The notes beneath the pieces were generated by a model. It ran no database searches, was not told where the DNA came from, and was given only the letters and a program-made list of their open reading frames with translations. A DNA stretch of 64,000 bases, taken from the IMG/VR virus record IMGVR_UViG_3300026488_000246, positions 83,463 to 147,462 of that record. One strand, 5' to 3'. Source of the DNA: a virus. Its lineage: Duplodnaviria > Heunggongvirae > Uroviricota > Caudoviricetes. This document shows positions 1 to 64,000 of this stretch, in pieces. The position numbers were made by a program, and so were the translations under genes. Position 1 is the stretch's first letter, and every line of letters starts with the position of its first letter.

Positions 1-1
1 A

Positions 2-613
2 ATTTCTCAGAAACCACTCTCTGGGTTTGACATTGATGAGATATCTATCGTACATAAACAAGATAAGATTACAACACCTTTGATTGCTGATAGTCCAGAG
101 GAAATCGTTGAATATCTTGAACGTTTACGTAGCCAAGATTTAGAATTACTTATCGTACCAATAGGAGCTCCTGGTTCTGGTAAATCTACATTAAGAAAGA
201 AACTGCAAGAAGCTTTTGATGATTTAGATGTTGTTTCTTTTGATGATCTTAGAGTTCAACTTTACACAGGAGATCCAACTAAAACTAAGGAAGATCTATC
301 TACCGAGGAGTATCAGAAAGCTTTTGAATTTTGCAAACGCAGAGATCTGAATTCTATTCTACAGCAGTTTATTAGACGTTCCAAATTCGTTTATGTGGAT
401 AATACAAACACGTCCAATAGACAAAGAAATGTTGCAATATCATCAGCCAAAAACAAGATTAAGATAGGCATCTTCTTTATGAATTCTTTAGAAGAAATAC
501 TTAAAAGAAATTCATCAAGAGAACCAAAGATCCCAGAAGATGCTATCCGATTTCATTATTTTAGAACTCAATATCCAAGTTATAAGCATTTTGATTTTAT
601 AGTGCTCTTTTAA
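2..613 (+). CDS. P-loop kinase, polynucleotide kinase-like (5'-truncated at window edge)
   Basis: Reading frame is open from the window start. Walker A motif GAPGSGKST. Lies next to an RNA ligase, as in the T4 Pnk/Rnl tRNA-repair pair. Confidence 0.55.
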   Translation: MSQKPLSGFDIDEISIVHKQDKITTPLIADSPEEIVEYLERLRSQDLELLIVPIGAPGSGKSTLRKKLQEAFDDLDVVSFDDLRVQLYTGDPTKTKEDLSTEEYQKAFEFCKRRDLNSILQQFIRRSKFVYVDNTNTSNRQRNVAISSAKNKIKIGIFFMNSLEEILKRNSSREPKIPEDAIRFHYFRTQYPSYKHFDFIVLF

Positions 614-1347
614 TGGGGATCTTCCCTACCCTATCTTTTTCGGAGGTAGCCATGTACAGAGAGAAGCTTGCAAAACTTGTAAATGAACAACGTTCTGAAA
701 ATCATGATGAGTTAACTGACTTAGATAGAGATATATTGGTGGCTATGCTGAGATACATATTCATCGAAACTGGTGAAGCAATATATGAAAGAGGGAGACT
801 GAAACCTAATGCAATTTTTAGAACGGAAAAAGAATTGAGAGATTTGCTTAACTACTTTGGTATAACGATCGATGATTTGAGGGATATATCACTTTCAGAC
901 AACACTGTTTATTATGAAGATCTATTTAGATATGGGTTGATGAAATTCAGAGATTTTGCCACGTATATTATTGAGCATTATCCAGATAGAATAATCCGAT
1001 TTCTGATTTATCCACTTTGGGATCGTGTAATCTACGGAATATCTTGTAATATGAAAGGGAAAATCCTTATAAAGACGTTTACTATTCAACTTCTCATCGG
1101 ATTAATAGGAGGATGGTTGTTGGATATGCATATAGTAGATATTGTTGATGTTATCATCCTCTTCTCATTATGTACAGTACTTTTAATGGGTTATATGATC
1201 TATGAAGTTCAAAGAACTGTACCATCGGATAATTATACAAGTTTCAAACAATGGAAGAAGAAAGTAGTTCCTAAACTAAAAAGAAAAGCATCAAGTCAAC
1301 ATGAGGGAGAAGATCCATTAGGAATAGAAGAGACTAATCTTCGTTGA
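613..1347 (+). CDS. hypothetical membrane protein
   Basis: 244-aa ORF. C-terminal hydrophobic helices (LLIGLIGGWLL..., IILFSLCTVLLMGYMIY). Confidence 0.6.
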   Translation: MGIFPTLSFSEVAMYREKLAKLVNEQRSENHDELTDLDRDILVAMLRYIFIETGEAIYERGRLKPNAIFRTEKELRDLLNYFGITIDDLRDISLSDNTVYYEDLFRYGLMKFRDFATYIIEHYPDRIIRFLIYPLWDRVIYGISCNMKGKILIKTFTIQLLIGLIGGWLLDMHIVDIVDVIILFSLCTVLLMGYMIYEVQRTVPSDNYTSFKQWKKKVVPKLKRKASSQHEGEDPLGIEETNLR

Positions 1348-1369
1348 AGCTTCCAGAAGGAGGTCAATC

Positions 1370-2497
1370 ATGATAGACAAGCTCATGGATATATGCAAAA
1401 CTAACAAAGCCTTTGCATACAAAACATGGGAAGAAGATGGTAGAAGATTGATAACGTTTTTCTATAATATCCAACATGATGATATGTTTAAAACACCAGA
1501 AGAAAGGGAGATAAGAGGTATTGTTTTCGATTATGATACAGGAGAGATTGTTTCACGGCCATTCCATAAATTCTTCAACATAGGAGAAAGAGGGATTTCA
1601 CCTAATCCAGATAGTATTATCATGATTCAGGAAAAAGTAGATGGTTCTATGATTCATCCTTACCTAACCAAAACTCATATAGGATGGAAAACAAAGAAAT
1701 CTCCAGTTTCTGATGTTGCAATCACATTCAAGAAATGGTTATCACAACACCCACAACAACACAGTCTAGAAAGATTTGTCTATGATTTGCTTTCTGAGGG
1801 ATATACACCTATATTCGAATTTTACCACCCAAAACATAGAATTGTTGTTGACTATGGCAATCAACCTTTCATAAAGCTACTTGCAATAAGAAAAAATGGT
1901 ACAGGAGAATACTTCCACTTTCTAACTCATGAAGATATAGCTATCATGTTTGGTAACTATCCAATACTTACACCAGATTTCATTCCTAAGAGATATGATT
2001 TCAATCTTGACCAATTAAAAGAGATTCAGCAAACTTATAAGGATCAAGAAGGTTTTGTAGTTGTAGATGATGTTGACTTTTACAAAGTTAAAGTTGTTTG
2101 GTATCTTGATAGACACAATCTTTACAACATTTCAGACAGGGCTTTATGGGAGATGATTGTACTCGATAGAATAGATGATATTGAAGCATTAGCTAGACAA
2201 CTGAAGTATGATGATATACTAAGAAGAATTGATAAACTTAAGAAGCTTTATTTTGATTTGATTCAACAGATAACAGACGTTGTTAAACTGTTTAATGAAA
2301 GCTTTAGACATCTTCAAGGTAAGGAAAGGGCCTTGAAAGCTAATGAGTTTCTTGATTCTTTTGCTTTACCAAAAGAACTAAGGTCTCTTGCATTTAGTTT
2401 GATTATGAGACAAGTTGACAATGCTGAACAAGAAGTAATCAAAGCAATAAAGAAGAAACACACTGTTTACTGGAAGTATGTAAGAAACTTACTGTGA
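1370..2497 (+). CDS. ATP-dependent RNA ligase (Rnl-like nucleotidyltransferase)
   Basis: RBS AGGAGG. Ligase motif I KxDG (EKVDGSM), motif IV EGFVV, motif V FYKVKVV. Confidence 0.6.
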   Translation: MIDKLMDICKTNKAFAYKTWEEDGRRLITFFYNIQHDDMFKTPEEREIRGIVFDYDTGEIVSRPFHKFFNIGERGISPNPDSIIMIQEKVDGSMIHPYLTKTHIGWKTKKSPVSDVAITFKKWLSQHPQQHSLERFVYDLLSEGYTPIFEFYHPKHRIVVDYGNQPFIKLLAIRKNGTGEYFHFLTHEDIAIMFGNYPILTPDFIPKRYDFNLDQLKEIQQTYKDQEGFVVVDDVDFYKVKVVWYLDRHNLYNISDRALWEMIVLDRIDDIEALARQLKYDDILRRIDKLKKLYFDLIQQITDVVKLFNESFRHLQGKERALKANEFLDSFALPKELRSLAFSLIMRQVDNAEQEVIKAIKKKHTVYWKYVRNLL

Positions 2498-2505
2498 GGT
2501 TAGAA

Positions 2506-2889
2506 ATGGATATCGTATTCTTTTGTCCAGAAGAAACAATGCCTGCTAGACTGGAGTTTGAACTGGGTTGTTTTCTTCATTTCTTCTTGAAGAAGAGGTG
2601 TTGTTATATGGAATCAGATTACTACATGTTTGACGATTTTTGGATAACATTTGATGCAAATACAATAAAGATAATAGACCAAGAAGAGAATGAAGTTTAC
2701 GTTGCTGTCGATTTTTCATTCGGTAATGAATTCACCCTTCAGTCACTAGAAGAAACATTCACATTTAAACTTATAAGAACTGATGAATTTCATGTAAAAC
2801 TACCAGAGTCCGAGGTGGTTAAACTCGAGAAATTCGTAGAGGATCTCAATAAAACCATACATAACAATAGCGTCGAGGAAGTTCTCTAA
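2506..2889 (+). CDS. hypothetical protein
   Basis: ORF with GAGG RBS. Followed by a hairpin terminator. Confidence 0.5.
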   Translation: MDIVFFCPEETMPARLEFELGCFLHFFLKKRCCYMESDYYMFDDFWITFDANTIKIIDQEENEVYVAVDFSFGNEFTLQSLEETFTFKLIRTDEFHVKLPESEVVKLEKFVEDLNKTIHNNSVEEVL

Positions 2890-2896
2890 CTCTGTA

Positions 2897-2940
2897 TGGG
2901 GTTCAGGATCTGATACAGACGATCCTGAACCCCCACAATC
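2897..2940 (+). terminator. hairpin terminator
   Basis: Inverted repeat GGGGTTCAGGATC / GATCCTGAACCCC. Confidence 0.5.
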
Positions 2941-2960
2941 TTTCATCAAGGGAGGATCAA

Positions 2961-4418
2961 ATGCAACTAACTAAAGAGCAACAAACGGTGGTTGATACTG
3001 TTGGAAACTTAGACTCTCACTTAGTTATCAATGCTTATGCAGGTACAGGTAAAACTACAACACTAGTAGCTATCGCTGAAAGTTATCCACAATACAGATT
3101 TCTTTATCTTGCTTATAACAGATCTGTTAAAGAAGAAGCTGAAGCTAGATTTCCTTCTAATGTAAAAGTATTAACAACACATGGTTTAGGATATAGATGG
3201 TACATAACTCATGTAGGGAAACCAAACTTAGGATACAATATAAGACCTTATACTCTTTGTGAATTGTATGATATTGATTATAAATCAGCATATTATGCAA
3301 CACGAATTTTCCATGAATATTGCAATAGCATTGATAAAGATATGCATACTATAGCAAAACAAATAGCTTATAGTGCTACTGATGATAAGGATTATATTTA
3401 TCGAGGAAGAGATGCAGCTTTACTTTTATGGAAGGATATGAAAGATAGAGTTGTAGAGATTACACATGATTTCTATCTTAAACTAGCATCAGAATCTGAT
3501 TGTAGTGAATTGTTAACTGGTTATGATTTTATTTTGCTAGATGAAGCACAAGATACTAATCCTGTTGTATTTAAGATATTACTGAATTCTGGTAAGCCTA
3601 TCATTGCTGTTGGAGATATTCATCAGAAGATTTATGGTTTCAGAAATGCTATGGATGTAATGAGTAAACTTCATGATAAGCATGGTGCTAAACTACTCTA
3701 TCTAACTGAAAGTTTTAGATTTCCACAGGAAATTGCAAACTTAGCTTATGAATGGCTTAAACTTAAACCAAACTTCAATCCAAAAATTTATCCTGAAATT
3801 AAAGGGTTAGGTCCAAAAGATCCAAGAGCAAAATCAGAAGCTTACATTACAAGGACTAATCCAGGAATTGTTGAGAAAATAGCTTCTGTTGATCCTAAGA
3901 AGGATTTTTATTCGTATAGAACTCCATCAGAAATTTTTGCACTACCTATGGTAATTGCTAAGCATTTCAATGGATATGTACCTCCTATAAAGCTTCCAGA
4001 AAATCTTGAAAAATTTGTATCAAAATTTGATACATTAGGTGACCTCTTTAAATATGCAAAAGATGCTAATGATATTGAAGTTAAGAAATCAATCGAGATT
4101 GTTGAAAAGTATGGTCATAGATTAACTGAACTATACAAATTACTAAAATCAAAAAATAGAAAGAAAAAGGGACTTTGTATATTAACAGCTCATACATCAA
4201 AAGGACTGGAATTTGGTACAGTTACATTAGGTGGAGATTGGGAATGGAAAACACAGAAAAATAGCCAACAAGAAATAGAAGAATATAATCTTATGTATGT
4301 TGCAATAACAAGAGCCATCCATACTCTGTATCCAAATGAAATAGTAAAAGATAAACTGAAACTTGGGAATGATTTCTACATAACAAGAAAAGCTTTATCT
4401 GTTGAAGAAATTTTCTAG
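2961..4418 (+). CDS. SF1 DNA helicase, UvrD/PcrA-like
   Basis: Motif I AYAGTGKTT, motif II LLDEAQD, C-terminal TAHTSKGLEFGTV. Confidence 0.65.
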   Translation: MQLTKEQQTVVDTVGNLDSHLVINAYAGTGKTTTLVAIAESYPQYRFLYLAYNRSVKEEAEARFPSNVKVLTTHGLGYRWYITHVGKPNLGYNIRPYTLCELYDIDYKSAYYATRIFHEYCNSIDKDMHTIAKQIAYSATDDKDYIYRGRDAALLLWKDMKDRVVEITHDFYLKLASESDCSELLTGYDFILLDEAQDTNPVVFKILLNSGKPIIAVGDIHQKIYGFRNAMDVMSKLHDKHGAKLLYLTESFRFPQEIANLAYEWLKLKPNFNPKIYPEIKGLGPKDPRAKSEAYITRTNPGIVEKIASVDPKKDFYSYRTPSEIFALPMVIAKHFNGYVPPIKLPENLEKFVSKFDTLGDLFKYAKDANDIEVKKSIEIVEKYGHRLTELYKLLKSKNRKKKGLCILTAHTSKGLEFGTVTLGGDWEWKTQKNSQQEIEEYNLMYVAITRAIHTLYPNEIVKDKLKLGNDFYITRKALSVEEIF

Positions 4419-4433
4419 AAAACAAGTTTGCAA

Positions 4434-4461
4434 AATCATTTATATAAAACTGATAGAAAGC
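4434..4461 (+). promoter_or_regulatory. repeated promoter-like motif B (AATCATTTATATAAAACTGATAGAAAGC)
   Basis: Near-identical copies at 36694, 49996 and 61221. Each lies upstream of a + strand gene. Confidence 0.45.
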
Positions 4462-4521
4462 ATTCTTAGTGGGTCGTTGTTGACCCGCTGTTTAAAAAAC
4501 TTTCAAGAAATGAGGTAGGAC

Positions 4522-5220
4522 ATGCTGAAACCCAAGACATGCAAAACCAAGATCAAATTTATCGCTCCAATTCTTGGATCTGCACCACCAACACCAGATA
4601 TTTATGAAAGGTATCTCAGGAAGAAACTTGAGAAGGAGATCGAAAAGATTGAAAAGAGATTACAAAAGAAACCAGATCCTATGCTACAAGAGAAACTTGA
4701 ATCATTACGAGAAGAATATGAAAGGATACCAATACTCGCGGAGATCGAACCACATGAAGAGAAGCTTACAATATTCTACAGAGATGAAAACAACTATCCA
4801 GTCATCAGAGCACATCAGGTGCTTGGATTTCTCAAAGAAGTTGGCAATGCATTTAAAGATAAGATAGGTATCAAGAATCTTAGACAGAAGATAAACTACT
4901 ATGTAGCTGTTAGACCTATTGAGATTCCACTTTTCAGAGATGAGGATCTTACAGAGCGAATAGCAAAACCTGATGAACTTTTTGAGAGACCGCTCAGAGC
5001 TCAAACTTCTCAGGGACCAAGATCTAGTATAGCTAAGTCTGAAAAGCTTGATCCTCCTGTATATGCAGAATTTGAAATCCATATACTTCCCAATAAGCAA
5101 GGAGTTAATGAAAAACTCATTAAGCAATTACTAGATCTTGGAGTTTACAGAGGGATCTCTCAATGGTCTAATAGTAACTACTATGGAACATTTGAAGTTG
5201 TAGAATTCAAATGTGAGTAA
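4522..5220 (+). CDS. hypothetical protein
   Basis: 232-aa ORF with RBS GAGGTAGG. Confidence 0.7.
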   Translation: MLKPKTCKTKIKFIAPILGSAPPTPDIYERYLRKKLEKEIEKIEKRLQKKPDPMLQEKLESLREEYERIPILAEIEPHEEKLTIFYRDENNYPVIRAHQVLGFLKEVGNAFKDKIGIKNLRQKINYYVAVRPIEIPLFRDEDLTERIAKPDELFERPLRAQTSQGPRSSIAKSEKLDPPVYAEFEIHILPNKQGVNEKLIKQLLDLGVYRGISQWSNSNYYGTFEVVEFKCE

Positions 5221-6102
5221 TGGGAAAGTCCTGCCTAGTACTGTGAAGGTTAAGCGTTGTATTGTGAGGTTAAGGTGGCGTCCCGTTCCGCAGAGGTTAA
5301 GTGTCGTATTGTCAGGGTCCCGTAGCGTCCCGTTCCGTAAAGGTATAGTTAGGCACAGTTAGGTTAGGGTTTTGTGAGGTTCTGTTACGTGAAGATTCTG
5401 TTGAGGTAACGTGTAGTTTGGTGAGGTGCTGGTTCTGTGCCGTGCTGTACTATTGAGGTTTTGTATCCATTAACATAAACATCTAAGAACTCTCTTATGA
5501 ACCAAATTAAAGGAGGAATTATGAAACCTACATGAAGCATTTACATTAAGAAAATCATAGTTGCAGTTAAACTATAAGAACCAACTCTCTGCAGTCAGGA
5601 GAGTTGGTTATCAGTTACTAAATCAAATGAAACTTTCAGAAGCAATTGAATTTAAGAAACTTAAAGACTACATAGCCAACCCAGGCAAGTTCTTTACAGA
5701 ACTTGTCAGGTTGGTAAAGAGCAGTTACCGCGTACCTGCATTCCAGAACTTCATGTTTTCTAATTGAATTTCTGGTTTAAGGTACGCATTGTATCGTCTC
5801 GTAGTGGTATCGTTTGGTCTGGTGCAGGTATTGTATAGTTTGGTGTTGTGTAGGTGGAGTCATGTTTAGCAATAGTTATGCGGTGTTTGGTGATGTGTAG
5901 GTGGCGTCATGTTTAGCAATGGTAATGCGGTGTTTGGTGACGTCATGGTGACGTATTGTTTCGTTATGTAGAGGTGTTGTACTGTTGTGGTTATGTCCTG
6001 TACTGTTGTGGTTGTGTTCTGTTGCGTACTGTTTCTGGGTCCTTGGAGCTAATCGTGGTTCCAAGGACCTCTCCTTTCACAACAAAAAAAGGAGGTAGAA
6101 AC
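5221..6102 (+). repeat. G+T-skewed, GC-elevated noncoding repeat island with two 47-bp tandem duplications
   Basis: First 47-bp tandem pair at 5247-5293 / 5294-5340 (AGGTTAAG.GT.GTATTGT.AGG...GCGTCCCGTTCCG). Second 47-bp tandem pair at 5848-5894 / 5895-5941. GTACTGTTGTGGTT occurs twice. Hairpins at 5578-5608 and 6038-6069. Almost no A-runs, in a genome that is otherwise AT-rich. Confidence 0.6.
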
Positions 6103-7164
6103 ATGGAGAACCTTATTCGCACTAAACCAATTATCAAACTCAGAAAGCTTGGTAACTACTACAAAGCATTTTTTGATTCATCAAAAGCTTTAACACTCAG
6201 AGATTTAGATGAGAATGTAATCTGGAAGGAAGAAGTAGTTCCAGAGTTGCTTGATATATCTATTACTAAGAAGTGTAATTTCAAATGTCCATATTGCTAT
6301 CAATCTGCAGGTGAAGGAATGCATATGACTATGGAAGATTTTGAATGGTTACTAGATTTTATGGGAGAAGATAAGCCTTTTCAAGTAGCACTTGGAGGTG
6401 GAGAAGTTATATGCAATCCTTGGTTTAAAGAAATGCTTAAGAAATGGTACGAGAATGGTGTAGTACCAAACTATACAACCAATGGTTATACTCTTCTTGA
6501 TGAAGATGCTGTTAAAGCCACAATCAAATATTGTGGAGGAGTAGCATTAACTTATCACTGGCATGATTTATCATTGTTTAAACAAGCTTTAGAAGTACTT
6601 ACTAAACTCCCAATTCAAAGAAACATTCACCTTATTGTTGGTAAACCACATGTAAATAAGCTTGAATCTGTTATTGAAGAACTCAAGGACAAAGTTGATG
6701 CTATAGTACTTTTGGAGTTCCATGACATAGGAAGAGGTAATCAATTCAAAGATTGGAAACTAAGCAGAGAAGATAAGGATCATATTAAGAAGCTTCTTCT
6801 AAAATATGGAAAACAAGGTAAACTTGCTGTAGGAGCCTCTCTAATTCCATTAGCAATTGAAACTGTTGTGGAGGATGGAGCTGATAAAACTTTCGTTGAG
6901 CAATTCTATTACAACCCTGAAAGTCTTCTTACTGGGTATGTAAATGAGCAATTACAATTAGCACCATCTTCTTTCTGGACAGGTGAAAAGATTGATCTTA
7001 AACAATTTAAATCTTTCAGAGAAGCTTACAATAGTCCTTTGATGAAAGAATTAAGGAAGAAACAATATGAATTAAGAAAGATATGTGATTATGCTTATAT
7101 ATGTAATGGTGGTATGCATGCTGATTGTTGTAAAGATTGTAGATTGAAGAAGGCTTTGGTTTAA
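6103..7164 (+). CDS. radical SAM enzyme with C-terminal Cys cluster (SPASM/twitch-like peptide-modifying type)
   Basis: RBS AAAGGAGG. CxxxCxxC motif (CNFKCPYC). GGGEV motif. C-terminal CDYAYICNGGMHADCCKDC. Confidence 0.75.
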   Translation: MENLIRTKPIIKLRKLGNYYKAFFDSSKALTLRDLDENVIWKEEVVPELLDISITKKCNFKCPYCYQSAGEGMHMTMEDFEWLLDFMGEDKPFQVALGGGEVICNPWFKEMLKKWYENGVVPNYTTNGYTLLDEDAVKATIKYCGGVALTYHWHDLSLFKQALEVLTKLPIQRNIHLIVGKPHVNKLESVIEELKDKVDAIVLLEFHDIGRGNQFKDWKLSREDKDHIKKLLLKYGKQGKLAVGASLIPLAIETVVEDGADKTFVEQFYYNPESLLTGYVNEQLQLAPSSFWTGEKIDLKQFKSFREAYNSPLMKELRKKQYELRKICDYAYICNGGMHADCCKDCRLKKALV

Positions 7165-7172
7165 CTATGTAT

Positions 7173-7198
7173 GGTGGGCTTTGTCCCACCAGTTTTTA
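7173..7198 (+). terminator. rho-independent terminator
   Basis: Stem GGTGGGCTTTGTCCCACC followed by a T-run. Confidence 0.7.
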
Positions 7199-7214
7199 TT
7201 CGATGTTGTTTCTT

Positions 7215-7267
7215 TAGTAACTAACCATATAATTGTATACAACTATATTACAAAATGAAACGCTTCC
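7215..7267 (+). promoter_or_regulatory. conserved intergenic cassette A (TAGTAACTAACCATATAATTGTATACAACTATATTACAAAATGAAACGCTTCC)
   Basis: Six copies in the window (7215, 7621, 8014, 41907, 43207, 55774). Each ends 10-20 nt upstream of a start codon. Confidence 0.55.
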
Positions 7268-7286
7268 TCAGTTTCTTGGAGGAAAC

Positions 7287-7640
7287 ATGGTTTCTTTTCT
7301 ACATCCATCGAGTATAACTGCTTCAGCTCTAGTATGTGCTACTTTTAGAAAAGTTAAACCAGCTAAGACTAAATCGATAACGTTTCTTAGTATTAGCTTT
7401 GATGATCTAATACAACATTTAGAATTACATGCAGAAGAAACATATTGTCGTTCATCAGGTGTAAAGCTCTCGATACAAACAAATGGAAATCCATCTAGAT
7501 TAATTGCAGAATTAATAGCACCAAAAATGGATGAGGAGTATGTAAGTCGACGAGAATCACTACAAAGGGAACTTGAATTGCTTGGTTACACAATTGTAGA
7601 TGGGTTCAGCATGAAACAGTTAGACCTAACCTTATTGTAA
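7287..7640 (+). CDS. small protein, divergent member of the TNSS N-motif family (paralog of 7681..8016)
   Basis: RBS GGAGG. Shares VRPAKTK...ISF.ELIQ.LELHAEE...RESLQ.ELELLG with the next gene. N-terminus SFLHPSSITAS. Confidence 0.6.
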   Translation: MVSFLHPSSITASALVCATFRKVKPAKTKSITFLSISFDDLIQHLELHAEETYCRSSGVKLSIQTNGNPSRLIAELIAPKMDEEYVSRRESLQRELELLGYTIVDGFSMKQLDLTLL

Positions 7641-7664
7641 CCATATACAACTTGAAACGTTTCC
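7621..7664 (+). promoter_or_regulatory. intergenic cassette A (short variant)
   Basis: CCTAACCTTAT...CTTGAAACGTTTCC. Overlaps the stop codon of the upstream gene. Confidence 0.45.
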
Positions 7665-7680
7665 GTGATACGGAGGTTTC

Positions 7681-8016
7681 ATGAGATCTTTAAACTCATC
7701 ATTCATTACAAACAGTAGCACAACTGTTACTTTCGTTAGATTAAGAAGAGTTAGACCAGCTAAAACCAAAATGATAACAATGTTGAATATTTCGTTTGAA
7801 GAATTAATTCAACAACATCTTGAGTTACATGCAGAGGAAGCAGTAGATGGCTTTGGTTCACAAATTATTGTTGAAACTGTAGAAGAACCAAGATTACTTG
7901 CTAGGCTATGCTCCACTAGTGTTTACTCTGAATATGAAGATAAACGAGAATCTTTACAAAAAGAACTAGAGCTACTTGGTTTTTCAGTGATTGATGAGGT
8001 CTCTGTTGATTGTTAG
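7681..8016 (+). CDS. small protein of the TNSS N-motif family
   Basis: N-terminus MRSLNSSFITNSSTTVTFV. Confidence 0.7.
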   Translation: MRSLNSSFITNSSTTVTFVRLRRVRPAKTKMITMLNISFEELIQQHLELHAEEAVDGFGSQIIVETVEEPRLLARLCSTSVYSEYEDKRESLQKELELLGFSVIDEVSVDC

Positions 8017-8060
8017 TTACCTAACCTTATACTATTTTTGTTAATTTAGAAACGTTTCCA
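8014..8060 (+). promoter_or_regulatory. intergenic cassette A
   Basis: TAGTTACCTAACCTTATA...TTAGAAACGTTTCCACCAATGGAGG. Confidence 0.5.
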
Positions 8061-8077
8061 CCAATGGAGGTTGCATA

Positions 8078-9289
8078 ATGTATCAAATCATAGTAAAGGA
8101 TAAGGATACAAACCAACTCTATAGGCTAAGCTATACAACTTACAGGAAAATGAAAGAGAATCCTGATTATCATTTATCGTATCCAGGGTTAGGACCAGTG
8201 ATTTCATCAAAAGAATTCTTTGATAAATTTGAAATAGTAGGTCCTACAACAGCTAAGGTTGATTATCCAACTATTAAGCAATGGTTGTATCAATCTGCTA
8301 GTTGTAAAGGACAGTATGTAATAGCGGAAGATAACGAAGGTAATAGTTATGTAACCTATGCACACACAACACTAGGTAAGCAAATTATCCAATTTATAAA
8401 AGGTGAAACTGATAGAATCTTGTATTATGGTCAAGATGTAACGGATATCATCAAACATCTTAATTTTCGGTTTCTAACTCATACTCAATATAGTAAATGG
8501 AAACAAGATAAGGAAGTGAAGCCACTTAGAACCTTCATATCTACCAAACTTGGTATACGTCCTTCTGTGGATGTTGAAAAACTTTTTCACCATTTCTTTT
8601 TCAAATCAAAGCTTACAGGTAAAACGTATACCTTATCCATTAACTACACCAGGAATGATTTTGATCATAGGCTAAGCTTTGAGGAAGTATACTATAAGAA
8701 ATGCCCTGCATGGCTCAAAATTCGCATTTCACCAAAGCTATTCTTATCTTTATTTGAATTCACGGGTGAAGAGTTTTATGGAATGAGATCTAGACCTATG
8801 CATTATCCATCTTTATTTGAATCTGATGAAGCTTTATCTATTCGTCATAATAGACTCTATGATCCACAATTAGATATGGTAATCAACCTCAAAGATAATC
8901 GTTGTGTCATAGATTGGTTGTTTAAAGGCGAATTTGTGAAGTATGGTGTAGCATTCAAACATACAGTTTCACACTTTAACGTTATAACCAAAGAAATTCT
9001 TAGCAAAAAGAAAGCTTTAACATTCTACAACTATTATCTGCTTCGTGGACTACATGAGAAAGATCTACCTTCCATAACAAAGCTTAATAGACCAATGGAT
9101 GAGTTTTATGTTTATCTTGTACTTAAGAATGGTAGAATCTTAAAGCATGCTGTTGTAGCTAAGCATATTTCACAAGTTTATCATAAACATAAGGAAATGT
9201 TGGATAGCATTATAGTTTTCAAAGTAGCAGGACGTTTCAATTATCTTGAAGGTAAAATCAAAGAGGTTCGTAAATGTTTGTTGAAGTAG
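8078..9289 (+). CDS. hypothetical protein
   Basis: 403-aa ORF directly downstream of cassette A and its embedded RBS. Confidence 0.7.
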   Translation: MYQIIVKDKDTNQLYRLSYTTYRKMKENPDYHLSYPGLGPVISSKEFFDKFEIVGPTTAKVDYPTIKQWLYQSASCKGQYVIAEDNEGNSYVTYAHTTLGKQIIQFIKGETDRILYYGQDVTDIIKHLNFRFLTHTQYSKWKQDKEVKPLRTFISTKLGIRPSVDVEKLFHHFFFKSKLTGKTYTLSINYTRNDFDHRLSFEEVYYKKCPAWLKIRISPKLFLSLFEFTGEEFYGMRSRPMHYPSLFESDEALSIRHNRLYDPQLDMVINLKDNRCVIDWLFKGEFVKYGVAFKHTVSHFNVITKEILSKKKALTFYNYYLLRGLHEKDLPSITKLNRPMDEFYVYLVLKNGRILKHAVVAKHISQVYHKHKEMLDSIIVFKVAGRFNYLEGKIKEVRKCLLK

Positions 9290-9660
9290 GTTTGCTTAGA
9301 TGCTCTAGACCTTTACCCATGAAACATAGGGGATCTTTGTGGATCCCTGTTGCCTCTATATTTCGACGTTTCAAACATAATGTTTTGCTGTTTTACAATA
9401 CGTTTATATATGAACCTATAACTACCTTTAAGCAATACGGAATTTTCTATAACTTAGGATCTATTATGGACGAGGATTGTCAGCGATTTATTGCCATTAA
9501 TGCTAAATCCCATGAAAAGTTTCTTAAGTTTTATAGAGAAACTAGGCATGAGGATTCATGGTCACAATTTGTTTACAAAAGTATTAAAACTTTACCTGAT
9601 TTCTTGCTAGAATTCAATGTTGAAAAACAATGTTTTGAGAGGTTTGAAATTGGTTGTTGA
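9274..9660 (+). CDS. hypothetical protein
   Basis: ORF with GAGGT RBS. Overlaps its neighbours. Confidence 0.45.
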   Translation: MFVEVGLLRCSRPLPMKHRGSLWIPVASIFRRFKHNVLLFYNTFIYEPITTFKQYGIFYNLGSIMDEDCQRFIAINAKSHEKFLKFYRETRHEDSWSQFVYKSIKTLPDFLLEFNVEKQCFERFEIGC

Positions 9661-10165
9661 AGGAGACGCATATGCAACAGTTGATATCATAAAACTTTAC
9701 AGGAAACTATCACCAGAACCAAACAGATTCATTCAGCTCTCAGATTCCAATCCTTTGAAAGATTTAGGATTGCTTGCAATGTACTATCGAAAGGGTCGTT
9801 ACTATTTAGCAGATCCTGAATATCCCGATTATGAGATTACTTGTCCATTAAGTTTATGGGAAAAGTCAAAACAATATTACACACGCATATCAACTTTACT
9901 CATATATGTTATTGATGAGTATGAGACCGTACTGAAGAAGGACTACGATCTAACACTAGATTATTGGCCATACTTCGTTTGCAGAAAGCATTATGAGCTT
10001 TATGGTCCTTATACACCTTTACGAGTTGTTTTCAAGTTTAATTCTAATGGTTGGTTAAAGGATATCCAAGTTACTGGTCTTGAAGGCAGTCAATATGAAC
10101 AAGACACAAAACAACCAACATCTTTCATAAGCAAAGTTAAAAGGTTCTTGCGAGGCGTGCTATGA
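9617..10165 (+). CDS. hypothetical protein (start uncertain)
   Basis: 182-aa ORF. No clear RBS. Confidence 0.4.
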   Translation: MLKNNVLRGLKLVVEGDAYATVDIIKLYRKLSPEPNRFIQLSDSNPLKDLGLLAMYYRKGRYYLADPEYPDYEITCPLSLWEKSKQYYTRISTLLIYVIDEYETVLKKDYDLTLDYWPYFVCRKHYELYGPYTPLRVVFKFNSNGWLKDIQVTGLEGSQYEQDTKQPTSFISKVKRFLRGVL

Positions 10166-10683
10166 ACCCTATGGTGTATGGGGATCATAAATCGAAACCT
10201 GAAATACTTCATCAAGAAGAGCGAGATCGCTTCAGGATTATGATTTTATCATTTGGTACTCATCCATGTGCTTATATTGGAGTACCAAATGATAGTCCTT
10301 TAGTTAACCTCGATTATGGTTTGTTGGATAACTTCATTAATGTGCATGGTGGATTTACGTTTGGTTGTCAGGGTTCAGATGAACGCTACCCTTTTATAGC
10401 AGGTTACTATTGGTATGGTTGGGATTATGCTCACCTGGATGATTGGTTAGGATGCCACTTTGAAGATGAATGGATAAAAGATCTATGGCAAGCTATAAGA
10501 CCTAAGAAATGGACTACAGAAGAAATATATGAGCATTGTTTAGTTGCTTTAGAGCAATTCAAACAACTTGAAAAACGAATGTTACATGATGTTGAATTCT
10601 ATGATTCATTGATTCAATGCAACCTCAATTCAGAAGATCCTCTCCGTTTCTCTCATTACATTCCTTCTGCACCTGATAGATAG
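10162..10683 (+). CDS. hypothetical protein
   Basis: 173-aa ORF. Overlapping start and stop suggest translational coupling. Confidence 0.55.
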   Translation: MNPMVYGDHKSKPEILHQEERDRFRIMILSFGTHPCAYIGVPNDSPLVNLDYGLLDNFINVHGGFTFGCQGSDERYPFIAGYYWYGWDYAHLDDWLGCHFEDEWIKDLWQAIRPKKWTTEEIYEHCLVALEQFKQLEKRMLHDVEFYDSLIQCNLNSEDPLRFSHYIPSAPDR

Positions 10684-10727
10684 AAACTTTTATTTCCAAC
10701 TATGAAAATCATACATGAGGTGTAAGA

Positions 10728-11678
10728 ATGACAAAAGAGCAAGTCAAACAAGAATTACTGAAATACTTCCCTAACCAAGAAGAAGCTATAAAAACTCTAA
10801 CACAACTTGGTCTTTCAGAGGATGAAGCAAAATCAAGAGTTAACTGTTCAATTAATGAAATAGTGATTTATGAAGCAGCTCATAGGATCATTGATAGGTT
10901 AGCTTCATATTCAGATGACATTTTAGAAAGGTTTGCAAAGATTCTCAATGTAGAAGATAGTAGATTTTCATTCAAAACAGAATTCCTATTCAGAGCTGTA
11001 TACTTCCTTAAGAAAAAGGCTTATGCACAATACATCATTGAGAGAGAAGGAGCTCTCATTCAAGAAATAGCTCAATCAAACATTGGAGTTAAGTCGGATG
11101 TACCGGAATTAACTCGTATAATGATAAGAGACCTATTCAAAGTTATAATGTATACGAATTGTGATCAAACTCTGATAAATCGAGCATTAACGCTATGGGA
11201 GAGCAAATTTAGAAAACTGATCCGAGAAAGGTCAGTATCAATATGTACTCCTTGTGGATTCAATAAGGAACTTAAAGAATACAAGAACGTTAATGATTGC
11301 ATTAGAGGTATGCTTCTCTATAACGAGCTTATAGGACAAGAATACTTCAAGGTTGGTATGAAAGGGTTCAAAATTTACTGTAATGGTTTTGATTATACTA
11401 AGCTTAGATTGGATGCAAAACAATTCCATGAGAAACTTATGAATGTTGCTAAGAAATTGGATGAGCTTAGCGGCAAACAAACATATACTAAGAAACCAGA
11501 AAAACTACTTGACAGAATTGTTATACCCGATGATTCTGAAAGAATTCCTGATTGGATCAAGCTTGATGAGAAAACAATAATGGATAAGGTTTTCGTTTCT
11601 AAAGCCAATGAAATCCTAGAACCTTTAGGCATACAACTTGATACAGGTACATCTGTGGCATTACAAGATTTATTCTAG
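10728..11678 (+). CDS. hypothetical protein
   Basis: 316-aa ORF with RBS GAGGTG. Confidence 0.7.
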   Translation: MTKEQVKQELLKYFPNQEEAIKTLTQLGLSEDEAKSRVNCSINEIVIYEAAHRIIDRLASYSDDILERFAKILNVEDSRFSFKTEFLFRAVYFLKKKAYAQYIIEREGALIQEIAQSNIGVKSDVPELTRIMIRDLFKVIMYTNCDQTLINRALTLWESKFRKLIRERSVSICTPCGFNKELKEYKNVNDCIRGMLLYNELIGQEYFKVGMKGFKIYCNGFDYTKLRLDAKQFHEKLMNVAKKLDELSGKQTYTKKPEKLLDRIVIPDDSERIPDWIKLDEKTIMDKVFVSKANEILEPLGIQLDTGTSVALQDLF

Positions 11679-11694
11679 CGAGAGGAATACTAAC

Positions 11695-12096
11695 ATGTCA
11701 TTAAGAAAGACTCATCAATTAATGCTTAGTTGGCCAACCTTAGAAAAAGGGACAACTTTAGGAATTTCTGAAAGGTGTTTAGATACCTTTATGGAGCTGG
11801 TTAAAAATGCTAAAGGGTTACCAGTATATCAGTTTGTGTCCGTTGACTCAATACTAGATTCTCCTCATCAATATCAAATTGGAGAGGTTAGCAATGTAAA
11901 GTTTGAAGGTCATCCATTGATAACTGTAGAATACTATTACGGTAAAGCACCGAAAGATGAATCCGTTCTTGTTCCTATCACGTTAGGAAAGCCTGTTCCT
12001 AACTACGAAATCTATCATGTAAGTATAGAAGATATAGAGGAACTCATAGGATTCATGCTTTATCCTTTGTCATTGATCAAGCAACATCTAAACTAA
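11695..12096 (+). CDS. hypothetical protein
   Basis: RBS GAGAGGAA. ATG at 11695. Confidence 0.55.
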   Translation: MSLRKTHQLMLSWPTLEKGTTLGISERCLDTFMELVKNAKGLPVYQFVSVDSILDSPHQYQIGEVSNVKFEGHPLITVEYYYGKAPKDESVLVPITLGKPVPNYEIYHVSIEDIEELIGFMLYPLSLIKQHLN

Positions 12097-12111
12097 AGTA
12101 TGAGGTAGCTT

Positions 12112-12471
12112 ATGATCTCCACAGTTTGCAGATCATTTGTGACTAATTCTAGCACATCTACGACTATTGTTTACTTTCAAAAAGTAGGACCTATAGATGC
12201 AGAAGAAGTAAGGAATACGCTTCCAGAACCTTTCAAAAAGTATGCTGATGATATTATCAAAGCTTTGTTATCCATAAGAGCAGCTGAAGTATTTGTTGTG
12301 ATTGAGTATGATAACTATGGGATTATGTCTTATATAATCAGCAAATGTCCAAGAAAGCAATATAGTCCACTTGTAACGATTCCTGGTGGTTACATAGATG
12401 AACGTTTACAGGATTGCTTTCAGAAACTGAAAGGTTTAAGACTTGTTGATTCTTATAGCTTTATACACTAG
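12112..12471 (+). CDS. small protein of the TNSS N-motif family
   Basis: N-terminus MISTVCRSFVTNSSTSTTIVYF. Immediately upstream of a radical SAM gene. Confidence 0.7.
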   Translation: MISTVCRSFVTNSSTSTTIVYFQKVGPIDAEEVRNTLPEPFKKYADDIIKALLSIRAAEVFVVIEYDNYGIMSYIISKCPRKQYSPLVTIPGGYIDERLQDCFQKLKGLRLVDSYSFIH

Positions 12472-12485
12472 GATGGGAGGTTCTA

Positions 12486-13556
12486 ATGAAAATTGGATAT
12501 GGAGTTAACTGGTTTCTTACAAGAAAATGTAATCTAAAGTGCTCCTATTGTGCAGTAATCAATATGAAAACGTTTCAGGAAGCTTATGGTCACATTGATC
12601 CATTCAAACAAGATGTTGATATTGAAGAAGCTAAAGAATTCATCAAAAGATTAAAGAAGCATAATCCAGATGCATTTCATATGTTTTTGGGTGGTGAACC
12701 TACTGTTTACAAGCATCTTGTAGAATTGGTTGATTTCTGTAACAAAGAAGGTGTATTGTATACTGTCATTACAAATATGACCGATTACTCTTACAACAAA
12801 CTTAAGCAGATTATAGATGAAGTGGGATATCTTAATGGACTAAGCTTTACTGTTGATCCCGTTCTATGGGATGAAAACTATCCGAAGGATGATGATAGAT
12901 ACAGAAAATCAAAGGAAGCTTACGAGAAATTCATAACATTTAGAGATGATCCCAGAATCAGAGAATTTGTTGGTATAGTTGGAGTTGATAGTCAGAATAT
13001 CAAATATCTGCATAGAATGTGTGACGATCTAACTAAAGCTGGTGTTTGGATAGATCTGATTCTGCTTGAAACAAAGCTTAATAAGTACTACGATTTCCCA
13101 TCACCATTAGACTATGATTTACTGGTTTGGGATACAGAGAAACATAGAAAGATTCTTATGGAAGTTTACGAGAAAGCTGAAAAGGGAGAATACACTGTAT
13201 TATTCCATCCTGTAATCAAATACAAAATGGTTCCTAATCTTCCACAAAAGTATATTTGCACCATTGATAAAAGAATGGACACCATGACTATTGATGCTGA
13301 TGGAAAACTAAGGCTATGTTTAAGAATCAGAGGAGTTAAAACACAAGAATTTCATATGCTTGATATTCTTGATGAAAACGGAAATCTAACTGATAAGTTT
13401 CAAGAAGCTCTTAAAGCTATGCAATGGGATAAAAAGAATTTCTGTTATGGATGTCAATGGACATGCCCTATGGCTGGTGAATTGATTGCTGATGGTATTA
13501 TGAGTCCAGAATTGATGAATCATAGAAACATAGAAATTCAACCAAAAACAAAATAA
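12486..13556 (+). CDS. radical SAM enzyme, SPASM-like
   Basis: CxxxCxxC motif (CNLKCSYC). FLGGEPT motif. C-terminal NFCYGCQWTCPMAG. Confidence 0.75.
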   Translation: MKIGYGVNWFLTRKCNLKCSYCAVINMKTFQEAYGHIDPFKQDVDIEEAKEFIKRLKKHNPDAFHMFLGGEPTVYKHLVELVDFCNKEGVLYTVITNMTDYSYNKLKQIIDEVGYLNGLSFTVDPVLWDENYPKDDDRYRKSKEAYEKFITFRDDPRIREFVGIVGVDSQNIKYLHRMCDDLTKAGVWIDLILLETKLNKYYDFPSPLDYDLLVWDTEKHRKILMEVYEKAEKGEYTVLFHPVIKYKMVPNLPQKYICTIDKRMDTMTIDADGKLRLCLRIRGVKTQEFHMLDILDENGNLTDKFQEALKAMQWDKKNFCYGCQWTCPMAGELIADGIMSPELMNHRNIEIQPKTK

Positions 13557-13569
13557 AAGATAGACAGAG

Positions 13570-14745
13570 ATGAATAGCGTTAAAGAAACATACAGAAACG
13601 TCAACATATTTATTGACGATAGCAATCATGGATTTCTTCAGGGTATAACTTCAGATCATAATGGTAATGTAATCGTGTGTGGTCATGATGAAGATTTCAT
13701 CAGTTTGCGTATAACTAAATTCGATAACGTTTTAAGGGATGTTAAACAAGAAATAGTTTTAAGAGATGAAAAATGCAAATATTTTTACGGGATAACAGTT
13801 GACTCTGATAACGTATTTGTATGCGGTATGATTGACTATGATTTCTGCATTGTTAAGCTTAATAGTAGTCTAAATCTGATTAAGCAAGTAATAGTAGATA
13901 TTGGGGAAGCAACAGCCAGCTATGGAATGGCTACAGACTATAATGGAAATGTGTTTGTATGTGGGTCTCATGACAAAGATTTCTACATAGCTAAGCTGAA
14001 TAACGATTTGAATATTGTTAAACAGATAACCATTAACAATGATGGAGATGGAATTTTTCGAAATCTAGCTACGGACTGTAATGGAAACGTGTTTGTATGT
14101 GGTTACATTAATACCGGTATACTAAACAACGGCCTTTATATAGCGAAGTTTGATAATGATTTGAATGTCATCAAACAGATGGTAATCGAAAGTGGTAAAC
14201 GTAGTTATCTTATCGGAATAACTATTGATGATAACGGAAACGTATTTGTATGTGGGAAGACTTGTAATGAATGTTATGTGGCTAAGATCGCTAATGATTT
14301 AAATCATATTAAACAAATAGCAATCAATGGTGGTAAGAAAACCGATTTTCATGGGATTTCTACAGATCCTCATGGAAATGTATTCGTATGTGGACAAACC
14401 AAAGAGAATCTTAGTTCGAACTTATGCGTTGCAAAATTTGATAACAATCTACTTCTTGTTAAGCATGTTGTATGTGCTTGTGATGGAGTAACAATCAGTC
14501 GTGACGGACTAACAATTGATTCTAATGGTAACGTATTTACATGTGGGACATTTCATAGTGATTTCGTTAATACTCCCTTCATAATTAAATTCAATGATAA
14601 CCTTGATTATCCTGATAAGTTGAAAGCTGGTTCTTATACATTCACCTTTAGTGAACCAACTTGGATTTCTACTGTACAAGATTATCCTGTTACAGTAGAA
14701 AACTGGGTTCCCATTATTCAGAACTGGATACCACGAGTGGTATAG
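13570..14745 (+). CDS. beta-propeller repeat protein (NGNVFVCG / IAKFDNDLN repeats), fibre-like
   Basis: About 9 repeats of roughly 40 aa. C-terminal SYTFTFSEPTW...W..Q.W module shared with 14765 and 19827. Confidence 0.65.
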   Translation: MNSVKETYRNVNIFIDDSNHGFLQGITSDHNGNVIVCGHDEDFISLRITKFDNVLRDVKQEIVLRDEKCKYFYGITVDSDNVFVCGMIDYDFCIVKLNSSLNLIKQVIVDIGEATASYGMATDYNGNVFVCGSHDKDFYIAKLNNDLNIVKQITINNDGDGIFRNLATDCNGNVFVCGYINTGILNNGLYIAKFDNDLNVIKQMVIESGKRSYLIGITIDDNGNVFVCGKTCNECYVAKIANDLNHIKQIAINGGKKTDFHGISTDPHGNVFVCGQTKENLSSNLCVAKFDNNLLLVKHVVCACDGVTISRDGLTIDSNGNVFTCGTFHSDFVNTPFIIKFNDNLDYPDKLKAGSYTFTFSEPTWISTVQDYPVTVENWVPIIQNWIPRVV

Positions 14746-14764
14746 AAGTTTAACTAAAAAGAAG

Positions 14765-15991
14765 ATGGAGAAAATGAACAAAGCTACAGAACCATATGAA
14801 AGTGTCAGTGTATTTACTGGCAACAACGTTGAATATAATAATCTTCTTGGTATGGTTACAGATCATGATGAAAATGTGTTTATATGTGGAGAGGTTTTTG
14901 TTAAACGATGGTTCAGAGCTGGTTTCGATATTGTTAAATTTGATAGCACTTTAAACTTCATCAAATATATAGCAATAGGAAATAATGAATACAACATTGA
15001 ACTGCATGGAATGATAGCAGACGGTACTGGTATCATATTTGTTTGTGGAGAAATTGGTAATCATTATAACGACGATTTCTACATAGCTAAACTTGATGGT
15101 AATTTAAATCTTGTTAAGCAAATTGCTATCAATAGTGGTAAACCATATAATCGTCTTTATGGAGTAACAGTAGACTCCAATGGGAACGTGATCGTTTGTG
15201 GAAGTACTAATGATGGTCACTACTATAATGGTTATATTGCTAAATTCGATAACGATTTAAATCCAGTTAAGCAAATTACTATCGACGATAGATATTGTGG
15301 TGATCTTTATGGGATAGCCGTTGATTCCAATGATAACATATTTGTTTGCGGTGCCACGAAAGGTAAACCCTACGTTGCCAAACTTGATAATAAACTAAAT
15401 GTTATCAAACAGATATCCATTGATATTGGTGAACCTGGCTACCTCAATAAGGTGACCATTAGTTCCAGTAATAATGTTTTCATAGGTGGTATCTACGATG
15501 GGCATATTTATGTAGCTAGATTTGACGATGATTTGAACCTTATTAAACAAGTTACTATTAATACTGGAACTAATAATAGCTTTTACAGTTTCGCTGTAAA
15601 CTCTTACGATGATCTATTTATATATGGGCGAATTAAGAACTATCCTGATTGGGACTTCTATATCGCAAAACTTGATAATGAGTTATTTCTTCTTAGACAA
15701 GCAATTATTGATGGTGGTCATCATGTTACTTTACCTTTAAAGGATGAAATACTTGTATGCAGACGAAGTATCACTTATTCTGCTGATAATATGCTTATAG
15801 CTAAATTCGACAAAAACTTAAGTAATCCTAGTGTATTGAAAACAGGTTCTTATACATTTACTTTTAGTGAACCAACATGGTTAGTGATTGTACAGGATTG
15901 GCCTGTCATAACAGAAGATTGGGTTCCTACTGTACAGAATTGGGCACCACGAGCGGCAAACAGTTTCATTGTAACTGAAGAGTTCGCATAG
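14765..15991 (+). CDS. beta-propeller repeat protein, paralog of 13570
   Basis: Same repeat unit and C-terminal module. Confidence 0.65.
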   Translation: MEKMNKATEPYESVSVFTGNNVEYNNLLGMVTDHDENVFICGEVFVKRWFRAGFDIVKFDSTLNFIKYIAIGNNEYNIELHGMIADGTGIIFVCGEIGNHYNDDFYIAKLDGNLNLVKQIAINSGKPYNRLYGVTVDSNGNVIVCGSTNDGHYYNGYIAKFDNDLNPVKQITIDDRYCGDLYGIAVDSNDNIFVCGATKGKPYVAKLDNKLNVIKQISIDIGEPGYLNKVTISSSNNVFIGGIYDGHIYVARFDDDLNLIKQVTINTGTNNSFYSFAVNSYDDLFIYGRIKNYPDWDFYIAKLDNELFLLRQAIIDGGHHVTLPLKDEILVCRRSITYSADNMLIAKFDKNLSNPSVLKTGSYTFTFSEPTWLVIVQDWPVITEDWVPTVQNWAPRAANSFIVTEEFA

Positions 15992-16103
15992 AAGCTATAA
16001 ACTCACCACTAGTTACACTATCTTGGGTTATCGAGGGTCTAATGAAATCTGTAAATCTTTTAGTTGATGAGCATGCAGAATTCTAGAAAAAAAGGAGGTA
16101 GTT

Positions 16104-16436
16104 ATGGGAGTATCAGTTGCTGTGTTCAAGAAAGGGAATAAACTCTTCAAAGTAAGGACAAATACTAAGATTGGTAAACAGTTACTTCAAAGAGCCAATG
16201 GAAAACGTGTTAAAATTACTTATCGTGGTATTGATGTGACTACCAAACTAAAGGATGTTGAATTGCTTTATCAATATGAAGTGTTTGACACAATCAAGCA
16301 ACAACGCCTAAGAAAAGCTCTCTCAAAAGTACCATCAGTTACAGCATTTCTACTTGATGCTAAAACTAAGAAACTAACAAAGAAAGATAAGCAAATTCTT
16401 GAGTTTTACGGAAATCCTGAAGAAGAGGAGGTGTAA
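16104..16436 (+). CDS. hypothetical basic protein
   Basis: RBS AAAGGAGG. Lys/Arg-rich. Confidence 0.6.
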   Translation: MGVSVAVFKKGNKLFKVRTNTKIGKQLLQRANGKRVKITYRGIDVTTKLKDVELLYQYEVFDTIKQQRLRKALSKVPSVTAFLLDAKTKKLTKKDKQILEFYGNPEEEEV

Positions 16437-16437
16437 C

Positions 16438-16581
16438 ATGACAAAAGAGGCTGTAGAAATCCTTGAAAAGGTACAGGCTGTAGGATTTGACACAGCAATT
16501 GCACATGCTACAGATGCTGAAGTACAAGCAGGAGCTGCATGTGGACAACTTAGTATCATTGCTGAAGTTGAGAATGAATAA
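16438..16581 (+). CDS. 47-aa Ala/Gly-rich peptide, candidate RiPP precursor
   Basis: RBS AGGAGGTG. Sequence MTKEAVEILEKVQAVGFDTAIAHATDAEVQAGAACGQLSIIAEVENE. Followed by a hairpin and then a radical SAM gene. Confidence 0.45.
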   Translation: MTKEAVEILEKVQAVGFDTAIAHATDAEVQAGAACGQLSIIAEVENE

Positions 16582-16589
16582 CTGATATC

Positions 16590-16635
16590 GGGGATCTGGA
16601 GAAGATTCAATCTCCAGATCTCCACAACCTTTTTC
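16590..16635 (+). terminator. hairpin (terminator/attenuator) between the peptide gene and the radical SAM gene
   Basis: GGATCTGGAGA / TCTCCAGATCC, 11-bp stem followed by TTTTTC. Confidence 0.55.
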
Positions 16636-16644
16636 GAGGGTCAC

Positions 16645-17376
16645 ATGAAAGAAGGATTGAGAATTGTTGCTACTTATCAATGTAATAGAAATTGCAAGTT
16701 TTGTTATCAAGCCTCTAAAGAATCACCATACTTGGATACTGAAACATTGAAGAAATGTTTAGATTATTTGAAGTTTACTAAGAATTTCATTCCTATCTAT
16801 GTAACAATCCAAGGTGGTGAAGTTACAATTGACATGGAAAGATTACGAGAAATTGCAAAATTGGTTGATTACTACTATCCACAAGTTTTCAGGAAATCTG
16901 TCACAAGCAATGGTGATGCAGATGTTAGCGATTATGAATCATTAGCTTTGTATGGTATAACTCATTTATCATTTAGTTTGCACGGTAAGAATAAGAAACT
17001 GGAAGATAAACTCAAGTATCTTGCAAAAAGTGGATTCTTTACTATAAGAGTTAATTGTTTTGCTCATCAAAACATAGAAAATCTTAGGTATGTTTACGAT
17101 TTTTGTGCAAGCAATAAAATTCAACTTACATTTTGTGAAGATCTGAGAAATAAGATTGTTGAAGACGTTACTGATAAAATCGTAAGATTTGTTGTTGGAC
17201 ATTCCGATGTAGAAATCATAAGACATAAGTTTCAACATATAATCATTGATAACAAAAGAAAGTTTAGATGTTGGATCTATAAGCATTTAGACAGTTATGA
17301 TTACAACAACTATATCATTCTTCCGACAGGAAAGATTGTCGATAATTTTGATTTGGTTATTCAATCCAAACTGTAA
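16645..17376 (+). CDS. radical SAM enzyme (short, no C-terminal Cys cluster)
   Basis: CNRNCKFC and QGGEVT motifs. Confidence 0.7.
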   Translation: MKEGLRIVATYQCNRNCKFCYQASKESPYLDTETLKKCLDYLKFTKNFIPIYVTIQGGEVTIDMERLREIAKLVDYYYPQVFRKSVTSNGDADVSDYESLALYGITHLSFSLHGKNKKLEDKLKYLAKSGFFTIRVNCFAHQNIENLRYVYDFCASNKIQLTFCEDLRNKIVEDVTDKIVRFVVGHSDVEIIRHKFQHIIIDNKRKFRCWIYKHLDSYDYNNYIILPTGKIVDNFDLVIQSKL

Positions 17377-17392
17377 TCAAAGAGGGAAAGAA

Positions 17393-18262
17393 ATGGAAAT
17401 TGTTAAAATCAGAAAATTTACTAATGGTTGGGTAGCAGCAATCAGGTTATCAGATGGAAGACTTATTGAGAGCACAAACACATGCCTTCCTTTACATACG
17501 GAATTGAGAGGTTTCAATAACAAAAGAACTACGAATGCAATACTATCCTATGATTTTACGAAAACTTACTTCCATGAAAAGAATATGGTAGGTGTTTCGA
17601 CACAATCTGGTTGTCCAATTATGTGTAAGTTTTGTGCAGTAAATGCTGTAACTAGAAAACATGGATGGAGAAACTTAACTGATGATGAAATTGTGCAACA
17701 AGTTGATTTTGCATTAAAGGTAACAAAAGACCTATTTAACTATGATTACTTTGAAAGTAAGCCTAAACTATTCAGAATCTTGTTTACAAGAATGGGCGAG
17801 CCATCCTTAAACATCGAAAATGTAGTTAATGCCATACAAAAACTAAAACATAAGTTTCCAGAAGCAAGAGTTCAGATTTCAACAATTGGAATTCCTGAAT
17901 CAAAAGATCTTGTTCATGAATTAATGAAACTTGAAGATGAGCTATCAGATCATGATTTCCTTGAACTTCAGTTCTCAATTCATTCAACAGATATGAATTT
18001 TAGGAGATGGTTACAAACTCCAAGAGTTATGGACAATTCAGAGATCAATAAACTTGCACAGGAATTCTATTACAAACATCCAAGAAAGTGGAAGGTTACA
18101 TTAAACTTTACTTTATCTCAGAAAACTCCATTTGACGTTAATGAATTACGAAAACAGTTTGATCCTGGTTGTGTATTCATAAAACTATCACCATTAAATG
18201 AGAACCTTGTAAGTAAATCTAACAACTTGAAAACTTTAATTAGGCAAGAAAACTATGTTTAA
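17393..18262 (+). CDS. RlmN/Cfr-family radical SAM methyltransferase-like
   Basis: VSTQSGCPIMCKFCAV, MGEPSLNIENVV, ISTIGIPE and FSIHSTD motifs, collinear with the RlmN motifs. Confidence 0.65.
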   Translation: MEIVKIRKFTNGWVAAIRLSDGRLIESTNTCLPLHTELRGFNNKRTTNAILSYDFTKTYFHEKNMVGVSTQSGCPIMCKFCAVNAVTRKHGWRNLTDDEIVQQVDFALKVTKDLFNYDYFESKPKLFRILFTRMGEPSLNIENVVNAIQKLKHKFPEARVQISTIGIPESKDLVHELMKLEDELSDHDFLELQFSIHSTDMNFRRWLQTPRVMDNSEINKLAQEFYYKHPRKWKVTLNFTLSQKTPFDVNELRKQFDPGCVFIKLSPLNENLVSKSNNLKTLIRQENYV

Positions 18263-18719
18263 GCTTGATTTTGGAAGCGGTTACAATCCTCAACCTGGTT
18301 GGTATACGTGTGACGTAACAATGAATTGTGATTTCTATTTTGACAAATCAACCTACAGAATCTTAGATATATCAGATAATTCTGTAGATTTCATTAGAAT
18401 GAGAAATGTATTGCATCATATCCCTGATATTCAAAGATTGCTTTTTGAATTTGAAAGAATCTTGAAACCTGGTGGTAAAGTGATTATTATTGATATCAAT
18501 CCACACCATTACAAAACTAACTTCTTCTTAGATTGGTTATGGTATAGATGGATCTATCCGAGATATGAAGTGTGGTTCTCTAGGACGTATAGAGACATTA
18601 AAGATTATTTATCAGAAACATCTTTCGTCATTGTGAAAAGAATGTATCATGTATTTCGAGAAATAATCATACTTGAAAAACAACTATACAAACAAGGAGG
18701 TTTAACATGGCTTACTTAA
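18255..18719 (+). CDS. class I SAM-dependent methyltransferase-like protein
   Basis: FGSGYNP and ILKPGGKVIIIDIN motifs. Confidence 0.45.
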   Translation: MFKLDFGSGYNPQPGWYTCDVTMNCDFYFDKSTYRILDISDNSVDFIRMRNVLHHIPDIQRLLFEFERILKPGGKVIIIDINPHHYKTNFFLDWLWYRWIYPRYEVWFSRTYRDIKDYLSETSFVIVKRMYHVFREIIILEKQLYKQGGLTWLT

Positions 18720-19045
18720 TCCAACTTGATTCACAACCAGGTATCATAGTAGCAGAAACAATGACTCAAGGAGACAGATGGATAGAAGTCTACAATGCAT
18801 TTGCTATCGTTCCTGGACCACAAGGAAATACTCAAATGATTCCTGTGCATCCTTTTGGTAAAATCAGTAATCCTGTTAAAATTAACAAAGATAAAATTGT
18901 TATGCTTTCAGAAGATAAGGAGTTTGATAAAGAATTAGAATCTATCATCGAGCAATATAAAGCTCAACAAGCTGGTATCACAATAGCTAAAGACACCAAG
19001 GATGTTGAAAACGTAGCTAAGAAGTTGCAAATCGTGAAGAAGTAA
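18707..19045 (+). CDS. hypothetical protein
   Basis: RBS AAGGAGG. Confidence 0.6.
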   Translation: MAYLIQLDSQPGIIVAETMTQGDRWIEVYNAFAIVPGPQGNTQMIPVHPFGKISNPVKINKDKIVMLSEDKEFDKELESIIEQYKAQQAGITIAKDTKDVENVAKKLQIVKK

Positions 19046-19052
19046 AGATTTT

Positions 19053-19096
19053 GGCCCATGGTCCAGCTTTCTGGATCATGGGCCGTTTTTTTTTTT
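19053..19096. terminator. bidirectional terminator at the + to - strand switch
   Basis: GGCCCATGGTCCAG / CTGGATCATGGGCC, then T11. Confidence 0.75.
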
Positions 19097-19114
19097 GCTT
19101 TCTGTATTCAAATC

Positions 19115-19297
19115 TTACAGTTTCTTTCTTATAGAATCTTCAATTTTAGATTCCAATTTGCTTAGTTTCGTTTTAATTGTTTCAAGATCTTCCTTCACTT
19201 CATGCTTTATAGCAGCATGATTCTTATAAGCAAGAATCCCAAGAACGAAACCTATTAAAAATATTACGATATCTACTGTGATGCCAGGTACATGCAT
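19115..19297 (-). CDS. small membrane protein (one TM helix plus charged tail)
   Basis: IVIFLIGFVLGILAY. RBS AGAGGT. Confidence 0.5.
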   Translation of the reverse strand: MHVPGITVDIVIFLIGFVLGILAYKNHAAIKHEVKEDLETIKTKLSKLESKIEDSIRKKL

Positions 19298-19334
19298 AAC
19301 AATAACCTCTTCTAATTAGGGTTGTACAATGTAA

Positions 19335-19763
19335 CTATTCGGATTGCTCTGATTCCTTGGATTCTACACCATAGATTTCTTTGAATAGCTGACCAACTTT
19401 GTTTTGTCTTTCCATTATCCTGTCAATCAACTCTTTACCACCACTTACAGCAAATTCAACATCAGCTCTGGTTTGAATGGAATGATATTTTTGAAAAGCA
19501 TATTCAATCATAGCTCTATCTTCGGCAGGAATCCTGTTTTTAGTATTGGCTGGAAGAGCTTCATAAATTCTAGAAAGCAAAGCAAATATCAATGAAATTG
19601 CTTTAGCATTATCAGCTACACTATCATGAATATCGAAAACTTCATTGTTAACTCTATATCTCATTTTACCTTTCTTAGTTAAAGGTAGTTGATCTGGCTC
19701 TTCTACTACTAGTTTCTTGAATAAACCTGGTTTTACTTGTTTTTTCTTAATTTTGAGTTTCAT
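19335..19763 (-). CDS. hypothetical protein
   Basis: ATG at 19763 with RBS AAGGAGG. A hairpin at 19797-19817 separates it from the fibre gene. Confidence 0.6.
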   Translation of the reverse strand: MKLKIKKKQVKPGLFKKLVVEEPDQLPLTKKGKMRYRVNNEVFDIHDSVADNAKAISLIFALLSRIYEALPANTKNRIPAEDRAMIEYAFQKYHSIQTRADVEFAVSGGKELIDRIMERQNKVGQLFKEIYGVESKESEQSE

Positions 19764-19826
19764 TATGATCCTCCTTAGTTTGCAGGATAGAAAAAGGATG
19801 GTGGGAAGAACCCACCAAAACAAAAG

Positions 19827-22800
19827 TTACTCAGTCCATAAGTCAACTTGAAATCTATCAACATAAACGTCTTTATCACCATTAATAACTAGTCTTAGAT
19901 ACCTAGCATTCTTAGATATATCTTTATAAGTCATAGTTACCCAATCTGAGTTGTAAGTGTAAGTTTGGGATTCAATTGGTTTAGTATTCTTAGGTATTAC
20001 GACCTTTGTTATTGAAGTAAGTTCTTCTTTTGTTATGATTTTGACTTCTCCAATACCTCTTCTATCGTAGTAGTAATCTACTTCATTAGGTGTAAATGAA
20101 ACTGGTTGTGGAGACCAACTTTGTGTGGTGGGTGTCCATGATTGTGTAGCAGGTGACCAACTCTGTGTAGTAGGTGCCCATGATGGTTCATTAAATGTAA
20201 ATGTATAAGAACCTACTGTTACTGAATTAGGATGATCTAAATCATTATTAAATTTAGCTATGTAGAAATTCCGATGGCTATTATGAATATCATAAACATA
20301 ACCACATACGAATATATTACCATTGGAATCAGTTGTTACACCTTGAAAAATTTCATCATTTGTACTATCAATAGTAATCTGTTTAATTAGGTTTAAATCG
20401 TTGTCAAATTTAGCTATATAGGAATCGTCATTAGAACCATTATAAGTGCGCCCGCATACGAATACATTGTTATTGGAATCTGTTGTTATTCTGTAAAGAT
20501 TATCATTTCTACTACTTTCAATAGTTATTTGCTTAATAAGATTCAAATCATTATCAAATTTTGCAACATAGAAATTATAATCTGAGGAATTGCTATAACT
20601 ATGTCCACATACAAATACATTATCATAAGAATCTGTAATTATTCCATGACAAATATCTGAATTGCCGCTATTAATTGTTATCTGTTTAATGAGATTTAAA
20701 TTGTTATCAAATTTTGCAATATAGAAATTCAAAACAGAACCATTATAAGTATCGCCACATACAAATATATTACCATTAGAATCTACAGTAATATCATAAA
20801 GATGATCAACATAACCACTATTAATAGTTATTTGTTTAATTAGGTTTAAGTCATTATCAAATTTAGCTATGTAGAAATCTTCATTAAAACCGCATACAAA
20901 TATATTACCATTGGAATCTGTAGTTATTCCATGAAATTCATCACCTTTACCACTGTCTACAACAATATGTTTAACAAGATTTAAACTGTTATCAAATTTT
21001 GTAATGTAAAATTCCAAGCGAGAATCATTATCAGCATCAACTTGCCCGCATACAAATACATTATCATTGGAGTCTACAACTATATCTAAGAACCTACTAT
21101 AAGACTTATCAATGATTATTTGCTTAGTAATGTTGAAATGATTGTCAAATTTTGCTATATATGCTTTATTATCTAAGTTCCCACATACAAATACATTATT
21201 GTTAGAATCTGTTACTATTCCGTAAAGCTGACCTTGCTTACTATCATTCCCAACCACAAAAGTTCCTAGTTCCTTCACAACTTCAACTTTTGATACTTCC
21301 TTATCTTCATCATTAACCTTTATAACATCTCCAGATCTTACTAAATCCTTATCTAGTTCTTTAACGACTACATAATTGTTTCCAGTTTTGATTATCTGAG
21401 AAGTAACATCTAAATCTTTCCAAGTACATCTCTCATAAACATCTTCAAATGCAAATTCTACTCTTATGCTATTTTCTTTGTATATATCTGATGGTGGATT
21501 TTTGAGATTAAGAGAAGATATATCAACTTTATAGACATTTTCCTTAACTGTGTAAGAACCTTTATCCCAAGTATAAGATACTTCTGTTGGAGCCCAAGAT
21601 TGAGTAGTAGGAGACCAACTTTGAGTTGTTGGTGCCCATGATTGTGTAGTAGGTAACCAAATTTGATCAGTTGTAGTCAAATCCGGTTCAGTAAATAAAA
21701 ATGAATAAGACCCAACTGTTATTGAACTTGGATGATCAAGGTTATTGTTAAATTTAGCTACAAAGAAATCATAATTAGAACTGTCTCCTATATATCCACA
21801 TACAAATATATCACCAGTAGAGTCTATAACTATATCTCTTGGTATATCATGTTTTCCACTATTTATTTGAATCTGCCTGATTAAATTCAAATTGCTATCA
21901 AATTTAGCTATGTAAAAGTCTTTATTAGAACCATTATCAATACTACCGCATGCAAAAATATTTCCTTCAGAATCAATTGTTAATCCGAGTAATTCACCTC
22001 CCATATTTTCAATGGTGGCTTGTTTAATCAAGTTCAAATCATTATCAAATTTAGCTACATAAAGTCCTCTATCATGATCATTATGAGTATGACCGCATAC
22101 AAATACATTACCATTGGAATCTGTAACTATACCAACGAGTATAGCATAAACTCTAGCGTCAATAGTTATTTGCTTAATAAGATTCAAATCATTATCAAAC
22201 TTACCTATGTAGAAATCTTGATCAGAACCATTATAAGTATATCCACATACGAATACATTTCCGTTAAAATCAATAGTTATATTGTAAAGCCAATCATTAG
22301 TGTTGTTTATAGTTATTTGCTTAATAAGATTCAAATCATTATCAAACTTACCTATGTAGAAACTGTTATTGGTATGACCACATACAAATACATTATTATT
22401 GGAATCTATTGTTATTCCAAGAAATTCTTCACTGTTACCGCCATCTACAATAACTTGTTTAACTAAATTCAAATTGTTATCGAATTTAGCTACATAGAAA
22501 TCTTCTTTAGAACCATTACGAGTATATCCACATACAAATATGTTTCCATTAGAATCCGTTGTTATTCCTTGAAGATAATCAATGTAACCGCTATCAATAG
22601 TAACTTGTTTAACCAGATTTAAGTCATTATCAAGTTTAGCTATGTAAAAATCCTGGTTGGGACCATTATTAATACAACCACATACAAATATATTACCATT
22701 GGAATCAGTTGTTATTCCATAGAGATAATCATCTTTACCGCTGTCACCAACAGCCATATAATACTCAACATTTTCAGTAGTTTCTTCAATCTTATTTACA

Positions 22801-23018
22801 ATTAATGGCTTTATATCTGAACCTTCTCTTACTAATATCTTTTGGCCAACTTCAAGCTTATCATTTTTATAGGTGAAATAATCAGTAGTTGCTTCTGTAA
22901 TTTTAACTTTAAGAGGTTTACAAGTAAGATTAACTCTTGCTCTTTTCCAATCTGGTTCGTTTGATTCTTGTTTGAAAACTTTAGAAACCCATTTTGCATT
23001 ATCTTTTAATGCTTTCAT
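19827..23018 (-). CDS. large fibre-like structural protein with duplicated beta-propeller arrays and PTTQSW hexapeptide repeats
   Basis: 1063 aa. Two blocks of about 8 NGN(I/V)FVCG repeats. Each block is followed by (A/S)PTTQSW x3-4. C-terminus YVDRFQVDLWTE is shared with 23074. Confidence 0.7.
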   Translation of the reverse strand: MKALKDNAKWVSKVFKQESNEPDWKRARVNLTCKPLKVKITEATTDYFTYKNDKLEVGQKILVREGSDIKPLIVNKIEETTENVEYYMAVGDSGKDDYLYGITTDSNGNIFVCGCINNGPNQDFYIAKLDNDLNLVKQVTIDSGYIDYLQGITTDSNGNIFVCGYTRNGSKEDFYVAKFDNNLNLVKQVIVDGGNSEEFLGITIDSNNNVFVCGHTNNSFYIGKFDNDLNLIKQITINNTNDWLYNITIDFNGNVFVCGYTYNGSDQDFYIGKFDNDLNLIKQITIDARVYAILVGIVTDSNGNVFVCGHTHNDHDRGLYVAKFDNDLNLIKQATIENMGGELLGLTIDSEGNIFACGSIDNGSNKDFYIAKFDSNLNLIRQIQINSGKHDIPRDIVIDSTGDIFVCGYIGDSSNYDFFVAKFNNNLDHPSSITVGSYSFLFTEPDLTTTDQIWLPTTQSWAPTTQSWSPTTQSWAPTEVSYTWDKGSYTVKENVYKVDISSLNLKNPPSDIYKENSIRVEFAFEDVYERCTWKDLDVTSQIIKTGNNYVVVKELDKDLVRSGDVIKVNDEDKEVSKVEVVKELGTFVVGNDSKQGQLYGIVTDSNNNVFVCGNLDNKAYIAKFDNHFNITKQIIIDKSYSRFLDIVVDSNDNVFVCGQVDADNDSRLEFYITKFDNSLNLVKHIVVDSGKGDEFHGITTDSNGNIFVCGFNEDFYIAKFDNDLNLIKQITINSGYVDHLYDITVDSNGNIFVCGDTYNGSVLNFYIAKFDNNLNLIKQITINSGNSDICHGIITDSYDNVFVCGHSYSNSSDYNFYVAKFDNDLNLIKQITIESSRNDNLYRITTDSNNNVFVCGRTYNGSNDDSYIAKFDNDLNLIKQITIDSTNDEIFQGVTTDSNGNIFVCGYVYDIHNSHRNFYIAKFNNDLDHPNSVTVGSYTFTFNEPSWAPTTQSWSPATQSWTPTTQSWSPQPVSFTPNEVDYYYDRRGIGEVKIITKEELTSITKVVIPKNTKPIESQTYTYNSDWVTMTYKDISKNARYLRLVINGDKDVYVDRFQVDLWTE

Positions 23019-23073
23019 AAACTTCTACCTCTCTCTTGAAATTAATTGTTGAATTGAATGGGCTGGGGGTAGG

Positions 23074-23586
23074 TTACTCCCCAGCCCATAAATCAACTTT
23101 GAAATCGTTTACATATGTATCTTCAATACCTTCAAGTTTGACTCTCATCGCTCTACCTTTCTTATTAACAGCTTGGTATCTTGATTTAATAACATCTTGG
23201 TCTGACAAGTAGGTTCTATATTGTAGAGTTTGAAGTCTGGTTCTTTGAGGAATGATAACTGAAGTTATTGCTGAAGATTGTTCAGGAACTGTGATTTGGT
23301 AAACAATAGATAAAGAGTATTGAAAGATTTTTCTAGCATGATCATCTACTATATACATTTTGATACCGTTTGAATGGAAGAAGATACCTCTTGGATAGAT
23401 ACTCAGTACACCAACATAAAATTCAGATACAAAAGACGCTGTTGTTATATCCCATGGAGTGGAAAGACTATATTGATAAATACTATCACTATCAAAACCT
23501 ACTACATACATTTTGGTACCATCTGGATGAAAGAAGATATCTGATGGGGCGATTATCTTGACCACTAACACTGTAACTAGATACAA
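23074..23586 (-). CDS. C-terminal part of the same fibre protein, reached by a frameshift in a G4 run
   Basis: No real start codon. Carries the same FFHPDGTKMYVV...YQYSLSTPWDITT repeats. C-terminus YVNDFKVDLWAGE matches the 19827 C-terminus. Confidence 0.5.
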   Translation of the reverse strand: MYLVTVLVVKIIAPSDIFFHPDGTKMYVVGFDSDSIYQYSLSTPWDITTASFVSEFYVGVLSIYPRGIFFHSNGIKMYIVDDHARKIFQYSLSIVYQITVPEQSSAITSVIIPQRTRLQTLQYRTYLSDQDVIKSRYQAVNKKGRAMRVKLEGIEDTYVNDFKVDLWAGE

Positions 23587-26500
23587 AAGACACTGTAGTT
23601 ATATCCCATGGTGTTGATAGGTTATATTGATAAACTTTAGCATATTGTTCACCTACTATATACACTTTAGTGCCATCTGGATGAAAGAAGAGGTTTGATA
23701 CTGTTGAATCTTGATCAGCAATATAAGAATCAGATTCAAAAGTTGCAGTAGAAACATCCCAAGGTGCAGATAATCTATATTGATAAATTTTAGTATAACT
23801 CACTACATACATCTTAGAACCATCAGGATGAAAAAAGATACCTTGTGGATTTGAATCTTGATCACCAACATAGTAATAAGTTATGTGGGATGCAGTAGTT
23901 AAATCCCACGGTGTTGAAAGGTTGTATTGATGGACTTTTTTATACTGTTCATCTAGTACATATAGTTTAGTTCCATCTGAATGAAAAAAGATACTTATTG
24001 GTGCTCCATTTTGATCGCCAATGTAATAATCAGATTCATAAGATGACGTAGTTATATCCCAACTACCACTTGTTGTAACATTACTCACATTCACATTTTT
24101 TCCATTCACCACTAATTCATCATTGTTTTTTACTAACTCTTTTCTACTATCAACAAATTCAAAACTGTTAGTTGTAGCATTCTGTATTTTATCGCTTATA
24201 TCTTCATCAAAGTATAGACATCTATCTGGATTTGACTCCATTGCTACATAAACTTTAGTAGGCTTTTTCCATGCTTTCTTAGGTGGAGTTGTAAGACTGA
24301 AGGAGGAAATGTCTGCCTCCCTGAAGATTATTTTAGTTATCCGTTTGTCACACCCAGTATAGTTTAATGAGGGATGCGTTGAATAAATAGAGGTTTCAAC
24401 TAAATCGAGGTTTACCGAAACTTGAGAATAGCTACTATAATTGCTAAAATCCGAACCAGAAGCATGTAATGAAATCGTTTCAGACTTACATGTAAAGCGT
24501 ATATCAGAACCGAAATCACCACATGATTCGTTGGAGCAAATATCCTGCCCTATATCTTCATAAGATAATCTAATTAAAGGAATTGCACTTTTGTGTGATT
24601 CAGTATCATATTCAAACTTTCCTGTAATTAGAAAGTAATCTTTGGAACCTAAATTCTCGTAATGGATATCAAATAATGTAGGATTATCTACATTAGTCGT
24701 GATACGTAAAGCTTTCACAAAGTTTAAGTTAGATGAATCTAATACAGCCAAAAGGTTATCAGAAAGCACTACAATTTTATCTCTATAGGATAACAACTTG
24801 CCACAAACACCACTTTCACCTGCTCCATCCGAACTGATAACTTTTCTAACACCATCACTATTACGATATGATACATAAATCGTGTCGTTAATTGTAGTTA
24901 CATATGGTTGAGAATTCATTGAAGCTACTTGTGAATCAGTAATGTTCAATGAATTCTTTTCGATAGAAAAGTATCCTCCTCTACTATCATAACTATGAAT
25001 TAAAGCAATAACTAAGTGGGATGAAGTTGCAGTAACATCTACAACATCAGTAGATGAAAAAGGACTTCTAAACACTCTATAATCTTGTATAGAAAAATCT
25101 AATGATGAGACTTTTACAACACCAAAACCATTATCGTCTGCATCATGCCATGAAAATACCCAATAAATAAAAGGATTTTCATAATAAAGTCTTGATGCGC
25201 CGATAGTCTTAGCAGGTGTTGAGCTCAAATACCTCACTGTTTCTATATTCAAATTTTGATCTAAAACAACAAGAAATTTGTTATCAACTAGCGAAACTAG
25301 TTTTCCATTACAAATCAATAAATCTTCTGAACCTGCATGATCGGCCAAGTATAAAACATCTAGTGGTTGTAAACTGAATCTATCATATTTAATAAGTAGA
25401 TGCCTACTAGCACCTTGACCTATAGTGAAAATATAACTATCATTATAGTCTATATGTATCCCTAGATGATCATCACTATTAAAAAGTGCAAACTTAATTC
25501 CTAATTCAGTAAAGTTTTTCACAGAACCAGTAACATCTCCAATCTCTCCTTCCTTAACTCCATCTACACTGTTATACAGTATAACTTTTTCACCAGTCAC
25601 AATTTCATCTACAGTTTTTAAGGTATTCTTATCAGAGCCAGATAAAATCTTGATTTCTTTTGGTTTTTCAGTAACAGTTACTTGATATTGATACCAATCA
25701 TTATCAGTTTCTTCTTGTTCAAATACTTTAGACACCCAAATAGCAGGAGATTGCTTTTTGAATGCTTTAGAAGGAGTAGATGTTAAGGAGAAAGAGGAGA
25801 TGTCGATAGAGTTATATTGCATATAGTATTGAGCTATCTTCCCCTGTGATGTAATAAATAAGAATTTTCCATTAGGTTCAATAAAAACATCACTACCGCC
25901 TGAATCTAGAGTAAAACATCCATTATAACCAGCAGTTGTTATATCCCAAGGAGTAGAAAGGTTGTATTGACAAATCTTACCATTACCTAACATATCTACA
26001 ACAAACATTTTAGTTCCGTCTGGATTGAAAAAGATCCCATGGGGGGCATTTGAATGTGAGGAGATATCAAGTGTTGCTTCCTGCGAAACATTTGAAATAT
26101 CCCAAGGTGTAGAAAGGGAATATTGGTATACATTATCAGTTGCATTACCTAGAAAATATAATTTTGTTCCATCTGATGAGAAAACAAAATCTGTTATGCC
26201 AAAGCTTCCAGCCCCTCCAGCATCTATGGTCTTAGCACCATCAGACTTAACACTTGAAATATCCCATGGATTATCAAGAATGTATTGATAAATTCTATCA
26301 CTATAGTTACCAATAAACACTTTACGCCCGTCGGATGAGAAGTACAAGCCATAAGGCGTAGGGTTATCTGGGGTTGCTGATTTAATATCAAAATAGATAT
26401 TATCGTAATCTACGGAGCTGATGTTCCATGGCTTCGTTAATGAATATTGTTTAAGGAGTCTGTTTGAATATTCTAAAGAAAATAGCTTTTTTCCATTAGG

Positions 26501-26740
26501 AGAAAAGAATATGCTTATCATCTTATTGGCAAGATCAACATTAGCATAAAGCTTTAAGTTACTAACATCCCATACTGAACCTTGCTGAGTAACACTTCCA
26601 ACATTATTCCTTATGTAACTACTACCATCAAATAATACTAATTCTTCATTCTCCTTTATCTTAACTGGTGTAAGCAATGTATTTTTGTTAGAACCTGGAA
26701 GAATCGGTATTTCTTTCCAACCACCTTTAAGGGATTTCAT
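23492..26740 (-). CDS. beta-propeller (YQYxLSTPWDI / FFHPDGTKMYVV repeat) fibre protein, N-terminal part
   Basis: 1082 aa. RBS AGGAGG. Repeat frame continues into 23074..23586 after a 1-nt shift. Confidence 0.65.
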   Translation of the reverse strand: MKSLKGGWKEIPILPGSNKNTLLTPVKIKENEELVLFDGSSYIRNNVGSVTQQGSVWDVSNLKLYANVDLANKMISIFFSPNGKKLFSLEYSNRLLKQYSLTKPWNISSVDYDNIYFDIKSATPDNPTPYGLYFSSDGRKVFIGNYSDRIYQYILDNPWDISSVKSDGAKTIDAGGAGSFGITDFVFSSDGTKLYFLGNATDNVYQYSLSTPWDISNVSQEATLDISSHSNAPHGIFFNPDGTKMFVVDMLGNGKICQYNLSTPWDITTAGYNGCFTLDSGGSDVFIEPNGKFLFITSQGKIAQYYMQYNSIDISSFSLTSTPSKAFKKQSPAIWVSKVFEQEETDNDWYQYQVTVTEKPKEIKILSGSDKNTLKTVDEIVTGEKVILYNSVDGVKEGEIGDVTGSVKNFTELGIKFALFNSDDHLGIHIDYNDSYIFTIGQGASRHLLIKYDRFSLQPLDVLYLADHAGSEDLLICNGKLVSLVDNKFLVVLDQNLNIETVRYLSSTPAKTIGASRLYYENPFIYWVFSWHDADDNGFGVVKVSSLDFSIQDYRVFRSPFSSTDVVDVTATSSHLVIALIHSYDSRGGYFSIEKNSLNITDSQVASMNSQPYVTTINDTIYVSYRNSDGVRKVISSDGAGESGVCGKLLSYRDKIVVLSDNLLAVLDSSNLNFVKALRITTNVDNPTLFDIHYENLGSKDYFLITGKFEYDTESHKSAIPLIRLSYEDIGQDICSNESCGDFGSDIRFTCKSETISLHASGSDFSNYSSYSQVSVNLDLVETSIYSTHPSLNYTGCDKRITKIIFREADISSFSLTTPPKKAWKKPTKVYVAMESNPDRCLYFDEDISDKIQNATTNSFEFVDSRKELVKNNDELVVNGKNVNVSNVTTSGSWDITTSSYESDYYIGDQNGAPISIFFHSDGTKLYVLDEQYKKVHQYNLSTPWDLTTASHITYYYVGDQDSNPQGIFFHPDGSKMYVVSYTKIYQYRLSAPWDVSTATFESDSYIADQDSTVSNLFFHPDGTKVYIVGEQYAKVYQYNLSTPWDITTVSFVSSYSVSGQDNRPIRYLLSSRWYQNVCSRF

Positions 26741-26761
26741 ATATTAAGCCTCCTATTACAA

Positions 26762-28498
26762 TTATGCATCTAAATCCCAACCATCATTATATTCGGTATT
26801 ATCTTTAAAGTTAGATACACTTACAGCTGAATCAGATACGAGTGATACATCTTTGATAGTAAGTTGTTTAGAAGATTTATCAGTAACAATTTTGCTATCT
26901 GAATTTCTGGTTACCCATAAGGTGATTGTAGCTTTTGTATCTTTGTCAACTTCTGGTAAATTCCAACTGAAATGCATTCCTGTTATTGTGAGTGTTCCAT
27001 GAGTAACTGTTCCTTTTAAGGTATACTTAGTTATATCAAATGCTCTACCACCATCATGAGTGACATCACCTTCTACTGTAGAAAGCTCATTCTCTTGTGA
27101 TGGAATCGTATACTCGATTTGATATTTATCTGTATTGTATTCAAGCACATTAGACCAATTTGAAGAATGACCTTGATCTCCATTATACTTTGCTCTCACA
27201 TAATAAGTTGAATCAACATCAAGTATATCATTGTTAATTGTTAACGTATCTTGTTTTGATGGATCAGTTTCAGTATAGTCAAGCACTAGGTTGTTGAATT
27301 TTGGATCGGTGGCTATTTGCCAATCTGTACTCTTCCAGTTATCAGAATAACCATGAGCTTTAAATGGTGTAAGTTTAAATGTTGGATACAATGTACCAGT
27401 ATCAGATGTAGATAACGTAGGTGTTTCTATGTAAGCACTAGCTGTTGTAAACTTAACAGAATTAGACCATTCAGAATTATGGTTATCAGATTTGTATCTT
27501 ACTCTCACATAGTAAGTAGTATCTGGATCAAGATGTTGTGGTTGATAAGATGTCAAATTCGTTTTATCATCGTAAGAAGATTCTACAATGTTTTTGAATT
27601 CAGAATCAGAAGCTATTTCCCAGTCAGAGGCTTCATGTTCTCCATAGAAAAGATCTGTAGGTTTATATGCTGAAGATTTGATTGTGCCTGAAAAATCTGT
27701 TTCACCATCTTTTGGTTGCACTATTGATGGTGTTTCAATTAGTATTGCTGAACCTCTGGATGAAGTGAATGTACCAAGTAGAAGGTAGCCATCATTCAAT
27801 AATAGCCCTACAACCACAGAAGTTTTTGAAGTTGTAAGTTTACCGGATTCTGATAGGTATACGTAGGAACCTGGATCTGCTGTTAAGTTTGTTTTTACGA
27901 TGCCTGAAGTAATAATACGCTTATGTTTTAAATCTGCAAGACCTACAATTCTATCTTTATCTTTGCTAGTAGCTGGATATGCTTTACCTGATTTATCAAG
28001 ATAGACAATCATACCATCTTCTACAGATTCGTCGAAATTGTCAAAATTGAAGTATGTTTGTGCGTGTGTTGCAAAAGAAATATCATCAACTACATCTATA
28101 CTTCCATCAGGTTTTACAGAACCTAGAAACAGAGCATCTTCAATGGATTCTGTTGAAATTATAATCTTTGCTGGATCTACAGTTTTTGATTGTTTCCATT
28201 CATACTTTAGATATACGTAGTTTGTCTTACTTGTATCTGCTAAGGAAGTTTCTTGATAACTTGTTAAATCATCAAGTTTTCCAACTAGGATAAATGTATG
28301 ATCTACTATTGCAACGAATGGATATATTCTGAGTTTATCGCCTACCTTCTCAAATGGTGGTTTTCTTAACCAAGATAGGACACAATTATTAGCTTCGTCA
28401 AATCCTGTTGATATAATTCTAATTCCTGTTGCATATATAGTTTGAAATGGTTCAGCAGTTCTAATTTGTTGTCCTGGTACAAATGCAACATTGCTCAT
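26762..28498 (-). CDS. structural protein with two fibronectin type III-like domains
   Basis: TYYVRVRYKSD..SEWSNSVKFTT and STYYVRAKYNGD...SNWSNVLEYNT. Confidence 0.55.
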   Translation of the reverse strand: MSNVAFVPGQQIRTAEPFQTIYATGIRIISTGFDEANNCVLSWLRKPPFEKVGDKLRIYPFVAIVDHTFILVGKLDDLTSYQETSLADTSKTNYVYLKYEWKQSKTVDPAKIIISTESIEDALFLGSVKPDGSIDVVDDISFATHAQTYFNFDNFDESVEDGMIVYLDKSGKAYPATSKDKDRIVGLADLKHKRIITSGIVKTNLTADPGSYVYLSESGKLTTSKTSVVVGLLLNDGYLLLGTFTSSRGSAILIETPSIVQPKDGETDFSGTIKSSAYKPTDLFYGEHEASDWEIASDSEFKNIVESSYDDKTNLTSYQPQHLDPDTTYYVRVRYKSDNHNSEWSNSVKFTTASAYIETPTLSTSDTGTLYPTFKLTPFKAHGYSDNWKSTDWQIATDPKFNNLVLDYTETDPSKQDTLTINNDILDVDSTYYVRAKYNGDQGHSSNWSNVLEYNTDKYQIEYTIPSQENELSTVEGDVTHDGGRAFDITKYTLKGTVTHGTLTITGMHFSWNLPEVDKDTKATITLWVTRNSDSKIVTDKSSKQLTIKDVSLVSDSAVSVSNFKDNTEYNDGWDLDA

Positions 28499-28550
28499 TA
28501 TACACTACCTCTTATTGTTTTTTCGTAATCATAAGTCAAAAAGTAGTTAA

Positions 28551-28585
28551 GCCTAAAGGGCCACCATAATCTTGACCCTTTAGGC
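28551..28585 (-). terminator. hairpin
   Basis: GCCTAAAGGG ... CCCTTTAGGC. Confidence 0.4.
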
Positions 28586-28631
28586 TCCATGCGTGCACTC
28601 GTTCTATAGAATAGTTCTAAAACAATGATTG

Positions 28632-28934
28632 TTATTCTTCCTCTCTTATTTCACGACCAATCTTTTTAGCACAATCAAGTTTGTTAAAGAGTTCTGCAGC
28701 TTTTTCAGCTATGTCATCATAATGCCATTCTCTTGCCCTCAGATAAGCAGCGAAAAGAAGGGAACAATCATATTCACAGTTAGGATTCATAATAGGAAAT
28801 TTAAGCTCATTTGGCATAAGAAAAGCTTTTTCACCACATTTCTCAAAGAGTTTTTCTCTGTTAGATTTTCTTGATATAAACTTTCTAAGTTTTGCTGGTA
28901 TGATTGCTTCAAGAATACCTTTGAGTGTTGTCAT
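28632..28934 (-). CDS. hypothetical protein
   Basis: RBS GAGGAG. Confidence 0.55.
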   Translation of the reverse strand: MTTLKGILEAIIPAKLRKFISRKSNREKLFEKCGEKAFLMPNELKFPIMNPNCEYDCSLLFAAYLRAREWHYDDIAEKAAELFNKLDCAKKIGREIREEE

Positions 28935-28982
28935 CTGGTTATCTCCTCATAGTATTATTGGTTAGCTCTATCATAAGTTCAT

Positions 28983-29513
28983 TTAAGTTTCAAACTCTGT
29001 TAAACCAAATAGATAAGCATCAGTTACTCTATTCATCCAACCAAAGTAGAATTTTCTAAGAATTCTACGCTTTTGCACCAATCTTGTGTAGTAAAGTGTA
29101 GCTTGATTGTTATAAGCTTCATAAACTAAATCTCTATTTGAATTCTCTAAAGATTCTAATGTTTTCTGTCCAATAAGACCATCAACTACAACATCAAAAC
29201 CTGATCTTCTTAGAGCCTTTTGTAGAAACTTACCAGCTCTTGATATGCCTGTATTAACACAATAATTGAAATGTAGGAATGCTAATCTTTGACTTAAAGC
29301 TTCAATCTTATCACATTTTCCTCTTAACCAATAATCTTTCCAGTAGATCTCTTTAGCTTGCTCAATAGTAAGATTTTTGATATCAAGATCTGGATATTGC
29401 CTTTTGCTTATACCATACTTTGTTTCACCACCAGGATCATCTGGATCATTAACATATCCACCTTCCCATTTCAGTATAAACATAAAAGCTTTTTCAAATG
29501 CTAAGCTGTACAT
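28983..29513 (-). CDS. endolysin, glycoside hydrolase family 108 (lysozyme-like, with peptidoglycan-binding domain)
   Basis: Signature WEGGYVNDPDDPGGETKYGI. Confidence 0.7.
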   Translation of the reverse strand: MYSLAFEKAFMFILKWEGGYVNDPDDPGGETKYGISKRQYPDLDIKNLTIEQAKEIYWKDYWLRGKCDKIEALSQRLAFLHFNYCVNTGISRAGKFLQKALRRSGFDVVVDGLIGQKTLESLENSNRDLVYEAYNNQATLYYTRLVQKRRILRKFYFGWMNRVTDAYLFGLTEFET

Positions 29514-29623
29514 CGTAGCCAATCTCCATTAAACAAATCTGGTTTCTGAATGTTGTTCCATTTATATACTATTGAAACCTGAATGTTTTATTTTGTTTGA
29601 AAAGAAAATGAAGGAGGTGCAAC

Positions 29624-30049
29624 ATGAGACTAATAGACTACAGAAAGGTTATGACTTACCTGCTATTCAATAATAACCCAAAATTGGAGGCAAAACTTCC
29701 ACGTATATTAAAGAATCTTAACAAGTTTGCTGTTTCTGTAAGACTTGGTGACAAAAAATCTGATCGATATAAGCTAAATGTGTATCTTACGCAACATAAA
29801 CATCAACCAAGAGTTAAGGTGATCTATAGAAACATCAATGTTTGTTCCGTTTGGTATGACAGTGGTGTTAAGTATGTTGGAAATTTTGAATCGTTACCAA
29901 AGAAACTTCGATCATATCTGGTTTGCTTTCTAACTTATTGTTGGAATGAATTCATTAAGAGAGTAAATAATTCACCAGAAACAGTTTATGACTTGCTAAT
30001 TGCAACAATGGAAAACTTTAGAAAACGAGGTTGCAAACAAATCTGTTGA
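29624..30049 (+). CDS. hypothetical protein
   Basis: RBS AGGAGGTG. Confidence 0.55.
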   Translation: MRLIDYRKVMTYLLFNNNPKLEAKLPRILKNLNKFAVSVRLGDKKSDRYKLNVYLTQHKHQPRVKVIYRNINVCSVWYDSGVKYVGNFESLPKKLRSYLVCFLTYCWNEFIKRVNNSPETVYDLLIATMENFRKRGCKQIC

Positions 30050-30087
30050 AAAATGAAAACATTCCATTCAAAGGGAGGGTACTGTCA

Positions 30088-30444
30088 ATGAAACGGATAA
30101 CAGTCCTTATTTCTTTATTTTTCGCAATCACAAGCCATGCTTTCACAATGCAAGATTATGCTAAAATGGCTAGAAACCTCGTTAGACACGACCTTAACAT
30201 CTGTATTGAAAACGAAACTGCTGCTATGTGTGTATGTTATTTCTTATCAAACTGGTATTGTGATACATCAGAATATGATCGTTGTAGAAATGTTTATGCT
30301 ACGTTGTTAATGAGAATCTGCGAAGACAGAAATGATGGTAATTGCTCTGCTGTATATGGCCAAACAGAAAGAATATGCGAGCAAGAAGTTCAAAGAAAGC
30401 TTCTAAGAATCATGTTGAATGATCGAAATAACAAGGATTTTTGA
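30088..30444 (+). CDS. secreted Cys-rich protein
   Basis: RBS AGGGAGGG. Signal-peptide-like ITVLISLFFAITSHA. Nine Cys residues. Confidence 0.5.
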   Translation: MKRITVLISLFFAITSHAFTMQDYAKMARNLVRHDLNICIENETAAMCVCYFLSNWYCDTSEYDRCRNVYATLLMRICEDRNDGNCSAVYGQTERICEQEVQRKLLRIMLNDRNNKDF

Positions 30445-30469
30445 ATCTACGTGGACGAGAGAGAGATAT

Positions 30470-30506
30470 GGCTCCAGGACCACTATTAGATCCTGGAGCC
30501 TTTTTA
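30470..30506. terminator. bidirectional terminator
   Basis: GGCTCCAGGA ... TCCTGGAGCC, then TTTTT. Confidence 0.7.
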
Positions 30507-30523
30507 TCAACATCTTTTTTTTG

Positions 30524-30982
30524 CTATGTATGCAATCTTAAAGCTTTAATTAGTTTCTTAATAGCATCTTCTGTAATGTAATCTTTCTTAGAAGCTTCTA
30601 CAGACTCTTTGAGGTGTTTCTTTTCAATTCCTTCTGTATCCATCTGTCTCAATACTTTCTGAAGAATCTTAAGATTATCAAGAGCTAATGCTATGTAATC
30701 AAGAGTTACAGACCAAGCATTAAACACCTTTTCTTCAGGTGACTTTCCAGGCATTCTTCTCCATACACGGCCAACATAAGTTTTAGCCATGTCTTTCATC
30801 ATACCAAATGCAAATCCTTCACGATCCTTCTTAAGATTCTGTTTTAATTCTTTAAAGAAAGCATAGAAATCTTCAAATTTCTTGATAGCATACTTTCTTG
30901 CAAATTTAGTCATAGACCCATCTGACTTGACCATACATAGAGTAAGAAATGCTTTCAATCTTTGGTATTCCTTTTGAGTCAT
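30524..30982 (-). CDS. hypothetical protein
   Basis: RBS GAGGA. Confidence 0.6.
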   Translation of the reverse strand: MTQKEYQRLKAFLTLCMVKSDGSMTKFARKYAIKKFEDFYAFFKELKQNLKKDREGFAFGMMKDMAKTYVGRVWRRMPGKSPEEKVFNAWSVTLDYIALALDNLKILQKVLRQMDTEGIEKKHLKESVEASKKDYITEDAIKKLIKALRLHT

Positions 30983-31028
30983 AGTTAGTTATCCTCATTT
31001 TATTTTTCTAACGTTATCATAAGCTGTT

Positions 31029-32357
31029 CTATTCACAATAAATCTCTTTGAATGCTTGTTGCCATCTATCAGGTTTTGCAAGCTTTAAATCAATAGCTGC
31101 TTCAAAGGTTCTGAAATCAATTTCTAAAGATGGACATTTCTTTTGCACATCTTTGAGGAATGAAAGTACTTCAAGTTTTACGTTTCTTTCAACATTAGGA
31201 GCTACATAATCTATAAGCTTTTCAATGATTTTCACAATCTTTTCTGATGTAAAGTCTATCCTAACTGGATAGAATCTTGAAAGTAAAGCTTTTGGAATAT
31301 CTTTCTTTTGCTTATTTGTAATGAGGATTACTTTAGAAGTAAACACAAATCTTTCAGGTACTAACCAACTAGAAGATCCTTGTGTTGATGCAAACTGAGC
31401 TTGTGGGAATGTAATGATCCTTTTCTTATAAGAATCTGCAGCTGCTTTAAGAATGTTAACAACATCTTCATCTTTAAGTATTGTATCAAAATCATCAAAG
31501 ACAATAACATATCCAGAATTGTACTTATACAAGATATGTATAACGTCCCTTAAAGTCATTGTAGCACCTTTGAAAGTTACATGCTTAACCTTATTGAAAT
31601 ATAGAGTCCTTCTAACTACATAAGATTTTCCTGTCCCAGGTCTTCCATAAACTAATACACCATTAAGATGATCTGATGTTGTTAAAGTTTCAATAGCATC
31701 AATAAGATCTGCATATTCTTCTAAAGCTGGTTTATGCTTTGATTGTCCTTTGAAAATTTCTTTGTCAATTTGAGATTCTACAACTTGTGCTTTCTTTTCG
31801 GCTAACCATAAAGCAAATGTTTTCCAATAGAAAACAAGTATAACCATAAGAGGAATCAAATAAGCTGTAAAGATTGTAATCACTTGACCTTTTGGAGTTT
31901 GCATAAATTCAATTATCTTCAATGCTAATCTGTCAAGAAAACCTTGTTTCTCATCATCAGATGGATTATCAAATTGAAGATTTGGTAGATCTGCAGATTC
32001 TTTTAGAATCCTTTTCTTAATTTTAGGAAGCACAGCAGCATAAAGTAGAATCAGTTTCGCAAATTCATCAGTTGTAGCGTGTTTCTTTGGTTTGGTAACT
32101 ACAACTGATTTGTTTCTTTTAAGAGTCTTCTTGTTTAACCATTCAGCTCCTACAAGCTTAACTTCTTTACCTTCTACATAGACATACAGTCTTCCATATT
32201 TGTTACCATCTACTTCAATCATAAAAGTATCAAAGGAATATGATCTTTTCTTGACAACAAGCTCTCTCTTACCAAGATATTTAATCCTTACTGTTGAGTT
32301 TGGAATCTTAATCCAACCTTTGGATTGTTTAAGTTTTGAATAAAGATTTTTGCTCAT
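31029..32357 (-). CDS. membrane-anchored P-loop ATPase (AAA-like)
   Basis: Walker A VLVYGRPGTGKSY. Walker B VIVFDDFD. TM helix VITIFTAYLIPLMVILVFYW. Confidence 0.55.
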   Translation of the reverse strand: MSKNLYSKLKQSKGWIKIPNSTVRIKYLGKRELVVKKRSYSFDTFMIEVDGNKYGRLYVYVEGKEVKLVGAEWLNKKTLKRNKSVVVTKPKKHATTDEFAKLILLYAAVLPKIKKRILKESADLPNLQFDNPSDDEKQGFLDRLALKIIEFMQTPKGQVITIFTAYLIPLMVILVFYWKTFALWLAEKKAQVVESQIDKEIFKGQSKHKPALEEYADLIDAIETLTTSDHLNGVLVYGRPGTGKSYVVRRTLYFNKVKHVTFKGATMTLRDVIHILYKYNSGYVIVFDDFDTILKDEDVVNILKAAADSYKKRIITFPQAQFASTQGSSSWLVPERFVFTSKVILITNKQKKDIPKALLSRFYPVRIDFTSEKIVKIIEKLIDYVAPNVERNVKLEVLSFLKDVQKKCPSLEIDFRTFEAAIDLKLAKPDRWQQAFKEIYCE

Positions 32358-32364
32358 TATTGCA

Positions 32365-32886
32365 TTAATCCTCCTCGTTTTCAAGAGATAATGTCAAATC
32401 TTTTACTTTAGGAACTCGTTTTGGTTCTTCAACCATTTCTTTCTTAAGTTTAGCTATCTTTTCAACAACTTTTGTTTGAGCAGCAACAGTTGTTATCTTT
32501 TCAACAGATCTTGCTCCTATGTAACCTGTAAGACCATATTTGATTAGCTCCCATACGTGATCTGGAAGATTCAAGATTGGTACATGCAATCCAAATGCTT
32601 GTCCATATGGTACAAGAATATAGTTGTTAGCTATAATGAATACAAAAACAAGCATAGTTATTGGTCTCCAGTTTCTTTGCAACCAACTATGACCTGTTGC
32701 TTCTGATACAATGATATCTGCTTGGCTTTTCAATAGCTGTTGCTCAAGTTTAGCTACATTTTGCATATACTCTCTTTGAATTTCTAATGAAAGTTTTTGT
32801 TTTAAAGCTTTATCTTGTACATGTTTGTCAATGATATCTAGAATTTTTGATCCAAGTGCCATCAATCCTGGAACAATGTTGACCAT
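32365..32886 (-). CDS. membrane protein, possible holin-like
   Basis: TM segment ITMLVFVFIIANNYILVPY. Coiled-coil N-terminus. Lies in the lysis neighbourhood. Confidence 0.3.
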   Translation of the reverse strand: MVNIVPGLMALGSKILDIIDKHVQDKALKQKLSLEIQREYMQNVAKLEQQLLKSQADIIVSEATGHSWLQRNWRPITMLVFVFIIANNYILVPYGQAFGLHVPILNLPDHVWELIKYGLTGYIGARSVEKITTVAAQTKVVEKIAKLKKEMVEEPKRVPKVKDLTLSLENEED

Positions 32887-32889
32887 ACT

Positions 32890-33395
32890 TAATATCCTCT
32901 TGCTCTAAGGTTCAATAACAGTTCACTAACAAATAGAGGTCAATCTATTAGCAATGTCTAATCTAATGAACACTGTGCTTGGAGCATATGCAAAATTCAA
33001 TTGTTTCTAATCACCATAAAAACTATGCATAAACTGAATAATCATTGTTGAATCATATCAGTATCAAAAATGGTAACCGTTTCATTTTAACGTGGTTTAC
33101 CTGTATATATCCTATAGTATTCATGAAAAATGAAAATAAAAGAATCAAGAAATCAGTAATGCAATAACCATTCCAAGCAACAATGAATTTACATCAACAT
33201 TCAATTATATTGAAGAAACAACATTAACCAAGCTTAAGAATTGTATCATCATTGAAAGTTACATTGATTATGATAATTCAAGTTTAGTTTTTAGAATATG
33301 CATAAAGAAATGAAAACAACAAAGGATATAACATCAGTATCAACAATGGTTGCTAGCTTATATGAAGTTGTACTACATTGAATCAACAATGAAGT
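32890..33395. repeat. 505-bp AT-rich noncoding region with iteron-like ATCAACAATG repeats
   Basis: CAACAATG occurs 3 times directly and once inverted (TCATTGTTG). CATATCAGTATCAAAAATGG at 33052 repeats as CATCAGTATCAACAATGG at 33326. Confidence 0.4.
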
Positions 33396-35282
33396 TTATG
33401 CAGCTATTGGTCGAGAATATGCATTGATTGGTTGAATCAGACTTCGGATTACATCAACTATGAAAGCAACGGAATCTATCTGCATGAACCACAGTTTGTA
33501 AAGAAGCTTATATCTATGCTGTTTCGACATCGGTTTGATTCCTTTTGGAAGATGCATAAGCTTGAGTATGTAGTCTCTTGACTTCCAGCATGAAACAGCA
33601 TTAGCAAAAATGAAGCTTCTTACATTATCAACAACATCTTTAATGTTGTGCTCTTCATAGTATGCTTGGAGTTTATCTGAAAGTACGTCTAAAGCTTCTT
33701 TAACGAGATCTTTGTCTCCTTCTCTAAGTGTGTATATGAAAAGCATTTTGAAACATTCGTCCTTAACCACTCTACCTTCAATCTTCTCATGTACTTTACC
33801 TTCATTGAGAATTTTACCAAGAGCATATATGGTGAAATGCTTTTGAGTTGCATTCCATGCTAATGATTGTCTTAACATAGAGTAAACTTCAAAAGGCATT
33901 CTTATGGTAAGCCTTTTATAGGTTGTGTAAGTTGTCATATCTGTGTAGAGCTCTTTTTCAACAGAAATTAAACCAGCTTTCTCAAATTCTTCAAGATGCA
34001 TGCTTATTGCTCTATGAGACAAAGGAGTTTTACCACCTTTGAATGCATTAAGGAAGCTATGAAATTCTTTAATTGTGTTAAACTTGAAAACAAATTCTTG
34101 TGATTCAGCATCATAGGTGCATACGTCATTTCTCAATGTTAAAGCAAGAAGAGTAACAGCAATGATTTGTTTAACTTCATAGCTTGTGGGTCTCTTTTCT
34201 GAGAGCCTTTTAGGCTTGACAATAACTATATCAGAACTATCAGAATCTTCAACAAACTGAGAAAGATCAAGCTTATAGTTGAAGTGATTCTTTAGGTAAA
34301 GTTTAAGAGTTGGAATGCCATAATAAGTTGTCCTGTTGACAATATACTTGAGAGGATCAAACCTTTTCTTCCTTTCCTCGTCGTCCTGAGGTATAATAGA
34401 CTCAAGAGCTTGTCTGACTTTTTCAACGTCCTCTTTGAAATGTCTATAGAGAACACCTGTTATGATCATTGAAAGGTTCTGTCTATGACCTTTAACCCAG
34501 AACCTTTCAGCTATAAACTTACATAATTCAAAAGCTCTGAGTCTATTATTTAAACAATGAATCTCATACTCACGCTTTATATGGAAGAAGCATGAGTTAT
34601 GAGACTTTTCATCAACGAGCTCTTCTACGAGAGCCCTAAGTAGCTCAATGGGGTCGAGGTCAAGCTCTTTTGCAAGTTGAAAGATGTCAACAGATTTTTC
34701 AGCATGCTTGACCCTTACATAGAATTTCCTTCCGATGCCAAGCCTTGGCATCCTGAAAGGATGGTTAATATGAGTTGAAGTTGCAGGGTCAGCATTAAGG
34801 ACCCTTGCAAGCTCTTTATGAATTTTTGATAAGAACAAATCATGAACCTTGGCCCATTGAGCTACGGGCTCAAGGTAACTAGCTATTGTTGCCTCTATTG
34901 AGGAGCTTTGATTTTCGATTAAGTATTTCAGCCCCTCGTAGCTGACACCTTCTTTTAAGTTTACGAACACATGAAGGTGACCATTGTTTGGATTTTTATC
35001 AATGGTCATGTAGGGTTGGCTTTGGCTCCTTTGGGAGTCTATATCGAATCCTAATGTCTCCCAAAGTAGGATGTTGTTGGTTGATCTTACGTAGAGGTTG
35101 GGGCATGCTACTGCTTCCCAGCCTCTACCAATTTCCCAACCCTGTCTTATTGGAAGTATCTTACCGGATTTGATATATCCGGATATTTTTCCAGTTGCGT
35201 AGACGGTTTTTGGTTTTTTGGGCTTGGGTTCTTTTTGGACCTGAGCCCTCACTTTTTGTCCGATTACGTTCTTCTTTTCCAT
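33396..35282 (-). CDS. putative primase-polymerase (AEP superfamily) replication protein
   Basis: AEP motif I LGFDID. Motif II NGHLHVFVN. RBS AGGAGGG. Confidence 0.45.
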   Translation of the reverse strand: MEKKNVIGQKVRAQVQKEPKPKKPKTVYATGKISGYIKSGKILPIRQGWEIGRGWEAVACPNLYVRSTNNILLWETLGFDIDSQRSQSQPYMTIDKNPNNGHLHVFVNLKEGVSYEGLKYLIENQSSSIEATIASYLEPVAQWAKVHDLFLSKIHKELARVLNADPATSTHINHPFRMPRLGIGRKFYVRVKHAEKSVDIFQLAKELDLDPIELLRALVEELVDEKSHNSCFFHIKREYEIHCLNNRLRAFELCKFIAERFWVKGHRQNLSMIITGVLYRHFKEDVEKVRQALESIIPQDDEERKKRFDPLKYIVNRTTYYGIPTLKLYLKNHFNYKLDLSQFVEDSDSSDIVIVKPKRLSEKRPTSYEVKQIIAVTLLALTLRNDVCTYDAESQEFVFKFNTIKEFHSFLNAFKGGKTPLSHRAISMHLEEFEKAGLISVEKELYTDMTTYTTYKRLTIRMPFEVYSMLRQSLAWNATQKHFTIYALGKILNEGKVHEKIEGRVVKDECFKMLFIYTLREGDKDLVKEALDVLSDKLQAYYEEHNIKDVVDNVRSFIFANAVSCWKSRDYILKLMHLPKGIKPMSKQHRYKLLYKLWFMQIDSVAFIVDVIRSLIQPINAYSRPIAA

Positions 35283-35601
35283 AGCACTTCCCTCCTATTT
35301 CAGATTTTTTTCAAGTTTGAATAATAGCTCAAACGTTTTAACAGATGATTATCAAGTTTCAAAAGAGTATTTTAAGAAAACAAACCTTACAAAAAAAAAA
35401 ACGTAACCGCCTACGCAAACTGGTGATACTTCCAACAAGGTTGGGAACCAACAACATCCTGGGAGCCAACCCTAATGAACCTTCATGTGTTCATCAATAA
35501 GGTGCCAGCATCTTGAGGCAACAATAGCATGTGGGTAAACATTTCCCACATATTTTTGTGTTCTAATAGTGGGGTGGCTAAGAAAGTACCACCCCCAAAA
35601 A

Positions 35602-36168
35602 CTATGACTTGAAATCTCCAACTTTCTTTGCACCTAGTGAAAGCAATAAATCTTCAAACAAATCAGGAGACATTTTCCAACAAGGAACGTCTTCTGATAT
35701 CTTACCAATAAACTTCAGGCATAAACATTCCTTTTCACTACAGAATAAGTAGCCATTTCTTTTAAGTTTGAATGGAATTACAAATGATACGATAGCTTTC
35801 CAATCATAAGGAATTCCTAGGTAAGCACATGTATGTTGAAAATCAAGAGCTTTCTGATATTGAGTTCTGTTAACTTCTAATTCATAAACTGTAAATGGTG
35901 TTCCTGGTGTATGGTTATGAAGACTTGAATAGATAACACGAGTTTTCCATAAAGGTTCACCTTTTGGTGTCCAAGCTTCAATAATAGATTGTGGTTTATA
36001 TAAGCTTTCAACTGTTCCATCAAAAATTTCTGGATTGATGAAGAATGCATGACTTCTTTTACTTCTTGTCCAAAATTTGATTAAGGTAGAAGTCCAAGAA
36101 AGTCCAGACTCCAAACCAAAGTAAAGTTTTCTTCTCATAGTTTTTGTTCCCAGAAATGGTTCTACCAT
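35602..36168 (-). CDS. hypothetical protein
   Basis: ORF; start TTG or ATG. Confidence 0.5.
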   Translation of the reverse strand: MVEPFLGTKTMRRKLYFGLESGLSWTSTLIKFWTRSKRSHAFFINPEIFDGTVESLYKPQSIIEAWTPKGEPLWKTRVIYSSLHNHTPGTPFTVYELEVNRTQYQKALDFQHTCAYLGIPYDWKAIVSFVIPFKLKRNGYLFCSEKECLCLKFIGKISEDVPCWKMSPDLFEDLLLSLGAKKVGDFKS

Positions 36169-36566
36169 ATGCAATCACTAATCAATGATATAGTATAGTT
36201 TCCTGATGAATCTTCTTGTACTATTTTTAGATACTTAACAGGGATCCATGTGTCTAATGTATAAGTATAGTCACCATTACTAGGAATAGTAACTTTTAGA
36301 GGTTTAGGTGTATCATGTATGGAATCACCACTATCAGATCTATAGTAGATGCAATAAGGATACCAATTTTCACCATCAACAGAAACAAGCAATGATAATT
36401 CACCTATTGATGAGCTCAATCCTTCTGCATGAATTTGCATACCAATCATTGATAATTTTGGTAGTTTAGCAATTACTTCTGTATTATCGTTTTTGATGAT
36501 TTCTATACTTTCGACAAAAGTGGACTGCCAAGCACTCCCTATATCTGGTAGCTCAAGATGTATCAT
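36162..36566 (-). CDS. hypothetical protein (start uncertain, may extend to 36614)
   Basis: Internal ATG preceded by AAGGAGG. Confidence 0.45.
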   Translation of the reverse strand: MIHLELPDIGSAWQSTFVESIEIIKNDNTEVIAKLPKLSMIGMQIHAEGLSSSIGELSLLVSVDGENWYPYCIYYRSDSGDSIHDTPKPLKVTIPSNGDYTYTLDTWIPVKYLKIVQEDSSGNYTISLISDCIW

Positions 36567-36693
36567 AACAGTCATATCCTCCTTTGTTTGTTCAACAATA
36601 AGTTCGAGAAACATTTATATTTTTCTGATGGGAGGGCCAACTGGCCCTCCTAGCAAGGTGAGGTTGGGGAGGAGTCATTTTATTGCTCAAAAG

Positions 36694-36721
36694 AATCATT
36701 TATATAAAACTGGTAGAAAGC
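36694..36721 (+). promoter_or_regulatory. promoter-like motif B
   Basis: AATCATTTATATAAAACTGGTAGAAAGC. Confidence 0.45.
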
Positions 36722-36748
36722 AAAATTATTTCTTGAAGGAGGTGTAAG

Positions 36749-37117
36749 ATGATTAAGAAATTCGATCATGGAGCAGACAGCATTCATGAAGCTCTTGGTT
36801 ATCCAAGTCAACGTAAGTTTATGCAATGGTTAAAGTCTACATTCACAGGTATTGATTTTGGTGACCCTCAAGGTCTTACCGATGATCAAATGCTTGCAGT
36901 TGCTGTTACTATTACAAAAAATCTTTCAGATTTTCTAACCGTTACAGATGCTGAGAGGATTGAACCTATTATCAATATGGCAGCAAAATCTCAGATAATT
37001 GAGATTCTTTATGAAACTATGAAAGAAGATCCAGTTTTCAGAGCTTATGCATTAGGATTTTTAGCAACTAGAATGAATTGTCCGAAGTTTCTGGTTCAAG
37101 ATTTGTTTGAAAAATAA
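36749..37117 (+). CDS. hypothetical protein
   Basis: RBS AAGGAGGTG. Confidence 0.65.
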   Translation: MIKKFDHGADSIHEALGYPSQRKFMQWLKSTFTGIDFGDPQGLTDDQMLAVAVTITKNLSDFLTVTDAERIEPIINMAAKSQIIEILYETMKEDPVFRAYALGFLATRMNCPKFLVQDLFEK

Positions 37118-37134
37118 ACAATGGAGGTCAAGAT

Positions 37135-37326
37135 ATGGAAGAAAGGATTAGAGAACTTGTAAGAAGGTTTCTTGTAGAAGATACAGAAGTACCATCTATG
37201 CTAAAACAATTGATCGAGAAACAGTATGAGAAAGGATACTTCAACAGCTTCCTTGATTTCGCCAAAGATGAACCAGAAGAGGCAGAAGAGTTTTTAAATA
37301 AGTTGGAAACATATCTCTTTGATTGA
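37135..37326 (+). CDS. small acidic protein
   Basis: RBS GGAGG. Followed by a hairpin at 37337-37368. Confidence 0.5.
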   Translation: MEERIRELVRRFLVEDTEVPSMLKQLIEKQYEKGYFNSFLDFAKDEPEEAEEFLNKLETYLFD

Positions 37327-37392
37327 AAACCTAGAGAGAGGAGAGTCATTTTCGGCTCTCCTCACAATCTACAAGCTTAAGAGAGGTGAGAT

Positions 37393-38319
37393 ATGGAAGA
37401 ATTCTATCGATTCCTTGAACTTGACCAAGAAGGCGTTCCTTATGAATTCTTTCGAGATGTCATAAGAGACGTATACGACTCTCTTTTTCGAGAAAATAAC
37501 ATATTCGTTCAACCTAAGTACTATTGGAGTTCAGAGTATGACAGATTATGGAATATTTGCCTATATTTTTCTGATCCGAAAAGACGTCAGTTAATTATAG
37601 ATCTATATCATAAACCAACAGAGGTTCTTAAACTTACTGGACCTTACCATCCGTTATGGTATATGTCTGTAAGAATTGGGCGACGTCAACCAATTCTTAA
37701 GTTTGTATTGCAAAATGAAGTTAATGAAGGATACTTTGTCTCCCTTTCTGAATTGAGAGAATTTCTTTCAAACGTTTATCAGCATATAACTCAAATACGT
37801 CAACAATTGTCAATTGATGATCTAGATGAACCTAAAGAGTTTCGTTTAGTTTGTGAATATAGTCCTGAATATAACATTTGCTATTGGAAACTCGATCTGC
37901 CAGTTTTACCAGAACTAAGTTACTTCCTAATTGAATCTAATCACTATAAGTATGATTTTGCAATGGTTTACCCTAGGATTTTTCATGTTGCACGATACTC
38001 AATGGAAACTTACTACATTTTGAATGATATGCTAGTATACTTAACGAACCAAAAAGCAGTTTTCGATTTCAAACATCTCAGATATGAATTGGAAAACATA
38101 GAGAAACTGATTAACTTTGTTAACAATCTTGATAAAATTGCAGATACTACATCATCCATACCCTATATCTTACGAGAGATTTTCTACAATAGTAAACTTT
38201 ACATATACGATGATGATAGTAAGAAGGTTTATCAACTTTATCTACATGCAAGAAAGCGTTATGTTCAGCGAATAAGTTATAACCGCTTTACTGAAATGAT
38301 TATAGAACGTACGCTCTAA
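37393..38319 (+). CDS. hypothetical protein
   Basis: RBS GAGAGGTG. Confidence 0.65.
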   Translation: MEEFYRFLELDQEGVPYEFFRDVIRDVYDSLFRENNIFVQPKYYWSSEYDRLWNICLYFSDPKRRQLIIDLYHKPTEVLKLTGPYHPLWYMSVRIGRRQPILKFVLQNEVNEGYFVSLSELREFLSNVYQHITQIRQQLSIDDLDEPKEFRLVCEYSPEYNICYWKLDLPVLPELSYFLIESNHYKYDFAMVYPRIFHVARYSMETYYILNDMLVYLTNQKAVFDFKHLRYELENIEKLINFVNNLDKIADTTSSIPYILREIFYNSKLYIYDDDSKKVYQLYLHARKRYVQRISYNRFTEMIIERTL

Positions 38320-38345
38320 GTAAGGCCATATAAGGAGGTAAATAA

Positions 38346-38756
38346 ATGTCAACAAAAACTCCTTTCTTAACAACAGATAACTTAGAAACAACCTTAAAAG
38401 ATATACTACAAGTTCCATACATCATCAATATACTTATATCAGGAGCACCTGGTATTGGTAAATCTGAAATCACATATCAAGTAGCAAAAGACTTAGATCT
38501 AAAAGTTTTTGAAGTTAGACTTTACGAAGAAGGAGAAACTGCTGTAGGTTTACCAAAGCTTAACGAAGAAACTACTGAATTTAGCAAACCATGGTGGTTT
38601 AAAGACTTGGAACAAGGTGATTATGATATACTCTTTCTTGATGACTTTCACCTTGTTCCAGCAACATTACAAAGCTATTTATATAGATTCTTAACTGATA
38701 GAACTTTGCATAACTATAAGCTTAACAAGAATATCTTGCTCCATATTGTAACATAA
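38346..38756 (+). pseudogene. truncated paralog of the MoxR-like AAA ATPase (62513..63583), ending at the IS607 insertion
   Basis: Collinear with the intact paralog (ISGAPGIGKSEITYQV...LFLDDFHLVP...SYLYRFLT) up to residue 136. Stops 30 nt before tnpA. Confidence 0.55.
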
Positions 38757-38787
38757 TATGAAAAATAGAACTAAATTTGGAGGACTC

Positions 38788-39450
38788 ATGTATACACTAG
38801 AAGAATTTTCAAAACTTACAGGATTGAGCAAAGATACATTAAGACAATACGACAAAATTCTTCAACCTTATCGTACTCCAGGAGGTCATAGAAGATATAC
38901 AGATGAGCATCTTGCAAAACTTTATCAGTTAAACATGATTAACAAAGATCATAAGATTCAAGCCATAGTTTATGCTAGAGTTTCCACAAAATCTCAACTA
39001 AAAGATCTCAAAAGACAAGTTGAAGCTTTACTTTCATTTGCTTCAAGTAAAGGCATCATAGTTGACGAAATAATACAAGATATTGGTAGCAGCATAAACT
39101 TTTCCAGACCAGGTCTTGAAAAACTTATAAGACTTCTTTTAATGAGGAAACCTGAGTATCTGATAGTTGCAACAAGAGACAGACTAACAAGAATTGGGTT
39201 TGAAATCTTTGAGCAAATATGTAAAACAACGGGTACAAAATTGCTGATCCTGTACGATGATTTGCAAGCTGACGATTATGATCCAGTTAAGAAAACTGTT
39301 GAAGAGTTAGTTCATATTGTTCATCTGTATGCAATGAAACTTTATGGACAAAGAAGTTACAAAAAGATCAAGCAACTTGAAAATGAGGTGCTTAAGAATG
39401 TATCAGGTTTTGACGATTCGAATCAAAGGGAAGAAGAAACGAATTCTTAA
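38788..39450 (+). CDS. tnpA: IS607-type serine recombinase/resolvase (MerR-like HTH N-terminus)
   Basis: RBS GGAGGA. Catalytic region YARVSTKSQ. HTH region EEFSKLTGLSKDTLRQY. Confidence 0.7.
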   Translation: MYTLEEFSKLTGLSKDTLRQYDKILQPYRTPGGHRRYTDEHLAKLYQLNMINKDHKIQAIVYARVSTKSQLKDLKRQVEALLSFASSKGIIVDEIIQDIGSSINFSRPGLEKLIRLLLMRKPEYLIVATRDRLTRIGFEIFEQICKTTGTKLLILYDDLQADDYDPVKKTVEELVHIVHLYAMKLYGQRSYKKIKQLENEVLKNVSGFDDSNQREEETNS

Positions 39451-40720
39451 AGAATTCATGGAAACAGTGTTCTCACTTAGAATCAAACTGTTCAGATTCT
39501 TATCACGATTGGCAGATGAGTCTCATCTGCCAATCTTCTTCAATACTTACAAACTAGAGAAATTCTTTGCTAGAAACCCAAAGGTTGATAAGCTTGATTA
39601 CGACTTGTATTCTTTTATAGAAAGACATTATTACACAGAATGGTGGAAGTTGCTTTACGAATTGCGTCAATTACCACAAATGGTTGTTTATGGTTTAGTT
39701 AGACAATGGGTGCAAGCTTTCAAATCTTGCATTACTAAGAGAAAACAAGGTTTAAAAGCTTCTTTACCTGGAGTACGCAAACCAAATAGCATAGCAATTG
39801 ACATTGATGGTTTACTACTAGAAGTTGATAATTCCTTGGTAACGCTAAAACTTTCAAGATGTTTAAAGTTACATTGGAAGATACCAGATAACATAGAAAA
39901 CGTTACATCGTGTCAAATTGTGTATTTCAGATACATTGATGAATTAGAATTAAGAATTCGTTATCAGATCCAACCAGAATCAGCAAATGTTAGCTTACAA
40001 AACTGGCTTTCAATCGACTTAGGAGTAAATAACTTAGTAAGTGCTATTTCGAATACTGGACCAAGCTTTATCATATCATCAGGATGGATTACATCTCTTT
40101 TGAACTGGGCATACGATAAGATTTCAATATCTCAATCTTTCGGATTTGAGAAAATGAGAAAACGAATCTATGCATACTTAAAACGACGCATACATACTAA
40201 TCTCCATCAACTTACATCAAAGATAATTGAATATTGTTTACAATACTCAATTGGTGTGATATTCATAGGTCAGAATGTGATTGATTCTATAAGAAACTCC
40301 AAACAAAACAAATCTATCTCAAAACAGTTAAGATGGATATTAGGCAAACTACCATTTGGAAAGTTTGTACAGATGCTTAAAGCTAAAGCTGAAAAATTTG
40401 GCATACAAGTACAACTTGTTAATGAATCTTATACATCCAAAGCATCTGCATTAGATGACGAACCTATTAAACAAGAAACATATTCGATCAAAAGAATTCA
40501 AAGAGGATTAGTTAAGTCAGATAAGAATGAAGTCTGGAATGCTGATCTTAATGCTTGTTTAAACATTGCTAAGAAAGCAAAGGTACTTTCAAGTACCGAA
40601 GTGAAACAAAACAGACATTTTTGGTTAAGAAAACTTTCTAACACATTGAAATTCACATTTGGAAAACTCTTGAAATACAGCTGGTGTAACCAACCATATT
40701 GGTTGGTAGCCAGTAGTTGA
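39398..40720 (+). CDS. tnpB: TnpB (RuvC-like RNA-guided nuclease family, IS200/IS605/IS607 OrfB)
   Basis: N-terminus MYQVLTIRIKG. RuvC-III motif NADLNACLNIAKKA. Zn-finger region present. Confidence 0.7.
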   Translation: MYQVLTIRIKGKKKRILKEFMETVFSLRIKLFRFLSRLADESHLPIFFNTYKLEKFFARNPKVDKLDYDLYSFIERHYYTEWWKLLYELRQLPQMVVYGLVRQWVQAFKSCITKRKQGLKASLPGVRKPNSIAIDIDGLLLEVDNSLVTLKLSRCLKLHWKIPDNIENVTSCQIVYFRYIDELELRIRYQIQPESANVSLQNWLSIDLGVNNLVSAISNTGPSFIISSGWITSLLNWAYDKISISQSFGFEKMRKRIYAYLKRRIHTNLHQLTSKIIEYCLQYSIGVIFIGQNVIDSIRNSKQNKSISKQLRWILGKLPFGKFVQMLKAKAEKFGIQVQLVNESYTSKASALDDEPIKQETYSIKRIQRGLVKSDKNEVWNADLNACLNIAKKAKVLSSTEVKQNRHFWLRKLSNTLKFTFGKLLKYSWCNQPYWLVASS

Positions 40721-40862
40721 CCCAGACCCTAGAATTTCTCATTAGTAAACCTATGGTTGGTGGGAGTCAATTGACACATCAGCATCAATTTTAAATAAGC
40801 AATATCTAGATGCAGTTAGCATCATACTACATAATGCACACAAGATTAATGTAGATATTCTT

Positions 40863-41168
40863 TTGGTTGATAGTGATATTGTATCAGTTTTTGAATCAGT
40901 TGATAAGAATTTCGAGATGCTTAAACTTAAACAATTTCTTAAACATAGAAAAGGTTTTGGTGGAACATGCATATCACCTGTGATTGGATGGATTGAATCT
41001 CGTAAGAAGCATTATGATGCATGGTTTCACATTTCAGCTGACTTAGAGATTTACGACTTAAATTCAGCTAAACATCCAAGAAACACCAAATCAGTTTTTT
41101 GGATTGTAGAATTAACACCTTACACACGAGATAAAGAAGTTCCATTTGGAAAGAAATTGTATTATTAG
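40863..41168 (+). CDS. hypothetical protein (TTG start, uncertain)
   Basis: ORF. The same frame is open upstream to 40749. Confidence 0.35.
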   Translation: MVDSDIVSVFESVDKNFEMLKLKQFLKHRKGFGGTCISPVIGWIESRKKHYDAWFHISADLEIYDLNSAKHPRNTKSVFWIVELTPYTRDKEVPFGKKLYY

Positions 41169-41186
41169 CAATGGGGAGGTTGCTAA

Positions 41187-41909
41187 ATGAAACTCTATCA
41201 ATTCAATGATTGGTATCAACAAGCTGTGGATTATTGGTCAGATCCTAACCATATCGATTGTCCCGATAAATGTGTGGAGAAACTAAAACAACTGAAATCT
41301 GAAGTAGAATCTTATTTCAGCAACACGGGTGAATCCTATGTATGGTTTAAAAGAATCGTATCTACTATGCTTTCATTAAGGCTAACCAAGTTTCACATGG
41401 AAGTCTATAAAATTGTGGGGGAGGATGAAAATGGTCAACTTAAGCTCGAAAAACCAGATGATTTACCTGATATATCTACAAATGCTACAAACTTCAAGGA
41501 ACTTTTAGGAGCATTCATTGTAGACTTACCAGAAATTGAAACTTTGTTTAGCACATACACAACTACACAATCATCCGATGGTTTGGAAGACGATGATGAT
41601 AGTAAATGTATTCAATGTGGTGAATCTGGAACAGACGCAAGTGGTAATGTTGTACAACAATGTTTAGATACGTCTAAAGTTGACGAATTTATCGAAAAGG
41701 TCAAAGGGTTACCTAAAGAAGATCTAAATAGAATCTTTGCTTTCATTGATAGCCTAGATGAAACTGATAGATCTTTGTATGTGATGTTTAAGTCTAATGA
41801 GCTATATATGAAAACAGATCAAATAACCATGAGAGAATTAGCTATTGAAGCTGGTTTAGATGATGTAGTTTCTGTTTACAAATGGGTCATTCCAGGTTTC
41901 AATTCCTAG
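41187..41909 (+). CDS. hypothetical acidic protein
   Basis: RBS GGGGAGG. Confidence 0.65.
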   Translation: MKLYQFNDWYQQAVDYWSDPNHIDCPDKCVEKLKQLKSEVESYFSNTGESYVWFKRIVSTMLSLRLTKFHMEVYKIVGEDENGQLKLEKPDDLPDISTNATNFKELLGAFIVDLPEIETLFSTYTTTQSSDGLEDDDDSKCIQCGESGTDASGNVVQQCLDTSKVDEFIEKVKGLPKEDLNRIFAFIDSLDETDRSLYVMFKSNELYMKTDQITMRELAIEAGLDDVVSVYKWVIPGFNS

Positions 41910-41960
41910 TTACCTAACCTTATAATTGTATACAACTATATTACAAAATGAAACGCTTCC
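41907..41960 (+). promoter_or_regulatory. intergenic cassette A
   Basis: TAGTTACCTAACCTTATAATTGTATACAACTATATTACAAAATGAAACGCTTCC. Confidence 0.55.
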
Positions 41961-41969
41961 GAGGATGGT

Positions 41970-42500
41970 ATGTTAAAATCGTTAATCGACTCCGTAAGAA
42001 TATTTGATAGTGATTTCATTGCAATATTCGAGCAAAATTACACAGGTGAGTATGAACCTTTGAATCATACCTATGAATCATTCATACCTTTTATTCCCAA
42101 GGACTACAAAGATTCTGTGTTTCGAATTGAGATACTTTTCGTGACAAACAAAGATAAACTTCCATTACCATCTGTCATTAGGAAACGATATTGTGAACTT
42201 GGAACTTTTGCTCTTGCTTTTATTGGATCTGGACACGTGGAGATTGATTTCCTGCGTTATAAACTAGCTGTAAATCTTAGCAAATTCAAAGACAATCTAA
42301 AACTACTTTTGGAAGTCTTTAGAAGCTTATCTGACTGGGAACTTGTTAAACTTATACGCGCCCCAGCTAACTTGCTAATTGAAACATATGAAGGCAAACT
42401 GATTCCATTAGTTTATTCCAAAAGACCCTTACCAGTAAAAGATGTAAAGTCATTGCATACTATGAAAAATATTTGCTTCCGTGCTGAGAGCATAGATTAG
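41970..42500 (+). CDS. hypothetical protein
   Basis: Downstream of cassette A. Confidence 0.65.
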   Translation: MLKSLIDSVRIFDSDFIAIFEQNYTGEYEPLNHTYESFIPFIPKDYKDSVFRIEILFVTNKDKLPLPSVIRKRYCELGTFALAFIGSGHVEIDFLRYKLAVNLSKFKDNLKLLLEVFRSLSDWELVKLIRAPANLLIETYEGKLIPLVYSKRPLPVKDVKSLHTMKNICFRAESID

Positions 42501-42510
42501 GAGGTAGGTT

Positions 42511-43209
42511 ATGGCTCAAACAACTAGACAGAAACTTAAAGAGTTTGTATCTAACATTCTTACAAAACCAGCTTTAGTTTTTGATATTGAAACTATTCCA
42601 GATAAAGAAAAGATTGAAGCTTACTATACACAAGAGGAACTTTCTGAAAAGGAAACTCTCTATGAAGTATCAATAGGATTTCATAGAGTTATATCATTTG
42701 CTTGTACTGAAGTGCGTTACAATCCAACAACTAAAAACTTTGAAAAATCAGATACAACATTACTTTTCAACCCTGATGATGAACTACAACTATTACTAGA
42801 TGTATCAAAGATAATGCAACAATATGAATACTTCATTACATTCAATGGTTCAAGATATGATTTTCCAGTACTTGAAAGAAGAGCTTTATTTCATGGATTA
42901 CAGAAATCATACAAAGATAACACAGAAAGGCTTTTACTTAAGGAACTAGTTTTGAATTGCTCAGAATTACAATGGTGTCATTGGAAACATCTTGATATCT
43001 TTAATCTGCTTAATTTGAAAGGACAGAAAGGAGGATTAGCATTACTTCTTGATTATATGGGACTACAGAAGCATAATAATATGACTGGCAAAGAAGTTTA
43101 CAGCCTACATCAATCAAAGGATTATGAAACTCTGAAGCAATATGCTACTAAAGATGCTGAATTAGAAGCTACATTGTTTATCGAATTAGTGAATTTCTTT
43201 AGGTCATAG
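42511..43209 (+). CDS. DEDDy-type 3'-5' exonuclease (DnaQ/PolB-exo-like)
   Basis: Exo I FDIETIP. Exo II FNGSRYDFPVL. Exo III YATKDAE. Confidence 0.65.
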   Translation: MAQTTRQKLKEFVSNILTKPALVFDIETIPDKEKIEAYYTQEELSEKETLYEVSIGFHRVISFACTEVRYNPTTKNFEKSDTTLLFNPDDELQLLLDVSKIMQQYEYFITFNGSRYDFPVLERRALFHGLQKSYKDNTERLLLKELVLNCSELQWCHWKHLDIFNLLNLKGQKGGLALLLDYMGLQKHNNMTGKEVYSLHQSKDYETLKQYATKDAELEATLFIELVNFFRS

Positions 43210-43264
43210 TTAGGAACCTAACCTTATAACCTTATACAACAATTGTTAATTTTGAAACGCTTCC
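43207..43264 (+). promoter_or_regulatory. intergenic cassette A
   Basis: TAGTTAGGAACCTAACCTTATAACCTTATACAAC...TTTTGAAACGCTTCC. Confidence 0.5.
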
Positions 43265-43274
43265 GAGGATTGAA

Positions 43275-43643
43275 ATGAAATCTATCTCAATGACATATGT
43301 AACGAATAGCTCAACTTTAACATGCATTGTTATCGTAAGAAAGGATATAGATCTACCAACTTATGAAGAGATTAAGGATGAATTAACAAAATCTTTTGAC
43401 AAGTTTTTCAGAAACTATCCGGAAGATTTTAAGGAAGAAATTAAGTTGAAACTTCGAGATATGTATGATTTCATGAGACATGAGATTACAACCAGCAAAG
43501 ATGAATATGTCATGTTTGACATTCGTGCAATCGAGGGTGGGTCTTTGATAGATCAAGATTCACCAGCTGTTTATGCTTTAGCTTTTGTTGTACATCAGGT
43601 TCTTGCTAAATGTGGATATATTTACGAATATGAAAGACATTGA
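43275..43643 (+). CDS. small protein of the TNSS N-motif family
   Basis: N-terminus MKSISMTYVTNSSTLTCIVIV. Confidence 0.7.
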   Translation: MKSISMTYVTNSSTLTCIVIVRKDIDLPTYEEIKDELTKSFDKFFRNYPEDFKEEIKLKLRDMYDFMRHEITTSKDEYVMFDIRAIEGGSLIDQDSPAVYALAFVVHQVLAKCGYIYEYERH

Positions 43644-43648
43644 TGCAT

Positions 43649-43695
43649 GGCTCTGTAGGTTAAGAAGACCTACAGAGCCGTTATCTTTATTTATG
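43649..43695 (+). terminator. rho-independent terminator
   Basis: GGCTCTGTAGGT ... ACCTACAGAGCC, then a T-rich tail. Confidence 0.7.
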
Positions 43696-43749
43696 ATTCA
43701 TCAGTTCTTGGTTTATACGTTACATACATCAACATAAGGGGGGTATGTT

Positions 43750-44154
43750 ATGATTACATTTCAAACAGGATTCATAACGAATAGTTCTACTGAAGCTTTG
43801 GTTATAATTTTCCCGAAAGAGAATCATCAATGCATCAAAGCGCTCCTTGAAAATGTTGATACTATAGATTGGAAAACAAAACTCGACAATTCTGTTGTAG
43901 CTAAGAAGCTTAAGCATATAGGTCATTCATACTATGATCATCTGAAGGAAAACATTCAGTCTATAGTAAAGGATGTTGCAACAAAGCTTTCCTCGAAACT
44001 TGACGACCAATCTAACGTACTGATAGACATAGAAGTAGATGTTGATGGATGTGCATATGAAAGTCCAGAATCCAACTATTATACATTCGTAGCTCTTGAA
44101 TTACTAACACAAATGCTTTCTGAGTATGTATATACAACAATGGAGTATCGTTAA
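43750..44154 (+). CDS. small protein of the TNSS N-motif family
   Basis: N-terminus MITFQTGFITNSSTEALVIIF. Confidence 0.7.
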   Translation: MITFQTGFITNSSTEALVIIFPKENHQCIKALLENVDTIDWKTKLDNSVVAKKLKHIGHSYYDHLKENIQSIVKDVATKLSSKLDDQSNVLIDIEVDVDGCAYESPESNYYTFVALELLTQMLSEYVYTTMEYR

Positions 44155-44168
44155 GAAAGGAGGTAGAT

Positions 44169-44717
44169 ATGGTAATCAAGCTTTATCTAGAACGTCCCAA
44201 TGATTGGAAATCTGTTTTTAGAAATCGATCTTATGTAGATATAGATATGAGACCTTACTTTGAAACAAGTGTTTACAGTCCAAAGGAAGTAGAAGAATTC
44301 ATTCAGCATTTACAAAAATACACCCGATACTTTCACTTTAACCTTACTTCCTACTGTCTAGAAGATGAATTTCATAGATTCATAGACTACAAACTTGATT
44401 ATGCTACATATTATACTCAGATAGAAGTTGGTGAAACTATTGATGAAGAAAATGATGATGTAGTAAGCTATGTTAGATCCTATGAGGTTGTAGAGATTTG
44501 GACAATAGATGCCTTCAAACAACTACAACAAAAATTCCCAGATGTAGTTTTTGAAGTTGCTAGGATTCAGTTTCATTCTAATAACATACGAATGATTAAT
44601 AGAACTACAAGAACCATTGAATGGTTTCGTATGCTTAATGATGCGAAACTTGCAGATCTGGACTTTATTACCATTGACAAACAAATCATGCTTAGTAATG
44701 ATAACATCAACTGGTAA
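44169..44717 (+). CDS. hypothetical protein
   Basis: RBS AAGGAGG. Confidence 0.65.
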   Translation: MVIKLYLERPNDWKSVFRNRSYVDIDMRPYFETSVYSPKEVEEFIQHLQKYTRYFHFNLTSYCLEDEFHRFIDYKLDYATYYTQIEVGETIDEENDDVVSYVRSYEVVEIWTIDAFKQLQQKFPDVVFEVARIQFHSNNIRMINRTTRTIEWFRMLNDAKLADLDFITIDKQIMLSNDNINW

Positions 44718-44730
44718 AGGAGGTACATCA

Positions 44731-46602
44731 ATGTCCAAAGACTACTCCAAAGACCATATTCAGGTTCTATCAGAAATTGAGCATATCCGACATGCTCCTG
44801 GTATGTATATTGGATCCGTTGATAATCCTTCTAAGCTTCTAGATGAAATACTAGATAATGCAATTGATGAGTTACCTTATTGTAAGAATGGAATTCATGT
44901 GATAGCTGACTACAAAGACAATATCTATGAAGTCAAAGATACAGGTAGAGGAATTCCATTAGGAACTTCAAAAACACCTGATGGTAAAGAATTACCAATT
45001 CCTGTACTTATAGCAAGTAAACTATTCTCTTCTGGTAAGTTTTCAGATAAAGCTTATGATATAGCAGCTGGAGTACATGGTGTTGGTTTGGTAGCTGTTA
45101 ATGCATTGTCAGAATGGATGGAGATAGAAGTATTCAGAGATGGTAAACATTGCAAATTCATCTTCAAGAATGGTGAATGGAAGGAAGATGAATCTTTCTG
45201 TGAAGATTATGATACAACAAAGTTTACGGGTACTATTGTAAGATTTAAGCCTGATAAGCAATACTTTGATTCAGATGTTATTCCCAAAGAGCATATCATA
45301 GAACGACTGCTTACAGTTAAGCTTTATGAGGAATACAGAAACTATCCAATCAAGCTTACATTTATAGAAAAGAATGGTCAACAAAAAGAGTATGAAGTAC
45401 CAACCACTGAACCTGTAATCTTCAAGAATGCATTCAAACCATTAGTTAATATCAAACTTCAGAATAGATCCACCAAAGAATCTATTGAAATCTATCTTTC
45501 ATGGGATAAGAAGGAATACAATCAGCAATATGGTGGAGCTGTTAACGTAATTCCTGTTAATGATGGTACGCATATTTCGTTTGCAAAATCCCAAGTTAAG
45601 AAGGCCTTGCAGAAACTTATCGAAAAATACAAGAGAAACATACTACCTGATGATTATCAATATGGTATAAGACTTTACGTACTTACAAAGATTAAAGATA
45701 GAAAGTTTACTTCACAATCTAAGGAAAAATTAGCCACACCTGTAAGATACTTCCAAGACTTATTTGGAGATAAACTTGCAGATGCAATCTACAAACAACT
45801 TGATGCTAATGATAAACTAAGGACTGAAATACTTGATAAACTTGAAGCTTATAGGACATACCTTTCAAGCAAGAATATTGTTAAATCTCTTAAATCAGAT
45901 ACAAAAGGAGGTAAAACATCAAGAGGTTTATCTGATGTACCTAATCTAAAAGATTGTCTTTCACCTTCAACGGATGATACAGAGCTATTTATCGTAGAAG
46001 GTGAATCTGCTGGTGGCACAGTTCTTGCTGTAAGAAATCCAGATAAACAAGGTGTACTACTTCTTAAAGGTAAGGTTATCAATGCTGAATCACATAACCT
46101 GGAAAGAGTATTGAAGAATAAAGAGATACAAGCATTACTGAAAGCTTTAGGAACTGGGATTGGAAAAGAGTTTGATGAAAGTAAGTTAAGATATCAGTCA
46201 GGAGTCTACTTTATAGCAGATGCTGACGAAGATGGAAAACACATACAATGTTTACTTATAACAGTTTTCGCAGTTTTAGTTCCTGAGATGCTGAAGAATG
46301 GTAAAACTTTCATTGTTAACATGCCTCTCTATGGTGTAACTCACAAGAAAACAAAGAAGTTTACACCTATTTGGAGCAAAGAAGAATGGATGAAGTATGA
46401 TGATAAAGAATATCTTAAACATAGATACAAAGGTCTTGGTGAGATGGATCCTCATGAAATGAAAGCAATTCTAGATAAACGCCATGAAATTGCAATACCA
46501 GTTGTACTCAATGACGAAGAAATCAGATTCCTTAAAGATCTTATGACTTCACCTGCATTAAAGAAGCAGTTACTGGTAGAGAAAGGTATCATTAAGGAGT
46601 AA
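44731..46602 (+). CDS. type II DNA topoisomerase ATPase/Toprim subunit (GyrB-like, T4 gp39-type)
   Basis: GVHGVGLVAVNALS. Toprim motifs LFIVEGESAGG and FIADADEDGKHI. RBS AAGGAGG. Confidence 0.8.
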   Translation: MSKDYSKDHIQVLSEIEHIRHAPGMYIGSVDNPSKLLDEILDNAIDELPYCKNGIHVIADYKDNIYEVKDTGRGIPLGTSKTPDGKELPIPVLIASKLFSSGKFSDKAYDIAAGVHGVGLVAVNALSEWMEIEVFRDGKHCKFIFKNGEWKEDESFCEDYDTTKFTGTIVRFKPDKQYFDSDVIPKEHIIERLLTVKLYEEYRNYPIKLTFIEKNGQQKEYEVPTTEPVIFKNAFKPLVNIKLQNRSTKESIEIYLSWDKKEYNQQYGGAVNVIPVNDGTHISFAKSQVKKALQKLIEKYKRNILPDDYQYGIRLYVLTKIKDRKFTSQSKEKLATPVRYFQDLFGDKLADAIYKQLDANDKLRTEILDKLEAYRTYLSSKNIVKSLKSDTKGGKTSRGLSDVPNLKDCLSPSTDDTELFIVEGESAGGTVLAVRNPDKQGVLLLKGKVINAESHNLERVLKNKEIQALLKALGTGIGKEFDESKLRYQSGVYFIADADEDGKHIQCLLITVFAVLVPEMLKNGKTFIVNMPLYGVTHKKTKKFTPIWSKEEWMKYDDKEYLKHRYKGLGEMDPHEMKAILDKRHEIAIPVVLNDEEIRFLKDLMTSPALKKQLLVEKGIIKE

Positions 46603-46610
46603 TTCCCAGA

Positions 46611-46640
46611 GGGATGGTAACCAGAGTTGGTTACCATCCC
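46611..46640 (+). terminator. hairpin terminator
   Basis: GGGATGGTAACC ... GGTTACCATCCC. Confidence 0.6.
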
Positions 46641-46669
46641 ATCAAATCATATTCACAAGGAGGAAAAGT

Positions 46670-47074
46670 ATGCTTGTCGAATTCTCATTTCCATCATTAG
46701 AAGGTAGCATATATTTTCTGTTTGAGGTTGATGATGAAAAGCAATTCAAGAAAGACCTTAAAGAATGTCTAGAGCAAGTGATCAGGAAGAGCTATAAGGA
46801 GAAATTGGAATTCATCAAAGCAAATCCAGGATGGAAAGATTTTCCTGAGATCAGGATTGAAAGGATAGCTTATCCTCTTTATAAATGTCTTAAAGAGAAA
46901 GGTTATAAGAAAGCTAAGAGGGCTACATATTTAGCAGATGCTTGGGCAGTACTTGATAAAGATGGAAAGTTTTGTCCATTCTATGAAGAATCAGATTACG
47001 AGAAAACTGAATTTGAGCAACTGATTGAAGAAATTGCAACGAAGGTTGTTAAAACTTTGAATAACGAGGGTTGA
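46670..47074 (+). CDS. hypothetical protein, paralog of 49586..49987
   Basis: FEVDDEKQF..DLKECLEQVI and KGYKKAKRATYLADAW are shared with 49586. Confidence 0.65.
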   Translation: MLVEFSFPSLEGSIYFLFEVDDEKQFKKDLKECLEQVIRKSYKEKLEFIKANPGWKDFPEIRIERIAYPLYKCLKEKGYKKAKRATYLADAWAVLDKDGKFCPFYEESDYEKTEFEQLIEEIATKVVKTLNNEG

Positions 47075-47076
47075 TC

Positions 47077-47262
47077 ATGCTTAAACTTAAATGTGACATT
47101 TGCAATAAACTAATCACCAAACCGGGCGCTTTGTTGTTCTCCCCGCCAATTGATGATTCCTGGACAGTCAAGAAGTTTCATATCTGTGTTGAGTGTTATA
47201 AACAATTGTTTGGTTTCCTACATAATGAAGAAGATATAACAGATGTTGAACTAACAGATTGA
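47077..47262 (+). CDS. small zinc-ribbon protein
   Basis: CDICN...CVECYK. Confidence 0.45.
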   Translation: MLKLKCDICNKLITKPGALLFSPPIDDSWTVKKFHICVECYKQLFGFLHNEEDITDVELTD

Positions 47263-47315
47263 AATCAAGTTCGCTTAAACATCATTAGCTATGAAATAGA
47301 TTCTTTTGAGGAGCT

Positions 47316-47669
47316 ATGGTTAATTATACAATAGCAGTTTTCATTAATGACAAACGTAAGGCTTTAGTTTCTCTTAATCATGAGCAATTAGATATTGATG
47401 CTCTTTTGTTTTACGCGAAGAACCTGAATCTATTCTACACACCAGCCTTAAAACTGATTGAGTATCACAAGGACGGAATTCAACTCATTATAGATAATCT
47501 TCTCAACAAACTAATTAATCTGATTGAAGAAAGTGATTCATCATTCATTGTATCTGTGCAAACCAGTTATAGTTTTCAAGAAGATGATAAGTTATGTTTA
47601 CAGGAATATATTATGTCATTTATGTTTGCAAAACTAGCTTTAGATTCTTTCCCCTACGTTGTTTACTGA
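47316..47669 (+). CDS. hypothetical protein
   Basis: RBS GAGGAG. Confidence 0.6.
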   Translation: MVNYTIAVFINDKRKALVSLNHEQLDIDALLFYAKNLNLFYTPALKLIEYHKDGIQLIIDNLLNKLINLIEESDSSFIVSVQTSYSFQEDDKLCLQEYIMSFMFAKLALDSFPYVVY

Positions 47670-47678
47670 GGATAAACT

Positions 47679-47960
47679 ATGATAGTGGTGATATTAACTG
47701 TTAGAAACTTACAAGAAATCTTTAAAGTGGTTGAAAGTTTGAGAAACGTTCAAGTTACAGACTCAGGGGTTACGAATTCTGTAGATCAGATAGTTTGTTC
47801 CTATGAAGAATTTGAAAAGCTAGTAGCACACAAAGAGATTGTGCATGCCAAAGCAACCTTCAAAACATCTTTCAAATCCTTAAATGGTGAAATCTACAAG
47901 ATTTTTTCCACGCAAGGTTTTGAGATTTGTTTTGATTCTGTTGATGATTATAGAAGGTAA
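47679..47960 (+). CDS. hypothetical protein
   Basis: RBS GAGGA. Confidence 0.55.
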   Translation: MIVVILTVRNLQEIFKVVESLRNVQVTDSGVTNSVDQIVCSYEEFEKLVAHKEIVHAKATFKTSFKSLNGEIYKIFSTQGFEICFDSVDDYRR

Positions 47961-48011
47961 CAAAACATTCTGACATTTCTTGTAAAAAGTGTAGAAGTTA
48001 GCGAAATTTAT

Positions 48012-48182
48012 ATGAGTTCTAATGATCACATTATGATATTCAAACATGGACCAGATCATGATGACTATTTCAAAGATATACAATTCATTCCTCGTGATTC
48101 TGTAAAAGAATATCGTTTTGCATCTCATAGGTTCGAAAGCTTAACTCCTACATATAATCAATTCATAATCAAAGAGGTTTAG
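48012..48182 (+). CDS. possible 56-aa small protein
   Basis: ATG-started ORF filling the gap before 48183. No strong RBS. Confidence 0.25.
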   Translation: MSSNDHIMIFKHGPDHDDYFKDIQFIPRDSVKEYRFASHRFESLTPTYNQFIIKEV

Positions 48183-48584
48183 ATGCAACATGTAACTGTT
48201 GGATTCATAACTAACAGTTCAACACTTGTATCGGTCATTTACATCCATTCAGAAAGAGACAGAAAACTTGTGAAGCAATGTATTCTTCATGGATTTCCAG
48301 ACGATCTAAGAGCTTCTATGAAAACAATGCTTAAAGATCTTGATTTAAGCCATCATAATGATTTAGTTGAATTCATTTACGATTGGTTAGATAAGCATGG
48401 GGAAGATTATATCATAGATCAACTACTGAAACAAATTGAAACAGAAAGATCTATCTATGCTTATGCTCATGCTGATGATTCTGCTTGTGATGGTTATGAT
48501 AATCCAGGTGAGTATTGGTTCTACCTGGTTATAAATTACATCTTGGAAGTTTATGACTTGAAAGGTGGGGTTTATTGTAAGTAA
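48183..48584 (+). CDS. small protein of the TNSS N-motif family
   Basis: N-terminus MQHVTVGFITNSSTLVSVIYI. Confidence 0.7.
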   Translation: MQHVTVGFITNSSTLVSVIYIHSERDRKLVKQCILHGFPDDLRASMKTMLKDLDLSHHNDLVEFIYDWLDKHGEDYIIDQLLKQIETERSIYAYAHADDSACDGYDNPGEYWFYLVINYILEVYDLKGGVYCK

Positions 48585-48598
48585 GGAGAGAGGTAGCC

Positions 48599-49015
48599 AT
48601 GGTTAGTATTTCTCAATCTTTTGTGACAAACAGTTCCAATTTCGTATTATCTTTACTTGTTACACCTCAAATCAAGCAAAAAGTTATCAAACATTTGTTA
48701 CACATTCCAGATTGGAAGTTTATAGTGAATAAAGTTGATAAGTATTTCAACTTTGTTGACTATCCCGAAACTATTCAGAAGTTGTTTGACCAATTAGATC
48801 AGAAAGACGAACTTCAAGAACTACTTTCTAATCATGCACAAAAGCTTATTGATCAACTAGAGAAAAATGAAGAATGTATTGTTATAGAAATTCAAACTAG
48901 TAGATTCTATGGATCGGAACAACCAAGAGAGAAAGACATAAAAGAATATGCGATGGCTCTTTTATTGACATATCTTGCATTAGGTGGAATACCGTTTAAG
49001 GAGATGACCTTATGA
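48599..49015 (+). CDS. small protein of the TNSS N-motif family
   Basis: N-terminus MVSISQSFVTNSSNFVLSLLV. Confidence 0.7.
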   Translation: MVSISQSFVTNSSNFVLSLLVTPQIKQKVIKHLLHIPDWKFIVNKVDKYFNFVDYPETIQKLFDQLDQKDELQELLSNHAQKLIDQLEKNEECIVIEIQTSRFYGSEQPREKDIKEYAMALLLTYLALGGIPFKEMTL

Positions 49016-49581
49016 TTAGCATAAGCTTCTATCTTGATTCAGAACCATTTACACGAGTGGTTACTAAAGGTAAGATAGTTACAACTGAGTTTGATTCTAC
49101 AACCAAAACTAGTAAACAAGAAATAATAGGTCAGTTTTCTGATCCACGAGGCATCTCAGAAGATTTGCTTTCCAAATGTACTGGTGCTAATGACTATTAT
49201 ATTGTTGATTTTGAACTTAGCAATAAATTTCAATCCTTGAAATCTCATATTAAATCTATTTTGATCAGCTATACATGGAGGATTCCGAAACTTGAATTCT
49301 ACTTTACGTTGAAACTTGAATTTGAATCATATGAAAATCTACTATCTTATATTGATTTGCTTGATGAACTACTTGTGCTCTCAAATCATACATATTCAGT
49401 TTATAGCGATCAAGGTGTTATTTTGATTCCAACAAGCCTTACATCTTTTACTGAAGTGAAAATCTTACCATTCTACAAAGTTGAGAAATGTGTTTACTAT
49501 GATGGTGTAAGTGATGAGTTTCATTCCTTTAAAGATGATTACAATGTTTTCTATGTTTTGAAACAACATCAAAAGAGGTGA
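49012..49581 (+). CDS. hypothetical protein
   Basis: RBS AAGGAG. Confidence 0.6.
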   Translation: MISISFYLDSEPFTRVVTKGKIVTTEFDSTTKTSKQEIIGQFSDPRGISEDLLSKCTGANDYYIVDFELSNKFQSLKSHIKSILISYTWRIPKLEFYFTLKLEFESYENLLSYIDLLDELLVLSNHTYSVYSDQGVILIPTSLTSFTEVKILPFYKVEKCVYYDGVSDEFHSFKDDYNVFYVLKQHQKR

Positions 49582-49585
49582 AAAC

Positions 49586-49987
49586 ATGAAAGTTGTAACT
49601 GTTGAAGCTGGTAGTTATGAAGATTATTACTACTTTCAAGTTGTTTTAGAGTCGGAAGATCAACTTCCAAAATTCGAGCAGGATCTTTATGAATGTATCA
49701 AACAAGTTATTCTAGAATGCAAAGATGACGAAATGTATGTCTTTGAAGACGACGTAAGGAACGACGTTACATTACCGATTGACTCCATTTTCAACAGGAT
49801 TAGAGATTGTATCTATGCTAAAGGATATAGAGCTCCTGAAACAATTAAAACCTATTCAGTTGATGCTTGGGGTTCAATTTCTCTTAAAGAAAAGAGATAC
49901 AGATCCTTTCATGATAAACCAAAGGGTAGGTTCACCGAGCTTGAGGAGATGTTTGACAAAGCAGCTGAAGAGGTATTGAAGAAATAA
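49586..49987 (+). CDS. hypothetical protein, paralog of 46670..47074
   Basis: See 46670. Confidence 0.65.
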   Translation: MKVVTVEAGSYEDYYYFQVVLESEDQLPKFEQDLYECIKQVILECKDDEMYVFEDDVRNDVTLPIDSIFNRIRDCIYAKGYRAPETIKTYSVDAWGSISLKEKRYRSFHDKPKGRFTELEEMFDKAAEEVLKK

Positions 49988-49995
49988 CACTGATG

Positions 49996-50020
49996 AATCA
50001 TTTATATAAAACTGAAATAG
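49996..50020 (+). promoter_or_regulatory. promoter-like motif B
   Basis: AATCATTTATATAAAACTGAAATAG. Followed by a hairpin at 50021-50050. Confidence 0.4.
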
Positions 50021-50080
50021 AGGGATAGGATAGGTGTTTATCCTATCCCTCGAAAATACAACTGTTTTAGGAGGTGTGAG

Positions 50081-50269
50081 ATGCTAGCAGAAATCATCAC
50101 ATTCGATAATGGTGCAGTAGCTAATGTTACAGAAGAAAGAGGTCAGAAAAACATTCATGTTCTGGGTTTCCGCTCTGGAGAACCTAGAATAACAATTCCA
50201 TCAAGGTTGGCTGAGGACGAAAGGCAAGTTTTGAAACAAGTCTTAAAAGAGCTTGCTGAGTCTCTCTAA
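50081..50269 (+). CDS. small protein
   Basis: RBS AGGAGGTG. Confidence 0.5.
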   Translation: MLAEIITFDNGAVANVTEERGQKNIHVLGFRSGEPRITIPSRLAEDERQVLKQVLKELAESL

Positions 50270-50334
50270 TCTGTTTCACCCCCTCCCTTGGGGGATTCTT
50301 TTCTTCGAAATTATTGCTTAAAAGGAGTGTAAGA

Positions 50335-50751
50335 ATGAAAAGCATATCATTCAATTTTATTGCAAATTCTTCAATCTCTGTTACGATGATCACTTTTAAG
50401 AAGAAACAAGATTCTGAAATTCAAGATCTACAGACTTATTTCGATACTCATTTCAGTCAAATTACTAACGTATCTAATCAGTCTATAGAAACAATCAAGA
50501 GAGCACTTTCAAAAATTCATAAGTATGTAAGCACGATAAATGATGAACAGCACAAAGTGGTGATTGAAGAAAGAAGATTAGGGATCAATGTAAAAATTGA
50601 TGGAGATCATATCACGGATCTAACCCAGCAAGCAGATATCGATTTACATACAGATACTGTTAACGCCATAATACATATGTTTGAAGATAAAGGATACGAA
50701 ATTGAAGATTTTGACATTTACGGTGAAGGACCTTCGTTGGACAGACATTGA
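50335..50751 (+). CDS. small protein of the TNSS N-motif family
   Basis: N-terminus MKSISFNFIANSSISVTMITF. RBS AAGGAG. Confidence 0.7.
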   Translation: MKSISFNFIANSSISVTMITFKKKQDSEIQDLQTYFDTHFSQITNVSNQSIETIKRALSKIHKYVSTINDEQHKVVIEERRLGINVKIDGDHITDLTQQADIDLHTDTVNAIIHMFEDKGYEIEDFDIYGEGPSLDRH

Positions 50752-50797
50752 TAGAAATTAAGTTTCTAAAAAATGAAAACAAATTGGGAGGATGATT

Positions 50798-51235
50798 GTG
50801 AAATCTCTAACTCTTGGTTTCACAACTAACTCTTCTTCTGTATGTAAAGTAATCATATTTCAAAAGAAATCTTCATCCAATCTTAAAGATGTAGATTTCT
50901 ACTTCAAGAAACACTTTGAAGAAACTCTCAACTCGTGGAAACAAGAAGGTTGCATTAACAAAGAGTTAAGGAATGAGTTGGAAAGCTCCATCAGAAAAAC
51001 TTTATCCTCATTCATTGATGTTATCCAGAAGTCATCCTCGGATATCATATATGTCAGACAACAATCGGACTACTTTGATATTAACAACCAATTTTCCTCA
51101 CAATTGACGGAATTAGGGCCGGACGAAATTGAAATGCTTACAGAAGCTCTAGAAGAAATGCTATGTGATGCTGGTTATATTAAAAAGCTAACTATTACGA
51201 GTGATGATTGGCCCAACATAGAACAACACGATTAA
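50798..51235 (+). CDS. small protein of the TNSS N-motif family (GTG start)
   Basis: N-terminus VKSLTLGFTTNSSSVCKVIIF. RBS GGGAGG 6 nt upstream of the GTG. Confidence 0.65.
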   Translation: MKSLTLGFTTNSSSVCKVIIFQKKSSSNLKDVDFYFKKHFEETLNSWKQEGCINKELRNELESSIRKTLSSFIDVIQKSSSDIIYVRQQSDYFDINNQFSSQLTELGPDEIEMLTEALEEMLCDAGYIKKLTITSDDWPNIEQHD

Positions 51236-51257
51236 TGAATAAAGAGGAGGTAAGCAT

Positions 51258-52640
51258 ATGAATCAAACACTAGAACTCATCAAAGAATTTCTTACTGATT
51301 ATGCAACCTATGTAAACCAAACAAGAGCTAATGTTGCATTAGATGGTTTCAAAGCTGTACAGAGAAGAATATATTATGCTACATGGAATATTGCAAGAGA
51401 TAAGTTTGTTAAAACAGCAACTATCGTAGGAAATGTGTTAGCTTATTATCATCCTCATGGTGATTCATCTGTAGCTGATGCTATAGTTGGAATGGTTAGA
51501 AATGGATATCTAATTGGTAAAGGTAACTGGGGAACTAAATGTACATTAGAAGAAACAAAAGCTGCAGCTATCAGATATACAGAAGTAAAGTTTAACAAAG
51601 CTCTCAAATGGTCAATGAATTACATTAAGTATGCTGAATACACTAAATCAGATATAGACTATGATGAACCTCTGCTCATACCAACTCCTATACCAATTGG
51701 TCTTATAGGAGACCTTGTTAACTATCCTCAACCACAACAAGGAATTGGTGTTGGTATAAGAACTGTTGTACCACTCTATAAAACAGAAGATCTCAAACAG
51801 CTCATTAAAGCCTTATTCACCAATCAAGAAGTGCCTGTTGTTGATCCTTATTTTGGTTCAAATGTTAAGGTTCTTGAGTCTGATTCTTATCAGATACTTA
51901 AAAGTGGTACAGGCAAAGCTACCATTCTTCCAAACTTTAAGTATGATGATACAAGCAGAGAATTGCATATTTTTGCATTGACAAAGAATCTTCTTACTAT
52001 CATCAAACCTTGGAAAGATAAGCTTGATGTTATAGATCTAGGTAAGCCAGATCATACTCATGTGATTATCAGACCTAAGAAATATCAAAAAATAAACTTC
52101 GAGGATGTTGCAAATGAAATTCTTGTAAAAATGAAACATACAGTTTCATTTAAGATCTATGTTGCTATCCCAAATCAAGATAAACACTTTATCGTTTATC
52201 AGATTGGCGTACTACCATGGCTTAAAGCCCAATTTACCTATTATCTTGAATGTAGAAAGAATAAACTTCAACAACAGAAAGAGAAACTTGTTACCATATT
52301 AGCAGAATATGATATCATTGAGCAAATCAGACCTTACTTAGCTAACTATCTTAAACAAACAGATAAACCAAATCCTGATGAATTCATACAACAACTTCCA
52401 GATTCTTTCGATAAAGCTGCTGTGGATCAAGTATTGAGGAAGCATTCAATTAGGAAGCTTCTTTCATTGGAGCTTGACAGACAACCAATTCTCGAAGAGC
52501 TCAAACAAGTAGACCATGAACTTGATAACTTACTTGACTATGCTTTGAAAGATTTAGAAGTAGTATCATCTAAGAAAGAAAAAAGAGATCCTATGATGGA
52601 AGAAGTAGCAGAAGATCTATTCACATTTTCTGGATTCTAA
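51258..52640 (+). CDS. type II DNA topoisomerase DNA-cleavage subunit (GyrA/ParC-like, T4 gp52-type)
   Basis: YHPHGDSSVADAIVGM. Active-site region AAAIRYTEVKF. RBS AGAGGAGG. Confidence 0.75.
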   Translation: MNQTLELIKEFLTDYATYVNQTRANVALDGFKAVQRRIYYATWNIARDKFVKTATIVGNVLAYYHPHGDSSVADAIVGMVRNGYLIGKGNWGTKCTLEETKAAAIRYTEVKFNKALKWSMNYIKYAEYTKSDIDYDEPLLIPTPIPIGLIGDLVNYPQPQQGIGVGIRTVVPLYKTEDLKQLIKALFTNQEVPVVDPYFGSNVKVLESDSYQILKSGTGKATILPNFKYDDTSRELHIFALTKNLLTIIKPWKDKLDVIDLGKPDHTHVIIRPKKYQKINFEDVANEILVKMKHTVSFKIYVAIPNQDKHFIVYQIGVLPWLKAQFTYYLECRKNKLQQQKEKLVTILAEYDIIEQIRPYLANYLKQTDKPNPDEFIQQLPDSFDKAAVDQVLRKHSIRKLLSLELDRQPILEELKQVDHELDNLLDYALKDLEVVSSKKEKRDPMMEEVAEDLFTFSGF

Positions 52641-52681
52641 TGACAAGCTATCTGAATGTTTTTGCTAGGAAGAGGTGAGAA

Positions 52682-53128
52682 ATGCTCAGCTACAGATTCG
52701 AAAATAACGGTTCTTTAGTTCAAGTTTATCCTTTGGATGAAAGGTCATATATTGCATTACTTGACATATTAACCTATCTAGGTTTTCACTGGCTTGAAGG
52801 TCAAAAACCTAACACATGGATTCCAGAAAGATTAGGATATCTTACACTTAATACAACGGAGAAATGGCTTAGGTACACATATGATAATGCGAAACTATTT
52901 TTAGAACAAACAGTTCCACTTTTAGAAAGTCTTGGATTCATAAAAGGAACGCGTAGACAATACGAGAATCCAGCTTTCGAATCATTCATACTTCTAGATG
53001 AATGCCAGCTTAAATCAATCAGCGCTCTCATGAAAGACTTCCGTAGTTTAGCAGAAACATCTCCACAAATTTCATTTGATGAAAATACTTTAGGTGATCT
53101 TCTGGAGAGTGAGACAATGGTTGTTTAG
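52682..53128 (+). CDS. hypothetical protein
   Basis: RBS AAGAGGTG. Confidence 0.6.
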   Translation: MLSYRFENNGSLVQVYPLDERSYIALLDILTYLGFHWLEGQKPNTWIPERLGYLTLNTTEKWLRYTYDNAKLFLEQTVPLLESLGFIKGTRRQYENPAFESFILLDECQLKSISALMKDFRSLAETSPQISFDENTLGDLLESETMVV

Positions 53129-53150
53129 AAATGACAAAGGGAGGTAGATA

Positions 53151-54317
53151 ATGTATGACAAGTACCATCTAACAACACTCAATACTATCAAACAACTTGG
53201 AATTGACTCAGGACATATAACTGTTTTTGAGTTATTCTTTAGAGAACCTGGTCCTGATAATGAACCAATCAAGACAGCTTATATTAACCCAAAACTCTTT
53301 AATGAAATTGTAAGAAAAACTATAAAGCAAGTCTTAGACTTTCATAGTGATAAGAATCTAAGAATCAAGAAAATTCAAATGCTTGGAGATGATCCAAATC
53401 TCCCAGAAATTGTAGATGTAGAACCAAGATGTCCATTAGTAAGAGTTATAGGAGAAGGTCTAGATCCTATCATATTTGAATCAGCTTTATTGAATGTCGT
53501 ACAACGAGAAATCATCTATCAAACAAGATTACTTGAGATCATACAAGATGATATGATTATGGATATATTCAAAAGAATATCAGATTTTGGATTCAGGAGA
53601 GCACCAAGTATTGATTCAGCTGATAGATTTGCAGAATTAGCAATTAGATTTGGTCTTACATCTTCTAATATGAATCTTTTTAGCAAGTACCCAGATAAGA
53701 TTATTGGAACACTTCCACATGCATTCATCCAATATGCATCTGTTATTGAATCTAATAGCACAGAAATCGACAAACTTATTGAGAAAGAAACTCAGATATG
53801 GGTTCATCTTCTTGAGAATAGACTAACGAATGTAATCCTTCCAGATGCTCACAATTTCATAAAAGTTGTTGAAAATGTTGCAAAACATATTGCAACATAT
53901 AAACCAAATATTAAAGGTTTTATTGTAAGGATTGATTCAGGAGATGTAATAGGCAACATTAAATTCATAGCACAACTTTCCCAAAACTATAAGCTAGATA
54001 TCAAATGTATTATCTCAGGTGACCTCAATTACGAGAAACTTAAACAGTATGCTTTACTTATCGATAAAGAGAATCTTGAAAGATACGTTTATGGTGCAGC
54101 TATAGGTTCACAAGTTGTATCAAACTTTAAACCACTCTCTATTGTATACAAACTAGTTCAAGTTGATGATAAACCAGTTACTAAATTTGCATCTTCTAAA
54201 GGATATGAACCAGGTCCACATCAAATCTATGTACGAGATGATGGTTTGATTGTTGGTAGAGAACGCATCACCATTGAAGATGCTTTAAGAAGAAATGATG
54301 TGTATGAATGGGTCTAA
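53151..54317 (+). CDS. hypothetical protein
   Basis: RBS AGGGAGG. Confidence 0.65.
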   Translation: MYDKYHLTTLNTIKQLGIDSGHITVFELFFREPGPDNEPIKTAYINPKLFNEIVRKTIKQVLDFHSDKNLRIKKIQMLGDDPNLPEIVDVEPRCPLVRVIGEGLDPIIFESALLNVVQREIIYQTRLLEIIQDDMIMDIFKRISDFGFRRAPSIDSADRFAELAIRFGLTSSNMNLFSKYPDKIIGTLPHAFIQYASVIESNSTEIDKLIEKETQIWVHLLENRLTNVILPDAHNFIKVVENVAKHIATYKPNIKGFIVRIDSGDVIGNIKFIAQLSQNYKLDIKCIISGDLNYEKLKQYALLIDKENLERYVYGAAIGSQVVSNFKPLSIVYKLVQVDDKPVTKFASSKGYEPGPHQIYVRDDGLIVGRERITIEDALRRNDVYEWV

Positions 54318-54353
54318 AAGACTAGTGTAAACTAATAAACAAGGAGGATCATC

Positions 54354-54602
54354 ATGAGAAAAGTACTTCTCGTGGTACTTCTAGGGTGTCTCTTAAGCGC
54401 ACCATCTTATGCTAGTGTATGGCAAACTCAATGTGCAGGATGCCACAATGGGTCTTTAGCACCAAGTAAGACTCAACTGAAAGCTAAGTATTCCAAAAAC
54501 GAGTTTGTTAAGAGAGCATTAGAATCAAGCAATCCTATGATGTCTGCTTTCAAAAACAACAAAGATGTTATTCAGAAAGCTGCTGATGAATTATACAAGT
54601 AG
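54354..54602 (+). CDS. small secreted mono-haem c-type cytochrome-like protein
   Basis: Signal peptide MRKVLLVVLLGCLLSAPSYA. CxxCH haem-binding motif (CAGCH). Downstream Met residues (NPMMSAF). Confidence 0.5.
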   Translation: MRKVLLVVLLGCLLSAPSYASVWQTQCAGCHNGSLAPSKTQLKAKYSKNEFVKRALESSNPMMSAFKNNKDVIQKAADELYK

Positions 54603-54615
54603 CAAGGAGATGAAT

Positions 54616-54924
54616 ATGAAACTTGTATGCCCTAAATGTGGTACACCCATAACAAAAGATACGTTATTTGTAAACGTTGATTTTGTGTTAGGTATTCCTA
54701 TTTACTCTAAAGCATTTGGATACAAGGATGGTAAGGTTGTGGAAGTAGAGGAATTTTGCGAACCTGATATATCTGGAGTTGGAAGCATAGAATTCATCTG
54801 TAAGAAGTGTAATTCCCCATTGGAATCTAAAGAGTTGCATGACATATATGAGAAAGTTTATGATGAATCAGATTGTGATTATGTAGCAGCCATAAAAGCT
54901 GTTTACGAAAGTTTAGAAGAATAA
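54616..54924 (+). CDS. zinc-ribbon protein
   Basis: CPKCGT...CKKCNSP. RBS AAGGAG. Confidence 0.5.
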   Translation: MKLVCPKCGTPITKDTLFVNVDFVLGIPIYSKAFGYKDGKVVEVEEFCEPDISGVGSIEFICKKCNSPLESKELHDIYEKVYDESDCDYVAAIKAVYESLEE

Positions 54925-54941
54925 GAGTTTCAATAGCAACA

Positions 54942-54968
54942 GGGAGGGTCAAGAATCCCTCCCTTTTC
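54942..54968 (+). terminator. rho-independent terminator
   Basis: GGGAGGG ... CCCTCCC, then TTTT. Confidence 0.65.
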
Positions 54969-55000
54969 CCCACAAAACTAAAGAAAAAGGAGGTAGAACC

Positions 55001-55447
55001 ATGAGGAGTTGCTCTGTTGGATTCGTAACTAACAGCTCAAGCTATGTTGCTTGTATCATTTATTCTGGTAAGTTTGACAAAGAGAAGTTTGATGCATTTA
55101 GCAAAAACATACTCAATCACAAGTGGATGAGCGACGAGTTTAAAAATGATGAAACTGTCAAGCAAATCACACCTGTAATCATTGAGAAACTTAAGAGAAT
55201 CTTGGAACCATCCACAACAGTAACTTTTGCATTTGAAAATATGTACGGAAATCCACCACATTGCACAATTGCAGGATGTGATGGTGTGCTTGATATTCGA
55301 GATTACTTTCCAGAAGAATGGTTTGAAAGTATGGATAGTGCACCAGAAATGTGGCTAACTAATGGTTACTGGTTCTGCGATCAACTTGAAAATCTACTAC
55401 AAGAATCTGGATTCACTATTCCAAAAGTTGTGTTTGACTTCCGTTAA
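55001..55447 (+). CDS. small protein of the TNSS N-motif family
   Basis: N-terminus MRSCSVGFVTNSSSYVACIIY. Confidence 0.7.
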   Translation: MRSCSVGFVTNSSSYVACIIYSGKFDKEKFDAFSKNILNHKWMSDEFKNDETVKQITPVIIEKLKRILEPSTTVTFAFENMYGNPPHCTIAGCDGVLDIRDYFPEEWFESMDSAPEMWLTNGYWFCDQLENLLQESGFTIPKVVFDFR

Positions 55448-55773
55448 AGAAGAGATGATGGTGAATTCTAAGTAGTATGTTGGATCAGACTTTAAAACTG
55501 GTCACTAACTCTTATCTTGGAAGATGGAACTCTCGAAAAACGTTAACTTTACAATAAACTTTTAGATAGCTTTCAAAGATTTGAAGGATTATCTGGGGGG
55601 GAAGTCAATCTCCCCCCCATTGATCTCCTATAATCGGCTTAAAGCGTACAATAAGAGAATAGAGCGCTTAGAAATCGGATCACTAAGAGCGATGTTATGA
55701 CGAGAATGATCGTTATTTCAGGTGAAGGATGAAGGTGTTGTATGCATTCAATAAATCTTTGTGTTTACCATCA

Positions 55774-55827
55774 TAGTAACCTAACCATATAATTGTATAC
55801 AACTACATTACAAAATGAAACGCTTCC
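55774..55827 (+). promoter_or_regulatory. intergenic cassette A
   Basis: TAGTAACCTAACCATATAATTGTATACAACTACATTACAAAATGAAACGCTTCC. Confidence 0.55.
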
Positions 55828-55842
55828 ACCAATGGAGGGAAT

Positions 55843-56859
55843 ATGAACGTAGAGAACATCAACAAGAAGAAAGTTGGAGTTTTTGTAGTTACAGGTATAA
55901 TTTCTCTCATAATTTTCATTCTAGTAGCATCTAGTATCGTTAGAATTGAGACTGGTTCTGTTGGCATCAAATCTATCTTTGGAAAATACGAAGAAAAAGA
56001 ATTACAGCCAGGACTTCACTTTGTCAATCCTTTCACAACAGATGTAATCATCGTTGATACTCATGTGCATGCTATCACATATAAGAAAGGTATGCATGGT
56101 GAAAAGGATAATGGTGTAATCTATCTACCAGATATAGTCGTAAGAGATTCAAGAGGTCTTCCTGTATCTGTTGAGTTGACTGTGCAATATAAACTAAAAC
56201 CAGAATTTGCTGCAGAGATGTATGCTAAATGGGGTGAGAATTGGGAGGAAAAACTTATTAACCCTGTTGTAAGATCAGCGGTTAGAGATGTCATTGGTAA
56301 ATATGCAGCAGAAGAAATTCCATCTCATAGATCTGAAATCGAACAAGCAATCATATCAAGGATTCAAAAAGAGATTTTGAAAAACTCCAATGGATGGGTT
56401 GAAGTTATTGGAGTTAACATGAGGAAAATCACACTTCCTCAATCTGTTATGGAGAAGATACAAGAGGTTCAGAAAGCATCATTAGAAGCACAAAAGATGA
56501 AACAGATGATTGTCATAGCTCAAAGGCAACAGCAAGCCGAGAAGATTCAGGCTGAGACTGAGAAACTTAAGAAGGTTATAGCAGCTCAAGCTGAAGCTCA
56601 AGAAAGAATCGAAAGAGCAAAAGGTTTAGCGGAATCTAAGAAACTTCAAGCAAAAGCTGAAGCTGATGCATTACTTATGAAAGCAGAAGCTCAAGCAAAG
56701 GCTAACCAAATGATTGCTAAGTCCTTAACTCCTCAACTCATTGAGCTTAAAAGAATTGAAGTTATGAAAGAACAAGCGAAAGCTTTAGCTAATAATCCAA
56801 ACATTAAGATTTGGGTAGGTGCTCCTAAAGAAGGTATGTTTGTTTTTCCATTGAAATGA
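55843..56859 (+). CDS. SPFH/band-7 (stomatin/prohibitin/HflC-like) membrane protein
   Basis: N-terminal TM helix. VRIETGSVGIKSIFGKY..LQPGLHFVNPF. C-terminal Ala/Glu/Lys coiled coil. Confidence 0.65.
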   Translation: MNVENINKKKVGVFVVTGIISLIIFILVASSIVRIETGSVGIKSIFGKYEEKELQPGLHFVNPFTTDVIIVDTHVHAITYKKGMHGEKDNGVIYLPDIVVRDSRGLPVSVELTVQYKLKPEFAAEMYAKWGENWEEKLINPVVRSAVRDVIGKYAAEEIPSHRSEIEQAIISRIQKEILKNSNGWVEVIGVNMRKITLPQSVMEKIQEVQKASLEAQKMKQMIVIAQRQQQAEKIQAETEKLKKVIAAQAEAQERIERAKGLAESKKLQAKAEADALLMKAEAQAKANQMIAKSLTPQLIELKRIEVMKEQAKALANNPNIKIWVGAPKEGMFVFPLK

Positions 56860-56864
56860 TTATC

Positions 56865-56893
56865 GGAGGGGCATTCTGCCCCTCTCTTTTTTA
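56865..56893 (+). terminator. rho-independent terminator
   Basis: GAGGGGCATTCTGCCCCTC, then T-run. Confidence 0.7.
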
Positions 56894-56948
56894 TTGAACA
56901 TGATTTCTGAATAGCTCATAAGAAATTTTGAGAAGAGGTAATGAAAGT

Positions 56949-57263
56949 ATGTTTAACTTAAAAGTTGTCAAAGTTACTTCAAGTGCAGAAACAGAAGTAT
57001 TCAAAGCAACAAATGATACAGTAATCAAGAGTCTATCAATACTATTTCCAAATAATGCTGGAATGAAAACCGTAAATCTATATTTCAAGGAATCCCCATC
57101 GTCAGACAAAGCTGCATTCTTATACAATAAAATGGTAACAAAAGATGGTGTTTATCTGAGCAACATATTTCTTGGTCCTGAAAATGTGATAACTGTTGAG
57201 TGCCCAGATTTGACATCAGGTGATACACTTGACGTTATAATTCAGTACATCGAACTAACCTAA
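56949..57263 (+). CDS. hypothetical protein
   Basis: RBS GAGAAGAGG. Confidence 0.5.
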   Translation: MFNLKVVKVTSSAETEVFKATNDTVIKSLSILFPNNAGMKTVNLYFKESPSSDKAAFLYNKMVTKDGVYLSNIFLGPENVITVECPDLTSGDTLDVIIQYIELT

Positions 57264-57279
57264 ACGAGGAAGGTGAGGA

Positions 57280-59283
57280 ATGCCAAACATCAAGACTAGT
57301 TATGATTTCAATGGCCAAAATGTAAAAGTTAAATCCACTGAATTAGCTGATAATAGCTATGTTTATCCTGGTGATTTGATTGTTGACAAAACTTCAAATA
57401 AAATCTACATTGTCAAGAAAGCTTGTAACTTTGAAAAAAGTAAAATAGAAGTTTTAGTTAATTCAGGTTCACTTGCTCCAGTTGAGGCTGAGTTGCTAAA
57501 AGTCTCTAAACCTACGGTTAAAGCATCAAGCAATTATGCAAAACCTGGTGATACAGTAACATTAACAGCTTCTGGGTCTCACTCACCAGACTCACCAAAC
57601 ATTACATATCATTGGGTCTTACCAGATGGGACAACAAAAGAAGGTGATACATTGTTGTTTGTAGTTCCTGCTTCTGCAAAAGAAGGTGATAAGTATACAA
57701 TACTATGCTATGCTACAGATGACTTAAATAACAAATCACCATCAGAATCTGTAACCATAAATGTTGTTGAAAACTATCCACCTGTAATTCAGAAAATCGA
57801 ATGGAGTTCAGAAATACTTGTTGCAGGAAATACATATCATGCAAAAATGACAGCAATTGATCCTGAAGCTACAGCTTTAACATATACATTAACAGCAAGT
57901 GACCCAACAATTACTATAACAGAAACAACACCTGGTGAATGGGATGTTTCATTTCCTAAGAAATCAACTACATATACAGTAGATTTTACATTCACAGTTA
58001 CAGATGCAGATGGAAGATCAGCAACTGAAAAACAGACTAAGACAATTCTAGTTGTTAAAGAGAGAGTCTTTCAGTTTCCAGATAGCGATACAGAATCTGT
58101 TTATGCAAAAACCGTTGATAATTCATTGTTTGTTTATGTAGTACAATATACTAAGCAAAACAAGGTTTGGGTTGGCACAATTGATATTAGTGGAAACATT
58201 CATAAGCAATTTGAAATTCCAGATTTTAATGTTGAATCTGCTGGTTATGCAAATAACTACTTAGTCCTAATAGGGAAGAATACTTCAAATGAAACAAGAA
58301 TAATCAAGACAGATTTAGATGGTAATATTGTTAAAGCAATAACACATGATTTCGATTATGCCCATTGTATTGTTAATGATAACAACCTATACTCATTGTT
58401 TGTCAATTCAGATGACGTACATTGGGGTAGATATGTCTTATTTGATGACAACTTAAATCTAATTGTAGCAAAGAAAGTAGAATACAATAGAACTGGTGAT
58501 AAATATTCAGACTCGCACAGAAGGTTTATGGATTTCGCTAATGCTAAGTTGGTAGTTTCAGGTGATAACTTTGAAGTTGTTTCAAGATCATTATTGTATT
58601 ACATGAATAGAGATGAAGCACGAGTAAGGATTAAACTCGATGGAACTTTAGAACCTATAGGTTATAGAAATTCACCAGATGGTGTGTTTAAGATTATTGG
58701 GCATCATAATACGTTTACAAGTTATCGTACTATGTATGGAAAGTATGTAGCCCTCACATGTGATGCTTTTACTGGAAAATTCTTGATTTATGCATGGGAT
58801 GGTACAGAAAATAAGCCTGACAATCAGAATTGGATCGTAGCTTCTTATTCACTGTTAAAGAATAGGCCAATAGTACAGGGTAATACTGATAGGCTTCTCT
58901 TTGATCAATATACAACTAACCAAGATGATCATTGGAATATTTTCAGATTGAATAACAAGTTTAGTTTCAAAGAAGGATTTGAATCAGTTGCATTTACAAG
59001 TTTTGGATACGAGTTTTTCATAGGTAATATAGATAACAAAGCTAGCTTCATAGGTCTATTGCAATCATATGATCTGACAGATAGAGGATGTGGTGGTGTA
59101 AACATTTCTCCATATGATGGTTCGTTTTACAGGGTGAGTAGCTATAGCGATTCATGGTCATCTATCACTCACTCAAGTTATCAGCTTTATTTCTATGATT
59201 TCATTGTTAATACATCTACAGTCACATCAACAATCTCTACAAACTCAACATCAATTATGTTTGTATCTTGTGAATTAACATAA
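57280..59283 (+). CDS. large hypothetical protein with PKD/Ig-like domain
   Basis: SGSHSPDSPNITYHWVLPDGTTKEGDTL. RBS GAAGGTGAGG. Confidence 0.5.
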   Translation: MPNIKTSYDFNGQNVKVKSTELADNSYVYPGDLIVDKTSNKIYIVKKACNFEKSKIEVLVNSGSLAPVEAELLKVSKPTVKASSNYAKPGDTVTLTASGSHSPDSPNITYHWVLPDGTTKEGDTLLFVVPASAKEGDKYTILCYATDDLNNKSPSESVTINVVENYPPVIQKIEWSSEILVAGNTYHAKMTAIDPEATALTYTLTASDPTITITETTPGEWDVSFPKKSTTYTVDFTFTVTDADGRSATEKQTKTILVVKERVFQFPDSDTESVYAKTVDNSLFVYVVQYTKQNKVWVGTIDISGNIHKQFEIPDFNVESAGYANNYLVLIGKNTSNETRIIKTDLDGNIVKAITHDFDYAHCIVNDNNLYSLFVNSDDVHWGRYVLFDDNLNLIVAKKVEYNRTGDKYSDSHRRFMDFANAKLVVSGDNFEVVSRSLLYYMNRDEARVRIKLDGTLEPIGYRNSPDGVFKIIGHHNTFTSYRTMYGKYVALTCDAFTGKFLIYAWDGTENKPDNQNWIVASYSLLKNRPIVQGNTDRLLFDQYTTNQDDHWNIFRLNNKFSFKEGFESVAFTSFGYEFFIGNIDNKASFIGLLQSYDLTDRGCGGVNISPYDGSFYRVSSYSDSWSSITHSSYQLYFYDFIVNTSTVTSTISTNSTSIMFVSCELT

Positions 59284-59296
59284 ACGGAGAACCAAC

Positions 59297-60154
59297 ATGA
59301 CTTACATAACTGAGAATGATTTAGTATACGACGAAAATGGTAATCTGATAGTGAGAGCTAGATACGATGAAGAAACTGGAAAAATCTTTGACATAGCAGA
59401 TTTGAATCTACGAAAATTTTACATAGATGAAAACGGCATCAAACATATCAGAAAATACAAAGAAGAATGGCAAGAGTTAGAATGTAAATGGAATGATGAA
59501 CTAGTGTTTGATGAATCATTAAAACGATGGAGAGTCAAAACTGAAAAAGAAAAACTTGAAGAGATAAAACAACAGAAAATCAATGAGTTAAAACAGAAAG
59601 CTTATGAATACATCATATCCCATTATCCATTATGGAAACAAAGTAATGATTTATCTGATAAGGAAACTATTGTAATCAAGTTAATTGCTATGTTTGATAA
59701 TGTAGTGACAGCTGATGACATAAGAAAATCAATCTACAATGTTATGGCTGGTCATACAACGTCGTACATGGAGCTTGTTAAGTATGGCGTAAAAGCTGGT
59801 TATATTCAAACAGATGAGAATGGATTTCCGTTATACACATATGAATTGAAGGATGGAAGCATAATCGTTGCTAATATTAACAGAGAATACGAAGATTCTG
59901 ATGGGAATAAACAGGTCATACCGGAAGAACTAGTAGTTGATAGACACTTACTATTCACCAAAGGTGTCAATATGAATATCATCAATGAAGCAATAGAATT
60001 AGTAGACAAGCTACTAGAGATTGTAAAAAGAATTGTTTGGAAGGATTCAGTACGTGCAAAGGTAGATGAATTAGAGCAGAAAATCTTAAATGCTAGAAGT
60101 ATTGATGAAGTAAACAACATTGATCTGTCATACATAGAGGTTCCATTTGCATAA
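59297..60154 (+). CDS. hypothetical protein
   Basis: RBS ACGGAG. Confidence 0.6.
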   Translation: MTYITENDLVYDENGNLIVRARYDEETGKIFDIADLNLRKFYIDENGIKHIRKYKEEWQELECKWNDELVFDESLKRWRVKTEKEKLEEIKQQKINELKQKAYEYIISHYPLWKQSNDLSDKETIVIKLIAMFDNVVTADDIRKSIYNVMAGHTTSYMELVKYGVKAGYIQTDENGFPLYTYELKDGSIIVANINREYEDSDGNKQVIPEELVVDRHLLFTKGVNMNIINEAIELVDKLLEIVKRIVWKDSVRAKVDELEQKILNARSIDEVNNIDLSYIEVPFA

Positions 60155-60245
60155 GATTCAAGGGTGGGTAACCATTTTAGCTTTGTTGGTTGCCCACCCG
60201 TTATATCGTACTATATTTTGCAAAGAATGAAACTCGAAAGGAGGT

Positions 60246-61169
60246 ATGATGAATATAGCAAACCTCACAACATACGTACTACAACTTCCTATACTTGCTA
60301 TGTATGATACTAGTAAATCATATGAAGTTTGGGGTGTAACAGAAGCTGAAAAACGATACCTTAAAAGTCTGTCTGATGAACCAACAATCTTGAAAAACGA
60401 GGATGAGCCTATTGAAGTTTACCGCATTTATGGACGAGAGTTATATGTGAGAGCTTGTGACCTCAATGAAGCTCGACCAAAATATTCAAATCATATGATT
60501 CTTCCAAGAGTCTTAGAGCATCTTACTTTCAAAACAATAAGAAGCATATTTCTTAACGGTTACGAAAAAGTTACGTTTTGCTCACCAGCTATGGATGACA
60601 CATTCTATAATTTCCTTGCTAGATTAGACATACATGCTCTACAACAAATTCGTGCCAATTTTGAAATTTGTAATGAGTTTGAAGATGTTTACCATGATGC
60701 TCATAAATGGTTTACATCTGAGGATAACATAAAAGAAATCCTCAGGCTCCAAGAACTTGACACAATGTATATTGGAGGATTTAAGCAATATGTAGGAATT
60801 GCTACTGGTATCCAACGTTCGTCTAACCCAATGCTTTTTGATCTAGATATTCCTAAGGTTCGTGAGCATACAGAAAAGTTTCTTAGTGATGTTTTTCATG
60901 CATGTTGTTATTCACCATATGAAATTCCTTATAAGCTGCTACAATGTTATGAAAACGGCTACAATGAAATTCCTGTAGTTATTTTCAAAAATATGCATTA
61001 CTTTGAGCATAATCCAGTACTGGAGCTGGATGGTTATCTTATTCGTACATTGCTAACAGAAGAGTTCCTTAGTAATTTGCTTATGATGGATAACATATTG
61101 ACAATTGAAACTGTAGTTCAAAATAGTTTAAAACCAGGATTAGCTACAGCCATCGTGAGTGCAAAATAA
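60246..61169 (+). CDS. hypothetical protein
   Basis: RBS AAGGAGG. Confidence 0.6.
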   Translation: MMNIANLTTYVLQLPILAMYDTSKSYEVWGVTEAEKRYLKSLSDEPTILKNEDEPIEVYRIYGRELYVRACDLNEARPKYSNHMILPRVLEHLTFKTIRSIFLNGYEKVTFCSPAMDDTFYNFLARLDIHALQQIRANFEICNEFEDVYHDAHKWFTSEDNIKEILRLQELDTMYIGGFKQYVGIATGIQRSSNPMLFDLDIPKVREHTEKFLSDVFHACCYSPYEIPYKLLQCYENGYNEIPVVIFKNMHYFEHNPVLELDGYLIRTLLTEEFLSNLLMMDNILTIETVVQNSLKPGLATAIVSAK

Positions 61170-61220
61170 CCATTCGGGGAGTATGGCCAATAAGTGACCA
61201 TACTCCCTTTGCTTTCATTG

Positions 61221-61245
61221 TTCATTTATATTAAACTGGTAGAAG
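61221..61245 (+). promoter_or_regulatory. promoter-like motif B (variant)
   Basis: TTCATTTATATTAAACTGGTAGAAG. Preceded by a terminator hairpin at 61177-61207. Confidence 0.35.
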
Positions 61246-61345
61246 TGATATATTTGCTATTTTGTTTTGGTTCGTTATAATATAGTTTGGTGGTGTAGAT
61301 CTTGATGTATAAGTTACATACATCAATTGTACGTCGAGGTCTAAA

Positions 61346-61729
61346 ATGCGTTACATTGAGGTTTACTCGTTTAAGGTTTTCTTGAAAACTTCTCCAATCA
61401 ACAAGAGCAAGCATTGGATTGAATTAGAAGTTAGACACAAACTAGATGATTATATGGCTCTTGATGTCGATGATAGGGAACGAGCTGCAATGCTTATACG
61501 ACAAATAGCTGATTTCTTATTTGAATCGTCTGTGATTGTCTTCACACTTGAAAGGCTTGGTTATCTGGATGAATCATCTGATGTAGATTTCTTCTTTTCA
61601 CTGAATGGTAAATTTAATGCATGTAAATCAGATGATGAGTTACTTTATCAGATAATTCGTGCATTTTGCTATGTAGTGGAGCATAAGATGCCATGTTTTC
61701 AACTCGTACATACTCAAGTTTCAGCTTAA
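61346..61729 (+). CDS. hypothetical protein, paralog of 62115..62510
   Basis: IADFLFESSVIVF aligns with IVDFLYESSIILF in 62115. Confidence 0.6.
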   Translation: MRYIEVYSFKVFLKTSPINKSKHWIELEVRHKLDDYMALDVDDRERAAMLIRQIADFLFESSVIVFTLERLGYLDESSDVDFFFSLNGKFNACKSDDELLYQIIRAFCYVVEHKMPCFQLVHTQVSA

Positions 61730-61759
61730 AAACAAGCAAAAAAAAAAGGAGGTGTTGTA

Positions 61760-62109
61760 TGGAGTACTTACAGAAGATTGACTGGAACCTCTTCAAGCAA
61801 TGTGTGGATGGAGATGCTACAAATCTAGTCATCAACAAAATTCTGAAACTCCAAGAAGAGGTTGGTGAATTAGCTGCCATCTGGCTTGCTAAAATCAATG
61901 CTTCAAACAAAAGTGGTTCTTCTGTTAGACAACTTGAAGAAGATCCAAGTGCTGTTATGGAAGAAGCTCTTGACGTGTTACTCGTAACTATTGATTTGAT
62001 TGAAGCAATCAAAAAACATGAAAAGATTTCTGATGATGTTATTGCTAATATCTTTAATAGAAAAGTGAGAAAATGGGCAAGAAAACTTGAGAAATCCAAG
62101 GAAGGATAA
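61760..62109 (+). CDS. MazG-like nucleoside triphosphate pyrophosphohydrolase
   Basis: KLQEEVGELAAIW. RBS AAGGAGGTG. Confidence 0.55.
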
Positions 62110-62114
62110 AAGCG

Positions 62115-62510
62115 ATGATGTACATTGATAGTTTCTCATGTAGTACGTACGTTAGGACACTACCGATTAAAGCAAGTAAGGATGAAATTGTAAGGATGTT
62201 GCAACAAGAAATTATGAAGATGAGAAAGAATGATCCAGAAATTCCGGATATTGAGACTTGTGTTTTAGATGAGATTGTAGACTTTCTCTACGAATCATCT
62301 ATAATCCTTTTTGTTGAAATAGTATGGAAATACAGCGAAAACGGATCGTATGAGGAAAGGTATATGGATGCAAAGGGCAAATCTGGTGTAAGATATGTTA
62401 AGGAATACATTAACGTTGAGTATCCATCTCCTCTTTTCCTGGTGCTTTCAGCACTTAGGTCAATTTTAGATAAACTAGAATGTTTCATCACACTAAAAAC
62501 GGAGGTGTAA
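62115..62510 (+). CDS. hypothetical protein, paralog of 61346..61729
   Basis: See 61346. Confidence 0.6.
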   Translation: MMYIDSFSCSTYVRTLPIKASKDEIVRMLQQEIMKMRKNDPEIPDIETCVLDEIVDFLYESSIILFVEIVWKYSENGSYEERYMDAKGKSGVRYVKEYINVEYPSPLFLVLSALRSILDKLECFITLKTEV

Positions 62511-62512
62511 AC

Positions 62513-63583
62513 ATGCAGCTAATGGAAATCACAAACCTAGCTAAGTTTCTTGAAAGTGTATTACCTATGAAGTCCACAGAAAACCTACTTATCTCAGGTG
62601 CTCCTGGAATTGGAAAGTCTGAAATCACCTATCAAGTTTGTGAAAAGCTTGGGTTGAATCTACTTGAAGTCAGGCTTTATGAAGAGGGAGAGACAGCAGC
62701 TGGTCTTCCTAAACTACACTCAGACATCACAGAATTTACTAAGACATGGTGGTTCAAAGAGCTTGAGACAGGAAAGTATGATGTGTTATTCCTTGATGAT
62801 TTTCATCTTGTTCCACCTATGATTCAATCTTATCTTTACAGGTTCCTTACATCAAGAGTTTTCCACAACTATACACTAGACAAACCAATCAAGATAATAG
62901 TAGCTGGTAACTTCAATCTACAAACAGCATCTGCTACAGAAGTACAATCTCCTATTATGTCTAGATTTTCAATGGCGGTTGAATACAAACCAACAGTTGA
63001 TACATTCATTGAATATATGACACAAAAACCTGATGTTTTCCATGTATCAATCATCGCATTCCTAAAAGCATTTCCAGATTATCTTTATCATACAGATCCA
63101 CCTTACACAGAAATGTATCACAATCCTCGTTCATGGGAAAGGTTATCAAGATACATCATGGAAAATGAACAGATGCATAAGTTTGCACCTGCTATTGTGG
63201 GATATGATGCAGGAGGTAAGTTTGTCGAATATTGGAAGATTCTTGCAAGACCTCTACGTGATCTCCTAAATGTTGATATTCAAACTATCAAAGAAAATTC
63301 TCCAAGAGATGTTTATGCACATCTAGCCGCTATTGCATTACATTTTGCAGATGCAGTAAACAAAGGTGATAAAGAATCTGTTAAAGCCATTGTAGATTAT
63401 GTATCACAGCAAGTAGATCCTGATTCAGAAGAAGGTAACTTTTATAACTTGTTTGTTTACCAAATCTTCAAGTCAAGGAAACTCTTTGGAAAACTACATA
63501 TTGTAGCTATGAGATCTACACCTGATGTTAGAGAGTACCTTAAAAAGTATACGGAAGAAATGGTTTCTATTTCAAACCTTTAA
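62513..63583 (+). CDS. MoxR-like AAA ATPase
   Basis: Walker A ISGAPGIGKSE. Walker B VLFLDDFHLV. RBS ACGGAGGTG. Confidence 0.6.
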   Translation: MQLMEITNLAKFLESVLPMKSTENLLISGAPGIGKSEITYQVCEKLGLNLLEVRLYEEGETAAGLPKLHSDITEFTKTWWFKELETGKYDVLFLDDFHLVPPMIQSYLYRFLTSRVFHNYTLDKPIKIIVAGNFNLQTASATEVQSPIMSRFSMAVEYKPTVDTFIEYMTQKPDVFHVSIIAFLKAFPDYLYHTDPPYTEMYHNPRSWERLSRYIMENEQMHKFAPAIVGYDAGGKFVEYWKILARPLRDLLNVDIQTIKENSPRDVYAHLAAIALHFADAVNKGDKESVKAIVDYVSQQVDPDSEEGNFYNLFVYQIFKSRKLFGKLHIVAMRSTPDVREYLKKYTEEMVSISNL

Positions 63584-63586
63584 CAA

Positions 63587-63612
63587 GAAGGGCCTTAAAA
63601 GGCCCTTCTTAG
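63587..63612 (+). terminator. hairpin terminator
   Basis: GAAGGGCCTT ... AAGGCCCTTC. Confidence 0.55.
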
Positions 63613-63635
63613 CTTCTTTCTTGGGGGAATGATTA

Positions 63636-64000
63636 TGGATTTAAAGACAGTTAAAACCTTAGCTTATAGGATTTTAAGGACATCAGGTTTATGGGTGGTT
63701 CCTGTCCAATTCAAAGATGATATTACAAGTTGGACAGATGGTAAGATTATTACAATTGCAGATAAACACAGAAAAGATGATGCTGAATTTCTTTATACAT
63801 TCATACATGAATTTCTTCATATGATTCTTCTTCATCCAAGAAGAATGCAAACAATTAGACTTGACAATCGATACAGAATCATTTACAATATAGCTGCTGA
63901 TGCAGTAATAGATTCCATTGTTAACAGTTTACCAAAGGATCTAGTACCTAAATGGATAGATAAGATTCAGCAACATGCCACAATGGATTCAAAGGTAGCT
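63636..64000 (+). CDS. HExxH metallopeptidase-like protein (3'-truncated at window edge)
   Basis: FIHEFLHMILLH. Partnered with the MoxR-like ATPase, as in MoxR/VWA-metallopeptidase pairs. Confidence 0.45.

Follow-up and report, generated by a model that had tools for sequence, protein, structure and literature searches.

In a window of 64,000 nucleotides of tailed phage DNA, small proteins with diversified C-terminal payloads begin with a common short tag, and the balance of evidence tilts a little towards one radical SAM enzyme recognising, and probably modifying, this flexible N-terminal tag on many such proteins. Since the superfamily to which the tag belongs lies nearly always beside one kind of radical SAM gene, the tag is probably the handle that lets this enzyme recognise and modify the proteins. 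An enzyme recognition role was preferred by the original prediction, and comparative genomics now strongly backs it, with hundreds of phage and bacterial loci in which tag and enzyme share a strand and tag variants are matched to enzyme clades.

The window carries RNA ligase 1, a split topoisomerase II and virion genes and comes from a large T4-like phage. All ten ORFs proposed for the family are confirmed on the + strand at their predicted starts (Table 1), encode 111–148 amino acids and are each preceded by a GGAG-type Shine-Dalgarno sequence; the GTG start of 50798 is in register with the family and is preferred by Shine-Dalgarno spacing. The tag takes the form M-x-S-h-S-x-G-F-[V/I]-T-N-S-S-[S/T] here, with [FY]-[IVT]-[TA]-N-S-S at residues 8–13 in nine of the ten and a decayed F-L-H-P-S-S in 7287. 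The six-residue core has ten matches in the six-frame translation of the window, nine of them N-terminal in ORFs of at least 90 codons, and a chance test with 400 shuffles gave a mean of 1.2–1.35 matches anywhere and 0 at the N-terminus, so the family is real. The count of at least ten members stands and gains an eleventh paralog, 47316, in which the motif is lost. The N-S-S codons vary among copies and codon identity is only 33% at positions with identical amino acids, which places selection on the peptide and not on the DNA or RNA, as had been claimed.

Table 1. Tagged genes, their tag-less relatives and the radical SAM genes of the window
Feature	Position	Strand	Evidence
RS1, anSME/SPASM-like radical SAM enzyme, presumed partner or maturase	6103..7164	+	Pfam Radical_SAM
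Decayed-tag member (F-L-H-P-S-S-I-T), paralog of 7681	7287..7640	+	phmmer, BLASTP; ortholog in L297
Tagged member MRSLNSSFITNSST..., second gene after RS1	7681..8016	+	
Tagged member MISTVCRSFVTNSSTS..., directly upstream of RS2	12112..12471	+	
RS2, second radical SAM enzyme, unrelated to RS1; C-terminal Cys motif CYGCQWTCP	12486..13556	+	Pfam Radical_SAM, Fer4_12
Tagged member MKSISMTYVTNSST...	43275..43643	+	C-terminal profile match
Tagged member MITFQTGFITNSST..., protein modelled	43750..44154	+	AF2; C-terminal profile match
Tag-less paralog of 48599 (F-I-N-D-K-R replaces F-V-T-N-S-S)	47316..47669	+	HMM E 3e-4, phmmer, BLASTP
Tagged member MQHVTVGFITNSST...	48183..48584	+	C-terminal profile match
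Tagged member MVSISQSFVTNSSN...	48599..49015	+	
Tagged member MKSISFNFIANSSI..., A for T before Asn	50335..50751	+	Full-length paralog of 50798
Tagged member VKSLTLGFTTNSSS..., GTG start	50798..51235	+	
Tagged member MRSCSVGFVTNSSS...	55001..55447	+	

The C-termini had been described as unrelated, which is a fair description of the superfamily at large, in which hhalign detects no similarity past the tag and the first strand, but is overstated in the window. There 7287 and 7681 are related (E 1e-21; C-terminal phmmer of 7287 to 7681 E 4e-21; BLASTP 47% over 108 aa), and a relative, L297, retains the 7287 ortholog and has one extra tandem copy after its 7681 counterpart. Likewise 50335 and 50798 are 28% identical over 149 aa (full length), 47316 is homologous to 48599 (C-terminal phmmer E 3e-7; BLASTP E 1e-9), and an independent profile of the C-terminal part, made from metagenomic relatives, matches 43750 (E 4e-12), 43275 (E 4e-10) and 48183 (E 5e-8). 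The window type has an E/C-D-V-D-G motif. In the orthologs of 55001 (P0005, P0007) the first 19 residues are kept and the remainder has diverged.

AF2 models of 43750 (pLDDT 86, pTM 0.82) and of a second subfamily (pLDDT 82.5) have the same strand-helices-strand-helix-strand topology, and the 43750 model has no fold match in the PDB or BFVD. In both models the invariant residues 1–10 fall below pLDDT 50, a value also compatible with a strand that would pair only in an oligomer. The fold is kept without the tag, as in the tag-less paralogs 7287 and 47316.

Beyond the window a general tag, M-K-h-R-x-[D/G]-F-V-T-N-S-S-S-S-S-[F/Y], is found in phages and gut anaerobes, and the window copies form one divergent branch of this large uncharacterised superfamily, of which Pfam, NCBIfam, PADLOC and the literature hold no record. 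The T-N-S-S-S is conserved at 97–100%; counted from the ATG, its Asn stands at residue 10 in 389 of the 513 occurrences and at residue 11 in tags of the window type, and in many subfamilies the tag is the sole common part. One subfamily only is covered by phrog_7397 (function unknown), which starts with the same tag, contains the KP27_130-type proteins of Klebsiella phage KP27 (D145, E155, H156, S169 and H171 being invariant in that family) and is matched over its full length by a 168-aa protein of locus L005 (E 1.4e-13). Window members, in contrast, match it weakly and through the tag only (43750, E 0.15), and with the tag removed hhalign finds no similarity between them.

Linkage of tag and enzyme is seen from both directions. 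In L002 two tagged ORFs come after an RS1 homolog of 50% identity, which is the gene order of the window, and more distant RS1 homologs (L003, L004, L005, L084, L101, L102, L104, L300) are each followed by one to eight. Tagged ORFs accompany the RS1-type gene in 75 of 80 IMG/VR phage loci, a count that is phylogenetically non-independent, as are the others given here, many loci being from related gut phages; all 291 such ORFs are on the enzyme strand, 290 downstream and one upstream of it, and 44 control phage loci (415 kb) contain zero. In the reverse test an RS1-family gene adjoins the tag (E 1e-61 to 1e-151) in 70 of 80 bacterial loci picked by tag alone, most commonly as a two-gene operon. 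One enzyme may have up to 10 tagged partners. Of the 25 IMG/VR loci homologous to RS2, 13 contain tagged ORFs that share the enzyme strand and lie mostly upstream; L103/L213, among other RS2 loci, repeat the order tagged ORF then RS2 homolog.

The tag varies with the clade of the enzyme. At RS1 loci position 4 is R (100% in phage, 93% in bacteria) and positions 14–15 are S-S; at RS2 loci position 4 is K (100%) and position 14 is T (61%); and the SPASM-cysteine-poor enzymes of the window and L002 pair with the shortened tag. Among phages in GenBank, 175 records contain the KP27_130-type tagged protein and 172 the RS1-type enzyme, and the counts of the two for each host genus are almost the same. 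Seven of the ten window members lie 30–48 kb away from RS1 and RS2, and in Slopekviruses about 20–26 kb separates tagged genes from the radical SAM gene, so adjacency is not universal.

The three members noted as sitting beside SPASM-type radical SAM genes do so (123 nt from the RS1 3' end to the 7287 start, 15 nt from the 12112 stop codon to RS2), but the SPASM description suits the window RS1 less well. It has CxxxCxxC and GGGE motifs, and most SPASM auxiliary-cluster cysteines are gone (alignment A5), a loss that could mean altered or lost chemistry; the CX2CX5CX3C motif is present in other RS1-family members. The best solved relatives of the family are the protein- or peptide-modifying SPASM enzymes anSME, SuiB and PqqE and the dehydrogenase BtrN, and the best full-length PDB match of its profile is anSME (4k36–4k39), weakly, at E 5e-8. 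An N-terminal extension with many strand-like residues is also conserved among RS1-family enzymes. None of the NCBIfam maturase models reaches cut-off for RS1-type enzymes, sulfatase_rSAM being far below it, and no RiPP recognition element is found in the enzymes, the single sub-threshold PqqD match being in a tagged protein. The closest homolog of RS2 (L192, 65% identity) has no tagged neighbour and lies among 7-deazaguanine-pathway-like genes.

Quite how tag and enzyme are related can be read in other ways. It is possible, if on the doubtful side, that the tag is a peptide for docking, for instance as a β-strand added to the N-terminal extension of the enzyme, and that the tagged proteins stay unmodified, acting as interchangeable partner, specificity or regulatory subunits that steer the enzyme to a nucleic acid, small molecule or host protein, or control it. 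Adjacency, shared strand and tag-clade covariation fit this equally well, diversified payloads are as expected for specificity modules, the strand-like extension of RS1-family enzymes is conserved, and the closest RS2 homolog is inside a nucleotide-modification cluster. However, subunits would not usually number up to ten per enzyme with no common payload sequence, the hydroxyl residues are so extremely conserved that they resemble a reaction site more than a docking strand, and the SPASM relatives of the enzyme act on the peptide they bind. Less probable still, the N-terminal strand and Ser-rich loop may be an element that serves the proteins themselves, such as an oligomerisation strand or, with the acidic D-x-D-G loop, a loop binding phosphate, metal or a ligand, in proteins that share the pathway of the radical SAM enzyme but are not bound by it. 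Several subfamilies do combine the tag with a conserved acidic loop, His and Glu, as the KP27_130 invariant residues, the window motif and the common topology of the models illustrate; yet many subfamilies have just the tag in common, an internal structural motif needs no fixed distance from Met1, residues 1–10 are unpacked in both models, tag-less paralogs persist, and the covariation of tag and enzyme is left unexplained.

Targeting seems highly improbable, whether as packaging or export signal or as degradation tag, and T4-like capsid targeting, which the original prediction had offered as its alternative, is rejected. It would suit this reading that diverse small proteins of a large T4-like phage all start with one short constant peptide, but the tag contains neither an (L/I)-x-E site for the prohead protease nor a Sec-signal hydrophobic core, it is common in bacterial two-gene radical SAM operons that have no capsid or other virion genes, and the radical SAM link would be left without reason. 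There is as little to be expected of a different modifying enzyme, with N-glycosylation of the N-S-S sequon or O-glycosylation or phosphorylation of the Ser run: N-S-[ST] fits an N-x-S/T sequon and the tag is hydroxyl-rich, but near tagged genes nothing recurs except the radical SAM gene and a small HTH gene, and so no glycosyltransferase or kinase.

A tag serving as enzyme handle has partial counterparts. As with the SPASM maturases (PqqE-PqqA, SuiB-SuiA, CteB-SCIFF, MftC-MftA), the enzyme is of the SPASM/twitch branch, with CX2CX5CX3C in the wider RS1 family, and is adjoined by one or several substrate-like same-strand genes of conserved N-terminus and variable remainder. Here, however, the candidate substrates are folded proteins of 80–260 aa where those of the maturases are short peptides, conservation covers only about 16 residues, which probably include the reaction site, and near tagged genes neither an RRE/PqqD domain nor a protease or exporter is conserved. 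Similarly anSME acts on a folded protein, at a Ser or Cys of a short motif close to its N-terminus, and the tag is Ser-rich, but C/S-x-P/A-x-R, the motif of sulfatases, is missing, no payload is a sulfatase and the window RS1 is without most auxiliary-cluster cysteines. T4 internal proteins (IPI-III, Alt) have a short N-terminal peptide common to otherwise different small proteins of large myoviruses, although the tag here has no protease cleavage motif, is also in bacterial operons and is tied to radical SAM genes. In the prochlorosin system the maturase ProcM serves about 30 precursors with a common leader and hypervariable cores, and so one enzyme with many diversified substrates, a constant N-terminal recognition sequence and members arrayed and dispersed in one genome resembles the tag system; it differs in its lanthipeptide synthetase, long cleaved leaders and small-peptide products.

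What we infer for physical binding, modification, chemistry and payload function is that a flexible tag would project from a small folded α/β domain as a handle bound by the co-encoded radical SAM enzyme, RS1 in the window and probably RS2 for some members. The invariant T-N-S-S is the likeliest site of action, where the enzyme would take a hydrogen atom from a side chain bearing a hydroxyl group and might then either convert Ser to formylglycine, on the model of the radical SAM dehydrogenases anSME and BtrN, or form a cross-link. A single enzyme would thereby mature many diversified payload proteins that evolve fast, following the logic of multi-precursor RiPP clusters but with folded proteins as substrates, and these payloads probably act as early effectors of host takeover or counter-defence.

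The ten small ORFs proposed to share an N-terminal motif do exist, all on the + strand at the starts by which they are named, each encoding 111-148 aa and preceded by a GGAG-type ribosome-binding site. Nine of them start M-x-S-h-S-x-(G/S/T/N)-[FY]-[IVT]-[TA]-N-S-S-[STNI], with 50798 matching the register of the other members from a GTG start, and in 7287 the tag has decayed to F-L-H-P-S-S. The six-residue core of the tag occurs ten times in the six-frame translation of the window, nine times at the start of ORFs with 90 or more codons, and in 400 shuffles of the window it occurred on average 1.2-1.35 times anywhere and never N-terminally. As first read, selection acts on the peptide, because the Asn and Ser codons vary among copies, with 33% codon identity at positions where the residues are identical. 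A glycyl-radical-type site was considered and rejected, the Gly before the Phe being variable (S/T/N in five window members, D in 70% of the superfamily), as was a prepilin-like or Sec-like signal, the tag having no hydrophobic core and D in place of G.

Coordinates of features in the window and in related phage and bacterial loci (L-numbers)
Stretch	Positions	Strand	Feature	Detail
Window	6103-7164	+	RS1, anSME/SPASM-like radical SAM enzyme	
Window	7681-8078	+	Stretch with tagged ORF 7681, compared with L297	
Window	12486-13556	+	RS2, second radical SAM enzyme	
Window	13570-14745	+	SBBP-repeat beta-propeller	Just after RS2
Window	14765-15991	+	SBBP-repeat beta-propeller	In tandem with the preceding
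Window	19827-23018	-	Virion structural protein	1063 aa
Window	38346-38756	+	ORF resembling part of an ATPase	136 aa
Window	39344-40720	+	Transposase gene	phrog_506
Window	46670-47074	+	Small paralog, pair 1	
Window	49586-49987	+	Small paralog, pair 1	
Window	47316-47669	+	48599 paralog, C-terminal domain kept, tag lost (F-I-N-D-K-R)	Profile of the ten proteins against six frames
Window	61346-61729	+	Small paralog, pair 2	
Window	62115-62510	+	Small paralog, pair 2	
Window	62480-63583	+	AAA-type ATPase	367 aa, phrog_1297
L005	4827-5945		RS1-type enzyme	Triad spacing compared
L101	2249-3325		RS1-type enzyme	Triad spacing compared
L106	3405-4550		RS1-type enzyme	Triad spacing compared
L084	887-3174		RS1-type gene interrupted by intein	
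L192	3289-9679		Closest RS2 homolog and flanking genes	
L222	5557-7505		Tagged-gene/radical SAM operon	
L250	6001-7473		Tagged-gene/radical SAM operon	
L257	6001-7473		Tagged-gene/radical SAM operon	
L297	2122-2457		P0014, third tandem copy	Contig Ga0256838_1001491

The adjacency to radical SAM genes that led the original prediction to favour an enzyme-recognition role is borne out, the window orders being RS1-7287-7681, with 123 nt from the end of RS1 to 7287, and 12112-RS2, with 15 nt from the 12112 stop codon to the RS2 start. On a 3.4-kb contig (L002) two tagged ORFs come straight after an RS1-like enzyme 50% identical to that of the window, which reproduces the window order. Tagged ORFs lie within 6 kb in 75 of 80 RS1-type phage loci from IMG/VR, all 291 of them on the strand of the enzyme, 290 downstream and one upstream; as a control, none turned up in 415 kb from 44 phage loci whose radical SAM genes are unrelated. 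In the reverse direction, 185,579 species genomes were searched by the tag pattern and nothing else, and 315 loci, mostly from anaerobic Firmicutes, were confirmed; in 70 of the best 80 of these an RS1-family gene adjoins the tag (E 1e-61 to 1e-151), several of the 10 exceptions being cut off by a contig end. RS2-type loci have same-strand tagged ORFs in 13 of 25 cases, mostly upstream as in the window. Among GenBank phages, 175 records carry a protein of the tagged subfamily typified by KP27_130 of Klebsiella phage KP27 and 172 an RS1-type enzyme, in the same genera and in nearly equal numbers, the two genes lying some 20-26 kb apart. The tags themselves differ with the enzyme: those of RS1 loci have R at position 4 (phage 100%, bacterial 93%) and S-S at 14-15, whereas at RS2 loci position 4 is always K (100%) and position 14 mostly T. 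The loci compared are phylogenetically non-independent, with enzyme identities of 23% to 99%, and were drawn from phages and bacteria and from one Asgard-archaeal bin. Some functional coupling of the tag to a radical SAM enzyme seems highly probable.

Most often in bacteria a single tagged gene, coding for about 124 aa, immediately precedes the enzyme gene, and in some loci the two overlap. Clustering of neighbouring genes found a small HTH gene (18 loci) as the only other recurrent neighbour, with no conserved protease or exporter near the tagged genes. In anaerobic Firmicutes (L217-L296) the two genes form a compact operon, often with the small HTH gene ahead, in surroundings that vary and include a restriction-modification system (L257) and a type I-E Cascade (L250); one possibility is that this operon is a mobile module of defence or toxin type. 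A 63-kb contig from a Promethearchaeota MAG (L273) has six tagged ORFs around an RS1-type gene and, although binned as an Asgard archaeon, may be viral or proviral or reflect a binning artefact.

Judged by sequence, the window form of the tag is rare yet part of a large superfamily. An exhaustive search with a profile of the window form found only 23 clusters among 1.84 billion representative proteins, with the tag at the start of every one, and distant RS1 homologs each precede ORFs starting M-K-h-R-x-[DG]-F-V-T-N-S-S-S-S-S-[FY], of which eight stand in tandem in L101 and ten in L221. In a logo of 513 occurrences (145 unique sequences) M1, K2, R4, F7, V8, T9, N10 and S11-S15 are near-invariant; counted from the ATG, the Asn stands at residue 10 in 389 of the 513 and at residue 11 in the window type. 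Payloads behind the tag are highly diverse, and Pfam matches none of them. No known domain was found for the family: scans of window members, wider members and long payloads with Pfam, PHROGs, NCBIfam and PADLOC returned only phrog_7397, of unknown function, which is the KP27_130 subfamily and to which a 168-aa protein of L005 matches over its full length (E 1.4e-13). No window member matches phrog_7397 over its full length, the best being 43750 (E 0.15, residues 5-40 only). Klebsiella phage KP27 supplies cultured members, KP27_130 and KP27_124, each annotated as hypothetical. Literature searches on the tag motif, phage radical SAM/RiPP, radical SAM defence and RB43/KP15 did not find the family, and altogether no family model, defence-system model or paper was found for the tag and its radical SAM link.

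RS1 carries the cysteine triad C58/C62/C65 and a SAM-binding ALGGGE motif. The triad is invariant in the nine aligned RS1-family members, and its spacing varies: CX3CX2C in the window, L002, L003 and L004, CX8CX2C in Klebsiella phage Matisse and about CX8-10CX6-7C in gut-phage and bacterial forms. One RS1-type gene (L084) is interrupted by an intein (C...SHN, then C) in its conserved SAM-binding motif, ALGGRGD. A SPASM motif, CX2CX5CX3C, is present in L101, L102, L104 and the bacterial enzymes (TIGR04085 22-24 bits, cut-off 27); most of the SPASM cysteines are lost in window RS1 and the L002 enzyme (AVGASL for GFDSCS, PSSFW for PCSF), and it is these two that are accompanied by a shortened, K/R-less tag. 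Against solved structures the RS1-family profile matches anSME best and over its full length (E 5e-8), followed by SuiB, BtrN and PqqE. RS1 and RS2 are unrelated beyond the radical SAM core, and Pfam assigns them Radical_SAM/Fer4_12 only. No NCBIfam equivalog reaches its cut-off against these enzymes, sulfatase_rSAM (TIGR03942) scoring 22 bits for RS2 (cut-off 349) and being absent from the best matches of RS1; PADLOC gave nothing specific for tagged protein or enzyme, only generic radical SAM core matches to pVip models. The closest RS2 homolog (65% identity, L192) has no tagged neighbour and is flanked by a glutamine-amidotransferase/PP-loop gene (Gat-QueC-like), a QueE-like radical SAM gene and a large gene read as DpdA-like from motifs judged by eye, an arrangement that resembles a cluster for 7-deazaguanine modification of DNA, a hint that the role of RS2 may be nucleotide-related.

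The C-terminal parts, described originally as unrelated, are so only in some members. With the first 24 residues removed from the window members, 7287 matches 7681 (E 1e-21), 48599 matches its paralog 47316 (E 3e-7), and 50335 matches 50798 weakly by phmmer (BLASTP 28% over 149 aa). A C-terminal profile built from metagenomic relatives only matches 43750 (4e-12), 43275 (4e-10) and 48183 (5e-8), with 50798, 55001, 50335 and 48599 next in rank at E >0.01. The domain common to several window members has a second motif, E/C-D-V-D-G ... P-E-x-Y; the remaining members have no link by C-terminal sequence. The fold can survive without the tag, since 47316 has lost it and that of 7287 has decayed. In a 99%-identical relative of this phage (L297) the 7681 ortholog is followed by a third tandem copy, and so copy number changes between near-identical genomes.

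An AF2 model of 43750 (pLDDT 86, pTM 0.82) has strand 14-21, a helical insert, strand 90-97, helix 106-122 and strand 128-133, with residues 1-10 below pLDDT 50. An independent model for the KP27_130 family (pLDDT 82.5) has the same topology, and its invariant residues 1-10 average 37. Because these residues score low in both confident models, the most conserved part of the tagged proteins is predicted to be a free peptide outside the fold, and this would fit the persistence of 7287 and 47316. Searches of PDB and BFVD with both models gave no significant match. Despite the alike predicted topologies, homology of payloads across the two subfamilies cannot be claimed, since hhalign with the tag removed finds no similarity.

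The window is part of a 162-kb contig from a large T4-like phage (RNA ligase 1, UvrD-type helicase, split type II topoisomerase, virion proteins), to which GenBank phages gave no match by megablast or tblastn, so no close relative was found there. The two beta-propellers after RS2 have 38% mutual identity and are 42-44% identical to part of the large virion structural protein. The 136-aa ORF shares 66% identity with the N-terminal part of the AAA-type ATPase 24 kb away, and the transposase gene just downstream suggests a truncated duplicate made by a mobile element. Interspersed with the tagged genes, in an early region rich in duplicated small genes, lie two further pairs of small paralogs with no known function (identities 26% and 30%, E 1e-9).

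On balance we lean towards the tag being a recognition handle, and probably the modification site, of the radical SAM enzyme or enzymes encoded with it, so that a single enzyme would serve many diversified protein substrates. Since its hydroxyl residues are invariant and the enzyme has affinity to radical SAM dehydrogenases, the chemistry on the tag could be oxidation of Ser to formylglycine, or a cross-link. The logic resembles that of RiPP maturase-precursor systems, with a conserved leader, a variable remainder and same-strand genes beside the enzyme. RiPP precursors, however, are short and their leader is removed, whereas the tagged proteins are 80-260 aa with domains predicted to be confidently folded; Pfam finds no PqqD-like RiPP recognition element in RS1 or RS2, the single PqqD match (17 bits, cut-off 23.4) being sub-threshold and to one tagged protein. 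The anSME substrate motif C/S-x-P/A-x-R is likewise absent, the tag F-V-T-N-S-S-S-S-S-F having neither a Pro nor an Arg after the serines.

A tag that merely docks or serves as an adaptor, without being modified, would fit the adjacency to the enzyme, the shared strand and the variation of the tag with the enzyme clade; with the invariant hydroxyl residues pointing to chemistry, it is thought rather unlikely. Less probable still is a structural or ligand-binding motif intrinsic to the proteins, which would act in one pathway with the enzyme; the common topology of the two models speaks for it, set against a tag predicted to lie outside the fold and paralogs that persist without it. A capsid-targeting, export or degradation signal, for which the N-terminal position and variable payloads speak, is very improbable: the T4-type capsid-targeting sequence ends in an (L/I)-x-E prohead-protease site, the tag has no conserved Glu in or after it, and it turns up as well in bacterial operons that lack capsid genes, so this originally suggested analogy is not upheld. 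Modification of the tag by a different enzyme, for instance a glycosyltransferase, would suit the same hydroxyl residues and is given equally little credence, the HTH gene being the only neighbour to recur beside the radical SAM gene.

Extending the recognition-handle reading, it is tentatively possible that these are a new radical-SAM-matured class of proteins and not peptides, in which an anSME-like enzyme oxidises or cross-links T-N-S-S(S) in a free N-terminal tag, for example converting Ser to a formylglycine aldehyde, and so arms rapidly diversifying small effectors; bacteria would keep a minimal two-gene form in variable or defence-type regions, and phages would have expanded it to up to ten substrates per enzyme for host takeover or counter-defence.

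Maturase-precursor logic is already known, and what would be new here is folded-protein substrates with a 16-residue tag and large phage arrays. The system is found in human-gut phages, anaerobic Firmicutes and cultured T4-like phages (Klebsiella KP27 and Matisse; Escherichia RB16, RB43 and Lw1), and as the last are tractable its chemistry and biological role are directly testable. If the reading is true, several hundred hypothetical small phage and bacterial proteins would gain a function-linked handle, as parts of a widespread system in which a radical SAM enzyme acts on folded proteins with that N-terminal tag. RiPP-type logic, of one maturase with many tagged substrates, would then extend to whole proteins, and a new post-translational modification in phage-host conflict might be revealed.

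Follow-up and report, generated by a model that had tools for sequence, protein, structure and literature searches.

An autonomous IS607-family insertion sequence with a rearranged-site TnpB probably occupies a two-gene deletion in a duplicated phage cassette

Introduction

In a 64,000-nucleotide stretch of phage DNA (hereafter the window), the 5' part of an AAA+ ATPase gene runs into a serine-recombinase gene followed by tnpB, and an intact paralog of the ATPase lies elsewhere on the same stretch. This raises the question of which mobile element was inserted, where exactly it begins and ends, and what became of the rest of the interrupted gene. We consider it likely that an autonomous IS607-family insertion sequence (IS) sits in a deletion spanning two genes of a duplicated cassette, and that its TnpB carries a rearranged RuvC-II site.

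Extent and ends of the insertion sequence

Copies of the element were found at four sites with unrelated flanks: in the window, in L007/L008/L010, in L006/L009 and in L011. Homology to the other copies starts at position 38732 of the window and stops at 40769-40772, which delimits an autonomous element of about 2.04 kb to within ±3 nt.

38732..40772, + strand: IS607-family insertion sequence
38732..38787, + strand: non-coding left end (56 nt), carrying the tnpA ribosome-binding site GGAGGA
38788..39450, + strand: tnpA, 220-aa serine recombinase with an N-terminal MerR-type helix-turn-helix (HTH)
39398..40720, + strand: tnpB, 440 aa, overlapping tnpA by 53 nt

The initial annotation had given the element a span of 38346-40745; the ends of the independent copies place the IS proper at 38732-40772 instead. 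The IS body is probably 38733-40769 (ATCT...GAGTCA), with AT on either side. Three copies share the left end, which is 80% identical to that of L007. No terminal inverted repeats were detected at the IS ends, TATCT... and ...GGGAGTCA being unrelated, and, a possible 2-nt crossover apart, no target site was duplicated in the flanks of three copies. In the window copy the two flanking dinucleotides agree (AT/AT); in L007 they differ (TT/CT). On the left, AAGAA, CACCT and TATTC stand before TATCT; on the right, GAGTCA is followed by AT, CT or TT, and the second flanking position is T at 6 of the 6 junctions. GG forms both the termini and the target of most IS607 elements (PMC6188088; PMC13565253), whereas this dinucleotide is absent from the termini and targets of this IS, with its ATCT...GAGTCA ends and AT-rich left flanks.

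A search for a TAM revealed no motif common to the three left flanks, and scans for promoters and terminators gave background levels only. The hexamer TGTAAC occurs near both IS ends, but with 60 sites across the window it is too common to be informative as a TnpA-binding subterminal motif. A 14-bp palindrome at 39507-39535 was set aside, as it is not conserved between copies.

The gene arrangement is that of IS607 of H. pylori, IS1535 and ISC1926, in which the same type of tnpA (MerR HTH plus serine recombinase) is followed by an overlapping tnpB. A size of about 2 kb, the lack of terminal inverted repeats and of target duplication, and the presence of copies at several sites are likewise shared with the IS607 family. 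ISCbt4 of Clostridium phage c-st and the IS607-type units of Campylobacter phage CP21 and of Nodularia phages also reside in phages, and 79 phage records carry an annotated IS607 transposase; no phage-borne homolog in INPHARED exceeds 39% identity to the window TnpA. Judged by its sequence, the element is a member of the IS607 family, a known transposon type, and a well delimited but ordinary one.

Catalytic residues of TnpA and TnpB

TnpA contains the Pfam domains MerR and Resolvase and scored 165.3 bits against the NCBIfam IS607 transposase model NF033518 (cutoff 110), which bears out the earlier reading of a MerR-HTH/serine-recombinase gene with the motif YARVSTKSQ after the ATPase fragment. 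This motif holds Ser66, which aligned with ISC1926 TnpA (PDB 6dgc, E = 4.6e-28); a DRLTR motif follows at residues 131-135, and the catalytic domain also matches PDB 3lhk and 6dgb, two other IS607-family TnpAs. The conserved ATG at 38788, with GGAGGA upstream, lies 31 nt past the stop of the ATPase-fragment ORF; an alternative ATG at 38758 is directly followed by a stop in copy L007.

TnpB matches OrfB_IS605 (PF01385, 36.3 bits, cutoff 30.5) and Cas12f1-like_TNB (PF07282, 41.2 bits, cutoff 26.3), and passes NF040570 narrowly, by about 1 bit (101.2 bits, cutoff 100). Its AF2 model (pLDDT 81.8, pTM 0.78) retrieved AsCas12f (E = 2.4e-16), Fanzor2 (9b0l, 7e-14) and ISDra2 TnpB (8h1j, 2e-12) in Foldseek, and it has the same fold as the TnpB-omega RNA structures of ISDra2, ISXfa1 and ISFba1 (8exa, 8h1j and 8iaz, E from 1e-10 to 1e-12). 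These matches, together with those of TnpA, uphold the initial assignment of the element to the IS607 family.

RuvC-I contributes D207 (IDLG) and RuvC-III D383 (NADLN), the latter within the motif NADLNACLNIA (residues 381-391) that had already been pointed out. The canonical RuvC-II Glu position is occupied by G291 (FIGQN), while a Glu stands at the alternative position E343 (NESYTSK). Over 72 homologs, D207, E343 and D383 were invariant and the canonical Glu position was Gly. In this alignment the RuvC D-E-D triad is complete and of the rearranged type, with Glu at the alternative position. Both TnpA and TnpB keep their catalytic residues. The TnpB zinc finger has no Cys at the CxxC...CxxC positions, and the same holds for the 13 closest homologs. 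The earlier view of TnpB thus stands as regards the triad, and is refined by its rearrangement and by the loss of the zinc finger.

TnpB clades with a rearranged RuvC-II have been described as RIIr-type (Altae-Tran et al. 2023, PMC10691335), and the Gly/alternative-Glu rearrangement is found in 'Ealt' TnpBs/pro-Fanzors and in Fanzor2 (PMC10711439). The window TnpB shares with these clades the Gly in place of the canonical Glu, the NADxN RuvC-III motif, the association with a serine recombinase and the position of the alternative Glu, six residues before the first zinc-finger Cys position. It differs from pro-Fanzors and Fanzors in RuvC-I (DLG instead of DPG) and, unlike the rearranged-clade reference, it has lost all four zinc-finger cysteines (E-SYTSKA-SALD...), a loss reported for some TnpB branches (PMC10691335). 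These shared features place the window TnpB in a described rearranged-site clade. The closest TnpB outside the related phage contigs, P0003, is 30% identical and likewise belongs to a tnpA-tnpB unit in a phage-like contig. Two 56-aa members of the TnpB cluster, P0122 and P0123, were rejected as unrelated sequences.

A gap across two genes of a duplicated cassette

38346..38732, + strand: 5' fragment of an AAA+ (MoxR-like) ATPase gene, codons 1-129/130
62513..63583, + strand: intact paralogous AAA+ ATPase, 356 aa (367 aa from the alternative ATG 62480)
40770..41168, + strand: 3' fragment of a DUF2201/VWA gene, last ~130 codons, with the whole VWA-like DUF2201 domain
63635..64000, + strand: 5' part of the intact DUF2201_N/VWA paralog (405 aa in full), running past the window end

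A gap-free alignment pairs residues 12-130 of the ATPase fragment with residues 19-137 of the intact protein (66% identity, E = 6e-56), which confirms that a truncated paralog of the gene at 62513-63583 adjoins the IS. The claimed collinearity over the first 136 residues holds up to residue 130, where the homology breaks off (38732-38735); the last 6 codons of the 136-aa ORF (38346-38756) and its TAA stop come from the IS left end. The fragment retains Walker A (GAPGIGKS) and Walker B (LFLDDF) and exceeds the Pfam cut-offs of AAA and AAA_5. The intact ATPase matches phrog_1297 ATPase (E = 1.7e-39) and AAA_5 (24.7 bits against 22) but reaches just 16.6 bits against 27 for bpMoxR, and the label "MoxR-like" derives mainly from the pairing with a VWA gene.

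The right flank of the IS encodes the end of this partner. It aligns with residues 276-405 of the intact 405-aa DUF2201_N+DUF2201 protein (47% identity, E = 5e-35) and matches PF09967 with 28.2 bits (cutoff 26.4). Locus L005, which extends the window by 5.6 kb, provided the full intact VWA partner (DUF2201_N 30.6 bits against 23.2; VWA-like DUF2201 30.1 against 26.4), and hence the intact ATPase and VWA cassette; the same gene pair occurs in L017. The first reading of the locus missed the VWA link because the intact partner starts at 63635 and runs off the window. Since only the 3' third of the VWA gene remains on the right, about 1.57 kb over two genes is missing at the IS: the ATPase from codon ~130 to 356, the spacer between the genes and the first 275 VWA codons. 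The IS ends coincide with both homology breakpoints of the cassette within ~3 nt.

As the initial annotation had stated, the rest of the ATPase is not recognisable downstream (tblastn). Between the deletion and the naturally short paralog that it had left side by side, the VWA 3' third at the right flank speaks for the deletion. In a HMMER scan, the relatives of the ATPase fragment with E < 1e-30 measured 329-379 aa, save one partial sequence; there is therefore no family of short ATPases among them, nor the same short gene in IS-free related phages. As these alignments indicate, the IS occupies a gap across two genes of a duplicated cassette, and the ATPase fragment is not a naturally short gene.

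The gap could nevertheless be older than the IS, the ATPase 5' third having been fused to the VWA 3' third beforehand, or the short genes being natural, with the IS inserted later and independently. Two points agree with such an order: the databases searched yielded no intermediate in which the IS lies inside an intact cassette, and IS607 excision and integration are not known to delete flanking DNA by themselves. However, as both breakpoints lie at the IS ends, insertion would have had to fall on precisely that site out of a genome of at least 162 kb. The lengths of the full-length relatives, and those of the VWA partner genes elsewhere (405-492 aa), also stand against it, as does the VWA fragment itself, which has no start codon in its first 38 codons (the first in frame is at 40863). 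We regard a pre-existing deletion as very unlikely. The searches yielded neither an empty site nor an intermediate from which the order of insertion and deletion could be read.

An empty site was sought by word-index searches with both fragments and by a full HMMER scan with the ATPase fragment, and none was found in the databases searched. The best other cassette, in L017, lies in a non-syntenic setting, and the VWA fragment of the window finds no match in its VWA protein; in the related phage L006 the whole region is absent, hence it offers no empty site. The insertion had been called recent, which cannot be demonstrated when no empty site is found and the copies differ by dS 0.2-0.5.

Independent copies and host phage

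The IS is repeated within the same samples, and contigs L002-L004 and L011 are broken off within it, as might be expected if the metagenome assembly had joined the IS to unrelated phage flanks. The left junction is nonetheless identical in four independent assemblies, from different runs and two assemblers or sources, and both junctions are contained in L001 and in a 161,948-nt contig, so that we give a chimera practically no chance. Flanking proteins found no relatives among IMG/VR contigs, the right-end 22-mer was not found in IMG/VR, and INPHARED held no near-identical DNA. The phage topoisomerase II is at most 34% identical to that of any known phage. The host is a large (at least 162 kb), uncultured, novel phage of virulent type.

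Three further copies in related phage contigs show 91-94% nucleotide identity. In L003 and L004 the IS alleles are mosaic, with identical flanks but L007-type patches, and copy L006 has lost the 5' 60% of tnpA and kept tnpB intact. Between copies (dS 0.2-0.5), dN/dS was 0.013-0.02 for tnpA and 0.11-0.15 for tnpB, values which indicate that both genes are under purifying selection.

Selection of this strength, the intact tnpB of L006 and the finding of this IS family in just a few related phage contigs (closest TnpB elsewhere 30% identical) would also fit a domesticated module, in which the phage keeps tnpA-tnpB as a weapon or regulator (for instance to cut competing phages) and transposition has been lost. 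Against this, the element has identical ends at four different insertion sites, it keeps a full tnpA with a dN/dS of about 0.015, and its intact nuclease triad means that TnpB is not a nuclease-dead TldR-like repressor. Domestication seems to us highly improbable, and we retain the reading as a mobile IS.

The right end and the predicted guide RNA

40560..40770, + strand: putative omega/right-end RNA scaffold, predicted consensus fold
40771..40792, + strand: predicted guide portion in the flank that directly follows the right end, placed on the model of ISDra2 and ISXfa1 (PMC10711439)

A guide RNA had been expected over the tnpB 3' end (about 40600-40750). The region is indeed conserved and RNA-like, but extends to about 40770; the guide RNA itself is a putative one, proposed by analogy with related elements. 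The right-end region has an MFE z-score of -2.35. In the predicted fold, the stop codon of tnpB falls within a hairpin (40679-40714), and a terminal stem, GAC[T]CCC...GGGAGTC, is closed where the IS ends; a 1-nt deletion weakens this stem in the window copy. In L007 (P0124), the hairpin loop carries an indel that shifts the reading frame of the TnpB tail but leaves the stem intact, and synonymous divergence is reduced in the tnpB tail for two copy pairs. No covariation was detected in the consensus fold, which comprises three near-identical sequences only. As predicted here, ISDra2, ISXfa1 and ISFba1 have a structured conserved 3' end over the tnpB stop that abuts the transposon end.

RAGATH-18-derived reRNAs serve IS607 TnpBs (PMC11061315), whereas neither RAGATH-18 nor any other Rfam model matched the 3' end of the element in sequence or structure, at gathering thresholds or at E up to 10. 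A covariance model built on the 3' 133 nt recovered the known copies only, with no signal in the distant homolog loci L012, L015 and L016. By eye, distant homologs likewise finish with a hairpin and a terminus resembling GGAG(N)T(T)CA, an observation that we did not count as a test. The predicted guide lies in sequence encoding the DxSxS motif region of the VWA fragment. Allowing up to 3 mismatches, the window contains no other match to it, and retargeting of the guide to the intact paralog was rejected on this ground.

The Rfam searches bear on one more reading, an IStron: the IS would then be joined to a group I intron, and splicing would restore the interrupted gene. IS607-type IStrons are known (PMC10690162), and the element lies within coding sequence in the same orientation. 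No group I intron or other Rfam match appeared at E up to 10, however, the left end measures just 56 nt, and the flanking exons come from two different genes and would be joined out of frame. An IStron is accordingly extremely improbable.

Discussion

From what is known of the families, TnpA would excise the IS as a double-stranded circle and integrate it via a 2-bp crossover, for which an NT dinucleotide (AT/AT in the window copy) seems to serve here instead of GG. The 3' ~210 nt plus ~16-20 nt of flank would be transcribed as a guide RNA, with which TnpB would cleave copies of the site that lack the IS. The IS would then be copied back by recombination with a genome that carries it, a restorative homing that would be effective in co-infection. 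The missing 1.57 kb can most simply be accounted for by two routes: either two IS copies in the same orientation, one in each gene, recombined together, or TnpA joined one IS end to a nearby site on the same molecule. Either route would leave precise IS ends, which match those seen.

One may go further and suppose a phage-restricted IS607 lineage, in which a non-GG (NT/AT) crossover suits AT-rich phage DNA and a compact 440-aa TnpB, with the alternative Glu and without zinc finger, serves RNA-guided homing between co-infecting phages. We hold this rather doubtful. If true, the L003/L004 mosaics and the gene loss or rearrangement beside several copies would be footprints of TnpB-triggered recombination, not assembly noise.

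IS607 elements and TnpB in phages, rearranged TnpB sites and TnpB homing have all been described, and the current understanding of them is unchanged. The locus adds a cleanly delimited and, to all appearances, active IS607 element, with ends known to ~3 nt, four insertion sites and several alleles. Its TnpB, with an alternative Glu and without zinc finger, is raw material for surveys of compact RNA-guided nucleases. From its ends, which lack GG, it seems that IS607 transposases choose their targets more flexibly than the textbook GG rule implies. An IS lying exactly in a two-gene deletion of a virulent-type phage offers an example of how transposons may prune redundant phage cassettes.

The two-gene cassette at the IS607-family element

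The element, an insertion sequence (IS) carrying tnpA and tnpB, lies beside a truncated AAA+ ATPase gene, and an intact ATPase paralog is found near the end of the window together with a partner gene:

38346-38756, truncated ATPase ORF (136 aa)
38732-40772, + strand, IS607-family IS
39398-40720, tnpB (440 aa), overlapping tnpA by 53 nt
40767-41165, match to the partner protein
62480/62513-63583, intact AAA+ ATPase ORF (alternative starts)
63635 to beyond the window end, DUF2201/VWA partner gene (405 aa)

The truncated ORF was present as the initial annotation had described it, and its residues 12-130 gave an ungapped alignment with residues 19-137 of the intact paralog (66% identity, E 6e-56). 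Both proteins passed the Pfam cut-offs for AAA and AAA_5, but bpMoxR remained below threshold, so that their sequences only weakly suggest the earlier label of 'MoxR-like'. A tblastn search with the full ATPase gave no match 3' of the IS, in agreement with the earlier statement that the remainder is not recognisable there. Protein lookup with the intact ATPase retrieved a contig (L005) continuing 5.6 kb beyond the window; there the ATPase gene is followed by that of the 405-aa partner, whose domains are DUF2201_N (putative metallopeptidase) and DUF2201 (VWA-like). When this protein was compared with the IS locus by tblastn, its residues 276-405 matched a segment beginning directly past the right end of the IS (47% identity, E 5e-35), which by itself passed the DUF2201 cut-off. 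The IS is flanked by codons 1-130 of the ATPase on the left and by the last 130 codons of the VWA partner on the right. The duplicated cassette of two genes therefore lacks about 1,566 nt at the IS.

The initial annotation had hesitated between a deletion and a naturally short paralog. The latter was rejected: the ATPase and DUF2201 pair is intact in another phage contig (L017), the stop codon of the ATPase fragment comes from the IS, and the first 38 codons of the VWA fragment contain no start codon. In addition, a scan of 1.84 billion representatives yielded eight relatives of the ATPase fragment with E<1e-30, all of 329-379 aa except one partial sequence, and no family of 130-aa versions. 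The loss stands, and it extends to a second gene. Likewise, the IS does abut a truncated ATPase paralog, but the proposed simple insertion into one duplicated gene gives way to a two-gene, 1.57-kb deletion. The two points where homology breaks off lie within about 3 nt of the IS ends, which ties the loss to the IS, whichever of the two came first. Such precise ends could arise if two IS copies in the same orientation, one in each gene, recombined, or if TnpA recombined one IS end with a site close by on the same molecule.

Ends and insertion sites of the element

Other contigs carry the identical TnpB sequence or variants at 92% identity, and through these three further insertion sites were recovered:

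L007/L008/L010, with a LigD_N-like gene on one side and a 385-aa gene on the other, close to T4-type portal and prohead protease genes
L006/L009, in a related phage (contig of 175,752 nt; proteins 40-72% identical to those of the window), with the first 60% of tnpA absent
L011, 3' of a UDG-like gene

These copies share 91-94% nucleotide identity with that of the window, and aligning them defined the ends. All three left junctions placed the start of homology at 38732 (TATCT...) and all three right junctions its end at 40769-40772 (...GGGAGTCA plus 1-3 nt), and the flanks were mutually unrelated. From these boundaries in independent copies, the IS is about 2.04 kb long. Neither a terminal inverted repeat of the IS nor a target duplication at its copies was found. 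Outside the conserved ATCT...GTCA body, the two adjoining bases read AT/AT in the window and TT/CT in L007; L011 and L006, with one junction each, have CT and TT, respectively. A flanking T was present at six of six junctions and GG at none, a mildly unusual feature compared with most IS607 elements, which carry and target GG (PMC6188088; PMC13565253). We hypothesise an NT crossover for this IS.

At L007 (7372-7377), the 385-aa gene on the minus strand takes its TGA stop from the TCA with which the right end of the IS terminates, so that this copy also cuts into, or abuts, coding sequence. At L011 (1-352), a family-4 UDG-like ORF, ending about 44 nt 5' of the left end of the IS, is apparently without its C-terminal motif region; this may be a second truncated gene beside a copy of the IS. 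In the related 175.7-kb phage, the 5'-truncated tnpA of L006 encodes 102 aa. Gene order beside the right end of this copy (L006 5700-11800) differs from window 28600-36300, with a block of 172-aa and 152-aa genes directly at the IS, ahead of holin-like and 622-aa genes, which could reflect an IS-associated rearrangement.

The left junction of the window was identical in four assemblies from different samples, indicating that the arrangement is genuine and occurs on more than one contig. In two of these assemblies (L003 and L004), the flanks were identical to those of the window and the IS interior was mosaic, with patches of L007-type alleles (against window 38767-39626). Such mosaics stem either from gene conversion among copies of the IS or from short reads assembled chimerically across the repeat. 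An IS-free version of the site was absent from the protein collections searched, so the earlier suggestion of a recent insertion is neither supported nor refuted.

Conservation of tnpA and tnpB

The MerR-HTH/serine-recombinase gene reported behind the ATPase fragment encodes 220 aa with MerR and Resolvase domains, and starts 31 nt past the fragment's stop, behind a GGAGGA ribosome-binding site. TnpA reached 165 bits (cutoff 110) on the NCBIfam IS607 transposase equivalog and matched catalytic domains of known structure from the IS607-family TnpAs ISC1926, MJ0014, ISC1904 and IS1535 (E down to 4.6e-28). Its nucleophile Ser66 (YARVSTKSQ) aligned with theirs, and DRLTR is found at 131-135. A 230-aa reading from the ATG at 38758 was discarded: it is not conserved, a stop following right after this ATG in L007. 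TnpB passed PF01385, PF07282 and, narrowly, NF040570 (101 bits, cutoff 100), and the NADLNACLNIA motif seen earlier occupies residues 381-391.

Codons of the window copy were compared with those of L007, L011 and L006. tnpA showed 24-46 synonymous versus 2-3 non-synonymous differences (dN/dS 0.013-0.02), and tnpB a dN/dS of 0.11-0.15 at dS 0.2-0.5. These low ratios indicate that both genes have been kept functional through substantial divergence. Catalytic residues were present in both proteins: besides the aligned Ser66, D207 (IDLG), E343 (NESYTSK) and D383 (NADLN) of TnpB were invariant in an alignment of 72 homologs. In this alignment Gly (Gly291, IGxN) occupies the canonical RuvC-II position nearly throughout, and E343 stands six residues ahead of the first zinc-finger cysteine position, which is the 'alternative Glu' arrangement of RuvC-II-rearranged TnpBs and Fanzors (PMC10691335, PMC10711439). 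The four zinc-finger cysteines are absent throughout this TnpB group, a loss reported for some TnpB branches (PMC10691335); its combination with an alternative Glu in one TnpB is mildly unusual. A pro-Fanzor identity was rejected, RuvC-I reading DLG and not DPG. The AlphaFold2 model of TnpB (pLDDT 81.8) matched AsCas12f (E 2.4e-16), mimivirus Fanzor2 (7e-14) and ISDra2/ISFba1 TnpB (2e-12). Outside this IS, the closest TnpB shares only 30% identity and likewise lies behind a MerR-resolvase gene on a phage-like contig, beside a split RNA-polymerase gene.

A perfect 14-bp palindrome in the 5' part of tnpB (39507-39535) is shared by the window and L011 copies; being broken in L007 and L006, it is probably without function.

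A putative guide RNA at the right end

We infer a guide RNA at the 3' end of the IS. The last ~210 nt contain several predicted hairpins (MFE z-score -2.35), among them a strong one across the tnpB stop (40679-40714), and a terminal stem, GACTCCC/GGGAGTC, that closes at the transposon end and is one base short in the window copy. In L007 and P0124, a 1-nt indel in the loop of the hairpin across the stop shifts the reading frame of the TnpB tail and leaves the stem unbroken. Synonymous divergence of the tail was about a third of that of the gene body in the L006 and L011 comparisons, from small counts. The 3' region gave no compensatory pairs, the available copies being too alike to show covariation; the RNA region had no Rfam match, and a covariance model of the 3' region retrieved known copies only. 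The predicted guide would span 40771-40792, with no other target within the window. In L012, a distant relative of the IS, four to five GC-rich hairpins (GGGGC...GCCCC) lie directly past the right end (2400-2560).

Elsewhere in the window, an intergenic repeat of ~54 nt occurs three times on the + strand (7215-7267, 41907-41960 and ~55775-55830). Its core, TATAATTGTATACAACTATATTACAAAATG, varies by 0-1 mismatches, with no copies expected by chance, and at least two copies immediately precede + strand genes (41970, 55843). The repeat may serve the phage as a promoter or regulatory element.

Relation to known elements and phages

TnpA matched 79 INPHARED records, and IS607-family tnpA and tnpB units have already been annotated in numerous phages, among them Campylobacter phage CP21, Clostridium phage c-st (ISCbt4), and Nodularia and Microcystis phages. 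INPHARED contains no close relative of the phage itself, whose topoisomerase II is at most 34% identical. About 2.6-5.6 kb past the window end (L005 8670-11617) lie split beta'-like multisubunit RNA polymerase genes with Rpb1 domains; an Rpb1_2 gene also adjoins the nearest IS relative (L012). Homing driven by TnpB has been published, as have rearranged active sites and the loss of the zinc finger in TnpBs. What the present analysis corrects in the first reading of this locus is the nature of the lesion, which is a two-gene deletion of 1.57 kb at the IS.
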